Assembly (NCBI RefSeq): GCF_963921235.1
Contig: NC_086097.1
Coordinates: forward strand, 126,606,001-126,670,000
DNA from: Mobula hypostoma
Taxonomy: Eukaryota
DNA length: 64,000 nucleotides
Direction of reading: 5' to 3'
Below, piece by piece: positions 1 to 64,000 of this stretch (its first letter is position 1; every line of letters starts with the position of its first letter). The notes beneath the pieces are model-generated. The model did not search any database. It had not been told where the DNA came from and was given only the letters and a program-made list of their open reading frames with translations. The position numbers and the translations under genes are program-made.

Positions 1-410
1 CCCTGCCCAGCATATAAAGACTTCCCTTCATAAAAAGAAACACCTTAATCAGCAATTTATGGTCCCTTTTGCAGATAGGCTGGGAAATACCTTCAGTAGA
101 ATGCATAAATGCCACTTAATCCTGCAGACTTAAATGACAATTACCTGTAGAGTTTCTCTTTCAAGATTAATCAATGTCGTTTTAATTTACACAAGTGTAA
201 AGAAGAACAAAATAATTGTTACTCTGGATCCGATGCACAAAAAACACAATAAAATAAAGAATATAAGAATAAAAAAACACAGTAACTATAAATATGTAAG
301 ATAGCTTACATAAGCAGCAGAACACCCTTTCCAACAGGCTCACTCAGCTCCACCGTCACAAGGATTTTTACAAAAAATCTTTCCTACCAAATGCAGTAAG
401 CATATACAAC

Positions 411-977
411 AACATACATCAAAGTTGCTGGTGAACGCAGCAGGCCAAGCAGCATCTATAGGAAGAGGCGCAGTCGACGTTTCAGGCCGAGACCCTTCGT
501 CAGGACTAACTGAAGGAAGAGTGAGTAAGGGATTTGAAAGCTGGAGGGGGAGGGGGAGATCCAAAATGATAGGAGAAGACAGGAGGGGGAGGGATGGAGC
601 CGAGAGCTGGACAGGTGATAGGCAAAAGGGGATACGAGAGGATCATGGGACAGGAGGTCCGGGAAGAAAGACGGGGGGGGGGTGACCCAGAGGATGGGCA
701 AGAGGTATATTCAGAGGGACAGAGGGAGAAAAAGGAGAGTGAGAGAAAGAATGTGTGCATAAAAATGAGTAACAGCTGGGGTACGAGGGGGAGGTGGGGC
801 CTAGCGGAAGTTAGAGAAGTCAATGTTCATGCCATCAGGTTGGAGGCTACCCAGACGGAATATAAGGTGTTGTTCCTCCAACCTGAGTGTGGCTTCATCT
901 TTACAGTAGAGGAGGCCATGGATAGACATGTCAGAATGGGAATGGGATGTGGAATTAAAATGTGTGGCCACTGGGAG
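411..977 (-). mobile_element. Young 5'-truncated Penelope-like element (GIY-YIG C-terminus, 3' region and hammerhead)
   Basis: The minus ORF 801-1016 contains HFNSTSHSHSDMSIHGLLYCKDEATLRLEEQHLIFRLGSLQPDGMNIDF, a PLE endonuclease C-terminus. Flanking direct repeat ATACAACA at 404-411 and 978-985. Near-identical to the copy starting at 27204. Confidence 0.85.
472..507 (-). ncRNA. Minimal type I hammerhead ribozyme motif (PLE-associated)
   Basis: The minus strand reads AGUC-CUGACGA-AGGGUCUCGGCCU-GAAAC-GUC-GACU: stem I AGUC/GACU, core CUGANGA/GAAA, a stem II hairpin, palindromic ACGU stem III and a GUC cleavage triplet. Confidence 0.85.
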
Positions 978-1799
978 ATACAACAGTTCATCTCTGTGTG
1001 ACAGAACATACATCACAGTACAATAGTCTCTGTTTTATTATTTTGTACATTATTATTGCACATTGGTAAATTATTATTGTGTATATTATTATTCTGCACA
1101 TTATTATTAGTTAAATCTGCACACTGCTAAGTGTGTTTTTAAATGTTGCTTGTTGTAACAAAAGAATTTCCTGCTTGGGATCAGTGAAGTATTTATTATT
1201 ATCATACATTGATTGATTGTACATAAAGTGACACTAAGCACAGGAATGTCTGAACATAAGATGACTGACAGGAAATGATAAAGTAGTAGTGGTGATTTTT
1301 TTGTTTGCCTTCTTAAAGTATTTTAGTGCAATCATATTGTTGCACTGCAGCCTCTTTAACAATACACCTTGTTTTTCTGAGCTTCAGAACAGAGAGCAAA
1401 CCCTAGAGGGAGACAAGGAATTTCTCTCCCACTTCATTGCTGTGTTTTGTCTGGCTGTTATTCCTGGAAAGTTTCCTCCAGAAAAACACCTTTGGCCATA
1501 AGTCCACAAGACCCCATGGTCAGCATGGAGCTTGCTGCAGGAGAAGGATGGTAGGTGGCTGATGCAGCACCCTGGAAGCACATGACCACAGCCGACTCTG
1601 AGTCCGTCCAAAAACTTCAAGCCTCCGACCACCCCTCCGACACCAAGCACCGTATCTGCCGAGCGCTTTGACCCCCGGCCCCGGCCGCCAAGCAACAGGC
1701 AAAGCCGAGGATTCGGGGCCTTCCCCTCCAGAGATTCTGGATCGCACAATTGCAGCGGCAGTGAAAAAGGCATTTCAGAAGTTTTTGAGTTCTATCCCC

Positions 1800-2740
1800 C
1801 TGCAACTCTAGTTTAACTCGTCCTCCCTACCCTGGAGCAGCTCTAGCAGAGCTTCCTGCAAGAATATTAGTCCCCCTCCAATCCAAGTGCAACCCGTCCC
1901 ATCTGTACAGGTCCTACCCTCCCTGAAGGAGAGCCCAATGATCCAAAAACCTGAAGCCCTCCCTCTTGCATCATTTTCTTAACTACGTATTAAACTGTAT
2001 TAGTTTCTTATTTCTAGTTCACTGGTGGCAATCCTGGAGGTCCTGACCTTTAACTTAGCACTTAACTCCCTGAACTCACTCTGCAGGAGCATGTCACCCT
2101 TCCTGTCTATGTTATTGGCACCAAGGTGGACCACGGCCTCTGGCTGCTTCCTCTCCCCCTTAAGAATGCTATGGACTCTATCTCAGATATTCCTGACCTG
2201 GCACCTAGGAGGCAACATACCATTTGGGAATCTCATTCTTGTCCACCAAGCCTTCTCTCTGATTCCCTAACGAATGAATCCTCTGTTACCACTGCACTCC
2301 TCTTCTCCCATTTCTGTCTGCATCATAGAACCAGATATAGTGCCACAGACCTGACTGCTGTGGCTTTCCTGTGCTAGGCTGTCTCTTCGATAATACCCAA
2401 AGCGATATACTTGTTTATTGCAGGGAACAGCCAGAGGGAAACCCTGCACTGGCTGCCTATCCCCTTTCTCTCTCCTGATGGTCACCTGTGTCTTGCGCCT
2501 CATCATTCTGCTATCCTTCCTGGCATTCCCACTGCTCTAATTGCACGATAAGATGGACAGAAAGAAAGAAAGAAAGAGAGAGAGAAACCAGAATATCACC
2601 TTATCCTCTGCCTCTCCTTGCTGAAGCCACTTAAGCCAAAGTCTCAAACTCTCCACTCTAATACTGACCACTCCCACAATGGCTGCTCCCAAAATGTCCA
2701 CTCAGTTTAAACCTAACTTATTTTTATTGGGCTTTGCTAA
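1800..2740 (-). mobile_element. Decayed CR1 LINE 5' part (5'UTR and ORF1 esterase-like remnant)
   Basis: Similar to the CR1 ORF1/5'UTR at 52780-53900 and 36276-36520, including the DL(Y)RxDGLHL-type segment near 1880-1920. Confidence 0.6.
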
Positions 2741-2744
2741 GTGC

Positions 2745-4420
2745 CTAATTACACAATGCTCTCAAGCCCGCCAAATGCATACTCCCTGCTTCCTCAACAC
2801 TACCTTCCCCTCCACCCATCTTTGTATCATCCACAAACTTGGCCACAAAGTAATCAGCTCCGTCATTCAGATCATTAATGTATAACATGAAAAGTAGTAG
2901 ATCCAACACTGATCCCTTTGAAACACCACTAGTCCCTCCAGTCAATCAGAAAAGGCCTCCTTTATCCTCAATCTTTGCCTCCATCCAGTCAGCTAAACTT
3001 CTGTCCTTTCTAGTATCTTTCCTGTAATACCATGGGCTCTTGTTCAGCAGACTCATGTATGGCACCTTGTCAAAAGCCTTCTGAAAATCCAAGCAAACAA
3101 CATCCACTGATTCTCCTTTGTGTATCCAACCCTTTATTTCCTCAAAGATTTCCAACAGATTTGTTAGGCAAGATTTCCCCTTTAGAAAACAATGTTGACT
3201 TCAGCCTATTTTATTGTGTGCCTCCAAATACCACAATACCTCATCATTAATAATGGGCTCTAACATCTTGCCAACAACTGAGCTCAGGGTAACTGGCTTA
3301 TAATTTCCTGTCTTTTGCTTCTTTCCCTTCTTAAAGAGTGGAGTGACATTTGCAATTTTCCAGTCCTCTGGAACCACTCCAAAATCTAGTGATTCTTAAA
3401 TGCTCACTACTAATGCAATCTCTCCAGCTTCCACTTTCAAAAGCCTGGAGTGCAATCCAACTGGTCCAGGTAACTAAGTCACTTACAGATTTCTCAGCTT
3501 CCCAGGCACCTTCTCCTTATAATAACTACTACACTCATTCACTTCTGCCCCCTGATACTCTCAAATTTCTGACATGCTGCTGGTGTCCTCCACAGCGGAC
3601 ACTGATGCAGAATACTTATTTCCTTGTTCCCGTTTACTGCCTCTCCTGCATCATCTTCCAGCAGTCCAATGCCCACTCTTGATTCACTTTTACTCTTTAT
3701 AAATGCCTTCTGTTGGGTTTTGAAAGCTTCCCAGTCCTCTAACTTCCCTCTAATTTTTGCTGTATAACATGGCCTCTCTTTTGCTCTTATGCTGTCTTTG
3801 ACTTTCCTTGTCAGCCTTTATTGCTTCATCCTCCCTTTAGAATACTACTTCATCTTTGAGATAAACTGATCCTGCACCTTTCAAATTGCCCCCAGAATCT
3901 CCAAACTTTGCTGCCCTAAGTCATCCCTTCTAGTTACCACTTCCAATCAACTTTGGACAGCTTCTCTCTCATGCTTCTGTAATGCACACTACAGTACTGT
4001 GATACTGATACTGACTTTATCTTCTCCCCCTCAGACTGCAGGGTGAACTCTATCATATTATGATCACTGCCTCCTAACGGTTGCTTTACCTGAAGCTCGC
4101 TAATCAAATCTGTTTCATTACACAATACCCAATTCAGAAATGACTTTACCTGAGCTGGCTCGACCACTAGGTGCTCTAAAGGCCATAGCCTAGGCATTCT
4201 ACAAATTCCTTCTCTTGGGACCCAGCAACAACCGAATTTTCCTAATCTACCTGCATACTGAAATCCTCCATGACCATCATAACACTGCCCTTTTCACATG
4301 CCTTTTCCATTTCCCATTGTAATTTGTAGCCGTCCTCCTGGCTACTGTTCCAATGTTGCATTTAACTCCCACCACGGTCTTTTTCCCTTGCAGTTTCTTA
4401 ATTCTATGCACAAGGATCCC
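2745..4420 (-). mobile_element. Decayed CR1 LINE ORF2 fragment (EN-RT)
   Basis: Minus ORF pieces with PLGGSDHNMIEF, VCLDFQKAFDKVP and GSVLDLLLFMLYINDL...KFVDDTK. Many frameshifts. Confidence 0.85.
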
Positions 4421-4424
4421 ACCA

Positions 4425-4826
4425 ACAAAAGGGAGCTAGGGCTTTACTCTTTGGAAAGAAGGAGGATGAGAGGAGACATGTTAGAGGTGTACAAGATAAT
4501 AAGAGGAATAGATAGAGTGGATAGCCAGAGTCTCTTCCCCAGGGCACCACTGCTCAATACAAGAGGACATGGCTTTAGGGTAAGGGGTGGGAAGTTCAAG
4601 GGGGATATTAGCGGAAGGTTTTTTACTCAGAGAGTGGTTGGTGCGTGGAATGCACTGCCTGAGTCAGTGGTGGAGGCAGATACACTAGTGAAGTTTAAGA
4701 GACTACTAGACAGGTATATGGAGGAATTTTTAGGTGGGGGTTATATGGGAGGCAGGGTTTGAGGGACGGCACAACATTGTGGGCCGAAGGGCCTGTACTG
4801 TGCTGTACTGTTCTATGTTCTATGTT
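4425..4826 (+). mobile_element. Young 5'-truncated CR1 3' end
   Basis: LGLYSLERRRMRGD...FFTQRVVGAWNALP ORF2 C-terminus followed by a (TGTTCTA)n-type tail. A same-subfamily copy lies at about 56185-56372 on the minus strand. Confidence 0.85.
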
Positions 4827-4914
4827 TAAAACCACTTGCCTGTCTTATCAATACAATGTGGATGCTGAACTCCCAGCCGTTATCTTCACTTCATTTTGTT
4901 TTATTATTATTTTA

Positions 4915-5152
4915 CTGATATACAGCATGGAATACACCTTTCCGGCCCTTCGAGACACACCTTTCGGCAATCCCCCGACTTAACCGTAGATTAATCACGG
5001 GGCAATTTACAATGACCAGTTAACCTATGAACCAGTACATCTTTGGACTTTGGGAGGAAACCCACGCCTTCCTCAGTACAAACTCCTTACAGGCAGCAGT
5101 GGAACCCGGGTCGCCTGTACTGTGATGCGTGGTGATAACCTCTACACTACCT
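4915..5152 (-). mobile_element. tRNA-derived V-SINE-like element (HE1-like)
   Basis: The minus strand has a tRNA-like head and the V-domain-like TTTCCTCCCAAAGTCCAAAGATGTAC...GGTTAACTGGTCATTGTAAATTGCCC. Confidence 0.6.
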
Positions 5153-5229
5153 TCAAACGGGACTCAGTGATGCCAACAAGGACCTGGCTGTCGATTTTTA
5201 ACTATGCTGCCCATCAGGAGTTTGTTCGT

Positions 5230-5388
5230 TAATGCCGTGACCGTGACTGCACCAGTTTCCTCCCACATTCCAAAGACGTACAGTTGGGATTGTTGGTTAA
5301 TTGGGTTTATTTGGGCAGCGTAAGCTCATTGGGCTGGAAAGACCTGTTACCGTGCTGTATCTTTGAATGAATAAATAAATAAATAAAA
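5230..5388 (+). mobile_element. V-SINE-like fragment with (AAAT)n tail
   Basis: TTTCCTCCCACATTCCAAAGACGTAC...GGTTAATTGG followed by an AATAAATAAA tail. Confidence 0.55.
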
Positions 5389-6329
5389 GATTGTCTTCCT
5401 TCTTTCCATTCAAACATAACACCTTCAGTTGTGTATTCACCGCCCTTCTTTTCAATTAAAAAGCACATGTGGTGCACATTACTAGAAGCCTACAGATAAA
5501 GGAAACAGGTTATGCCGTGCATAGTAATGAATATGTGTATGTACTGTATGTTGGACTTATAGAGTTTAAATTTATGGGAGATTGTTATATAGGGATATCT
5601 TTAAGTCAAGTAATTTTTTTACGAATGAAGTTTATTTTTGAAGTAAGAAAATGACTCTGGCAGAAACATCGGAACAAGGAATGGTGAGACTTCCTGTCTG
5701 TGAGTTAGGCGAATGTACCACAACTCCCTGCCCTGTCCAGTGGTCACTTGTACAACAGCTGTGTCGGGTAAGCATTCCACTGTTGTTTACTCTGTGCCAT
5801 TTTAGGTCTTCAGTTTCTTCTGAACTTTGGTCTGTAAGTTCTTTAACAGGATTATCAATTAACTGTTTCCGCCCATGTACTGTGTGGGATATGGATTACC
5901 CAATGCTTTCTCAATACAGCAGCCACTATCTGTAGAAAACGAAAGCAGATCTAAGGTTTCAGATGATTAAACATGTCTTAACTAAAAAAGATGCAACAGG
6001 ATTTAACCAAATGAAAAGACACGGAAGAAGAAAAAGGGGGCAGAAATTAAATCAACTACAACATTTTTTCTTTACTCTCTTAGTCTTCTTCATGTAAATT
6101 GTAAATTCTCAATTGTAACACTGTGGTATACCTGCAGCAGCTTGTAAAGTTGGATGTTATTGTCCTGCTTTGTGAATGGTCAAAGTTCATTGAATTCACA
6201 GCAGTGACGTCAATCCTTGTGCAATGCTTATGCCTATCCTTTCAGAACTGTCTATACATTACTAAACATGGGCAGATCATCCAGAAAGTCTGGTCTGAAC
6301 AGCAGAGAGAAAGTCTGTGTTCACACACT

Positions 6330-7312
6330 CACCCCGTTCCTGGCGCCTATCCCTGGAGGCAGCTAAAATGCTACACCTACTCATTCACCTCCTCCCTCTC
6401 TTCCATTCAGAGCCCCAAACAGTCCTACCAGGTGAGGAAACACTTCACCTGCGAATCTGCGGGGATCGTCTATTGTGACTGGTGCTCCCGATGCGTCCTC
6501 TTCAACATTGGCGTTGTTCGTTGTTCCTTTTTGCACCTTGTGTGTATCAGGTGGCATTTTTGCCATTTTTGTAGCATTTGTTTTTATGAGGCCGAGTTGC
6601 TACCTCAACGCTCAGCCAAGCACAGATGGAAAGCATTCAAGGAGCCAGCCGGATTCAAACTCTTGACTATTCGCCTCGAAGTCCAGTGCTGATGGCTCTA
6701 CACCACTGGCTGGCACTACATTGATGAGATCCGTTGTAAATTGGGGGATCGCTTCATTGAGCACCTCCATTCCATCCTCCAAAAGTGGAACTTCCCGGTG
6801 GCCAAACATTTCAATTTCCATTTCCGTTCCTGTTCCAACATGTCAGTCCATGGCTTCCTCTTGTGCTAAGATGAGGCCACCCTCAGGGTGGAGGAGCATC
6901 ACCTTATATTCCATCTGGGTCGCCTCCAACCTGATGGTTTGGATATTGATTTTCTCCTTTTGGTAAAAAAAATATCCCTCCCCCTCCCTTCTTCTTCTAT
7001 CCTCCACTCTGGCCTCTTACCTCTTCTCTCCTGCCTATCCCCTCCTCCTGGATCCCCCTCCTCCTTCCCTTTTTCCTATGGTACATTCTCCTCTCCTATT
7101 AGATTCCTTCCCCTCCAGCCCTTTACCTTTCCTACCTATCTGGCTTCACCTACCACCTTGCAGCTATCCTCCTTCCCCTCCCCCCACCTTTCTAACCTGG
7201 CGACTTCCCCCTCCCTTTCCAGACCTGAAGAAGGTTCTTGACCATTTATTCATTTTCATAGCTGCTGCCTAACTTGCTGAGTTCCTCCAGCATTTTGTGT
7301 GTGTTGCCTTGG
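6330..7312 (+). mobile_element. Older PLE 3' part (GIY-YIG remnant and pyrimidine-rich 3' region), interrupted by a SINE
   Basis: Translated remnants HFTCESAGIVYCxWCSRC and EEHHLIFHLGRLQPDG. Truncated hammerhead CCTGAAGAAGG near 7224. Confidence 0.75.
6511..6714 (-). mobile_element. tRNA-derived SINE inserted into a PLE
   Basis: Minus-strand head GCCAGCCAGTGGTGTAGAG...GAGTTTGAATCC (A- and B-box-like). Flanking ACATTG repeats at 6505-6510 and 6718-6723. Confidence 0.6.
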
Positions 7313-7699
7313 TGTTCTGTAAAGCAGTTTCCCAACCTGCATCAGTTTTCTCCAATGCAGTGCAGAGCACGTTGTTAGAACGGAAGAAGCAAGGGTGCAA
7401 CGTGGTTTCCCCTGTTTGTGTCCCCGGAAAGTGAGACGAGGCGAAAGGACAGGAGTTGCAATGCCTGCAGCAGCAATAGAAAGTGCCGGAAGTGACCTTG
7501 TTAATGAGAATAGATTAGTGGATTTAGGGGTCATGAAAGGAGGAGAGAGGAAGGTGATTCTGATGGAAGAATCTTTTTGAAGGTGAAAGCAATTGCCGAG
7601 AATGTTCTATTGTATGTAGAGGCTGGTGGGTGGAAAGTGAGGACCAGGGGATCTTCATTTGCAGGAAGGACAGCAGAGCAGCAATGGCTGGAGTTTCTG

Positions 7700-9795
7700 T
7701 GAAAAATGAGGGAAGTGCAAGGCAGAAATATTTCAAATAAGAAGAAATTTTCAAAGGGAAGAAGGACACTACTGTGGCTGACCAGTGAAGTCAGAGCCAA
7801 AGTAAAAGCAAAAGAGAGGGCATACAAGGAAGCCAGAGCTAGTGGGAAGATAGAGGATTGGGGAGATTTTAAAAACTTGCAGAAGGAAACTAAGAAGGTA
7901 ATTCGGAAGGAAAAGATGAATTATGAGAGGAAGCTGGTGACTAATATCAAAGAAGATGCTAAAAGCTTTTTTAAATATATAAAGGGTAAAGGAGAGTCGG
8001 GAGTAGATATAGGACCAATACAAAATGATGCTGGAGATATTGTAATGAGAGATGCAGAGATGGCAGAGGAACTGAATGCATATTTTGCATCAATCTTCAC
8101 AGTGGAAGACGTCTGCAGTATACCGGACATTCAAGAGTATCAGGGAAGTGATGTTTGTGCAGTGAAAATTACAACTGAGAAGGTACTCAGGAAGTTTAAT
8201 GGTCTGAGGGTGGATATCTCCTGGACCTGATGGAATGCATCCTCTGGTTCTGAAGGAAGTAACTGGAGAGATTGTGAAGTCATTAACAATGATCTTTCAA
8301 GAATCGATAGATTTCTGGCATTGTACCAACTAAATGGAAAATTGCAAATGTTACTCCGCTATTTAAGAAGGGTGGGAGGCAACAGAAAGGAAACTATAGA
8401 CCTGTTAGCCTGATATCAATGGTTGGGAAGTTGTTGGAATCGATTGTTAGGGATGAGATTACGGAGTACCTGGAGGCACATGACAAGATAAACTAAAGCC
8501 AGCCTGGTTTCCTGAAGGGAAAATCCTGCCTGACAAACCTACTGCAATTTTTTGAGGAAATTACAAGCAGGGTAGACAAAGGAGGTGCAGTAGATGTGAT
8601 GTACTTGGATTTTCAGAAGGCTTTTGACAAGGTGCCACACATGAGACTGTTTAGCAAGATAAGAGCCCATGGAATTACAGGGAAGTTACTAGCATGGGTG
8701 GAGCATTGGCTGGTCGGCAGAAAACAGAGAGTGGGAATAAAGGGATCCTTTATTCCACTGGCTGCCGGTTACCAGTGGAGTTCAACAGGGGTCGGTGTTG
8801 GGACTACTGCTTTTTACGATGTATGTCAATGATTTGGACTACGATATTAATGGATTTGTGGCTAAATTTGCCGATGATACAAAGATAGTTGGAGGAGCGC
8901 GTAGTGTTGAGGAAACAGAGAACCTGCAGAGAGACTTGGATAATTTAGGGGAATGGGCAAAGAAGTGGCAAATGAAATACAATGTTGGAAAGTGTATGGT
9001 CATGCACTTTGGTGGAAGAAATAAACGGGCAGACTATTATTTAGATGAGGAGAGAATTCAAAATACAGAGATGCAAAGAGACTTGGGAGTCCTTGTGCAA
9101 GATACCCTAAAGGTTAACCTCCAGGTTGAGTCAGTTGTGAAGAAGGCGAATGCAATGTTGGCATTCATTTCTAGAGGTATAGAATATAAGAGCAGGGATG
9201 TGATGTTGAGTCTCAATAAGGCACTCGTGAGACCACACTTTGAGTATTGTGTACAGTTTTGGTCTCCTTATTTTAGAAAGGATATACTGACATTGGAGAG
9301 GGTTCAGAGAAGATTCATGAGAATGATTCCAGAAATGAAAGGGTTACCGTGTGAGGAACGTCTGGCAGCTCTTGGGCTGTATTCCCTGGAGTTCAGGAGA
9401 ATGAGGGGGGATCTCATAGAAACATTCTGAATGTTAAAAGGCCTGAACAGATTAGATATGGCAAAGTTATTTCCCATGGTAGGGGATTAGGACAAGAGGG
9501 CACGACTTCAGGATTGAAGGACGTCCTTTTAGAACTGAGATGCAGAGAAATTACTTTAGTCAGAGGGTGGTAAATCTGTGGAATTTGTTTCCATGAGCGG
9601 CGGTGGAGGCCAAGTCATTGGGCATATTTAAGGTAGAGATAGATAGGTTCTTGATTAGCCAGGGCATCAAAGAGTACGGGGTGAAGACAGGGGAGTGGGG
9701 AAGACTGGAAGAATTGGATCAGCCCATGATTGAATGGCGGAGCAGACTCGATGGGCTGAATAGCCAACTTCTGCTCCTATATCTTATGGTCTTAT
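7700..9795 (+). mobile_element. CR1 LINE, 5'-truncated, ORF2 with frameshifts
   Basis: YLDFQKAFDKVPH, KFADDTK, RPHFEYCVQFW and LGLYSLEFRRMRGD motifs with a TCTTATGGTCTTA tail. It interrupts a minus-strand PLE-like remnant (about 7500-7700 and 9800-10010). Confidence 0.9.
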
Positions 9796-11514
9796 ACTTG
9801 AACTTAAGGAGAGGAGGGGAGAGATATGGATGAGATGTGGTCAAGCATTTTATTAACGATGGTAGATGGAAGCCACAGTATAGAAAGAAGCACATGTACA
9901 GAAACTCTCAACATCTGAGCAAATACATCAGAGAAAGCAAGAGATGGACTCAATTCCATTGCAGGAGGCAGAGCGAGACAAGGCGTAGCTAAGATAGCCC
10001 TGGAAGTCAGTGAACGTTTTCTTTTTTTCCCTCCTTCTCAGTTCCAAAGAAACTTCTTTGACCTGAAACATTAACTCTTTCCCTTTCCTCAAATGCAACC
10101 TAGCCTGCTGAGTGCTTCCAGTATTTTCTGCTTTTAAACATACGATTTTCAGCATCTACAGTATTTGATTTTCAGGAAAATTAGAGGTCAGATGAGCCTT
10201 CACATAAGAGCAACTGGCACATAGAGTGATCAGCAGCAGAGGGCATGGCTGTTTTCATTGGTTGTGTGGTGGAACACTCAGTAGAAACACCAGCTGCAAT
10301 GCAGCTGAAGTCAGAATGGCAACTTTCACTTAACCTGTTTTGCCATTGAAATAACTAAAATATTTACTGAAATTTGGTAATGAATCCACTACTTAAATGG
10401 AGACCTCAAAATCTGTATATAAGACACTAGCAAAAAGCATGCACGACAATCGGAGTTAGCTTTTGTTTTTTTGTGGATTTCATACAAAGAAAATTTTGGA
10501 ATTTTGGAATGGTTCTGACAATTGTGTTTTTCTTAAGATTCATCTTTAATCTATTTCAGATAAACTTTAATGGATTTCTTTGCCACAGAAATCGGGAATT
10601 GAACTATTCAATAATCCATGGTACTAAATTCTTACTGCTTCATAATCAATGACTCCACCCATCCCAGGCACTCCCTCATCTCCATCCTCCCATCAAGTAG
10701 AATATACCAAAGCTTGAAAGCACATACACCAGACTCTACCCTGCTTTTGAATGGTTCCCTAGTACACAATCCACCTTGTTATGATCTTGCACCTTACTGT
10801 CTATACACACAACAGTTTCTCTATAACTGTAACACTTTATTCTGTTACTGCTTTACTTTGTACTACCACCATGCACTGTGCAATTGACTGATCTTGTTTA
10901 ATTAGGGTCTAAATTGACACTTTTCTTGTAGTTTAATTGCCTTTATGCTTGCTTATATGGTTGTACAATTACAGCTTATAATTTTTAGTAATTTGTAGTA
11001 TAGCTGATTCTGTGCTTTTTTGTAATTCCTTTGTCTGCAACCTGTATCATGCCATAAATCTAACTGTATTATAGGCTGTTCTGATCAAGGAATTTTCTCA
11101 TCTGTTCAGTTTAACAGTATAAAATGATCACTACTTCATTGTTCCCTGTCTTTCTTTGTCTTCTTCCTTTAGTTCATACTTAGAGTAGGTTGGTTACTGT
11201 TTTTTCTTTGTTATTAACATCTAATGAAATGGCTGTACCCACAATTTTTACGACTCATTCTCGACTTACGAAGAGCCTTCTGGATGGAATCATCTGCAGA
11301 TCCAACAATCTGTAATGAACCATATGCATTAGCAAGCTTTTCACTGTATGTGAGGCTATAATAGATCAATTTCATTTCCAATCTTCAGATCCACTGAGCT
11401 GTATAATACTGACAAACAGAGTCCCAGGTCTGAAACCAGTCATTCAGGTATATTTGATTTCTACACAATTGTACACAGGGAGGAATACAGCCGACATGCA
11501 AGATCAAAGCTTTT

Positions 11515-14095
11515 GCATTATGGATAGAGTGGATAGAGCTAAGGAACTGCAAGGGTAAAAGGACCTTGATGGGAGTTGTATACTGACCCACAAACAATAG
11601 TAAGGGCGTAGTCTACAAATCACAATGGGAGATAGAAAATTCATGCCAAAAGGGCAATGTTACAATAGTCATGGGGGATTTCAATTTGCAGGAAGATTGG
11701 AAAAATCAGGTTGGTGCTGGATTCCAGGAGGGGGATTCTCTAGAGTGCCTAAGAAATGATTTTTAGAGCAGTCCGTGGTAGAGGATCAGCTATTCTGGAT
11801 TGGGTGTTGTGCAATGAGCCAGAATTGATCAGAGAGATCAAGGTAAAAGAACCATTAGGGACAAGAGATCATAATATGATTGCATTCACCCTGAAATTTG
11901 AGAAGGAGAACCTAAAGTCAGATGTGTCAGTATTACAGTGGAGTAAAGGGAATTACAGAGGCATGAGAGGGAAGTTGGCCAGAATAGATTGGAAAAGAAC
12001 ACTGGCATGGATGACAGCAGAGCAGCAATGGCAAGAATTTCTGGAAGCAATTCAGAAGGCACAGGATATACACATCCCAAAGAGGAAGAAGTATTCTAAG
12101 GGAAGGATGACATAACCATGGCTAACAAGAGAAGTCAAAGCCAACATAAAAGCCAAAGAGAGGTCATATGATAGAGCAAAAATTAGTGCGCAGCTAGAGG
12201 GTTGGGAAACTTTTAAAAACCAACAGAAAGCAACTAAAAATGTCATTAAGAGGGAATACAAAGTAAGCTAGCCAATAATATTAAAGAGGATACCAAAAGG
12301 TTCTTCAGATACATAAGGTGTAAAAGAGAAGCGAGAGTGGATATTGGACTGCTGGAAATCAATGCTGGGGAGGTAGTAATGGGGGACAACGAAATGACAG
12401 ATGAACTAAGTAAGTATTTTGCATCAGTCTTCATTGTGGAAGACACTAGCAGTGTGGTAGAAGTTCCAGGTGTCAGAGGTCATGAAATGTGTGAAGTTAC
12501 CACAAATAGAGAGAAAGTTCTTGGGAAACGGAAAGGTCTGAAGGTAGATAAGTCATCTGGGCCAGATGGTGTACACCCCAGAATTCTGAAAGAGGTGGCT
12601 AAAGATATTGTGGAGGCCATTACTAACGATATTTCAAGAATCACTAGATTCTGGATTGGTTCTGGAAGAATGGAAAATTGCAAGTGTCACTCCATTCTTC
12701 AAGAAGAGAACGAGGCAGAAGAAAGGAAACTACAGGCCATTTAGTTTGACCTCAATGGTTGGGAAGGTGTTGGTGTTGATTATTAAGGATGAAGTGTCAG
12801 GGTACTTGGGGGCACATGGTAAAGTTGGCTGTAGTCAGTGTGGTTTCGTCAAGGGAAAATCTTGCCTGACAAATCTATTGGATTCCTTTGAAGAAGTAAC
12901 AAACAGGTTAGACGAAGGAGAATCGGCTGATGTTGTGTACTTGGATTTTCAGAAGGCCTTTGACAAGGTATCACACATGAGGCTGCTTAACAAACTACCA
13001 GCCCATGGTATTATAGGGAAGATTCTAGCATGAATAAAGCAGTGGCTGATTGGCAGGAGGCAAAGTGTGGGAATAAAGGGAGCCTTTTCTGGTTGGCTGC
13101 TGGTGACTAGTGGTGTTCCACAGGGGTCTGTGTTGGGACTGATACTTTTTACGTTTTATGTCAATGATTTGGATGATGGAATTGATAGCTTTGTTGCAAA
13201 GTTTGCGTACGATATGAAGACAGGTGGAAGGGCAGGTAGTTTTGAGGAAACTGTGTGCCTTCAGAATGACTTAGACAGATTAGGAGAATGGGTAAAGTGG
13301 CAGATGGAATACAGTGTCAGGAAGGTTATTTATGGTTATACAGTTTGGTTGAAGAACTGAAAGGGTTGACTATCTTCTAAATAGAGAGAAAATACAAAAA
13401 AACTGAGGTTCAAAGGACTTGGAAGTCCATGTGCAGGATTCCTTAAAGGTTAATTTGCAGGTTGAGTCTGTGATGAAGAAAGCAAATGCAATGTTAACAT
13501 TCATTTCAAGAGGACTAAAACATAAAAGCAAGTATGTAAGGCCTCACTTACAGTATTGTGTGCAGGTTTTCTCCTCTTACTTTAGAAATGATGTGCTGAA
13601 ATTGGAGAGGATTCAAAGGAGGTTCACAAAAATGATTCCAGGTTTGAATGGTTTGTCATATGAAGAGTGTTTGATGGCTCTGGGCCTGTATTCGCTGGAA
13701 TTCAGAAGAATGAGGATGACTTCATTAAAACCTATCGAATGGTGAAAGGCCTTGATAGAGTGGATGTGGAGAGGATGTTTCCTGTAGTGGGAGAGCCTAA
13801 GACCAGAGGACACAGCCACAGAATAGAGGGGCGTCCTTTTAGAATGGAGATTAGGAGGAATTTCTTTAGCCAGAGAATGGTGAACCTATGGAATTCTTTG
13901 CCACAGGCAGCTGTGGAGACGAAGTTTTTATGTATATTTAAGGCAGAGGTTGATGGATTCTTGACTGGTCAGGGCATGAAGGGATATAGGGGGAGAAGGC
14001 AGGAGATTGGAGCTGAGAGGAAAATCAGATCAGCCATGAGTGGAGTAGACTCGATGGGCCTAATGGCCTAATTCTGTTCCTGTATCTTATGGTTG
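11515..14095 (+). mobile_element. CR1 LINE, decayed ORF2 (EN-RT) to 3' end
   Basis: ILDWVLCNEPELI, GPDGVHPRILKE, DFQKAFDKV and GVPQGSVLG motifs followed by a CR1 3'UTR. Confidence 0.9.
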
Positions 14096-14659
14096 TATTA
14101 TAGAAATTGGATTTGCCAACCAGACTGCAAAGTTTTGTTTTTATTCTTCCTGACATTTTAGGGCTTGAGATCAGAACTTCACATTTTCCCTTGCGGTACG
14201 TTTGCTTCATTATGAAAAATCCTGAAAATGTGTACTTCCAGGCTCAAGGACAGCATGTAACCTGCTGCTACAAGACTATTAAATAGTCCCTCGTGTGATA
14301 AGATGGACTCTTGACCTAACAATCTACCTAGTTGTGATCTTGCTCCTTATTGCCTGCCTGCACTTCATTTTCTCTGTAACTGTAACACTTTATTCTGCAT
14401 TCTGCTACTGCTTTCATTTTACTACCACACCGTGCTGTTATAATAGTGGCCTGCATGCGTCAATAAAGAAACAATTTATCATTTACCCCCTCATAACCCA
14501 GAAGAACCTCATCATATCAACAAAAGATGGTATATAATACCATTGATGTAGTAAAGTGATTGTGTGTGCTCCATAGAAGCATTATTAAAATAAAAATTGA
14601 CAATGAACTGTGCAATGGGAAGGGACTTGGTCAGATATAGATTTCAAGTATTTCTAACT

Positions 14660-16470
14660 TAGAGTTTAGAGTTCAAACTTCAAATTTCAAAATAAATTTA
14701 TGTCACCATATATGGTTCTGAGATTCATTTTCTTGTGGGCATTCACAGCAAATACAAAGAAATACAATAGAATCTGAAAATCTACACACAAAGGCCAACA
14801 AACAACTTGTGCATAAGAAGACAAACTGTGCAATTACTAAAAATCACCAGTAGTAAGAATAAATCGATCAATAATACTGAGAACATGAATTGTAGAGTCA
14901 TTTTTAAAGTGCGTCCACAGGTTGTGGAAAAGTTCAGTGTTGAGGTGAGTGAAGTTCAGGACTGGTTTGGAAGCCTGATGGTTGAAGGGTAACAACTGTT
15001 CCTGAATTAGGTAGGGTGGAACCTAAGACTCCTGTACCTTCTTCCCGATGGCAGCGGTGAGAAGAGAGCATGGCCTGGTGGGGTTCCTTGATAACGCTTT
15101 CTTGCAGCAGCGCTCCTTCTAGATGTGCTCAATGGTGGGGAGGGCTTCTCCTGTGATGGACTGGGCTGAATTTACTACTTTTTTGTAGGATTTTAAGTTC
15201 ATGGGCATTGAGTTCCATAACAGGCTGTGATGCAACCAGTCAGAATACTCTCCACTGTGCATTTATAGAAATTTGTCAAAGCTTAAGATAACATGCTGAA
15301 TTCTTGCAAACTCCTAATGAAATATAGCCACTTTCGTGCCTTTTTTGTAACTGCATCAACTGGATAGATCCTCAGAGATGTTGACACCCAGGAACTTGAA
15401 ATTGCTCACCCTTTCTACTGCTGATCCCTCGATGAGGACTGGTGTGTGTTCCCTCATCTTAACCTTTTTGAAGTCCACAATCAGCTCTTTGGTCTTACTG
15501 ATATTGAGTGCAAGGTTGTTGCTGTGACACCACCCAACCAGCTGATCTATCTCAGTCCCGTATGCCTTCTCGTCACCATTTGAAATTCTGCCAACAATAG
15601 TTGTGTTACTAGCAAATGTATAGATGGTATTTGAGCTGTGCCTAGCCACACAGTCACGGGTGTAGAGGGCGTAGAGCAGCGGGCTAAGCACACATCATTG
15701 AGGTATGCCAGTGCTGATTATTAGCAAGTTGGAGATGTTATTTCTGATCCTCACAGACTGTGGTCTTCCAGTGAGGAAGTCAAGGATCCATTTGCAGAGG
15801 GAGGTACAGAGGCCCAGTTTTTGGAGCTTTTTTTTAATCAGACCTGTAGGAATGACTGTGTTAAACGCTGAGCTATAGTCAATAAACAGCAGCCTGACAC
15901 AAGTATTCGTATTGTCCAGGTGATCTGAGGCCGCATGAAGAGCTAATGAGATCGCATCCACTATAGACCTATTGTTGCAATGGGCAAATTGCAGTGGGTC
16001 CAGGCAGAGGTTGACTCTAGCCATAACCAACCTCTCAAAGCACGTCATCACCATAGTTATGAATGCCACTGGACGATAATTGTTAAAGCAGCTCTCTCTG
16101 CTCTTCTTGGGCATCGGTATAATTGTTGTCCTTTTGAAACAGGTGGGAACTTCCAAGTGTCGTAATGAGAGATTGAAAATGTCTTTGAACACGCCCACCA
16201 GTTGGTTGGCACAGGTTTTCAGAGCCCTACCAGGTACCCCATCAGGTCCTGTTCGCCCTCTAGAAAGGCGATTTGATGTCGGCCTCCAAGATAGAGATCA
16301 CAGGGCCAGCAGATGCTGCGGGTACCCTTTCAAAGTATGCATAAAAGGCGTTGAGCTCATCTGGGAGTGAAGCATCACAGACATTCCTGCTGCTAGGTTT
16401 CACTTTGTAGGAAGTAATGGCCTGCAGACACTGCCAGAGCTGACGTGCATCCAATTCCAACTCTAACCTT
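14660..16470 (-). mobile_element. Rex1/Babar-type LINE, decayed
   Basis: [54 protein letters not shown] and LNISKTKELIVDF motifs. TTCAAA-repeat tail region near 14670. Confidence 0.85.
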
Positions 16471-16519
16471 GATTAGAATAGTTTCTTTGCTCTTGAGAAA
16501 GCCCTCTACATGTTGTAAG

Positions 16520-17365
16520 AGGCAGGAGAAGGTCATTCTAGTGGAGTGGTACTATAGAGACTCCCCCCGCCCCAATAGTCAGTGGGAACCTGAGGAGATG
16601 ATGTGTAGAGAACTTGCTCACAGTTGGAAGAGTAATAATGTTATATCAGTGGGAGATTTTAATTTCCCAGTTATTGACAGAGTGTTAAGGACATGGATGA
16701 GGTTGAAGTTGTGAATCATGTCAGCACAGGACTTAGACTATGAATGGTAGGGCACCAGGGAGTGTAATGGAACAGAGGGAGCTAGGCGTACAAGTGTACA
16801 GCTCATTGAAAGCAGCCGCACACCTAGACCGGGTGGTGTAAGGGATGTTCGGCACAATGGCTTTCATCAATCAGAGCACTGTGTATCAGAGCTGGACCAT
16901 TACATTACATTACTGTGTAAGTTGAAGGCAAGACCTCACTTGGAGTACTGTATACAGTTTTGGTTACCATGTTATAGGGAAGACATGGTTAAACTGGAAA
17001 GAGTGCAGGGAAGATTTATGAGCATGTTGCCAGGACTAGAGGGCCCGAGTTCTATCACAAAGTTAACCAGGCTAGGTCTTTACTCCCTGGAACGTAGGAG
17101 AACACGAGGCAAGCTTAGAGATGTTTCTAAGATCATGAGAGACATTGATAAGGTGCAAAGTCATAATCTTTGACAAGGTAAGTCCAAAACTAAGAGGCAA
17201 AGTGGGGAAAGATTACAAGGGACCTGTTGGGGCAAACTTTTCACAGAGAGAGTGATGAGTAGATGGAACAAGCTGCCAGAGAAAGTGGTTAAGGCAGGTA
17301 CAATAGCATCTTGGACAGGTATATAGAGGAGTGGAGCTTAGAGCTCTATGGGGTGAATACAGGGG
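16520..17365 (+). mobile_element. Old CR1 fragments
   Basis: SVGDFNFP and RPHLEYCIQFWLP...LGLYSLERRR. The 3'UTR resumes after about 17886. Confidence 0.75.
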
Positions 17366-17367
17366 AT

Positions 17368-17886
17368 TATCACGGTGCTAGAGCAGGGATCCAATTGCAG
17401 ACCCAGCACTGTGCACACAGTGAGATTAATTTAGTAACAAATCCCAAGGTGCAAACAAAGTCAGCGTCAAAGTTCAGGCAGAGGTCAAAACATCCAGAGA
17501 AATCCAAAAACCAGAAACAGGAAATAGGCAGAGTTGATATTCAGACAGACAGGGTAGAGATACAAATACTGGAAAGGCTCAGGAAAATTCACAGGCACAA
17601 TCTGACAGCAAATAGGTGAAAACACAGGACTGAAATACAGTGAGCAGTAAACAGAGAGGCAGGTGATAGGTGGAGCACAATGAGACACAGGTGACAGCAA
17701 TACAGGTAACAATGAGAAACAGATGAGAGACGGAGTACTCAGTAATACAGGGACCGGAGTAGACCAGGAGCGGGGTCAAGAGCACATGGCAATACAAAAC
17801 CACAGACTGACGGCTAGGGGAAAACACACAAAAAGACTGACAGGAATTGGGACTACCTGGGTGTAGAGTGGGGGGGGGGGTGACCA
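17368..17886. mobile_element. Probable solo LTR (Gypsy-like) inserted in a CR1 3'UTR
   Basis: About 520 bp with degenerate TGTCACG...TGACA-like termini (TATCACGG...GTGACC) and a strong strand purine bias. It splits the CR1 3'UTR. No clear TSD. Confidence 0.4.
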
Positions 17887-18359
17887 TAGTTGGCATGAAA
17901 TTGTTGGGCCAAAGAGGCTGTAACTGTGCTGTATACCATCCATACAGATAATCTGATTACAACAGTACATCTCAGTAGTACAGGGCAAATGCAATAAAAG
18001 AATGCAGAATTAAGTGCAGACTGATTATAGTGCAAGTAACGAGTAGATCTGAGAAAGCAGCTTGTCACAAATTGCCACTCTCTGGGACCATCAGAACAAA
18101 AATGGGGGTGTAATGTGGTCTTATTATTGGGTAGGTGACACAGTGTTTGCCATTCTGAAAATACAGTGTTCTTGTCACATTCATCACCAGTTGTGGTCAA
18201 TGAGACACCATAAAATCACACCAAACAAAAAACTGTATCAAAGGAGAAACATGATTACTGGTAGCCAAAGATCAGCCAACGACCAGGGCCAAATGGTCTT
18301 TTCTCATTTGCATATTCAGCTGCCAAGGCCCAAAATATTGTTGTTCCCTTCCTAATCCT

Positions 18360-19175
18360 CTCCAGCAACTGTGAGGCTAAGTACAACTCCAATGCTGTAT
18401 TCAAGTTTGCTGACAACACCACTGTTGTTGGCCGAATCAAAGGTGGCGACGAGCCAGCAAATAAGAAGGAGATTGAAGATCTGGCTGAATGGTGCCACAA
18501 CAACAACCTCTCACTCAACTTAAGCAAAACCACAGAGCTGGTTATTGACCGCAGGAGGAGGAAACTGGAGGTGCATGAGCCAGTTCTCATCGGGGATTTG
18601 AAATGGAGAAAATCAATAATTTTAAATTCCTGGTTGTCTTCATTTCAGAGGATCTGTCCAGGGCTTAACACATCGATGCAGTTACAAGAAAGGCACGAGG
18701 AGATTTGGGATGTCACCAAAGACACTCACAAAGTTCTACAGATGAACTGTGGAGAGCATTCTAACTGGCTGCCTCATCGTCGGGTATGAGGGGGCTACTG
18801 CACAGGATCGAAGTAAAGTTGTAAACTCAGTCAACCGCATCACGTGCATTAGCCTCTGTCGCATCCTGGCCATTTTCAAGGAGTGGTGCCTCAGAAAGCG
18901 GCCTCATTACCCAAACATGCCCTCTTCTCATTGGTAACATCAGGGAGGAGGTACAGGAGCCTGAAGGCACACACTCAATGATTTAGGGACAGCTTCTTTC
19001 CCGCTGCCATCAGATTTCTGAATGGACATTAAACCCATGAAAACTAGCTCACTACTTTTTTTGCGCTACTTAGTTAATTAACCTTTTAAATTTATATATA
19101 AATCTAATGTACCGCTGCCACATAACAACAAATTTCACAGCATATGCCAGTGATATTAAACCTAATTTTGATTCT
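18360..19175 (+). mobile_element. Rex1/Babar 3' fragment
   Basis: VFKFADNTTVVG and WCHNNNLSLNLSKT motifs, with an AAACCTAATTTTGATTCTG-type tail. Confidence 0.8.
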
Positions 19176-21744
19176 GTTTCTCGTCTACCCATATGGCCTC
19201 ACTAAGTGGCCATACATTTGGCCATACATTATACATGTGACAATATTAAAGCAATTTACCAGTTTACTAGTCACAATCTCACAACAAGACTGATCCATTC
19301 CCTGTATTTCACTGTTGGCTCTGATAATTCTGATTACAAGGCAGAAGCATAGAGGTGTGAAGGTGTACTTTCAGTATTGACTGCATAGTTGTTACAGAAT
19401 ACCTCGACAGTGCAGGAAGTAAAACTGCAGATGCTGGAGCAGAATTAAACTGGAACACCAAGTATATATCAGAAGCCAAGCAGCAATCTTCAATATTGGT
19501 AGGTAATAGTGAGGCTACTTTGGTATGAGAGTGAAGCTAAACTCAGGGACCCATTACCATCTACAGTCGTAAGATCCATCCTCTAGAGAAACAGGGTGGA
19601 TGCTGAGAGATTGTTTCCCCTTATGGGGAACATTAGGATTTGGGAACAGGGCACAAGGTGCAGAGGCTCGAGGACAATACCACCAAGCTCTAGGACAGTT
19701 TTGATTCTGCTTGAACATGAACTCCTGATTTCTCATTCCACCACATTATGGCCCTTGTACTTTACATGTCTACCTGCACTGCACCTTCCCTGTAACCGTC
19801 ACACAAAATTCTGCATTCAAAGAGGCAGGCGGAACTCAGCAAGTCAGCCAGCATCTGGGGTGGAAATGAACAGCTGTTGTTTCGGATCGAGACCCTCTTC
19901 AGGACTGGAAGGAAAGAAGGGAGGTAACCAGTCCAAAAAAATAGAGGGAAGAGGCGAAAGAAGCAAGAGCTAGCGGGTGATAGGTAGATTTCAGTTTGGA
20001 TGGCTTGCAAAAGCTTTTAACTGTATCTCAGATGAGTGAGATGCAGAAAATTCCTGACAATCCACTATCAAGCTACTTGGATATCCAAATGCTGAAGTCG
20101 GTTTTCATTCATGAGTCCTGGTTCCCATATTCCCTTTCCCCAACCAGTCTTCTTGTACAACTTAATACCAGAAATAGGACTCAAACATTTCCCTCCATAG
20201 ATGCTGCCGGACTTGCTGTATTCCTCTGATGTATTTCAATCAGACCATGAGCTAAGTATTTCTAAAACAGACAAGCCTCCTTTCAGAAATACTTGGTGGG
20301 CTTATAAGCGCTTTGGTTCACTTTGAAAGAATAATGCTCTTTTGGATAGTTTAAAAACAACTTTTAAGAGCACTCTCAGTAAAAGAAAAATTCAAGACCA
20401 TACTAGTTTTAATTTCTGATATTTGCCAAATTACTTTCTCTCTATCCAGGAGAGCTAAAATTTCCCCAATGTTCCTGGGGACAAAACGAAAAAGGATTGC
20501 ATGCATTATAAATAAGGCCAGGGTCTGAGTATGGTTCAGTTTACTATTAAAGTTCACGAAAGCTTACATGTTTAAAACATCAGGAAACAACAGAAGACTG
20601 CCATCGCCTACTCAATTGCAGCCTTTTATTACCATGCGAATAGAATGGCAAAGGGGGAGGGAATTAGGCAGAGTAATTCCCCACCCCACCTACATTTCAA
20701 AAGCACTTCACTAGCTGATACACTTCTGTCGTCATTCTGAAAGATGTGAAAAACACAGCAGGAAACCTTTTCAACGGCTTAAAACACTTTTAAAGTCTTT
20801 CTGTCGTCTACTCAAAAGATAATGCATTGGTTAAAATTACTTTAATTCCATAGTTAGAAATCTCAAAACATTTTAGATACTCCTTGGACTTTTCAGAGAG
20901 GTGGGAGGAGGCCTTTGGTTAACAAGTAGGTACTGGCACTCACAAATGGAAATGTAACCAGACACCTAGCCCCAGGAGAAGGCGTGATCGAGAAAAGAGC
21001 TTGACAGGTTCTATGCATGAGTGAAAAGTCTTTTCTTCACTCTTACTACTTAACTAGTGTGCAAACAAAACAAATTCACTGCTCACAGCAGCAGTCAACG
21101 AAACAATGCAACTCATTTATACTTCTATCAGAGTCCATACTGCAACATTGATTTTTACTTAATATGGCACTGGAAAAGGCCGCTCAGTGCTGGTTTCCAG
21201 CAGCCCACTCAGCTCCATTCCTTACTCTCCTTAGTTTCTTGTGCGACACTGAGATTTGTTCTCTTTCATGGCTCCCTTTGATCTGCTTGGCTCTAACAAC
21301 ACTTTACAGCAGGTCTAGCAACATGCCATTAGAGCTTTATTTAAAAACAGTGAACTTAGAAATGGCGGTTAAAATAGGAGCACTGGTTGGGTGAAGAAAA
21401 AAAAGGGAGTGAAAATATGAGGATGGTACAATTACCTCATGGAGTTCATCTGACAAGATTGCAGTCACAATTAAAAACACAAAATGCTTCAGTCAGCAAG
21501 TTTGAATTCATTGCATACACGCAGGGCATGGATGTAATGGAAAATTAGCTGTGTGTAGCAGCAGCACAGTACTTTTCAAAACAAGGACAAACAATTTAAT
21601 GCCAATTTAAATGATCAGATAATACATAACTCAGCTGTGTGCAAAATAAAGAATAAAATAAACAATGGAACATTAGTGAAAGGTTGAGAGAGAAATATAG
21701 TCCAAAGTAGTATTAAAGATTTTCAGGGGTGAAGAATTGACAAT

Positions 21745-21885
21745 TCAGGCCGAGAGCTGAAGAAGGGTCTTGGCCTGAAACGTTGACTGTTTACTCTTTT
21801 CCACAGATGCTGCCTGGCCTGCTGAGCTCCTCCAGCATTTTGTGTGTGCTGCTTGGATTTCCACCATCTGCAGATTTTCTTGTGT
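21745..21885 (+). mobile_element. PLE 3' end fragment with hammerhead core
   Basis: CTGAAGAAGGGTCTTGGCCTGAAACGTTGAC followed by the same 3' terminal sequence as the other PLE copies. Confidence 0.7.
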
Positions 21886-22829
21886 TAAGGATTTTCAGGT
21901 TGTTTCAAGAACTTGATGGCAGTGGGGAATGATCTGTTGTTGAACCTTGATTTGTGGATCTTATATCTCTTGCCTGGAAGAGGACCTGGTCCAAGTGGTA
22001 GGGGTCTCTAACAATGGATTCATGGAGACATTGTTTCTTGCTGCTGTCCTTGAGGACGGGGAGAGATGTACCCAGCTGGCTAAGTGCACCAAATGCTGTA
22101 GCCGAGCCAATCTGGTGAGATCGAGAATGGCTTCAGGTTGAGTAGCCCGGGTGTGTCGTTGTGCTGTGGCCTGTGTCCTGGAGTGAGGCACGACTCGGTG
22201 TTTGGCCAATTTAAACGCTGGCGCAGATAGACTGGGAATTCCGAGTGTGGAGGCAAGGGTCGTGCTGATTTTGCTAGCTCTCCCATCACGTTCATTCCTC
22301 TCTCCGGTGGCTGTCGTCTCTGTGGATTTTGCCCCGCTAATGTAAGGAAGTTGAGATCAAGGCTTGGGCCTGCTCTGGCTGCTCCAGGGAGCAGATCTAA
22401 GGACTCAATCTGGTTCGGAATGCTGTCATTTGCATCTATTGTTTGCATGATGTGTGTGTTTTTCCTTCTTTCTCTGTGCAGTGGTTATGGGTTTTCTTTA
22501 TTTTTAATTGGGTTCTTTGAGTTTCCTGCTTTGTGGCTGCCTATAAGCAAACAAATCTCAAGGTGTATAATTTATACATTCATTGATAATAAATGTACTT
22601 TGATTTGATTTGAAATTTGGAGTTAAGACGTTTGCAGTTAATTGAACATAGCGGATATAAGGGATGACACATTGCGTGCAGCTCCAATGGGAATCATCAA
22701 ACATTCCCATTCAGGACTAATACAGCTGAAGTCCACAGGCACAGCCATGTAAGCACCATTGTTTTAGACATTTAAAGCATCTATCGATACTCAAAATTGA
22801 CAGCTCCAGGGGCACAGGCTCAGGTTGTG

Positions 22830-24955
22830 AGTGCAGTTTCTGTTTAAGAGAAAGAAAGCAAGGAAAGCATGCAGGGGTGCAAGTAAGATTGAAACACAGA
22901 GGCTTTAGACTCCCACTCCAGACTATGCTTCTGGCGAATGTACAGTCTATGGAAAATAAAATTGAAGACCTCAGACCAAGATTGCTGTACCAGTTGGACC
23001 ATCAAGGATTGCTGTGAACTTAGCGTCATGGAAACATGGCTATCCCCTGCCATTTCAGATGCAGCACTGCAGCCCGATGGCTTCACTATACATGGTAAAG
23101 AAAGGACAGCTCAGTCTTTTAAAGGCAGGGGAGGCGAAGTATGCTTTGTGATTAAGTCATTGTGGCGCACAGGTGTGGCAGTTCTATCCCAGTCCTGCAC
23201 ACCTGACCTGGAACATCTAGTGGTCAAATGTCATCCTTTTTATCTGCTGAGGAAGATTTTTTGCCATCATCCTGGTAGCGATGTACATTCCACCTCAGGC
23301 CAGCATCAGGTTGGCACTGGAGGAGCAAAGCTCCATAATTAGCTTGCACAAAGCAGTGCACCCTGATGCCTTCCCTATCATTTTAGGGGATTTCAACCAG
23401 GTCAACTAGAAGAAGTCTCTGAACAACTACCACCAACATATCACCTGTGGAACCAGAGGAGCCAACAAACTGTTATACCACCATCAAGAAAACTTACTGT
23501 GCCATCCCATGCCCACACTTTGGAAAGTCCAAACATCTACTCCCAGCATTAAGGTAGAGTCTAAAGATCACAGATTCAGTGGTGAGGACCAAGAAGGTAT
23601 GGTCAAGGGACCACTTTGAGTCAGTGGACTGGACCATATTCAGGGATTCGTCTTTGAGTCTGAAGACTCACAGTTGCCATTGACTTCATCAAGACCTTTG
23701 TGGATGAGCGTGTGCCTTCGAGAACATACCAGACAGACCCAAACCAAAAGCTGTGGATGAAGCAGGAGATTCATAGTCTGCTGAGGACTAGATCTGTGGC
23801 ATTCAAGACCAATGACCCTGATCCAAAAGGGTGACAACCATTCCAGTGCCCAGGAAGAGCAAGGTGAGCTGCCTCAATGACTATCACCCAGTGGCACTCA
23901 CATCTCCTGTGAAGTGCTTTCAGAAATCGGTCATGGCTAGAAACAACTAGCAAGGACCTGGACCTGCTGCAATTTGCCTATCACCACAACTGATCTGCAG
24001 TGAATAGAATCTCACTGGCACTCCAACTGGCCTTGGGTCACCAGGACAATAGTAACACTTATTGCTTATTGACTACAGCTTGACGTTCAACACAATTATA
24101 CCCTCAGTTGTAGTGAAAAAAGCTCTAAAACCTGGACTTCTGTACCTCCCTCTGCAACTGGATCCTTGACTTCCTCACTGGGAGACCACAGAATAACATC
24201 AACACTGGCGCACCTCAGGGGTGTGTGTTTAGCCCACTGCTTTACTCTCTCTACACCCATGACTGTGTGGCTAGGCACAGCTCAAATACCATCTATAAAT
24301 TTTCTGAAGATACAACTATTGTTGGCAGAATTTCAGATGGTGACGAGGAGGTGTAGTAGAGCAAGATAGATCAGCTGGTTGAGTGGTGTCACAACAACTT
24401 TTCACTCAACATCCGTGAGGTCAAGAAATTGAATACGGACTTCAGAAAGGGTTAGTTGAGGGAGTGCACACCAGTCCTTATCGAGGAATTAGAAGTAGAA
24501 AGGATGAGCCAAGTTCCTGGGTGTAAACATCTCTGAGCATCTATCCTGTGCCCAACATATTGATGTGATTACAAAGAAGGCACGACAGCAGCTATATTTC
24601 ATTAGGAGTTTGAGGAGAACTGGTATGTCACAAAAGACACTTGAAAATTTCTACATATGTGTCGTGGAGAGCTTTCCAACTGGTTGTATCACCATCTGGT
24701 ATGAAGGAGTCACTAGACAACATCGGAAAAAGCTGCAGAAAATTGTAAATTCAGCCAAGTCTATCATGGGCACTAGTCTTCCCAGCATCCTGGACACCTT
24801 CGATAGGTGAGGCCTCATTATTAGGGACCCCCATCACCCAGGACTTGACCTCTTCTCATTGCTACCATCAAGGAGGAGGTACAGGAGCCTGAAGACACAC
24901 ACTCAAAGTTTCAGGAACAGCTTCTTCCCCTCCACCATCAGGTTTCTGAGTAGAT
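22830..24955 (+). mobile_element. Rex1/Babar-type LINE, long decayed copy (AP endonuclease and RT)
   Basis: ETWLSPAISDAALQPDGFTIH, DLEHLVVKCHPFYL, LDLLQFAY and KKARQQLYFIRSLRR remnants. Confidence 0.85.
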
Positions 24956-24987
24956 AATGTATCAAATGCTTGTTGTGACACACCTAA

Positions 24988-25601
24988 TGTGGTAGTGTAG
25001 TGGGTAGTGCTTGGCACTCTCACTTTCAGCTTCCACTGCTGGCTAGCAGTCTCCCAAAAAGGAGAGCTGAACGCCTAAGTCTCTCCTTGCCCGTACATAA
25101 CTTCTCCAGCAGCGAGACTCGTGTAGTGTCCCCTCACTGGCAACACATGGAAACTGAACTCCTTTCGGACTCAGGCTGAACTACAGAGGGCGGGAAGGAG
25201 GTCTGACCCCTGCACACTTGACATGCAGGCCCACCGGCACGTGGACACACCCTGGTGCTTGTGAACCAGATCCCCAGCTGTGGGTAAATAGCCCCACTGC
25301 TTTGTGGGCAACTTCAGGAGAGATGAAGATTACAGGAGTAAACAGAGACAGAAAATCTGGAGCAGGAACCCTGAGGTAGCTGGACATCACTGAAAATCCT
25401 TCCAGCAGCTCCTGCAGCCAAGTTGATGCCAAATGTATTGCTTTGCTTTCCTTGGGACTACACTGGTGAAGCCAAGAGAGGAATCTTGACAACTAGGCAT
25501 CCCAGGATCTTCATATATTCCGCCAGGGGTTGTGCCTTAGAGGGGTCACTCCAGAAACACTCCGTTGTCCTTCGAGACAGACGGATGTCATCATCATCAT
25601 T

Positions 25602-25631
<30 letters not shown>
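24988..25631 (+). mobile_element. Possible SINE or non-autonomous retroposon ending in (ATC)n
   Basis: A-box-like start GGTAGTGTAGTGG, a GC-richer body than the flanks and a terminal (ATC)n tract. Family not identified. Confidence 0.35.
25588..25631. repeat. (ATC)n microsatellite
   Basis: About 14 TCA/ATC units with one interruption. Confidence 0.95.
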
Positions 25632-25635
<4 letters not shown>

Positions 25636-26044
25636 AACCTTCAGTATTTTCCCTCTCTTTTTGCACTATTTATTTAACTGATATTAAATATATATATGTA
25701 TACTTCTTATTGTAAATTATAGCTTTTATTAATATGTATTGCATTGTACTGCTGCCCCAAAGCAACAAATTTCACAACGTATGCTGGTGATATGAAACCT
25801 GATTCTGATTCTGGTCAAATGTCCTTGCACCAAAACTGACAAATTAGATGCAAGGTGTTGTTGAGCAAATACTTGGACATGGAATTGGACAGAGGTGAGA
25901 ACTGAACAGAAGAAAATATCTGCCTTTCTTATCAAGCAGTCCCTAGAGTCAAAATATAAATTACTTCTTTTCTCCAGTTCTAAGGGCTCTGGGAAATGGC
26001 CTTTTTGAGGGATCTGCAGACTTATCCCACAGGTATGAAGGTAA

Positions 26045-26605
26045 CAAACACAAAATGCTGGAGGAACTCAGCAGGCCAGGCAGCATCTACAGAAAGGAGT
26101 AAACAGTCAATGTTTCAGGTTGAAAACCTTCCTCAGGACTGCCTGGGTAGCCTCCAACCTGATGGCATGAACATTAATTTCTCAATCTTCTGGTAAGTTG
26201 CTGCTCCCCCCACCCCCCTTCACCATCCCCATTCCCGTATCTCCCTCTCTCCTTATCTCCTTACCCATCCATCACCTCCTTCTGGTGCTCCTCCCCCTTC
26301 CCTTTCTACCCTCTCCTATCAGATTCCCCCTTCTTCAGTCCTTTATCTCTTCCCCCTCCCCCTTTCCTGGTTTCACCTCTCACCTACCACCTTGCACTTC
26401 TTCCCCCCCTCACCCTGCCCCCCTTGCTCTTTTTCCTTCCAGTCCCGATGTAGGCTTTCGGCCGTAAGTGTCGACTGTACTCTTTTCCATAGATACTGCT
26501 GAATTCCTCCAGCATTTTGTGTGTGCTGCTCTGGATTTCCAGGTTCTGCAGATTTTCCCGTTTTTGTGTGTGTTGCTTTGATTTCCAGTGTCTGCAGACT
26601 TCCTC
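26045..26605 (+). mobile_element. Older fold-back PLE (inverted 3' copy 26045-26140 plus a sense 3' part)
   Basis: A minus-strand terminus with a hammerhead-like motif at 26105-26140 is joined to plus-strand LGSLQPDGMNINFS and the 3' region. Confidence 0.75.
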
Positions 26606-27266
26606 GTGTTTGTGGCAGAGGGTGTTTCATGGATGCCACATTTGGGGTGTTCTGCAATCTTTGCACCTCTTCTGCCGTGTGCTCAGTCATTTCGCGAGTG
26701 CTCCACTGTTTTAAGCAGGCGCGGACAAGGGAATCCCATGGGTCCATAAAGATGCAGCAATTGTCTCCCTCCCACACTGTCAGATTGCTGACCGGTGCCA
26801 TATCAACCAGTAATATGGCATCACGCACCCCCAAGTAATTCATTAGCACACTTCGTGGAAAGCAACTCCCATTTGTACAAACCAATAAATGCAGCCTCAT
26901 CAGCAACAACCCAAAAAAAGATAGCTGTCAGCAACAACAAAAGAAATCCAGTAAAATATACAAGGATATGTTTACACTACTGCCTTCCCTCCCCACCTCC
27001 CACTCACTGGAACTAGTCCCCGCATTTACTGCCCTCGCCAGTTCCTGGAAAGGAATGTTGCTGATTACGTGTGGATTAAAGGCGGCTAGTGAGGCTGTAC
27101 ATGGTGTTACGACTGAAGATAAATGATGCTCTGGTAGATTACATTGCCCAGATCTGTCATAAGAAACAGCATGTAGATAGATTAAGAAGAATCTATGTTT
27201 CTAGCAACATACATCAAAGTTGCTGGTGAACGCAGCAGGCCAAGCAGCATCTATAGGAAGAGGCGC

Positions 27267-27302
27267 AGTCGACGTTTCAGGCCGAGACCCTTCGTCAGGA
27301 CT
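27267..27302 (-). ncRNA. Minimal type I hammerhead ribozyme motif
   Basis: AGUC CUGACGA AGGGUCUCGGCCU GAAAC GUC GACU on the minus strand. Confidence 0.85.
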
Positions 27303-27878
27303 AACTGAAGGAAGAGTGAGTAAGGGATTTGAAAGCTGGAGGGGGAGGGGGAGATGCAAAATGATAGGAGAAGACAGGAGGGGGAGGGATAGAGCCGAGA
27401 GCTGGACAGGTGATAGGCAAAAGGGGATACGAGAGGATCATGGGACAGGAGGTCGGGAAGAAAGACGAGGAGGGGGGGGTGACCCAGAGGATGGGCAAGA
27501 GGTATATTCAGAGGGACAGAGGGAGAAAAAGGAGAGTGAGAGAAAGAATATGTGCATAAAAATGAGTAACAGATGGGGTACGAGGGGGAGGTGGGGCCTT
27601 AGTGGAAGTTAGAGAAGTCGATGCTCATGCCATCAGGTTGGAGGCTACCCAGACGGAATATAAGGTGTTGTTCCTCCAACCTGAGTGTGGCTTCATCTTT
27701 ACAGTAGAGGAGGCCGTGGATAGACATGTCAGAATGGGAATGGGATGTGGAATTAAAATTAGGATTAAAATTAAAATTAAAATCGGCTCTATCCCTCCCC
27801 CTCCTGTCTTCTCCTATCATTTTGCATCTCCCCCTCCCCCTCCAGCTTTCAAATCCCTTACTCACTCTTCCTTCAGTT

Positions 27879-27914
27879 AGTCCTGACGAAGGGTCTCGGC
27901 CTGAAACGTCGACT
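27879..27914 (+). ncRNA. Minimal type I hammerhead ribozyme motif
   Basis: AGTCCTGACGAAGGGTCTCGGCCTGAAACGTCGACT on the plus strand. Confidence 0.85.
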
Positions 27915-29764
27915 GCGCCTCTTCCTATAGATGCTGCTTGGCCTGCTGCGTTCACCAGCAACTTTGATGTATGTTGCTTGAATTTCCAGCATCTGCAGAA
28001 TTCCTGTTGTTTATCTATGTTTCTAACTATTTTCGTACGTGTGGTAGATATCACCATTTAATATAGTCCACATACACCTAAATAATTTGAATTTAGGAAT
28101 ACTGAATTATAATTCCATTCAGGCAATGCCATTGAGTTCTGTTTACTTTCTCCTGTTCACAGAGACTGCGGGTAGCATTTCATTTATTCTACACGGTCTT
28201 CTCAGTAATAATGTATTCATTCATCTCCTTAGATCTAGTCAAGGTAGGTTTGAGCTGTGATCTCCATTGAGGCCATGGCTTGAGCTTAGTTGTGTTTTAA
28301 GTTTTTAAGGTTTGTAGTGATGGTTTTGGGGACAGAGAGGGGACTTAAGGGTCAGGTTAAAGACATGGGAGAATTAGAGGACAGGATGGGAACTAAGCCC
28401 CCACTCTGCATTTGAAGGCCAGCGACGTGGACGTGGTTGGATGTTGGGCTGGCGGACCAGCAAAGATGCGGACATGTGAACCACTGGGGTTGATAAGCCA
28501 TCGGCATGTTCCAGGATCAGAACTCCAATGCAAGCAGGAGGTGCAAGGGCCAGTGTCGTCCTAGTTACGCAGGTCAGTGGGACCAGAGTTCGAGGCCCAG
28601 TATTCGGGATCTCGTCATCGACGAATCCAGAGCTCAAGGCTTGGAATTGGGGACCTCATCCAGGATCTTCATTCGCTGTCATCAACGATAATGAAGATCG
28701 AAGACCAAAGGTTGAACGTAGGTCCAGAAACAAGACCTGACGGCCGGTGCTCTGAGTCTGCAAATCTCTGCAAGTCCATTGGGGAAAGTGAAGGCCCAGT
28801 GTCCGCAAATCCATGAGCCCCCCAGGGGCCAAAGTCGGCCTGTCCTAGGGTTAGAGGACTGTGAGTGTGCACTGGTGGGAAGGAGGAACAGGGCTTATTA
28901 CTGCTGTTGCTTTGTCACTTGTATGTTCTGTACTGTTTTGTTGTGTGTTTTTCTGCCAAGCATTGTGGGCATGCTATGTTAGTACCAGAACGTGTGGTGA
29001 CACTTGTGGGCTGCCCCCAGCACGTCTTTGGGTGTGTTGGTTGCTAATGCAAATGATGCATTTCACTGTATGTTTTGATATTAATGAATCAGAACCCGCA
29101 TCTGGAGGAAAGGAGATGCCCTGATCCTTTAACAATGCACAACTAATGATCAATGTTAACAATGGAATGAAACTAACTTTTATCTTTTGTCTATTAATTA
29201 ACTTTTAAACAGTAAGTGCTGAATAGCCAACTCAGCTGAACCAAAAGCAAATACATGTTTACTTCACCCACTTAAAAATGTGCTATTGCACAGATAATGA
29301 AAAGGTCTTTAATTATTTGAAGACAAGTATTGAAAGACATGCTGAATAGTAAAAGGTCTGGTTGAACCCTGTATTGCTGATTCACACTAATTGCCAAATG
29401 CAGTGATACAATTAAAAATTCCATTTATTCAGTTTCTAATATGTATAACAAGGCTGGAACACTGAATTCAAAGTAACAAAATTACTCCCCTTGACCCAGA
29501 GCAGGTGGTAGAGATGTGTTAAGCTCTTTAGGTAAGGAAAATATAGCTATGAGGAGACAGGGTGCCAATTCTCGGATATTTGGCTCAGCATGAATGTAGG
29601 TTGTAGATGCGGGTTGTTGTAGCCGGTGCATCGAGAGAAATGTACAACAGGCGGCTGCTGCCCAGTATTTAGCTTAACAAAGAGCCCAGAGCAACAGTAT
29701 AGTGGATTTGAATCTCCAACTAGACAATTATCAAGAGTGATTGTTCGAATAAACAGAAGTTCAC

Positions 29765-29972
29765 ATGCACAAAATGCTGGAGGAACTCAGTGAGCCAGGC
29801 AGCATCAGTGCAGGGGAATAAACAGTCGCCTCCTTCCTTTCCAGTCCTGATTAAGGGCCCCAGCCCGAAACATTGAATGTTTATTCATTTCCACAGCTGC
29901 CGACTCACTTACTGAGTTCCTCCAGCATTTTGCGTGTGATCCTCAAGATTTCCAGCATCTGCAGAATATCTT
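29765..29972. mobile_element. Older short fold-back PLE remnant
   Basis: Inverted CACAAAATGCTGGAGGAACTCAG / CTGAGTTCCTCCAGCATTTTG termini with a degenerate hammerhead near 29843-29878. Confidence 0.7.
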
Positions 29973-30191
29973 GTATTTATTGAATTCACGTAACTGTTTT
30001 ACTATGAGCCTTGATTTCAAGGTACTTATGGAAAAACCATGTATTCACATTTTGCTGTATACTTTACTGATTTTGGAATTAGGGTCTTGGATAAAATATC
30101 CTATTTCATCCTTTCTTTCATACCTACTTTACTTTCATAATGGCCCGACTGATTCCATTTCTAATTCCCACTGAATATTAATTTACAGGTA

Positions 30192-30382
30192 AACAACAGG
30201 AATTCTGCAGATGCTGGAAATTCAAGCAACACACATCAAAGTTGCTGGTGAACGCAGCAGGCCAGGCAGCATCTCTAGGAACAGGTACAGTCGACGTTTC
30301 AGGCCGAGACCCTTCGTCAGAGACCCTTCCTAGAGATGCTGCCTGGCCTGCTGCGTTCACCAGCAACTTTGATGTGTGTTGC
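30192..30382. mobile_element. Miniature fold-back PLE with 56-bp inverted arms and a 15-bp TSD
   Basis: TSD ATTAATTTACAGGTA at 30177-30191 and 30383-30397. Arms at 30226-30281 and 30327-30382. Confidence 0.92.
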
Positions 30383-33300
30383 ATTAATTTACAGGTATTT
30401 CTTTGTTCCAGTCAAGGAGATTTTTGCAACAACAGACTTGTTCTGCCAGTTGCTTTTGTCCTCAACCCTGAAACTGGCAGTATTTAATTAAAAACAGACA
30501 CAGCTATTCCGCATTTGGATGGCAATAATAATATGTACAAAGGATTTAAAATTAGGTGTGTATGTCAAGCATTTGCAATGAATCTGCAAAAATCCTTTAC
30601 AGGTGTTGACATGTTCCAGCAATATGTCTCATTTTTGCCTTTTGACAGAAAGGAATAGTTTAAGCTTTAGCAGAATCCCCAAAGTCATTATAAAACTAAC
30701 CATTCCTTTGAATAATAGTAATAGTGACTGGACTGATCATTCTCTTACTTTCCTCTTTTTTCTGGAAAATTATCTAAGCTTAGCCCGAATTATACGATAG
30801 TTGTCAGGCTTAAAAATGTTATTTAACACATTAAGTGCAAATGATAACCAAAGACACCTCAAGAAAATTGTTTCTCAGTAGATGAAAGGGGGTACGAGCA
30901 GGTGGAAACACAGGGGCTCCTTAGGTAACTGCTGAACTGACTTAAATCCAATTTCATGAATATTCGATAATTTTTATAGAAACCAAGTTCAAGCTACTGA
31001 TGACATTTTTCGGTTCTTTGTTAATGACGGGACACTGGATATACTGTTTAATTATGGGTAGTGTTAGTATGATTATTCAATGAAATAAAAGAATGATAAC
31101 AAGTTTATATGAAGTGCCCTGTGTTGTTAAAGTCTCTAAGTGTGCACTTAAAGCAATACTTGTCAGTTCATGGGAACCTGCTCAAACTTCTACTGCGTGT
31201 GTGTCGTCCCGTGACTAAACAGCACCTATGCTCACCCTTGAAATTTTGCTCAGTTACCTTCAATGTGGATTTAAAGGATCATTGCCCTTTGACTACATAG
31301 CACAAATGCTCTTCTCATTTATCTCAACATTTGTAGGACACTGTGCTTGCTTGGTGAACATGTTTCCTTGTTGAAATTCCTGTGCATGATTAAGTACATC
31401 TGCTGTACTTTGTCTATGCAGACCCGTACTATGTTCTCTACAGAGTTATAGTGAAAACAGCAGACTGTTCCAAATGGACATTTTAAGCTGCAGAGTTGCA
31501 GTGTCAATAACAACTGGTCTTCTTGGCTTGGAACAGATACTATTGAGCTCAATGGCATCCCCCCCCCCCCCACAATAGCGCACCAACTAAACATAAAGTT
31601 TGTCACTAAAACTACCTTTCATGTGAGTGTGGCCCAAGTCCAGTGAAGAAGATAACACACACAGCCACTGCTATACTATGATAAGGAATGGAAAGACCAC
31701 ATTTCTGGTCACTTGGCTGTCCTTCTCCTACCTGAATACAGCAGAGACTAAAAGGCAAGGCTCCAGAGCTAAGGATGACAAAGAGGTGGTCGCGGGAGGC
31801 AGAGGATTGCCTCGAGTAGGTGGACTGGACTGTGTTCAAGGACTCATCAGAAGATCTGAATGAATAAACCACAGCTGTCACGGACTTAGACGAGTGTGTC
31901 CCCAAAATATCATTCAGAGTTTTCCCCAACCAGAAGCCCTGAACCATGAGATCCACAATCTGCTGAGGGCCAGATTAGTGGTATTCCGGTCTGGCAACCA
32001 AGTAAGATACAAGAGGCTCCGGAAAGCCACCTCACATGCAAAGTGGCAATTCCAGACCAAACTTGAATCACTGAACGATCTTCGACAGCTGTGGCTGAGC
32101 TTAAATGCTATTAACTTCTTACAAAGTGAAATTAAGCAACATAGGTGACAACAGGGCCTCACTCCCTGATACGTTCAATGCTTTCTATGCTCGCTTTGAC
32201 CTTCAAAACATGGAGGAACCTTCACAAACTCCCACAGCCCACAATGACCCTTTGATTTCAGTCTCCAGGGCTGATGTGAAAGCGTTCTTCTCGAGGATTA
32301 ACCCATGGAAAACATACAGCCCAGACGTCGAGTACTAATGACTGGCACTGATTAACTGGCTGGAGTGTCACTGATATCTTTAACCTCTCGCTTCGGCAGT
32401 CTGAGGTAGCCACCTGCTTCAAGCAGGCTTCAATTATACTGGTGCTTAGGAAGTTAAAGGGAGATTTGGCATAGTGGTAATTACCACTGGATCAGTAATC
32501 CAGAGACCCAGTTATACACTGCGGACATGAGTTCGAATCCCACCATGGCAGATGGTGAATTTGAATTCAATAAAAATATCATGTTGATTGTCATAAAAAA
32601 CCCATCTGGTTCACTAACCTCCTTTGGGGGAGGAACCCTGGCCTATATGTGACCCTCTGAAATGGCCTAGCAAGCCATTCGGTTGTATCCAACTGCTAAA
32701 AAGAAAATAATGGACAACTCAGCTTTGACTGGAACCAACCCTGCAAAACCAGCCCTGTCGACTCTGGTAAGTTCTTACCAACATCTGAGGACTTGTGCCA
32801 AAGTTGGGAGAGCTGTCTCACAGACTAGTCAAGCAACAGCCTGACATTGTTGTACTGACAGTGTCATACCTTCCAGTTAACATTCCGGGTTCCACCATCA
32901 CCATTCCTGGGTACGTACTGTCTCACCAGCAGGACAGGCCTAGCAGAGGTGGTGGCACAGTGGTATACAGTAGAGAGGGAGTTGTCCTGGCAACTCTCAA
33001 CATTGACTCTGGACCCCATGAAGTCTCATGTCCCCCAGCTGATGAATGAGTACTTCTCCATGTTGAGCAGCACTTGGAGGAGGCAAGGGCACAGAATGTA
33101 CTCTGGGTGGGGGACTTCACTGTCCATCACCAAGACTGGCTCGGTAGTATCACTACGGACCGAGCTGGTCAGGTCCTACTGGACGCAGCTACCAGACTGG
33201 GACTACAGCAGGTAGTGAAGGAACCAACAAGAGGGAAAAACACACTCGACCTCATTCTCACCAACCTGCCTGCCATGGAAGCATCTGTCCATGACAGCAT

Positions 33301-33895
33301 TTGTAGAAATGACCACCGCACAGTAATTGTGGAGACTAAACCCTGTCTCCACATTGAAGAAACCCTCCACCGTGTTGTGTGGCACTACCACCGTGCTAAG
33401 TGAGATAGACTTCGAACAGATCTAGTAGCCCATGACTGGGCATCTGTGAGGCACTGTGGGCCATCATCAGCAGCAGAATTGTACTCAACTACAATCTGTA
33501 ACCTCATGACCCAGCATATCACCCCACTCTAACATTACCACCAGGGCAGGGGATCAACCCTGGTTCAATGAAGAGTGCATGAGGGCATGCCGTGAACAAT
33601 AGCAGACGTACCTCAATATGAGGCGTCACCCTGGTGGAGCCACAATACAGGACTACTGTCATGCCAATCACCATAAGAAGCAAATAATAGACAGAGCTAA
33701 GTAGTCGCATAACCAACGGATCAGATCTAAGCTCTGTGGTCCTGCCACATCCAGCTGTGAATGGTGGTGGACAATCAAACAACTCACTGAGGGGGGGAGG
33801 TTCCACAAATATTCCTATCCACAATGATAGAGGAGCCCAGCACACCTGTACAAAAGATAAGGCTGAGGCATTTGCAACAATCTTCAGTCAGAAGT

Positions 33896-36519
33896 ACATA
33901 GAAACATAGAAAATAGGTGCAGGAGTAGGCCATTCGGCCCTTCGAGCCTGCACCGCCATTTATTATGATCATGGCTGATCATCCAACTCAGAACCCCGCC
34001 CCAGCCTTCCCTCCATACCCCCTGATCCCCGTAGCCACAAGGGCCATATCTAACTCCCTCTTAAATATAGCCAATGAACTGGCCTCAACTGTTTCCTGTG
34101 GCAGAGAATTCCACAGATTCACCACTCTCTGTGTGAAGAAGTTTTTCCTAATCTCGGTCCTAAAAGGCTTCCCCTCTATCCTCAAACTGTGATCCCTCGT
34201 TCTGGACTTCCCCAACATCGGGAACAATCTTCCTGCATCTAGCCTGTCCAATCCCTTTAGGATCTTATACGTTTCAATCAGATCCCCCCTCAATCTTCTA
34301 AATTCCAACGAGTACAAGCCCAGTTCATCCAGTCTTTCTTCATATGAAAGTCCTGCCATCCCAGGAATCAATCTGGTGAACCTTCTTTGTACTCCCTCTA
34401 TGGCAAAGATGTCTTTCCTCAGATTAGGGGACCAAAACTGCACACAATACTCCAGGTGTGGTCTCAGCAAGGCCTTGTACAACTGCAGTAGTACCTCCCT
34501 GCTCCTGTACTCGAATCCTCTCGCTATAATTAGGCTAACCGGTCTATAATTCCCCGGTTTCTCTCTCCCTCCTTTTTTAAAAAGTGGAGTTACATTAGCC
34601 ACCCTCCAATCCTCAGGAACTAGTCCAGAATCTAATGAGTTTTGAAAAATTATCACTAATGCATCCACTATTTCTTGGGCTACTTCCTTAAGCACTCTAG
34701 GATGCAGGCCATCTGGCCCTGGGGATTTATCTGCCTTCAATCCCTTCAATTTACCTAACACCACTTCCCTACTAACATGTATTTCACTCAGTTCCTCCAT
34801 CTCACTGGACCCACTGTCCCTTACTATTTCTGGAAGATTATTTATGTCCTCCTTAGTGAAGACAGAACCAAAGTAATTATTCAATTGGTCTGCCATGTCC
34901 TTGCTCCCCATAATCAATTCACCTGTTTCTGTCTGCAGGGGACCTACATTTGTCTTTACCAGTCTTTTCCTTTTTACATATCTATAAAAGCTTTTACAGT
35001 CCGTTTTTATGTTCTCTGCCAGTTTTCTCTCATAATCTTTTTTCCCCTTCCTAATTAAGCCCTTTGTCCTCCTCTGCTGAGCTCTGAATTTCTCCCAGTC
35101 CTCAGGTGAGCCACTTTCTCTGGCTAATTTGTATGCTACTTCTTTGGAATTGATACTATCCCTAATTTCTCTTGTCAGCCACGGGTGCACTACCTTCCTT
35201 GATTTATTCTTTTGCCAAACTGGAATGAACAATTGTTGTAGTTCATCCATGCAACCTTTAAATGCTTGCCATTGCATATCCACCGTCAATCCTTTAAGTG
35301 TCATTTGCCAGTCTATCTTAGCTAATTCACGTCTCATACCTTCAAAGTTACCCCTCTTTAAGTTCAGAACCTTTGTTTCTGAATTAACTATGTCACTCTC
35401 CATATTAATGAAGAATTCCACCATATTATGGTCACTCTTACCCAAGGGGCCTCTCACGACAAGATCGCTAATTAACCCGTCCTCATTGCTCAAAACCCAG
35501 TCCAGAATAGCCTGCTCTCTAGTTGGTTCCTCGACATGTTGGTTCAAAAAACCATCCCGCATACATTCCAAGAAATCCTCTTCCTCAGCACCTTTACCAA
35601 TTTGGTTCACCCAGTCTACATGTAGATTGAAGTCACCCATTATAACTGCTGTTCTTTTATTGCACACATTTCTAATTTCCTGTTTAATACCATCTCCGAC
35701 CTCACTACTACTGTTAGGTGGCCTGTACACAACTCCCACCAGCGTCTTCTGCCCCTTGGTGTTACGCAGCTCTACCCATATCGATTCCACATCTTCCCGG
35801 TTTATGTCCTTCCTTTCTATTGCGTTAATCTCTTCTCTAACCAGCAACGCCACCCCATCTCCCCTTCCTTCATGTCTATCCCTCCTGAATATTGAATATC
35901 CCTGAACGTTGAGCTCCCATCCCTGGTCACCCTGGAGCCATGTCTCTGTGATCCCAACTATATCATAATCATTAATAACAATCTGCACTTTCAATTCATC
36001 CACCTTATTATGAATGCTCCTTGCATTGACACATAAAGCCTTCAGGCGCTCTTTTACAACTCTCTTAGCCCTTGTACAATTATGTTGAAAAGTGGCCCTT
36101 TTTAATGCTTGCCCTGGATTTGTCGGCCTGCCACTTTTACTTTTCTCCTTTGTACTTTTTGCTTCTACACTCACTTTACACCCCTCTGTCTCTCTGCACT
36201 GGTTCCCATCCCTCTGTTGTGAACTAACCTCCTCACGCCTAGCCTCTTTAATTTGATTCCCACCCCCCAACCATTCTAGTTTAAAGTCACCTCAGTAGCC
36301 CCCGCTAATCTCCCTGCTAGGATATTGGTCCCCCTAGGATTCAAGTGTAACCCGTCCTTTTTGTACAGGTCACGCCTGCGCCAAAAGAGGTCCCAATGAT
36401 CCAAAAACTTGAATCCCTGCCCCCTGCTCCAATCCCTCAACCACGCATTTATCCTCCACCTCATCGCATTCCTACTCTCACTATCGCGTGGCACAGGCAG
36501 TAATCCCGAGATTACTACC
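33896..36519 (-). mobile_element. Young CR1 (ORF1 3' end and open ORF2) with an internal RT deletion
   Basis: ORF1 esterase-like end (VVISGLLPVP...DGLHLNPRG), ORF2 at 33988-36270 and an (ATGTTTCT)n tail at 33896-33913. Confidence 0.92.
33988..36270 (-). CDS. CR1 ORF2 derivative, 760 aa: AP endonuclease, linker and C-terminus, lacking the RT catalytic core
   Basis: Uninterrupted ORF. RPVSL is joined directly to (I)IARGFEY, so the DFxKAFD, GVPQGS and FADD motifs present in the sister copy at 39270-42275 are missing. Confidence 0.75.
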   Translation of the reverse strand: MGGGNQIKEARREEVSSQQRDGNQCRETEGCKVSVEAKSTKEKSKSGRPTNPGQALKRATFQHNCTRAKRVVKERLKALCVNARSIHNKVDELKVQIVINDYDIVGITETWLQGDQGWELNVQGYSIFRRDRHEGRGDGVALLVREEINAIERKDINREDVESIWVELRNTKGQKTLVGVVYRPPNSSSEVGDGIKQEIRNVCNKRTAVIMGDFNLHVDWVNQIGKGAEEEDFLECMRDGFLNQHVEEPTREQAILDWVLSNEDGLISDLVVRGPLGKSDHNMVEFFINMESDIVNSETKVLNLKRGNFEGMRRELAKIDWQMTLKGLTVDMQWQAFKGCMDELQQLFIPVWQKNKSRKVVHPWLTREIRDSINSKEVAYKLARESGSPEDWEKFRAQQRRTKGLIRKGKKDYERKLAENIKTDCKSFYRYVKRKRLVKTNVGPLQTETGELIMGSKDMADQLNNYFGSVFTKEDINNLPEIVRDSGSSEMEELSEIHVSREVVLGKLKGLKADKSPGPDGLHPRVLKEVAQEIVDALVIIFQNSLDSGLVPEDWRVANVTPLFKKGGREKPGNYRPVSLIIARGFEYRSREVLLQLYKALLRPHLEYCVQFWSPNLRKDIFAIEGVQRRFTRLIPGMAGLSYEERLDELGLYSLEFRRLRGDLIETYKILKGLDRLDAGRLFPMLGKSRTRDHSLRIEGKPFRTEIRKNFFTQRVVNLWNSLPQETVEASSLAIFKRELDMALVATGIRGYGGKAGAGF

Positions 36520-38648
36520 AAGTGGATGATCCAGCTTGGCCTCCTCCAGAGGTCCGCAGCATCCCAGATGTCAGTATGCAGCCAATCTGATTCACTCCAC
36601 ATGATATCAAGAAACAGCTGAAAGCACTGGATACTGCGAAGGTTATGGGCCCAGACAAAACCTTGGCAATAGTCCTGAAGACTTGTGCTCCAGAACTTGC
36701 CCCGCCACTAGCCAAGCTGTTCCAGTACAACACCGGTATCTACCCGGCAATGTGGAAAGTTGCCCAGGTATGTCCTGTACACAAGAAGTAGGACCAGTCC
36801 AACCCAGTCAATTACCGCCATATCAGCTTACTCTCAATCAGCAGCAAAGTAATGGAAGGGGTCATCAGCAGTGCTATCATGCAGCCCCTGCTCGGCAATA
36901 ACCTGCTTACGGATGCCCAGTTTGGGTTCAATCAAGGCCACTCAGCTCCTGACCTCATTACCTCCTTGGTCCAAACATGGACCAAAGAGCTAAACACCAG
37001 AGGTGAGGTGAGAGTGATAGCCCTCAACATCAAGGCAGCATTTGACTGAGTATGGCTTCAAGGTGGCCAAGCTAAAATGGAGTCGGTGAGAATTAGGGGG
37101 AAACCCTCCGCTGGTCGGAATCATACCTGACACAAAGGAAGATGGTTGTGGTGGTTGGAGGTCAATCATCTCATCCTCAGGACATCACTGCAGGAGTTCC
37201 TCAGGAAAGTGTCCCAGGACCAACCACCTGCTTCATCAATGACCTTCCTTCCATCATAAGGTCAGAAGTGAGGATGTTTGCAGATGACTGCACAATGTTC
37301 TGCACCATTCATGACTCCTCAGATAGTGAAGCATTTCATACCCAAATGCAGCAGGACCTGGACAATATCCAGGCTTGGGCTGACAAGTGGCAAGTAACAT
37401 TCGAGCCACGCAAGGGCCAGGCAATGACCATCTCCAACAAGAGAGGCTCTAACCATCGCCCCATGACGTTCGGTGGCATCACCATCACTGAATCCCCTAC
37501 TATCAACATCCTGGGGGTTATCATTGACAGGAAGCTGAATTGGTCTAGCCACATAAACACCATGGCTACCAAGGCTAGGAATCCTGTGGCGTGTAACTCA
37601 CCTCCTGACTCCCCAAAGCCTGTCCACCATCTACAAGGCTCAGGTCGGGAGTGTAATGGAATACTCACCACTCGCCTGAATGAGTGCAGTTCCATCAACA
37701 CTGAAGAAGCTCGACACCATCCAGTACAAGGAAGCCCACTTGATTGGTACCCCTTCCACATCCATCCAATCCTTCCACTGTCGACAAACAGTTGCAGCAG
37801 TGTGTACTATCTACAAGATGCACTACAATAATATACCAAAGTTCCTAAGCAGCACTTTCCAGACCCATGACCACTACCATCTAGAAGGACGAGAACAGCA
37901 GATACCTGGGAACATCTCCACTTGGAAATCCCCCTCTAAATCACTCAGTATCCTGACTTGGAAACATATCACCATTCCTTCATTGTCACTGGGTCAAAAT
38001 CATGGAATTCCCTTCCTAACAGCATTGTGGGTGTACCTACACCTCAGGAACTGCAGCGGTTCAAGAAGGCAGCTCATCATCACCTTCTCAAGGACAGCTA
38101 GGGATGGGCAATAAATGCTGGCTTAGCTGGCGACGCCTACATCCCATAAGTGATTAAATAAAAAAAAACACGGTAACCTGCCTCAGTGACTTCTGTCCAG
38201 TAGCACTTACATCTACTGTGATGAAGTGCTTTGCGAGGTTGATGACGAAATATATCAACTCCTGCCTGAGAAGCAACTTGGATCTGTTCCAATTTGCCTA
38301 CTGGCTCAACAGGTCCATAGCAGATGCCATTTCATTGGCTCTTCACTCAACCATGGAACATCTGAACAGCAACGATGCATTTATCAGTATGTTCTTTACT
38401 GATTACAGCTCGGTATTCAATACTATCATCGAATCAAAACCAATCGATAAGCTTCAAGACCTTGCTCTTGATATCTCCATGTGAGGAGAGCTTTGATTTC
38501 CTCATTTGAAGACTCTAGTCAGTTCAGATTGGCAACAACACCTCCTCCACAATTTCCATCAGCATCGATGCACCACAAGGCACCCTGCTCGACTCGCTTT
38601 ACACTTCAGACTGTGTGGCTAAGCACAGCTCCAAAGCCATATTCAAGT

Positions 38649-38777
38649 ATCAATCTCTTACTAGCTCTTCCTTCCGTTAGTCCTGATGAAGGGTCTCGGC
38701 CCGAAACGTCGACTGTACCTCTTCCTAGAGATGCTGCCTGGCCTGCTGCGCTCTCCAGCAAATTTGATGTGTGTTGC
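38649..38777 (+). mobile_element. Short PLE insertion with hammerhead and 7-bp TSD
   Basis: TSD TTCAAGT at 38642-38648 and 38778-38784, immediately before the Rex1 FADD codons. Confidence 0.85.
38679..38714 (+). ncRNA. Minimal type I hammerhead ribozyme motif
   Basis: AGTC CTGATGA AGGGTCTCGGCCC GAAAC GTC GACT, with a GGG/CCC stem II and an extra A after the core. Confidence 0.85.
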
Positions 38778-38974
38778 TTCAAGTTTGCTGACGACACCAC
38801 TGTTGCTGGCTGAATCAAAGGTGGTGACAAATCAGCATATAGGAGGGAGATTGAAAATCTGGCTGAGTGGTGCCACGACAACAACCTGTTACTCAATATC
38901 AGCAAGACCAAGGAGCTGAGTATTGACTTCAGGAGGAGGAAACCAGAGGTCCATGAGGCAGTCCTCAGAGACTG

Positions 38975-39178
38975 TCTTTCAGAGACACCACTCCCTGAAG
39001 GTGTCCTGAGTACTTTGTAGGTTAGTACCCAAGATGGAGCTGACTAGATTTACAACCTTCTGCAGCTTCTTTCGGTCCTGTGCAATAGCCCCTTCATACC
39101 AGACAGTGATGCAGCCTGTCAGAATGCTCTCCACGGTACAACTATAGAAGTTTTTGAGTGTATTTGTTGACATGCCAA
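38975..39178 (-). mobile_element. Rex1 3' fragment in inverted orientation
   Basis: Minus ORF TLKNFYSCTVESILTGCITVWY. Confidence 0.75.
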
Positions 39179-39269
39179 GTGTATTTGCTCATCACGAAAT
39201 AAAATACAGCAGAAACAGGCACGTTATAAATCAAAATTTCCATTTAGTAGTAATTAAAAACCATAAAAA

Positions 39270-42200
39270 CCAGGTGAAAAGTAAAAGTGGCAGGCCGGCA
39301 AATCCAGGGCAAAAATCAAAAAGGGACACTTTTCAACATAATTGTATAAGGGCTAAGAGTGTTGTAAAAGCAAGCCTGAAGGCTTTGTGTGTCAATGCCA
39401 GGAGCATTCGTAACAAGGTGGATGAATTGAATGTGCAGATAGTTATTAATGAATATGATTTAGTTAGGATCACAGAGAAATGGCTCCAAGGTGACCAAGG
39501 ATGGGAGCTCAACATTCAGGGATATTCAACATTCAGGAGGGATAGACATGAAAGGTGGGGTAGCATTGCTGGTTAGAGAGGAGATTAATGCAATAGAAAG
39601 AAAGGACATTAGCCGGGAGGATGTGGAATCGATATGGGTAGAGCCGCATAACACTAAGGGTCAGAAAACGCTGGTGGGAGTTGTGTACAGGCCACCTAAC
39701 AGTAGTAGTGAGGTTGGGGATGGCATTAAATAGGAAATTAGAAATGCGTGCAATAAAGGAACAGCAGTTATAATGGGCGACTTCAATCTACATATAGATT
39801 GGGTGAACCAAATTGGTAAGGGTGCTGAAGAAGAGGATTTCTTGGAATGTATGCAAGATAGTTTTCTGAACCAACATGTCGAGGAACCAACTAGACAGCA
39901 GGCCATTCTGGACTGGGTATTCAGCAATGACGAAGGGTTAGTTAGCAATCTTGTCATGCGAGGCCCCTTGGGTAAGAGTGACCATAATATGGTGGAATTT
40001 TTCATTAAGATGGAGAGTGACACAGTTAATTCAGAAACAAAGGTTCTGAACTTAAAGAAGGGTAACTTTGAAGGTATGAGACGTGAATTAGCTAAGATAG
40101 ACTGGCAAATGACACTTATTTAAAGGGTTGACGGTGGATATGCAATGGCAAGCATTTAAAGATCGCATGGATGAACTGCAACAATTGTTCATCTCAGTTT
40201 GGCAAAAGAATAAACCAGGGAAGGTAGTGCACCCGTGGCTGACAAGGGAAATTGGGGATAGTATCAATTCCAAAGAAGAAACGTACAAATTAGCCAGAAA
40301 AAGTGGCTCACCTGAGGACTGGGAGAAATTCAGAGTCCAGCAGAGGAGGACAAAGGGCTTAATTAGGAAAGGGAAAAAAGATTATGAGAGAAAGCTGGCA
40401 GGGAACATAATAACTGACTGTAAAAGCTTTTATAGATATGTGAAAAGAAAAAGATTGGTTAAGACAAATGTAGGTCCCTTACAGTCAGAAACAGGTGAAT
40501 TGATCATGGGGAACAAGGACATGGCAGACCAATTGAATAACTACTTTTGTTCTGTCTTCACTAAGGAGGACATAAATAATCTTCCGGAAATAGTAAGGGA
40601 CCGAGGGTCTAGTGAGATGGAGGAACTGAGGGAAATACATGTTAATAGGTAAGTGTTGTTAGGTAAATTGAAGGGATTGAAGGCAGATAAATCCCCTGGG
40701 CCAGATGGACTGCATCCCAGAGTGCTTAAGGAAGTAGCACAAGAAATAGTGGATGCATTAGTGATAATTTTTCAAAACTCTTTAGATTCTGGATTAGTTC
40801 CTGAGGATTGGAGGGTGGCTAAGGTAACACCGCTTTTTAAAAAAAGAGGGAGAGAGAAACCGGGGAATTATAGACTGGTAAGCCTGACATCGGCGGTGGG
40901 GAAAATGCTAGTCAGTTATCAAAGATGTGATAACAGCACACTTGGAAAGCGGTGAAATCATCAGACGAAGTCAGCATGGATTTGTGAAAGGAAAATCATG
41001 TCTGACGAATCTCATAGAATTTTTTGAGGATGTAACTAGTAGAGTGGATAGGGGAGAACAAGTGGATGTGGTGCATTTGTATTTTCGAAAGGCTTTTGAC
41101 AAAATCCCACACAGGAGATTAGTGTGCAAACTTAAAGCACACGGTATTGGGGGTATGGTATTGATGTGGATAGAGAATTGGTTGGCAGACAGGAAGCAAA
41201 GAGTGGGAATAAACATGACCTTTTCAGAATGGCAGGCAGTGATGAGTGGGGTACCGCAAGGCTCAGTGCTGGGACCCCAGTTGTTTACAATATATATTAA
41301 TGACTTAGACGAGGGAATTAAATGCAGCATCTCCAAGTTTGCGGATGACACAAAGCTGGGCAGCAGTGTTAGCTGTGAGGAGGATGCTAAGAGGATGCAG
41401 GGTGACTTGGATAGGTTAGGTGAGTGGGCAAATTCATGGTAGATGCAATTTAATGTGGATAAATGTGAGTTTATCCACTTTGGTGGCAAGAACAGGAAAA
41501 CAGATTATTATCTGAATAGTGGCCGATTAGAAAAAGGGGAGGTGCAACGGGACCTGGGTGTCATTATACACCAGTCATTGAAAGTGGGCATGCAGGTACA
41601 GCAGGCGGTGAAAAAGGCAAATGGTATGCTGGCATTTATAGCGAGAGGATTCGAGTACAGGAGCAGGGAGGTACTACTGCAGTTGTACAAGGCCTTGGTG
41701 AGACCACACCTAGAGTATTGTGTGCAGTTTTGGTCCCCTAATCTGAGGAAAGACATTCTTGCCATAGAGAGAGAGTACAAAGAAGGTTCACCAGATTGAT
41801 TCCTGGGATGGCAGGACTTTCATATGATGAAAGACTGGATCGGCTAGGCTTATACTCTCTGGAAGTTAGAAGATTGAGGGGGGATCTTATTGAAATGTAT
41901 AAAATCCTAAAATTGGACAGGCTAGATGCAGGAAGATTGTTCCCAATGTTGGGGAAGTCCAGAACGAGGAGTCACAGTTTGAGGATAAAGGGGAAGCCTT
42001 TTAGGACTGAGATGAGGAAAAACTTCTTCACACAGAGAGTGGTGAATCTGTGGAATTGTCTGCCACAGGAACCAGTTGAGGCCAGTACATTGGCTATATT
42101 TAAGAGGGAGTTAGCTAAGGCCCTTGTGGCTAAAGGGATCAGGGGGTATGGAGAGAAGGCAGGTGCAGGGTTCTGAGTTGGATGATCAGCCATGATCATA

Positions 42201-42275
42201 CTGAATGGCTGTGCAGGCTCGAAGGGCTGAATGGCCTACTCCTGCACCTATTTTTTATGTTTCTGTGTTTCTATA
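39270..42275 (+). mobile_element. CR1 LINE, near-complete ORF2 with a few frameshifts and stops (sister of 33896-36519)
   Basis: LKALCVNARSIRNK through FADDTK to the C-terminus, with an ATGTTTCT-type tail. Highly similar to the minus-strand copy. Confidence 0.92.
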
Positions 42276-42635
42276 TTATTTAAAATACAAGTGTTTAAGT
42301 TATCTTTCTGTTTGAGATGGTTTTATTTTAATAAAGATGTTAATTAATGTAGACTCGTGCACAAAATTCCTACCTATTAATGGCCAGAACTTCCTTCTGG
42401 AGATTGGCTACATGGTGCTGCAATTACACCTTAAGGTGTATTGTAGCCCCAATTCTAAATGGAGAAAACAAGCCATGTCTATAGAACAATAAAAGAACTC
42501 TTAGTCATATATCATACAATTTCCATAAAATACGTCTGTTTTTAACTATCTTAATACCTTAAAATTCTGCTTCCTTTTATAAATGCAGATAGCCACTTCC
42601 AAGGGAAAAAGACCGCAAAGGGAACTCTTACCATA

Positions 42636-42807
42636 AACAACAGGAATTCTGCAGATGCTGGAAATTCAAGCAACACACATCAAAGTTGCTGGTGAACGCA
42701 GCAGGCCAGGCGGCATCTCTAGGAAGAGGTGCAGTCGACGTTTCAGGCCGAGACCCTGACGAAGTCCTGACGAAAGGTCTCGGCCTGAAACGTCGACTGC
42801 ACCTCTT
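42636..42807. mobile_element. Miniature fold-back PLE with an 11-bp TSD and an intact hammerhead
   Basis: TSD CTCTTACCATA at 42625-42635 and 42803-42813, overlapping the arm by 5 nt. Arms at 42724-42755 and 42776-42807. Confidence 0.88.
42763..42798 (+). ncRNA. Minimal type I hammerhead ribozyme motif
   Basis: AGTC CTGACGA AAGGTCTCGGCCT GAAAC GTC GACT. Confidence 0.8.
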
Positions 42808-42946
42808 ACCATAGATTGATTTGCCATCTGACCAATACTACATTACCGATCAATGCAGCTTCTGCTTTTGCCAGGTGAAAGGTCTTCAGGGATCTTAGAA
42901 ATATCCCAACATAACTACAGGGAGCGAATGGCAGAGTCTCTAAAGA

Positions 42947-43502
42947 GGGGTATAATATCGGGGGGGGGCAGTGCTTACCATGGGGTATAATATCAGCAGG
43001 GGCAAACCTTAGAGAGGGGTATAATATCGGGAGGGGCGACCTTACCGTGGGGTATAATATCAGGAGGGGCGACCTTACCGTGGGGTATAATATCTCGAGG
43101 GGCGACCGTACCGTGGGGTGTAATATCGGGAGGGGCGACCTTACCGTGGGGTGTAATATCGGGAGGGGCGACCGTACCGTGGGCTGTAATATCGGGAGGG
43201 GCGACCGTACCGTGGGGTATAGTATCAGGAGGGGTGACCGTACCGTGGGTATAGTATCGGGAGGGGAGACCTTACCGTGGGGTATAGTATCGGGAGGGGC
43301 GACCTTACCGTGGGGTATACTATCGGGAGGGGCGACCTTACCGTGGGGTATAATATCGGGAGGGGCGACCTTACCGTGGGGTATAGTATCAGGAGGGGCG
43401 ACCTTACTGTGGGGTAAAGTATCTGGAGGGGCAACCTTACCGTGGGGTATAATATCGGGAGGGGCGACCTTACCGTGGGGTATAATATCGGGAGGGGTAT
43501 AA
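42947..43502. repeat. 33-bp G-rich minisatellite, about 17 units
   Basis: Consensus GGGTATAATATCGGGAGGGGCGACCTTACCGTG in head-to-tail units with no spacers. The ORFs over it show 11-aa periodicity. Confidence 0.95.
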
Positions 43503-43509
43503 TTAAGAT

Positions 43510-45750
43510 GCACACCCACTATCTTTTCTTTCCCCAAGGGAAAAGGGATCAAAAATTAGAGGGCGTAGGTTCAAAGTAAAAGGGGAAAGATTTAATAGGG
43601 ACTGGGGGGGCAACTACTTCTTGCAAAGGATGGAGCACATATGGAACAGGCTTCCAAAGAAAGTAGTTCAGGCAGGTATGATAACATTTAAACAATAAGA
43701 CATAGAGACATAGGTTTTGCCTTCTCCCCATAGCCTTTGGCATCATTACTAAATAAGTACCTATCAACTTGTGGATCTCATGTGGGAGTGATCTCACTGA
43801 AACCCACCAGATGTTGAAAGGACTAGATAGGGTGGATGTGGAGTGGGTGTTTCCTATAGTGGGGGTATCCAGAACTAGAGGGCACAGTCTCAAAATTAAG
43901 GGGCACCCTTTTAGAACAGAGGTAAGGGGGAATTTTTTTAGCCGGAGTGTAGTAAATCTGTGGACTGCTCTGCTACAGACTGCAATGAAGGCCAAGTCCG
44001 TGGGTATACTTAAGGCGGAAGTTGATAGTTTCCTAATCGGTCAGCGCATCAAAGGATATGGAGTTGAGTGGGATCGGAGATCAGCCATGATGGAACAGCA
44101 GAGCACATTCGATGGGCTGAATGGCCTAATTCTGTTCCCATGTCTTATGGTCTAACACACACACTAAATATACCTAGGCCTTTCAATATTCTGCATGTTT
44201 CAATGAGATCCCCTCCCATTCTTCTTAACTCCAGCAAGTGCTACATCAAACTCTCAGAGCCATCAAACACTCTGTATACATTCAACCTTTCATTCCCAGG
44301 ATCACTCCAGTATCAGAATCAGAATCAGGTTTAATATCACTGGCATATGTCGTGAAATTTGAATTCACTTCCTGTTTAGAAAATAGCCTATGCCTTTATT
44401 CCTTCTACAAAGGTTCATGAACACACACTCGCTTGCACTGTATTGCATCTGCTACTTCTTTATTCATTCTCTTAAACTGTCCAAGTCCTTCTGTAGACTT
44501 CCTGATTCCTCAACCCTACATGCCCCTCCACCTACCTTTGTATTATCCAGAAACTTGGCCACAACGCCATCAATTCAGTCATCCAGATCGTTAATATATA
44601 ACGTGAAAAGTAGCAGACCCAACTCCGACTCCTGCAGGAGACCACTAGTCCCAGCAGTCAAACTGAAAAAGCCCCTTTTATTCTCACTCTTTGTCTTCTG
44701 CCAGCTAGCCAATCTTCTATCCATGCTCATATCTATCCTGTGGGCTCTTACCTTATTTGGCAGCCTCGTGTCGAAGTCAATTTGAAACAACAATCCCCAA
44801 GTAAACAACATCCACCAACTCCTTTGCCTAACCTGACTGCTATCTCAGATCTGTTGAGCGAGCTCAGGAGCTGAGGCTCCACCGGCACTACATCTCGGAT
44901 CCCTCTGCCTTCCTCACTCAGGTCCCAGCAACATCCTTGTAAGTTTTCCCTATGCTCTTTCAATCTTTCCTGTAGGTAGATGACCAGAACTGTATATCCT
45001 ACTTGTCGCTGAATTTGAAACAGTTCATCTGATGGGTGTGACTGCCTTCCTGAAGCACAGTGTCCGAGCACCCTAACTCTCTCCCTCTCTGATGCATCAC
45101 AGTGTTTGAAGCTCAAATTTCAGGTCAACTTTGAGCCCGAGTTCCATGAGCTACAACACTTGCTGAACATGCATTCACCAGGAACCACAATGATGTCCAA
45201 CAGCTCCCACATCATGTGTCTACAACACACTGCCTGATCCTACATCCCTACTCTATTTAATTAAACACACTAGGAACATAGCCCTTCATATCCCTCCCAT
45301 CCACATACCTATCCAAACTTCTCTTAAATGCTGCAATTGAACCTGCATCCACCACTTCTGATGGCAGCTTGTTCCACACTGTCACCACCCTCTAAGTGCA
45401 GAAGCTCCCCCTCAGGGTCCCCTTAAATATTTCACCTTTCACCCTTAACCTATGACCTCTAGTTTTAGTCTCACCCAAGCTTAGTGGAAAAATCCTCTTG
45501 GTTTTACCTTTACTCTATCTATACCCCCATAATCGTGTATACATCTATCAAATCTCCTCTTATTCTCCTACGCTCCAGGGAATAAAGTCTGAACCTGTAC
45601 AACCTTTCCATAAAACAGATCCTCAGGTCCCGGGAACATCCTTGTAAATTTTCTCCGTACTCTTTCAATCTTTATCAACATATTTCCTGTAGGGAGATGA
45701 CCAGAACTGCTCACAAAACTCCAAATTAGGACTCACCAATGTCTTAAACA
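43510..45750. mobile_element. Cluster of CR1 fragments in both orientations
   Basis: Plus-strand CR1 3' end at 43780-44153 (GLDRVDVE...FFSRSVVNLW). Minus-strand RT and 3' fragments at 44165-44830 and 45270-45745. Confidence 0.75.
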
Positions 45751-46039
45751 ATTTTATCATAAAGCTAAAAAAATTACAACTAACACAATTGAACCAAAAC
45801 CTCAAGAACATGCAGAAAAGGGAAAGTATGGTTAACATATCCTAATATACAGTTCAGCGGGAAAGCAAGAATCATTGAAACAAATTTAAAGTGTGACAAA
45901 GCAAAATGTAAAAAAATACTCAAAACACTGACCCAAATGTATGAAAGAGATCAAAGGCAAAAGAATAGCAATCAGGTAAATGTAGGTCTTATGGTATCTT
46001 CATTATTGTTCATTTTTTATTTGTTTCTATTTTAATTAG

Positions 46040-46222
46040 AGATACAGCGCAGAAAAGGCTCGTCTGGCTCAACGAACCACACCAGCCAGCAACCCACCTA
46101 TTTAACCCTAGCCTAATCACAGGACAATTTACAATGGCCTATTAACCTGCTAATGTTTGGCCTGTGGGAGGAAACTGCAGCATTCAGATTTAACCCATGT
46201 GGTCATGGGGAGAACGTACAGA
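46040..46222 (-). mobile_element. V-SINE-like element
   Basis: Similar to 4915-5152 (CTAATCACAGGACAATTTACAATGGCC...GTGGGAGGAAAC). Confidence 0.55.
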
Positions 46223-47574
46223 TTCATGAGCAGTTTCAGATGAACACAATGAAATTGCCAGTAAGTCCTGGAATTAGAAGGTGCAGTAAAAAGAAACTTC
46301 AAAATATTTAAAAATTATTTTCAAATGGGTGATTATACTACAAATTCAGAGAGCAGCACAGACCCATCAACTAAATAGAAAAAAATATAAATTAGAGGCT
46401 TTATTAAATTTGAGTGCCTATTGCTTAGTTGAACTAAATATTTAAAATAAAAGAATACTTAATTATATAATAGCCCAAGTCTTTTTTAATTAAAGAGTTG
46501 GAAAATGAAAATATCAGAGTGCAAGACTGAGAAATTCAAATTCACGTGGAATTCACTTTCAAATTCATCCTTAAGAAAATAGTGTCAGAGGGGGATGACT
46601 TTTATGTACAGCTCCTGATTCTGAACTTGCTTTACTTCCAAAGTTAAGTCTTACCTTTGGTTTAAAACATGCCCTCGTTTTTAAATCAAAAGTCAGCAGA
46701 TTCTTTGCATGCCTCTACATGCAACTGGAGATTAGGTGGGCTAGCAAATTTGAAACAAGAAACAAGTGCCATCAATCTGCCCCACCCAGTGAAGATGAAA
46801 TATATAAAATGAGTGGACTTTCTGGTCAAACAAGAAAGTTACAATATATAATCATTTTGACAGATTCAGTCTTCGTGTTTGGAGAAGTTTAAAATGCAAT
46901 TCACAGTGTAACACCAAAGGCACTTCTATTTGAACACAAAAAAATCTCTTAATTTCAAACGCTCCATGCCAGTATTATATTAAATCACTTAGCCAGAACA
47001 AATGACCTTGCTCGGTTGTATATTTTGGCATTGTATGATTTGTTATATCATATACACAAAACCTATTTCAGACTAAATCTTAACTGATCATTATTCATTG
47101 GAGCCAGTATTTTCAGCTCCTACACATTCACTTCACTTGGGGAAACAGAAGTCTGTTCACTTGAGCATAGAGACCTCCAACTGCTCAGTAAAGCACAAAG
47201 TAAAATTTCGTTTCTCTTCTTTGTTGGGCTACAATATATAGTTGTAATCACTTAGTTAGAATATAAAGAAATCTTGCCTGCTGGCAAAACAAACACACTT
47301 TCTGTTTCAGAGTGTCTACTCTCTAATCACTTTTATTACTAAAAGTATCAAGAGTTCCTCCTTCCCTGCAGGACGACTTAAAACAAATATGGAAAATGCT
47401 GGAGCAGCTTTAACAATCCATGAGACCGAAATGATTCTCTTTCTCTCTCCCCAGGAAAGCTGCTTGATCTGCTGAACATTTGCATCACTTCACATTTATT
47501 TCTGATTTTCAGCATCTGCAGTTTATTACTTTGTTTAATTACTCCTCCTGCCCAGAACAATCAGAGAGAAATAG

Positions 47575-49335
47575 AGAACCAAACACACTCGTCCTCTGCT
47601 ACACTCCCCTCAAGAATGCCTACTACTCTACTCTATCCCTCGACCACATTTTGGGAAATCTGACAATCTAACTGCCCTCCTCCTACCTGCATTGCAAGCA
47701 GAGACGAAAGAGCAAAGTACTCGAAGTAAGGAGGTGGCCGCAGGAGGTAGAGGAGTGGTTACAGGATTGCTTCGAATCAGTGGACTGGGCCATGTTCGAG
47801 GACTCGTCAGAGGACCTGAAAAAATAAGCCATGATTGTCACAAAGATACTTATGGACAAGTGTGTTCACACAAAATCACGCAGAGAAGACCTGGACTAAG
47901 CGATTCAAAATCTGCTGAGGCTTAGATCGGGGCATTTAGGACTGACGATCCAGGAAAGTACAAGAGGTCTAGGTATGATCCCCTGAAAGCCATCTCACAC
48001 GCAAAGAGGCAATTCCAGGCTCAACCTGAATCAACAAATGTGGCAGAGCTTGAATGCTATCTTGCAAAGTAAAACCAAGCAACAGAAATGACAACAAGGT
48101 TTTGCTCCCAGATGAGCTCAGTGCCATTTATGCTCACTTTGACCGACAGAAAATGGAGGCACCTTCAGGAGCCCCACAGACCCAATGACCCTGTGATCCA
48201 AGTCTCTGAGACTGATGTGAGACCATTCTTCAGACCGTGACATAGGAGCACAATTAGGCCTCTCAGCCCATCGAGTCTACCCCGCCATTCCATCATGGCT
48301 GATTTATTATCCCTCTCAATCCATTCACCTGCCTTCTCCCTATAACCTTTGATGTCCTGACTAATCAAACCTGTCAACCTCCATTTAAATATACCCAATG
48401 GCTTGGCCTCCGCAGCTGCCTGTGGCAATGAATTCCCCATGATCTGAGCAGACTAGATGTCGGAATGGCTCAACGTTGGAGATCTCCTCCTAGAAATGGA
48501 AAGGTTCCTTGTGGCAGTACAGGACCCAATGATTAACAAAAGTACATAATGAAAGATCTAGGGCACTGATGTTTCCATACCAGGCTGTGATGCAACCAGC
48601 CAACATACACTCCGCCACACATCTATAGAAGTTAGTCAAAGTTACAGATGTCATGCTGAATCTACACAAACTCCGAATGAAGTAGAGATGCTGCCGTGCT
48701 TTCTTTATAATTGCTCTTACGTGCTGGGTCCAGGACAGATACCACCGAGGAATTTAAAGTTGCTGACCTGCTCCACTTCAGATGCCCCGTTGAGGGCTGG
48801 GTCATGGACCTCTGGTTTCCTCCTCCTTAAGTTAATAATCAACTCCTTCATCTTGCTGACATTGACTAAGCACTGTTGTGGCACCATTCAGCCTGATTTT
48901 CAGTTTCCCTCCTACATGCTGATTCGTCACCAGCTTGGATTCGGCCGGTGACAGCGGTGTCATCACCAAATTTAAACATGGCATTGGAGCTGTGCTTAGC
49001 CATGCAGTCATAAGTGCAAAATGAGTAGAGAAGGGGGCTAAGCACACAGCTTTGTGGTGAACCCACACTGATGTAAGTTGTGGATGAGATGCTGTTGCCA
49101 ATCTGAACTGCCTGGGGTCTGCAAATGAGGAAATTGAGGATCCAACTGCACAAAGATGTATTCAGACCAAGGTCTCGAAGGTTATTGATTAATTTTGAGG
49201 TATTGCCAGTATTAAATGCTGATTTGTGGTTGATAAAGAGCATCCTGATGTATGCATTATTTCAGGCTTGAATGAAGAGACAACGACATAGCATTTCCTA
49301 TGGACCTGTTGCGCTGGTAGGCAAATTGGAGCAAA
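47575..49335. mobile_element. Rex1 fragments (+ 47575-48235; - 48570-49335) with a CR1 3' end (- 48236-48440) between them
   Basis: Rex1 LPDELSAIYAHFD and [20 protein letters not shown] remnants, plus a CR1 LPQAAAEAKPLGIFK remnant. Confidence 0.75.
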
Positions 49336-49339
49336 TCTC

Positions 49340-50960
49340 ATGCTCTCGATCTCCTCACTAACTTTCAGTTCCCTGGCCCTGGCCCTGAACATCTCATTTT
49401 CACCATGGATATCCAATCTCTATACACTTCTATTCCCCATTAAGAAGACTTTAAAGCTCTCCCCTCCTTTCTTAATGAAGGAACCAACCAATTCCCCTCC
49501 ACCACCACCCTCCTCTGTCTGGCAGAATTGATGCTCACACTCAACAATATTTTCCTTCAGCTCCTCCCACTTTCTCCAGAGTTGAGGGGCAGTGATGGGC
49601 ACCAGTAGGGGACCCAGTTATGCCTGGCTTTCACTGGCTATGTAGAACAGTCCAGGTTCCAAACCTGCCCCGGTAATGCTCCTCGATTCTTCCCCTGATA
49701 CATTGACGAATGCATTGGTGCTGCTTCATGCACCCATGCTGAGTTCATCAATTTCACCAACTTTGCCTCTAGCTTCCTTCTTGCCCATAAATTCACTCGG
49801 TCCGTTTCTGACACCTCCTTCCCCTTACCCGATCTCTCTATTTCAATCTCTGGAGACAAACTGTTGACTGACATCTTTTATAAACCTACCAATAGCCGCA
49901 GTTATCTTGACTACACCTCTTCCCACCCTGTCTCCTGTAAAAATTCCCTCTTCTCAGTTCCTTCGTCTCTGATGAATCTGTTCCCAGTCTGTGGCTTTCC
50001 TTTCCAGTACACCAGAGGTGTCCTCCATCTTCCTCCACCATTGATGCTGTCCTCACCCACATCTCCTCCATTTCCCAAACATCCATGCTCGCCCCATCTT
50101 CATGCCACCTTAACAGTGATATAGTTCCTCTAGCCCATGAGACTCTGCATCAAACATATAATTCTCTGCAACCTCTGCCATTTCCAAAGGGACCTGACTA
50201 CCAAGTCTATTCTTACCTCCTCCCCTCTGCCTTCTGCAGAGGTCTTGTCCTCAGCAATTCGCTTGTCCATTCATTCCTCCCTACTGATCTCCCTCCTGGC
50301 ACTTATCTCTGCAAGTATATAAAGTGCTCCACCTGCCTACTCACCTCCATTCAGGGCCCCAAACAGTCCTGATGTGGCCACCTCTGCATTGGTGAGACTT
50401 AAGCACTTCCGTTCCATCTGCCAAAATTAGAACTTCCTTATGGCCAAACATTTTAATTCAGATTCCCATTCCAATTCTGACATGTCCATCCATGGCCTCC
50501 TCTTGTGCCACAATGAGGCAACTCTCAGCATGGAGGAGCAACACCTTATATTCCGTCTGGCATATCATCCCGATGGCATGAATATTGATTTCTCCTTCTG
50601 GTAGAAAAAAATCCCCCCTCCCTTCTTCTATTCTCCACTCTGGCCTCTTACCTCACCTACTTATCACCTTCCCCTGGATCCCTTCCTCCTTACCCTTCTC
50701 CTATGGTCCTCTGCCCTCTCCTATCAGATTCCTTCTTCTCCAGCCCTTTACCTTTCCTACCCTCCTGGTTTCACCATCACTTTCTGGCAATCTTTCCCCT
50801 CTCCCCCACATTTTTATTCTGGCATCTTCCCCCTTACCTTTCCAGTCCTGAAGAAGGGTCTCCGCCCAAAATGACAATTATTTATTTATTTCCACAGATA
50901 TGCCTGACCTGCTGGGTTTCTCTAGTATTTAGTGTGCGTTGCTTTGAACTTCCACAGAAT
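49340..50960 (+). mobile_element. Long decayed Penelope-like element (RT, GIY-YIG and 3' region)
   Basis: GAVMGT..GPSYA, (R)YIDECIG and TDIFYKPTNSRSYLDYTSSHP remnants, the EEQHLIFRL region and a degenerate hammerhead near 50845. Confidence 0.8.
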
Positions 50961-50964
50961 TTTT

Positions 50965-53930
50965 TATGTTCTATCCATGACAGTATCTTATGCAGCCTCA
51001 TGTGTGGCACCTTGTCAAAGGCCTTCTGAAAATCCAAGTAAACAACATGCATTGACTCCCTTCTGTCTATCCTGCTTGTTATTTCCTCAAAGAATTCCAA
51101 CAGATGTCAGGGAAGCTTGAGAAAAGCTTTCCCCTTGAGGAAACCATGCTGACTTCAGCCTATTTTATCACTTTCCTCCAAGCACCCCGAAACCCCGACC
51201 TCGATAATGGACTCCAACATCTTACACTGACACCAAAGTCAGGTTAATCTGCCTACACGTTTTGCTTTCCTCCCTTTTTAAAGAGTGGAGTTGCATTTGC
51301 AATTTTCCAATCCTTCAGAAACATCCCAGCATCCAATGATTCTTGTATGTTAACTACAAATCCCTCTGCAATCTCTTCAGCTACCTCTTTCAGAATTCTG
51401 GAGTGCAGTCCATCTGGTCTAGGTGACTTATGAATCTTCAGACCTTTCAGCTTCCCAAGAGCCTTCTTCTTAGTAATAGCAACTATACTCACTTCGGTCT
51501 GACATTCTCAAATTTCCAACATGCTGCTGGTGTCTTCCACAGTGAAGACTAACACAAAATATTTATTAAATTCATCCATCATTTCTTTGTCTCCCATTAC
51601 TACCTCGCCAGCATAATTTCCCAGCAGTCCAATATCCAATCTTGCTTCTCTTTTACTCTTTATATCTCTGGAAAAATGTTCGGTATCCTCTTATATTATT
51701 GGCTATTTTACACTAATATTTCATCCTTTCTCTCATTATTGCTTTTTTAGTCCCTTGTCAGCCATGGTTGTCTCATCCCCTCTTTAGAATAATTCTTCTT
51801 TGGGATGTATTGATCCCTTGCCTTCTGATTTGCTCCTAGAAGCTCCAGCAACTGCTGCTCTGCCATCACCCCTGCCAATGTCCCCTTCCAATCAACTTTG
51901 GCCAGCTCCTCTGTAATTCTCTTTACTCCACTACAATACAGCTTCTCCCTACTATGATCACTACCTCCTAAGGGTTCCATTACTTTAAGATTCTTAATCA
52001 AATCTGGTTCATTACACAACAGCCAATTCAGAATTGACTTTTCCCCAGTGGGCTCAACCACAGGCTGCTCTAAAAAGCCATTCTACAAATGCTTCCTCTT
52101 AGATCCAGCATCAACCTGATACTCCCAATCAACCTGCACAGTGAAATCCCCCATGATTATCGTAACATTGCCCTTCTTACATGCCTTTTCTATTTGCCAT
52201 TGTAATTTGTACCCCCACATCCTGGCTACTGTTTGAGGCCTGTATATAACTCCCATCGGGGTCTTTTTATTCATGTAGTTACTTAACTCTATCTCAAGGA
52301 TTCTACATCATCCAATCCTATGTCACCTCTTTCTAAGGATTTGTTATTTTTTTTTGCTAACAGATCCACCCCCACCCCCACCCACCTGTCTGTCCTTTCC
52401 ATATAAGGCGTATCCTTGGATGTTAAGCTCCAATTATGATTTTCTTTCAGCAGCGAGTCAGTGATGTCCACAATATCACATGCTAATCTCTAGCCGCACT
52501 ACAAGATCATCTACCTTATTCTGTACGCTACATGCATTCAATATAACACCTTCAGTCCAGTGTTCCTCACCCATCTCAATTTTGCCCCCATTTTACTGGA
52601 ATTTAATTCCTTATCCCTTTCTAAACTTGTTGACTTTTTACTTATTCAGAAAACATTTATAACCTCTCCTGCAGTCTCCTTCCCTTTACTTCATCCTCAG
52701 TGCTCACTGCATCTACCGTCTACCAGCTGCCCCATCCTCTATCAAATCACTCCGGTGCCTATCCTCCTGTTAGTTACTTTAAACCTTCCCCAACAGCTCT
52801 AGCAAAGCTGCCACCAAGGCTATTGGCCCCCTTACATTCAGGTCATGCCCTCCCCAGGAGAGATCCCAGTGAACCTGAAATCTGAAACCCTGCCCTCTGC
52901 ACCAGTTCCTCAGCCACACACTCATTTGCTAAATCATCCTATTCTTACCCTCACTGGTGTGTGGCATGGGCAGCAATCCCAACAGTACTACCACTGAGGT
53001 CCTGGTTTTCACTTTTCTTCCTAACACCCCATATTCTCTGTTCAGGGTCCCTTCCCGTTCCCTACCTATGTCGTTGGTACCAATATATGACATGGCTTCT
53101 GGATTCTCAATCTCCCCCTTTAGGATGTTGTGGACCTGATCGGAGACATCCCTGACCTGGCACCTGGGAGACAACACGTTATCCAGGTGTCTCTACGGTG
53201 TCCACAGAATCCCGTGTCTATTCCTCTAACTGTGGAATCCCCTGTCACTACCACACTTCTCTTCTCCCTCCTTCCCTTCTGAGCCACAGAACCAGGCAGG
53301 GCCAGAGACCTAGTCACTGTGGCTTTCTCCTGCTAAGAACTCTCCTCCCCCCAGAAATGGCATCCAAAGTAGCATATTTATTATTGAGGGGAACAGCCAC
53401 AGGGGTACTCTGCACTTTCTCCCTATTCCCTTTCCTTCTTCTAACAGTCATCCAGCTACCTGCCTCCTGCAATTTAGGGGTGACTACTGCCCTGTAGCTC
53501 CTATCTGTCACTTCCTCATTTTCCCGTATGATCTAATTGCTTAACAAGTTCTAGTTCCTTCCTTAACAAGGTTTGTAAGGGGCTACAGCTGTATGCACGT
53601 TGTGCTGATGAAGTTATCATGGAGATTGGAGGTCTTCCAGAGTTCCTACGTCTCACATGAAGAATATACCACTGACCCTGAACCCATTCCCACTGCACTA
53701 GCTATGTGCTAATAGACAGAGAAAGAGAGAAACTTTCCTCGCGCCTTTGCCTCTTTTCAACTAACCCTTGAGGGAAAGTCTGAAACTAACCACTCTTACA
53801 CTGGCCACTCTCACAATGGCTACTCTGCTTAAACTTCTTTGCCAAGTGTCTAATAAACCGTGATGATTGAAGCCCATCAAAAAATCCCGAAAGGCCCCGA
53901 GCTTTTAAATCTTGTGGCACCTCACCAACA
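50965..53930 (-). mobile_element. CR1 LINE retaining 5'UTR, ORF1 (esterase-like) and the ORF2 N-terminal half, decayed
   Basis: ORF1 remnants PVAVPLNNKYATL, VVTGDSTVRG and YIGTNDIGR. ORF2 remnants IIMGDF, PLGGSDH and YLDFQKAFDKVPH. Confidence 0.85.
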
Positions 53931-54019
53931 AGTGACCGCTCACGATGATTGAAGCCTGCTGAAAAGTTGGGAGGGTGCATCCATGGAAAAGTTCAGGAGG
54001 GTTCATCTGTGCTGAGTAT

Positions 54020-55160
54020 CTGGACCAGACAGCATTACCTGGCCAAGTACTGAAGACTTGTGTTATCAACTGGCTGGAACATTTACAGTTATCTTCAACC
54101 TCTTGCTTCAGCATTCTTGAAGCAGGACCAAGAAGGATGTGGTAACCTTGCTTAACGACTATCATCCAGTACCTCTTACGTCCTCTGTGATAAAGTGCTT
54201 CAAGATATTGGGGGGGTCACAAAGCATTTCAACTCCTACCTGAGGAGTGATCTGTATCCACTCCAACTTGCCTACCGTCAGAAGAAAGTAGCAGCAGATG
54301 CCATTTCATTGGCCCGTCACTCAACTCTGGAACACCTGGACAATGAAGATGCATACATCAGGACACTTTTCATTGACTATGGCTTGGCATTCATCACTAT
54401 CCCCTTGAAACTCATTAATAAGATATAAGACCTGGGACTTGATACCTCCTTGTGCAATTAGATCTTCGATTTCTTCACTTGCAGGCCTCAGTCAGAATGG
54501 ATTAGCGACATTATGTCCTCCGTAATCTCCATCAGCACAGGTGCATCACAAAGCTGTGTGCTTAACCCTCTGCTTTATACTTTATAACTGTGTATCTATG
54601 TCTAGGTACAGCTCCAATGCTGTACCGAAGTTTGCTGATGTCGCCACTGTTGTCAGTCGAATCAAAGGTGGCGGCGAACTAGCATACATGATGGAGACTG
54701 AAAATCTTGTTCAATGGTGCCACAACGACAACAACCTCTTACTCATCATCAGCAAAAACCAAAGAGCTGATTATTCTTTTGCAGGAAGAAACTGAGATCC
54801 ATGAGGTAGTCCTCGTTTGGGGATCTGGGGTCGAGGGGTTCAGTAGCTCTAAATTCTTTGGTGTTAGCATATCAGAGGGTCTATCCTACGATCAGCATGT
54901 AAGTGCCATCACGAAGAAGGCAGAACAGTGCCTCTACTTTCTTAGAAGTTTGCAAAGATTTCTCATATTACCAAAAACATTGACAGACTTCAATAGGTGC
55001 ACAGTGGAGAGTATCTATCTGGTTGCACTATGGCCTGGCATGGAAGCACCAGTGCCCAGGAAAGGATAACACTACAGAGCCCAGTCCAATACAGGCTAAG
55101 CTCTTCCCACCATTAAGCACAATTACATGGAGCATCGACACAAGAAAGCAGCATCCAAGT
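54020..55160 (+). mobile_element. Rex1/Babar LINE fragment
   Basis: LYPLQLAYR, TLFIDYG, KFADVATVVS and KKAEQCLYFLRSL remnants. Confidence 0.8.
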
Positions 55161-55161
55161 T

Positions 55162-55970
55162 TCAAAGGTTTCAAAGGTACAATTAATGTCAGAGAAATGT
55201 ATACAATATACATCCTGAAATTCTTTTTCTTCCCAACCATCCACAAAAACGGAGTGCCCCAAAGAATGAATGACAGTTAAATGTCAGAACCCCAAAGACC
55301 CCCCAGCTCCCCCCTCCCATGCATAAGCAGTAAAGCAATGAACCCCCTCACCAGCAAAAAAAGCAAGCCCCCCCCACTGAGCACTCAAGCGTGCAGCAAA
55401 GCATCAGTAAAAACACAGACTTGCAGTACCCCAGAGACTACTCGTTCACCCAGTAATTCGATATACCACAGGCTCTCTCTCTCCCTAATAAGGGAAAAAG
55501 AGGTGTCCCCTTTTCACAGGGAGAGGGGAGACACAACAAATGTCTTGCTGACTTATGATGTTAAAAGTCTGTCGTGTCGCTTCTCCCGAACTCTGTGCCC
55601 AAAGAACTCGGGACGCTGGGCACACAGCCAGCAGCCAGCTCGCTGCGTTTGATCTTCTGTCTCCCACGACGCAACAGACAGCGGCACTGACCTTGAGTCC
55701 TCCCGCCTCCAGGGCCATGAAGTCCCGGAACCCTGAAGGCGCACTAGTCTTCTTGGTCGGGTCCTTGGTATATCGAATATCGGCCAGTCGTAAGACCCTG
55801 AGAGTGGGTCCCATTCCCGCAAAGAACCGAAGTCAGTGTGTAACTCCAGATCAGGGTCTTCAAAAGGACCCTGAAAGGGAAAAATAGAGATATTAAAGAT
55901 AGAAATAGAGCTGTTTCTGAAGATGCAAGTAAAGGAGTCGCCGTTAGGCACCATCATCCTCCTAAGCTCC
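55162..55970 (-). mobile_element. Non-autonomous retroposon-like element with a Rex1-type (TTTGAAACC)n tail
   Basis: CpG-rich noncoding body, tail CAAAGGTTTCAAAGG at 55162-55177 and 5' end GGAGCTTAGGAGGATGATGGTGCC. Similar GC-rich elements with Rex1-type tails occur at about 21940-22615, 28300-29095 and 60270-60875. Confidence 0.45.
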
Positions 55971-55979
55971 ACCTCTGTC

Positions 55980-57305
55980 AAAGTTCAAAGTAAATTTTAT
56001 TATCAAAGTACATATATGTCGCCATTAACAACCTTGAGATTAATTTTCCTGTGGGCAAACTCAGTAAACCTATAGAATGGCAGCTATAATAAGATCCATG
56101 TAAGATCAACCAGAGTGCAGAAGACAACAAACTGTGAAAATGCAAACATAAATAAATAGCAATAAGTATCTAGAACATGAGATAATAGAACATAGAACAG
56201 TACAGCACAGTACAGGCTCTTCGGCCCACAGTGTTGTGCCAACCCCAAACCCTGCCTCCCATAATACCCCCCACCTTAAATTCCTCCATATACCTGTCTC
56301 GTAGTCTCTTAAATTTCACTAGTGTATCTTCCTCCACCACTGACTCAGGCAGTGCATTCCACGCACCAACTACTTAGTTATAATGAGATCAAGAGTCCTT
56401 AAAGTGAGATCATTGGTTGTAGGAACATATCAATAATGAGGCAGGTGAGTGTTGTTATCCCCTTCTGTTCAAGAGCCTGATGGTCGAGGGCTAGTAACTG
56501 CTGGTGCGACTCCTGAGGCTCTTGTACCTTCTACCTGATGGCAGCAGTGAGAAGAGAGCATGGCCTGGGTGGTGGGGATCTCTGATGATGGATACTGCTC
56601 TCCTATGGCAGTGTTTCATGTCGATGTGTTCAATGATTGAAAGGGCTGAATCCATTACCTTTTGTAGGATTTTTCATTCAAGGGAATTGGTGTTTTCATA
56701 CTAGGTCATGATGCAGCCAGTCAATAGACTCTCCACCGCACATCTATAGAAGTTTGTCAAAGTTTTAGATGTCATGCCAAATCTCCACAGATTCCCAAGG
56801 AAGTAGAAGTGCTGCCATGCTTTCTTCGAAATTGCACTTCTGTGCTGGGTCGAGGACAGGTCCTCTGAAATAGAAGAACTCGTGAATTTAAAGTTGCTAG
56901 CCCTCCCCATCTCTGATTCTGCGATGAGGACTGGCTCACGGACTTCTGGTTTCCCTCTCCGGAAGTCTACAATCAGTTCCTTGGTCTTGCTGACATTGAG
57001 TGAGAGGTTGTTGCTATGACACCACTCAGCCAAGTTTGCAATCTCCCTCCTGTATGCTGACTCATCATCCCCTTTGATTCAGCCCAGGCAGGTGGTGTCA
57101 TCAGCAAACTTGAACATGACATTGGAGCTGTGCATAGCTACACAGTCATTGTTGTAAAGCTGGAAGAGTAGGGGCTAAGCACACAGCTCTGTGGTGCACC
57201 CTGTTGATGGAGATCAGGGAAGAGATTTTGTTGCTAATCCAAACCGAATGGGGTCTACAAATAAGGAAATCTAGGATCCAATTGCATAAAGATGTATTGA
57301 AGCCA
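55980..57305 (-). mobile_element. Rex1/Babar LINE 3' half, interrupted by a short CR1 3' end at about 56185-56372
   Basis: WCHSNNLSLNVSKTKELIVDF and LCNWILDFL remnants, with tail AAAGTTCAAAGTAAATTTT at 55980. Confidence 0.8.
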
Positions 57306-57841
57306 ACATCAAAGATCCCCACCATCCAGGCCATGCTCTCCCCTCTCTGTTATTGAGCAGGTAAAAGAAGCCTTAGTCCCACACCATCAATTTCAGGGAC
57401 AGTTATTACCCAAGGCTCTTGAACCAGCACGGATGTCTTCATCAACCACAACCTGAACTGGTTCTACACACTTGCAGACTCACTGGCAAGGACTCTATAA
57501 ATGCCCTCAGTATTTTTTATCTGCAGAATTTGTCTTCTTTTGCACACTGGTTGTTTGTCAGTCTTTGTTTATGTGCAGCTTTTCATAAATGCAAATGCAT
57601 CTCTTTATTTTCCTGTATTTGCCTGCAAGAAAATGATTCTCAAGTTATCACATGGTCCTTTGATAATATTTTATTTCTATCTTTAAGAAGCAACAGATGC
57701 GGAACACGATAAGTTGCTCTGGGAACTCAATGTCAGCATGTTTGGAGGGAAATAGACAGCTGAGTTCAAAGTCAAATCAAAGTAAATTTTTTTACCAAAG
57801 TATGTGTACTGTACTACCTGGAGATTCATTTTCTTGTAGGA

Positions 57842-58105
57842 ATGCCCCACCCTAGACTGAGTTGCTGATGGCCAATGGGTGTTTCAGGTTTAAGGCGGCC
57901 AGATTACTCAGGGTATGGGCGGCAGCCGAGAAGGGTGTAACCAGGCTGCACCCGAAACTGGGCGGAGTGTGTGAAACTAAAGAGGGGGTGTTACTGTAGT
58001 CTACCTGCAGTGTCGCAGGAAGGCACGGAGCTTTACGGCCTGCTGGGCTCCTTCCGTCACCCGTGAGGAATAGTTGGAATTCCAGCGGCGGATAGAGGCG
58101 AATCC
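57842..58105 (+). promoter_or_regulatory. CpG-rich promoter/5'UTR of the desmoplakin-like gene
   Basis: Unique CpG-dense segment with a CACCC box (57845-57852), CCAAT (57872-57876) and GC boxes GGGCGG (about 57917 and 57960), directly upstream of ATG 58106. Confidence 0.65.
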
Positions 58106-58386
58106 ATGAGTTTGCACGGCTCGCAAACGGGATTCAATCGGCGGCAGTCGGAGCGTCGCTTCACGGTCGCCGGCTTCTCATCCCACAGCGATGGACAGAC
58201 GGAAACTTTCCTGCCCTTACAACAGTCCTATGGGGGAGTCGGAGGGACGGTTCTGGCCGGAAACCAGATGTACGCGACGGTGGGAAACAGAAACGAGAAC
58301 TTCCACGCCAGCACCAAGCAGCGCTCAATGTATAGCCCCAGGAACTCCCGCGGCTTCGATTTGGGCATGCAATCTCAGTACAACAG
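58106..58386 (+). CDS. dsp: Desmoplakin-like gene, first coding exon
   Basis: The MSLHGSQT... start resembles fish desmoplakin N-termini as I recall them. It ends CAACAG|GTAAAC in phase 2, as I recall for DSP exon 1, and splices in frame to 63109. Confidence 0.7.
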
Positions 58387-58999
58387 GTAAACACTGCCTC
58401 AACCAGCCCTCTATGGCAAGTTAAGCAGCTTCCTTTTCTTTAGGTGTTAAAAGTTTCTTTTTATTGTTTTGGATGTATGTTCCCTAATACCTTATTTAAA
58501 ATAAAGAACAGGAGGAAATTTTCTTTGGGAAAAGAGTATACAAGTTGGCCATAAGTTCTTGTACTACATCAAAATGGACCCTTATCTGTACTGGGCATGC
58601 CCAGACTGCTGCCTTTTAATTGTGGTAAGCTCTAGTTCGGGTCGCATGTTTCAACAGGCTTGCGAATTTGCTACCAATAGCATTGAGTAAGAACACCTGT
58701 TTCTATTTGAATTTTTAAAATGTTTTATTTAAATAACTCGCCGAAAGAAGGCATCATTAAGGACTCATTTTTTTTTACAAATGTGTCGGTTTTCAACGTC
58801 CTACACCCAACCCCGCCTTGAGTAATTTACGAAGCAGTATGCTGGAGGGACTATAGGTCCAACAGCATCTAGGAAAGGAGAAAACGCGTTTGTGTGTGTG
58901 TGGTCTCGAGTTACATATTAACGATGCTGTTCTGGAGAGTATTTCATTGTACCTGTACACGGCCCTATTTGTGCATGTGACTGAAGGTTGGGTGTGGTG

Positions 59000-60245
59000 G
59001 GCATTGAACAGAACAGGCCCTCCAGCCTCTGATATGCCAACTCTTTAACCCACTCTAACCCTCCTCTCCCACATAATCCTCCTCTCCCACATAATCCTCC
59101 ATCTTTATCCCATGGGTCTGCCTTAATTCTCTCAAACATCCCTAATGTTTCTATTTACCACTACCACTGTCTTAACAGCACATTCCATACACTTACCACT
59201 TTTTTTTCCCACAAAGAAACGCTGCATCTAACATCCCCTGTACTTTTATCTGTATCTTGTTTTACGGTGGTTGGCATCCAGTGTTAATGGTGCATTACCG
59301 CACCCCCTGTACTTTTCTCCCAACACTTTATTGTTATACCCTCCTGTATTGGCCATTTCCACTGGGGTTGAGGGGGAGAACCTCTGGCTGTTCACTCTAT
59401 CTATGCCTATTATATTATTATTTTCCTCCTCTCACCTTCCTTTTCTCCAAAGAGAAAAGCCCTAGCCTGCTAAACAATAAAAAAAAGAAACTTTTTACAC
59501 CTAAAGAAACCTATCCCTATGAGACATGCTCTCTAATCCAGGCAGCATCCTGGTAAATGTCCTCCGCACCCCCTCTCCCTAAACCTTCCTCCTCCTCCTC
59601 TTAATGAGGTGAATAGTGTTCAGTTCTGATCAAGTGTGGTCTAACCAGTGTTTTACCTCGCAGCACTTGAACTCAATCCTCCGAGTAATAAAGGCCAACA
59701 AACCGCATGCCGCCTTATCCATCCCCTATCAATTTGTGCTGCAACTTTGAGATGTCTATGGACATAAACGCCCAAGATCTCTGTGTATCCACACTGTTAA
59801 GAATCCTGGTAATAACCCTGTATTCTGCCTTCAACTTCATTCTTCCAAATTGAGTCACTTTACATTTTTCTGGGTTGACTACCATCAGCCACTTCTCAGC
59901 CCAGCTTGCCAGTCATTCAAAGTCCTGTTGTGATCTGTGACAACCTTCCTACAGTGTCTACAAATCCACCAACCTTCGTGTCATCTGCAAACTTACTAAC
60001 CCACCTTTCTGCTTCCTAATCTAAGTCCTTTATAAAGAGTAGGGTTCCCAGAACAAATCCCTGGGGAACACCACTGTCACACCTCCAGGTCGAATGTGCT
60101 CCATGTAATACCGTCCTCTGCCTTCAATGGGCAAACCAATTCTGAATTCGTGCAGACAACTTTTCCTGGATCCCAGGAAGCGTCTTGCCTTTCAGAATGA
60201 GCTGCCGTAGGGAACCTTGTCTGAACTGAAATCCATACACCACTG
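59000..60245 (-). mobile_element. Old CR1 3' half in dsp intron 1
   Basis: Reverse complement of SKFADDTKVGG and GVPQG-type sequence at about 59970-60075, followed by the CR1 3' region. Confidence 0.7.
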
Positions 60246-62084
60246 GATATTAAGAACAAGTACAGCAGGTCTGCCCCATGAGTGAGTTATTCGATAGTGT
60301 CGGAAGTGGACTTGTTGTGCAGCCTCCTTCAGCCATTTAGGGAAGAAGGTGTCAGAGGTAGTGTGTGGTCTAATGGGCGGTTTGGGTGATTGTCTTGGAC
60401 ATTTTTTTGTGATCGCAAGACCTTTTGTTTGACATTGGTAATAGAGAATACTGAGAGTCCGATTCACTGGTTCATTGGCGATCTGACGGCATGTGGTCCT
60501 CGTGCCTCGGGGTAGCCTGTTGAGGCCACTGGTTAAGGAGATGCTGGAGCTGGCTGTGTTCCACTGGGTGGGGGTGCTGGCTTCTCCTGTCAGTGCTGCC
60601 CTCCAGTGTGCATTTGCATGACAAGCTTGTTCATGCAGAATGGAGGTTCCAGGACAACATCCTATGTACCACCAATCTACAGGTCATGACACTCACGGAC
60701 TTGGGCTATATTTAAGAAACTTGTTTTGTAACAATGTTTTTCCACAATAATAATTAAATGTGCTATTATTGCTGTGTGCAACTGTTGGTACTGTGTGTTG
60801 CAGGGGAACATTGCTTTGTTTGGCTGTATTCAGATGTATGGTTGAATGACAATTAAACTTTTAAGTTGAACTTGATATACACCATATCCATTTCTCTACC
60901 TTCATTAATGTTTTGTCACTTCCTCAAAGAGTTCAATCAGGCTGTGAGGCACGGTTTGCCCCTCAAAGCCGTTGTTGGCTATCCTTAATTGGACTATGCT
61001 CTCCAAGTGATTGTAAATCCAGCCTCTCAAAATCCTCTCCAATAATTTAATCTTGTGCCAAAGTGAAATGGCGTGGGAGTTGAGGCTAGCACGATCACTG
61101 TAATTGACAGCAATATTATACTCCTGGTTGATGTTTTCAACCTGAAACCTCGATAGCTCCTTTCCAGTATAGGTGTTACTTGATCTGCTGAGTTTTAACA
61201 CAAGGTTTTTTTCCCCACTCTTATTAAATGGGATGGGAACAAGTTTGAAGGGGCTGTTGATCTACTGCTCCTATCTTCTGCTGTTCATTTTCCTCTTGTG
61301 CCTTTCCCTCATCGGTGCATTCTTTACCCAAATATTAACTCCCAGCCCCTCTCCTCTCCCTCCTTTATAATCTATAGCATAGCAGTGTCTCAATTATTAA
61401 TGTTCTTAGTTTTGGTTTCATTGCTGCACAGACAGATTATATCTGTAACCTTCTCCAGCACCTGTGAGATTTTTGAATTCCTCTAGCACATTGTTGATTT
61501 AAAACGCTACCATTGGCATCCATACGCTCAGCCACCCTCACCATTTCCCAATAGAATTTTTGGTGCCTTGTTCTGATGGTTTTGTGATAACGTGCATATA
61601 ATGAAATTCATATAATTTGCTATGCACTATAAGGTATGTAAGGTTTTTACTTGCCTCCTTTTGACTTTTTATATAAGGGGGAAGTTGAAGTAAAACTGAA
61701 CTACTGATGTGAATCAGGTGACTTATTAAATAATGTTTTCTGTGCTTTCGCACGCACGGAATTTGCAAATTGCTACTCAAGTATTTGCGATTATGGAATA
61801 AAAATTGCTCTGGGGGAATTTGTGGGGGGGGCCAAGGAGAGAAGAATAAATATTTTTACTTGGCTCCATTTCACTTTTGCATTATTTTATTGTACTTAAT
61901 TTTTATGTTGTGCACACTACTGTTTCCGCAAAACATGTTTTACAACATTGGTCAGTGATAATAAACCTGACTGATTCATTTCTTGATGCATGCACAGATG
62001 ACTTGGCTTTGTGTCGTAAAAATCACACTATAGGTTGTTTCCAAGGTCCCTGTAATGTGGGGTCACCTTCAGTGAGACATTAGA

Positions 62085-62670
62085 CCATAAGAGATAGAAG
62101 CTGAGTTAGGTCATTCAGCCCATCAAGACTGATATTCTCTCAACTCCATTTCTTCCCCACCATAATTTATAACCCCCTTACCAATTTAAAAACCTATCAG
62201 TCTCTGCTTTAAATGCATCCAATGGCTTAGCATGCATGGCAGTCTGTGGTAACGAGTTCCACAGATTCACCACCCTCCTGAAGAAGTTCCACCTCACTTC
62301 AATTTTAATCGGCCTTACTTTACTCTGAGTTCGTGCTGTTGGATGATGGACTCTCCTACTAATGGAAATGTCCTCTCCATGTCAACTCTTTCCAGGCCTT
62401 TCTGTATCTGCATTCACCAGCAACTTTGATGTGTGTTGCTTGAATTTCCAGCATCTGCAGAGTTCCTGTTGTTTGCCTTTCTGTATCTGGTATGTTTTTA
62501 AATGAGATGCCCCTTCATCCTAATGAACTCCATTGAGTATAGACCAGAGACATCAAAGTGGCCTCATAGATTAACCATTTAATTTCTGGACATTTTTGCG
62601 AACCTCCTTTGGGCCCTGTTAAGGGCCAGCACATCTTTGGGCAGAAAATTGCCCACAATATTACAAATGT
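62085..62670 (-). mobile_element. Old CR1 3' fragment in dsp intron 1
   Basis: TTCCACAGATTCACCACCCT and the 3'UTR resemble the other CR1 copies. Confidence 0.65.
62411..62474 (+). mobile_element. 64-bp PLE terminal fragment with a 15-bp TSD
   Basis: TSD GCCTTTCTGTATCTG at 62396-62410 and 62475-62489. The insert matches the 3' end of the young PLE (...TTCCTGTTGTTT). Confidence 0.88.
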
Positions 62671-63108
62671 GATCTGACTGATATTTTAATTATTGTAGGG
62701 AGACTTGTATAAACTTATGAGAACATGTGTCAAGCCAACAATTTGAGCAAATTTAGTATCTTCGGGGAAAACTAACCTTAATTTTTGTTTTCAAGGATGT
62801 TCTATCCAATCCGTCTTCACCTCCCATCTTAAAATAAAAAATATGATTAATTTTGAACTTTTTTCTGGTTTGATTAAATATTTCATTTTCTTAATTGAAG
62901 TACTTGTTTTGCAGAGACACTAAAATTTCTGATTTTTAGACAAATTATGTCAGAAATTTTCTAGTATTTGTGCTAACAATTTAAGGATTCTTTTGTGTTA
63001 AAATGTACTGAAGTGTAGAAATAGATTCATGTTACAGTACAGAACAAAGTTTTTTTTATACATAATGTACAAGCTTCTAGACACACTTTGTTTTATCTTG
63101 CTCCGTAG

Positions 63109-63202
63109 TGGGGATATGCTGAAGAATCACCATGATATCGTCCTTGGACTGACAGGCAATTGTGCAAGTAAACTTAATGAAGCAGAGAAGATGCTGCAAC
63201 AG
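63109..63202 (+). CDS. dsp: Desmoplakin-like gene, second coding exon
   Basis: Acceptor TTTTATCTTGCTCCGTAG, donor CAG|GTATTC, 94 nt, phase 2 to 0. It encodes (S)GDMLKNHHDIVLGLTGNCASKLNEAEKMLQQ, matching the NC..L..AE...Q pattern of DSP exon 2 (TIQELLQNCSDCLMRAELIVQP). Confidence 0.72.
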
Positions 63203-64000
63203 GTATTCTTTCTTCTGTTGAAACTAGAATTCACTCCAGTAATTCCTGTCATTGCACCTACCAGCAAAATCAAATACTCCTATTCCCACAGTCATCAAGA
63301 TCAAAAGTAGTTTGCAAAAATACTATAATTTTTGATTCAATTAAAAGTATGTGATTCTTGTATGCTCTTAATAAGTTGCAAGGTCCTGTTTTAAAATTGT
63401 CCTTCCTGATCTGGAGGTTTAAATTTGATTTTTAACTTTGGTGTAATTTTAATGTATGGCTTCAGGCTATGGACTTCAAAGCTTTTTTTGTGCCTGTAAC
63501 CATTTTAAACCATTTTTTAATCCATGTACCTGTCCTGATCTCTTTCAAATGCTGTTGTTGTACCTCTCTGAGCCACTTCTTCTGGCAGCTCATTCCAAAA
63601 ATGTGGCACCCTATGCAGATCTATTTATTATATGCACATCAAAACATACAGTGAAATGCATTGTTTACATTAACTTTGTGGGATGTGCTGGGGACAGCCT
63701 GCAAATATTGCTGCATATTCCGGCACCAACAGAACATGCCCACAGTGTTCAGCAGAATCTCACGAGCAGCAAGGACAGCAAAACACAACAAAATCAAAGC
63801 AAGCCTTTCTCAAATTCCTATTAAATTTCATTCCCCCCTCCCACCTTAAACCTTTGCCTTGTAGTTCTTGATTCCTTAATCTGTGGGGAAAAGGGTGCAT
63901 TCACCCTATCTATGCCCCTTATGATTTCATACACCTCTATCAAAGCAAGTTATCATGACAACCACAATTTCTGCAGTAGTTCAATTCTTGGCCTTTTCTG

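Follow-up and report, generated by a model that had tools for sequence, protein, structure and literature searches.

Minimal hammerhead ribozymes (min-HHRs) were described in metazoan Penelope-like elements in 2014 (Cervera and de la Pena, PMC4209133). In published tests, monomers showed no cleavage and dimers showed weak cleavage. In the inspected part of the published min-HHR alignment, which holds no cartilaginous fish, C-G is present at positions 15.2-16.2 in most rows, the pair G10.1-C11.1 is highly conserved (consensus >80%) though not universal, and G.U occupies 10.1-11.1 in several members, e.g. Xenopus tropicalis(1) and cichlids (PMC4209133). For the Poseidon element PAc of Anolis carolinensis, a member of the Penelope/Poseidon clade, hammerhead cleavage was seen in the presence of the element protein (Frangieh et al. 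2024, PMC11167929). A CX2-5CxxC linker is absent from Penelope/Poseidon, whereas Neptune elements have the order reverse transcriptase (RT), linker and GIY-YIG endonuclease (Craig et al. 2021, PMC8557442). Animal non-LTR retrozymes are head-to-tail non-coding repeats (PMC7229834).

The window compared here with these systems is the whole 64-kb stretch of ray DNA that was analysed. Searches of the hammerhead literature for sharks and rays, and of the 2014 supplement except file 1, yielded no description of the ray family.

Five hammerhead motifs and their core

A 36-nt motif was found with 0 mismatches to its degenerate form at 472-507(-), 27267-27302(-), 27879-27914(+), 38679-38714(+) and 42763-42798(+), which confirmed the positions and strands given in the preliminary description. 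A strict type I minimal-hammerhead descriptor, applied to both strands of the window, yielded exactly these five matches, while in 200 dinucleotide-resampled windows it matched 0.01 times on average and never more than once. The catalytic core (C3-A9, G12-A15.1, U16.1, H17) was complete (12/12) and helices I and II were present in all five motifs. Positions 15.2-16.2 formed a C-G palindrome without loop 3 in 5/5, and the assignment to minimal type I hammerheads with a loop-less palindromic helix III held for every copy. The single unpaired base between 9 and 10.1 was always A (5/5).

In the motif at 27879-27914(+), located on the plus arm of an inverted insertion, helix I is formed by 27879-82 with 27911-14 and helix II by 27891-902. 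The core occupies 27883-89 and 27903-06, the palindrome 27906-09, and the predicted cut lies after C27910. The copies differed in the pair 10.1-11.1. G.U was present in three motifs, including 472-507(-) and 27267-27302(-), the latter on the minus arm of the same insertion. The canonical G-C pair occurred only at 38679-38714(+), which also has U7, and A-U only at 42763-42798(+), the 3' two-thirds of which are paired by the neighbouring inverted arm. This A10.1-U11.1 pair was not accepted as covariation: it is a single change, next to a rearranged junction. A sixth 12/12 core at 30289-30320(-) has lost the 5' arm of helix I, and a half motif at 42737(-) and 9 older decayed motif copies were also located within the window.

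The motif fits the inspected part of the 2014 minimal-hammerhead consensus, with which it shares the core, the extra base after A9, the loop-less C-G palindrome of helix III, a short helix I and a U-rich 5' flank (PMC4209133). It differs from that part of the consensus in its short helix II of 4 bp, two of which are G.U in the main subfamily. The position in a pseudo-LTR, the mostly solitary truncated copies and the occurrence of opposite-strand pairs 100-700 bp apart are also common to both. The strict motif density in the 64-kb window was 78 per Mb, and this local value is much higher than that implied by about 4,000 motifs per genome in coelacanth and 9,000 in Xenopus (PMC4209133). A covariance-model search, which had been proposed as a check, did not recover the motifs, as an Rfam scan of the window returned 0 hammerhead families at E<=1. 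Two sub-threshold hairpin matches to mir-3926 (30254-30354) were below the gathering score and were rejected, being no more than the long hairpin that an inverted insertion forms.

The Penelope-like element and its insertions

The motif lies within a Penelope-like element, in its pseudo-LTR and upstream of the tail. As had been claimed, it lies on the element sense strand downstream of the endonuclease, about 295 nt past the stop in both young copies that keep it (472- and 27267-). Young copies retain the last 49-57 endonuclease residues, at 82-86% identity to a ray protein whose linker is CX3CxxC (tblastn). The longest Penelope-like copy in the window (49336-50960, +) is older and broken; it contains an RT core, the endonuclease end and a decayed hammerhead at 50844, with a CX4CxxC linker at 50310-50336(+) between RT and endonuclease. 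Ray and shark proteins match 49336-50595 (tblastn). Pfam found nothing on six broken window frames; GIY-YIG domain matches were obtained on the relatives P0001 (weak) and P0023, and P0001 has a CX3CxxC linker by eye. The CX2-5CxxC linker was thus seen in the older copy and in P0001, and it is assigned to the young copies by proxy, because these are too short to include it.

Judged by the Cys linker, the RT-endonuclease order and the insertion anatomy, the young Penelope-like family is probably of Neptune type. With Neptune it shares RT, CX2-5CxxC linker and GIY-YIG endonuclease, as well as 5' truncation, inverted arms and a tail at one end (PMC8557442), but the window contains no full-length or tandem copy. 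PAc differs from the ray element in clade, the relatives of the latter carrying the Neptune-type Cys linker, and in its ORF, which begins inside the ribozyme (PMC11167929). A reading frame through the ray motif was rejected, as indels separate the young from the old copies and they have no such frame in common (by eye). Motif scans of metagenome and viral contigs gave 21 loci (0, 20, 1), none of which matched four ray and shark Penelope proteins (tblastn), and these loci were left out of the comparison.

The five motifs belong to four 5'-truncated insertions, since a single insertion carries both 27267(-) and 27879(+) on its inverted arms, which are 199/200 identical and enclosed by one shared 13-bp target-site duplication. 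The insertion at about 410-975, which bears the 472(-) motif, has the last 57 GIY-YIG endonuclease codons, an 8-bp target-site duplication and a short 3' end. The head-to-head insertion at 27199-28012 consists of a minus arm (27199-27759) with a short 3' end and the endonuclease end, and a plus arm (27783-28012) with a long 3' end and tail; AT-rich short repeats lie at the junction. The insertion with the 38679 motif (about 38649-38779, about 130 nt) lies inside a LINE reverse-transcriptase fragment and has a 7-bp target-site duplication. A second young inverted insertion (30187-30381) bears the sixth core and has a 15-bp target-site duplication, with the long end on the left and the short end on the right. 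In the third (42633-42805), which has an 11-bp duplication, the minus arm with tail stops at helix II and the plus arm is short. The arms of these two were 55/56 and, at 42633-42805, 31/32 identical. Target-site duplications were intact at 5/5 young motif-bearing insertions checked. The preliminary description had called the family recently active. Intact duplications, near-identical arms and the extent of CpG decay agree with its youth, whereas present activity was not corroborated, as there is no intact ORF within the window. Near-identical sequence words under at least four organism labels, in a comparison that left out sequencing runs with a share <0.2, were also counted against recent activity.

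The element 3' ends lie about 67 and 102 nt downstream of the predicted cleavage position and probably represent reverse-transcription starts. The optional tail between the short and the long end (27977-28012, +) is about 35 nt long, and 495 loose contig ends were found at 28012. One short and one tailed end were present in 4/4 inverted insertions having two true 3' ends, and a tail at one end only of inverted copies has been described for Penelope-like elements (PMC8557442, PMC11167929). PAc likewise has two internal RT starts that bound a tail of 30-40 nt downstream of the hammerhead, extends both target strands and uses AT-rich targets (PMC11167929). All five motif copies were reverse-transcribed across the cut site, and the anole element also inserts from uncut RNA (PMC11167929). 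The 5' ends of the inverted arms cluster at the ribozyme; in 8/11 the start falls within -47 to +10 relative to the cut site, and in one of these at the site itself (±1 nt).

Older copies showed the same parts in decayed form. The inverted insertion at 26038-26611 has decayed hammerheads at 26105-26140(-) and 26441-26476(+) with one short and one tail end, and that at 29768-29975 has a minus arm with its 5' end at the predicted cut site (±1 nt) and a decayed hammerhead at 29843(+). The copy at 21740-21886(+) starts at the core after a short helix II fold-back, has U in place of C17 and possesses the tail. The copy at 6708-7312(+) still has the end of the endonuclease, and part of its hammerhead at 7221 is deleted. 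Other decayed motifs are located at 10052(+), 19876(-) and 61132(+), and a 3' end without motif at 62408(+).

Conservation, folding and RNA data

The majority letters of the 9 older copies equalled the young copy at 33/36 motif positions, a value inflated by the collection of these copies through a motif search. Agreement outside the motif was 9/33 on the upstream side, 7/16 immediately downstream and 36/48 beyond that. The expectation that the core is better conserved than its flanks was thus borne out between subfamilies. Within the young family alone it was not clear, since the motif, with 1 non-CpG variant site in 36 nt versus roughly 15 in about 200 flanking nt, was not clearly less variable; the comparison of core and flanks is therefore informative only between subfamilies. 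Core, palindrome and both helices were retained across subfamilies with diverged flanks, while the free position N7 varied. CpG decay within the motif was about 6-11% per base and 15% at N7; eight of nine listed variants inside the motif were CpG-type transitions, and the ninth was the 11.1 subfamily state. The top loose contig ends of a DNA run were found at both motif borders (27879/80, 469+193 contigs; 27914/15, 183+444). Compensatory changes affected 0/8 helix pairs, which is not above shuffles (9 distinct motif copies), and the argument for function therefore rests on the conserved core.

The bare monomer was predicted to fold into a rod, in which G5-A6-N7-G8 is paired with the palindrome and C17. 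With at least 30 nt of flank, the predicted pairing probability of helices I and II was <=0.002 in four copies and <=0.13 at 38679. Predicted energies, which leave out tertiary contacts, Mg2+ and proteins, also spoke against an active dimer formed by the master sequence (-9.5 to -14.7 versus -20 and -28 kcal/mol). The motifs at 42763, 27267 and 27879 were predicted to be in duplex with their own inverted arms.

The rod fold and the lack of covariation would also agree with a non-catalytic motif in the dominant young subfamily, which would serve as a signal through its structure or sequence (for protein binding, as a promoter or splice element, or as an RT pause site) or would simply be carried along. 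U11.1 accounts for about 79% of the aligned DNA depth and C for 21%, a pyrimidine tract and AG follow the motif in most copies and resemble a splice acceptor (by eye), and cleavage is dispensable for in vitro insertion of the anole element (PMC11167929). However, G.U at 10.1-11.1 is known from several members in the inspected part of the published alignment, and the complete 12-base core persists between subfamilies together with the palindrome and the two helices, despite diverged flanks and with the free N7 varying. We therefore consider a non-catalytic motif improbable.

One sequencing run from another sample is probably RNA, and its contigs carry no strand, end or level information. Damaged variants at C17, 15.2 and 16.2 were depleted in this run with a ratio of 0.3-0.4, compared with 0.3 at neutral CpG sites, and damaged-core variants were not enriched. 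Six A>G sites were 5.5-109 times higher in the probable RNA run, an ADAR-like pattern. The RNA/DNA depth ratio was about 0.08 at the motif and rose to 0.13-0.19 on its downstream side, and in one contig joint (depth 49, orientation not shown) the end of the tail was connected with the base that directly follows the cut. No loose end at the cut site was present among the best 12 of 526 ranked, which are contig ends and cannot show RNA ends. The arm end at the cut site, the contig joint and the downstream rise in depth hint that some cutting may occur.

Cleavage of read-through or host transcripts by the scattered copies, which had been suggested earlier, was not supported, as the copies span the cut site, three lie in duplexes and damaged variants were not enriched. 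Such cutting would require that dispersed copies act as working ribozymes, pairing in trans or over kilobases and aided by their high number. Cores are intact in 6 copies, 38679 and 42763 share a strand 4.1 kb apart, and the climb of the depth ratio downstream of the motif would fit. Pairing partners would be plentiful, given the motif density in the window and the 86,406 of 27,606,599 contigs of one DNA run that align to 263 bases. Nevertheless, published monomers are inactive and dimers weak, or the element protein is needed (PMC11167929 for the protein). The inverted arms that pair with 42763, 27267 and 27879, the lack of enrichment of damaged-core variants and the absence of the cut site from the best 12 of 526 loose ends speak against host cutting, and no host gene was recognised in the 42/108 window ORFs scanned with Pfam, which detected only LINE-type domains, in 5 of them, and from which small host exons would escape. 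Host cutting is thus very improbable, and the scattered copies look like passive leftovers, not cutters of host RNA. Processing of tandem element RNA by the motif, the other earlier suggestion, is plausible by analogy with published work.

An origin of the copies as monomers from a non-autonomous tandem retrozyme (circular RNA), itself descended from the pseudo-LTR, in place of truncation of the autonomous element, is hardly credible: type I hammerhead, pseudo-LTR kinship and many solitary copies are shared with animal non-LTR retrozymes (PMC7229834; bioRxiv 10.64898/2026.07.22.740005, inspected part), most copies are short and motif-centred, the inspected part of the preprint has such pseudo-LTR-derived elements in one cartilaginous fish, and a direct tandem motif duplication occurred in 2 DNA contigs, but the ray copies are dispersed and variably truncated with variable 5' ends, several of which reach endonuclease or RT coding sequence, their 3' ends are fixed and of element type, and the window has no head-to-tail units while endonuclease sequence is kept.

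Proposed mechanism and wider meaning

We consider it likely that the motif is a min-HHR under selection in the master element, where it would cleave the tandem RNA of that element slowly and under certain conditions, and that the window copies are passive by-products of internal initiation. Two copies would pair through the four-base palindrome to form helix III, probably assisted by the element protein as in published relatives; PAc cleavage was shown with protein (PMC11167929). Reverse transcriptase would initiate within the RNA, 67 or 102 nt downstream of the cleavage position, copy uncut RNA across the ribozyme and then stop early. Priming of both target strands would give the observed head-to-head insertions with one short and one tailed end. 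Inserted copies would then decay neutrally via CpG loss, and those in host read-through RNA would be mostly misfolded or in long duplexes, and A-to-I edited instead of cut.

The ray Neptune-type family is an addition to a class known since 2014 and matters little as such. Its practical value is statistical. Because the family is so abundant, cutting in vivo could be tested by counting, across the genome, where 5' breakpoints fall relative to the cut site, a point beyond the reach of the RNA-seq data in the anole study (PMC11167929). It is a tentative and rather unlikely proposal that ray genomes hold on the order of 100,000 intact-core min-HHRs, and that the 5' breakpoints of the inserts are a fossil record of the germ-line RNA state. 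Such numbers would arise if RT initiates internally in the 5' pseudo-LTR and so yields cDNAs of 100-150 nt that reach the RNA 5' end. If this is true, most breakpoints would lie at the 5' edge of the ribozyme, set by a start site or a fold, and would stem from uncut RNA; a minority coinciding with the cut site would indicate that a Penelope hammerhead cleaves in vivo. The arm starts around the cut site and the contig joint are leads in this direction. Penelope repeats are a main source of edited double-stranded RNA in Xenopus tropicalis, and the inverted insertions may be a main source of such RNA in rays.

Hammerhead motifs and the insertions carrying them

The five 36-nt motifs of the preliminary description, at 472-507(-), 27267-27302(-), 27879-27914(+), 38679-38714(+) and 42763-42798(+), were recovered at the claimed coordinates and strands and matched its degenerate motif exactly. 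In standard hammerhead numbering each consists of a 4-bp helix I, core C3-A9, one extra A, a helix II of 4 bp with a 4-nt loop, G12-A15.1, a loop-less C-G palindrome, U16.1 and C17. This layout fits the proposed minimal type I hammerhead with a loop-less palindromic stem III. The core was complete (12/12 bases) in all five motifs, and the 10.1-11.1 pair was non-canonical in four. A strict descriptor written for the analysis matched exactly these five on both strands of the window, while 200 dinucleotide-resampled windows gave a mean of 0.01 matches (maximum 1). The Rfam covariance models gave no hammerhead match at E<=1. Nine older copies carried decayed motifs that kept 6/7 to 11/12 core bases.

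Judged by sequence, the motif belongs with the minimal hammerheads of Penelope-like elements, a known kind; the copies in the window do not qualify as retrozymes. No account of the ray family was found in searches of the literature on hammerheads in sharks and rays and of part of the supplement of the 2014 study, and a preprint (bioRxiv 10.64898/2026.07.22.740005) describes hammerhead-bearing repeats in one cartilaginous fish. The sole quantitative surprise is the density of strict motifs, 78 per Mb in one selected 64-kb window and thus unfit for extrapolation; about 4,000 and 9,000 per genome are given for coelacanth and Xenopus in a passage of PMC4209133. By eye, two metagenome contigs (L003 and L014) seemed to contain further hammerheads of this minimal design, and a nearby Penelope protein was not detected.

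The motifs belong to four insertions rather than five: 27267(-) and 27879(+) sit in opposite arms of the same head-to-head insertion. These arms are identical at 199 of 200 positions, and a single 13-bp target-site duplication encloses both. The 472(-) motif lies in an insertion at 410-975 (8-bp duplication) and the 38679(+) motif in one at about 38649-38779, within a LINE reverse transcriptase (RT) fragment (7-bp duplication). The 42763(+) motif is part of an inverted insertion at 42633-42805 (11-bp duplication). A sixth core with all 12 bases, but with the 5' arm of its helix I lost, sits in another inverted insertion (30187-30381; 15-bp duplication). Short templated duplications or slippage repeats occurred at the arm junctions of all three young inverted insertions (27760-27782, 30320-30326 and 42757-42763), the first being a run of AT-rich six-base repeats. 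A minisatellite (42901-43597; about 20 units of 33 bp) adjoins the 42633 insertion and has an open Pro-rich frame without a match in a Pfam scan. Two inverted LINE copies of the endonuclease-RT type (33896-36291 and 39272-42268) lie about 3 kb apart and are 92-93% identical; an open frame of 767 codons persists in the minus copy, from which most of the RT has been lost internally.

Parent element, 3' ends and age

In both young copies long enough to reach the coding region, the C-terminal 49-57 residues of a GIY-YIG endonuclease are retained, with 82-86% identity to an annotated protein of the ray Hypanus sabinus. The motif lies downstream on the same strand, as had been noted, about 295 nt after the stop codon. 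An older, broken copy at 49336-50960 spans RT and endonuclease and had 26 relatives at E<=1e-10, ray and shark proteins foremost. According to a passage of PMC8557442, linkers such as the CX4CxxC of this copy (50310-50336) characterise Neptune and Nematis, and Penelope/Poseidon lack them; from this sequence feature we call the family Neptune-type. Three ray proteins among the relatives (P0001, P0005 and P0006), publicly annotated as host genes, consist largely of the retroelement's ORF, so these gene models contain element sequence.

The element has two alternative 3' termini. In the 27879 arm they map to about 27977 and about 28012, which is 67 and 102 nt downstream of the predicted cut after C17 (C27910). 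In a DNA sequencing run, the long end likewise ranked first among the loose ends (495 contigs, AT-rich flanks). Four inverted insertions have a true 3' end on both sides, and each of them pairs a short end with a tailed one. This pattern is the signature published in PMC11167929, which describes a tail of 30-40 nt bounded by two internal RT start sites and extension of both target strands. In 12 DNA contigs, short and tailed ends were joined tail to tail on opposite strands (27978-28013 and 27979-28012), an arrangement opposite to the head-to-head one seen in the window.

Intact target-site duplications, near-identical inverted arms (199/200, 55/56 and 31/32) and low CpG decay show that the family is young. 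The family had been described as recently active; its youth was borne out, but present activity was not, as at least half of the sampled sequence words occur in four organism labels and the window has no intact ORF. Young copies differ from one another at 0-9 of 86 bases, which implies several masters.

Conservation of the motif

Better conservation of the motif than of its flanks held between subfamilies. A majority consensus of the nine older copies agreed with the young copy in 33 of the 36 positions of the motif, a value biased because these copies were found by the motif, versus 9/33 upstream, 7/16 directly downstream and 36/48 further down. Sequence comparison argues that the motif is under selection between subfamilies. 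Region 27783-28045 was matched by 86,406 of 27,606,599 contigs in the DNA run, and the borders of the 36-mer (27879/80 and 27914/15) made up four of the six listed loose-end places; these are other subfamilies carrying on with different flanks.

Of the nine variants listed inside the motif, eight were CpG-type transitions (3-15%), the outcome expected from neutral decay of inserted copies. The remaining one was C at position 11.1, present in 21% of the depth, which makes G10.1.U11.1 the prevailing master state; several sequences aligned in the 2014 study (PMC4209133, in part) also have G.U at this pair. Compensatory helix changes were absent among 9 distinct motif copies.

Possible RNA cleavage and editing

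Cutting of host or read-through transcripts had been suggested, and the evidence from folding, inverted arms and variants in a probable RNA run weighs, indirectly, against the dispersed copies as RNA cutters. All five copies span the predicted cut site; their RNA templates were therefore uncut or rejoined. In this they resemble the anole element, whose main substrate is uncut RNA and whose cleavage requires protein, according to a passage of PMC11167929. Part of PMC4209133 reports no cleavage for the monomer and low cleavage for dimers. The bare 36-mer was predicted to fold into a rod with core bases paired to the palindrome and C17. With at least 30 nt of flank, the predicted probability of helices I and II was <=0.002 in four copies and <=0.13 at 38679. 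Two monomers were predicted to be more stable than the active dimer, by energies that ignore tertiary contacts and proteins. Motifs 27267 and 27879, being on opposite strands, cannot both be sense in one transcript, and each is paired by the opposite arm. The only same-strand pair at an element-like distance (4.1 kb) is 38679 and 42763, and the latter is locked within a 31-bp hairpin. Efficient cutting should enrich damaged variants in RNA; instead, variants damaging C17 or the palindrome were depleted to 0.3-0.4-fold of DNA in the probable RNA run (neutral CpG sites, 0.3). No host gene was recognised in 42 scanned of the window's 108 ORFs. Within 27865-27893, the pyrimidine tract upstream can base-pair with the catalytic core and with the beginning of helix II, which might act as an off-switch or make the RT pause.

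Four observations in favour of cutting are leads only. An older arm (29768-29827) starts within one base of the predicted cut site, and 8 of 11 arms of inverted insertions begin between -47 and +10 of it by manual count. A DNA contig joint (depth 49, orientation not given) connects the tail end, with three bases in between, to the nucleotide immediately past the cut. The RNA/DNA depth ratio was about 0.08 across the motif and rose to 0.13-0.19 downstream of it; a cut, a splice acceptor or a transcript start could each explain this, and contig data do not tell them apart. In most copies, about 20 nt past the cut (27918-27933, with counterparts in older copies), pyrimidines run up to an AG that frequently has an ATG behind it. 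The stretch resembles a splice acceptor; a passage of PMC4209133 places an intron end at the hammerhead of a Drosophila virilis element. A joint from 27913 to 27879 (two DNA contigs and one probable RNA contig) is a direct tandem duplication of the hammerhead, and an active dimer in cis could form at such loci.

A>G changes at six sites (27851-53, 27927, 27929 and 27957) reached 3.5-9.1% in the probable RNA run versus 0.06-0.7% in DNA, a comparison of 36 listed variants in which the RNA nature of the run is a guess and the samples differ. No other change among the 36 exceeded a 3-fold RNA/DNA ratio. The A>G changes were restricted to the element's sense strand, and a matching T>C excess was absent. 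The six sites look like A-to-I (ADAR-like) editing of duplexes from inverted insertions; in Xenopus tropicalis, Penelope repeats belong to the most heavily edited repeats (PMC10636886, in part). The inverted insertion at 30187-30381 forms a near-perfect hairpin (30254-30354) with a weak score as a microRNA precursor. Such hairpin inserts could be mis-annotated as pre-miRNAs, or processed like them.
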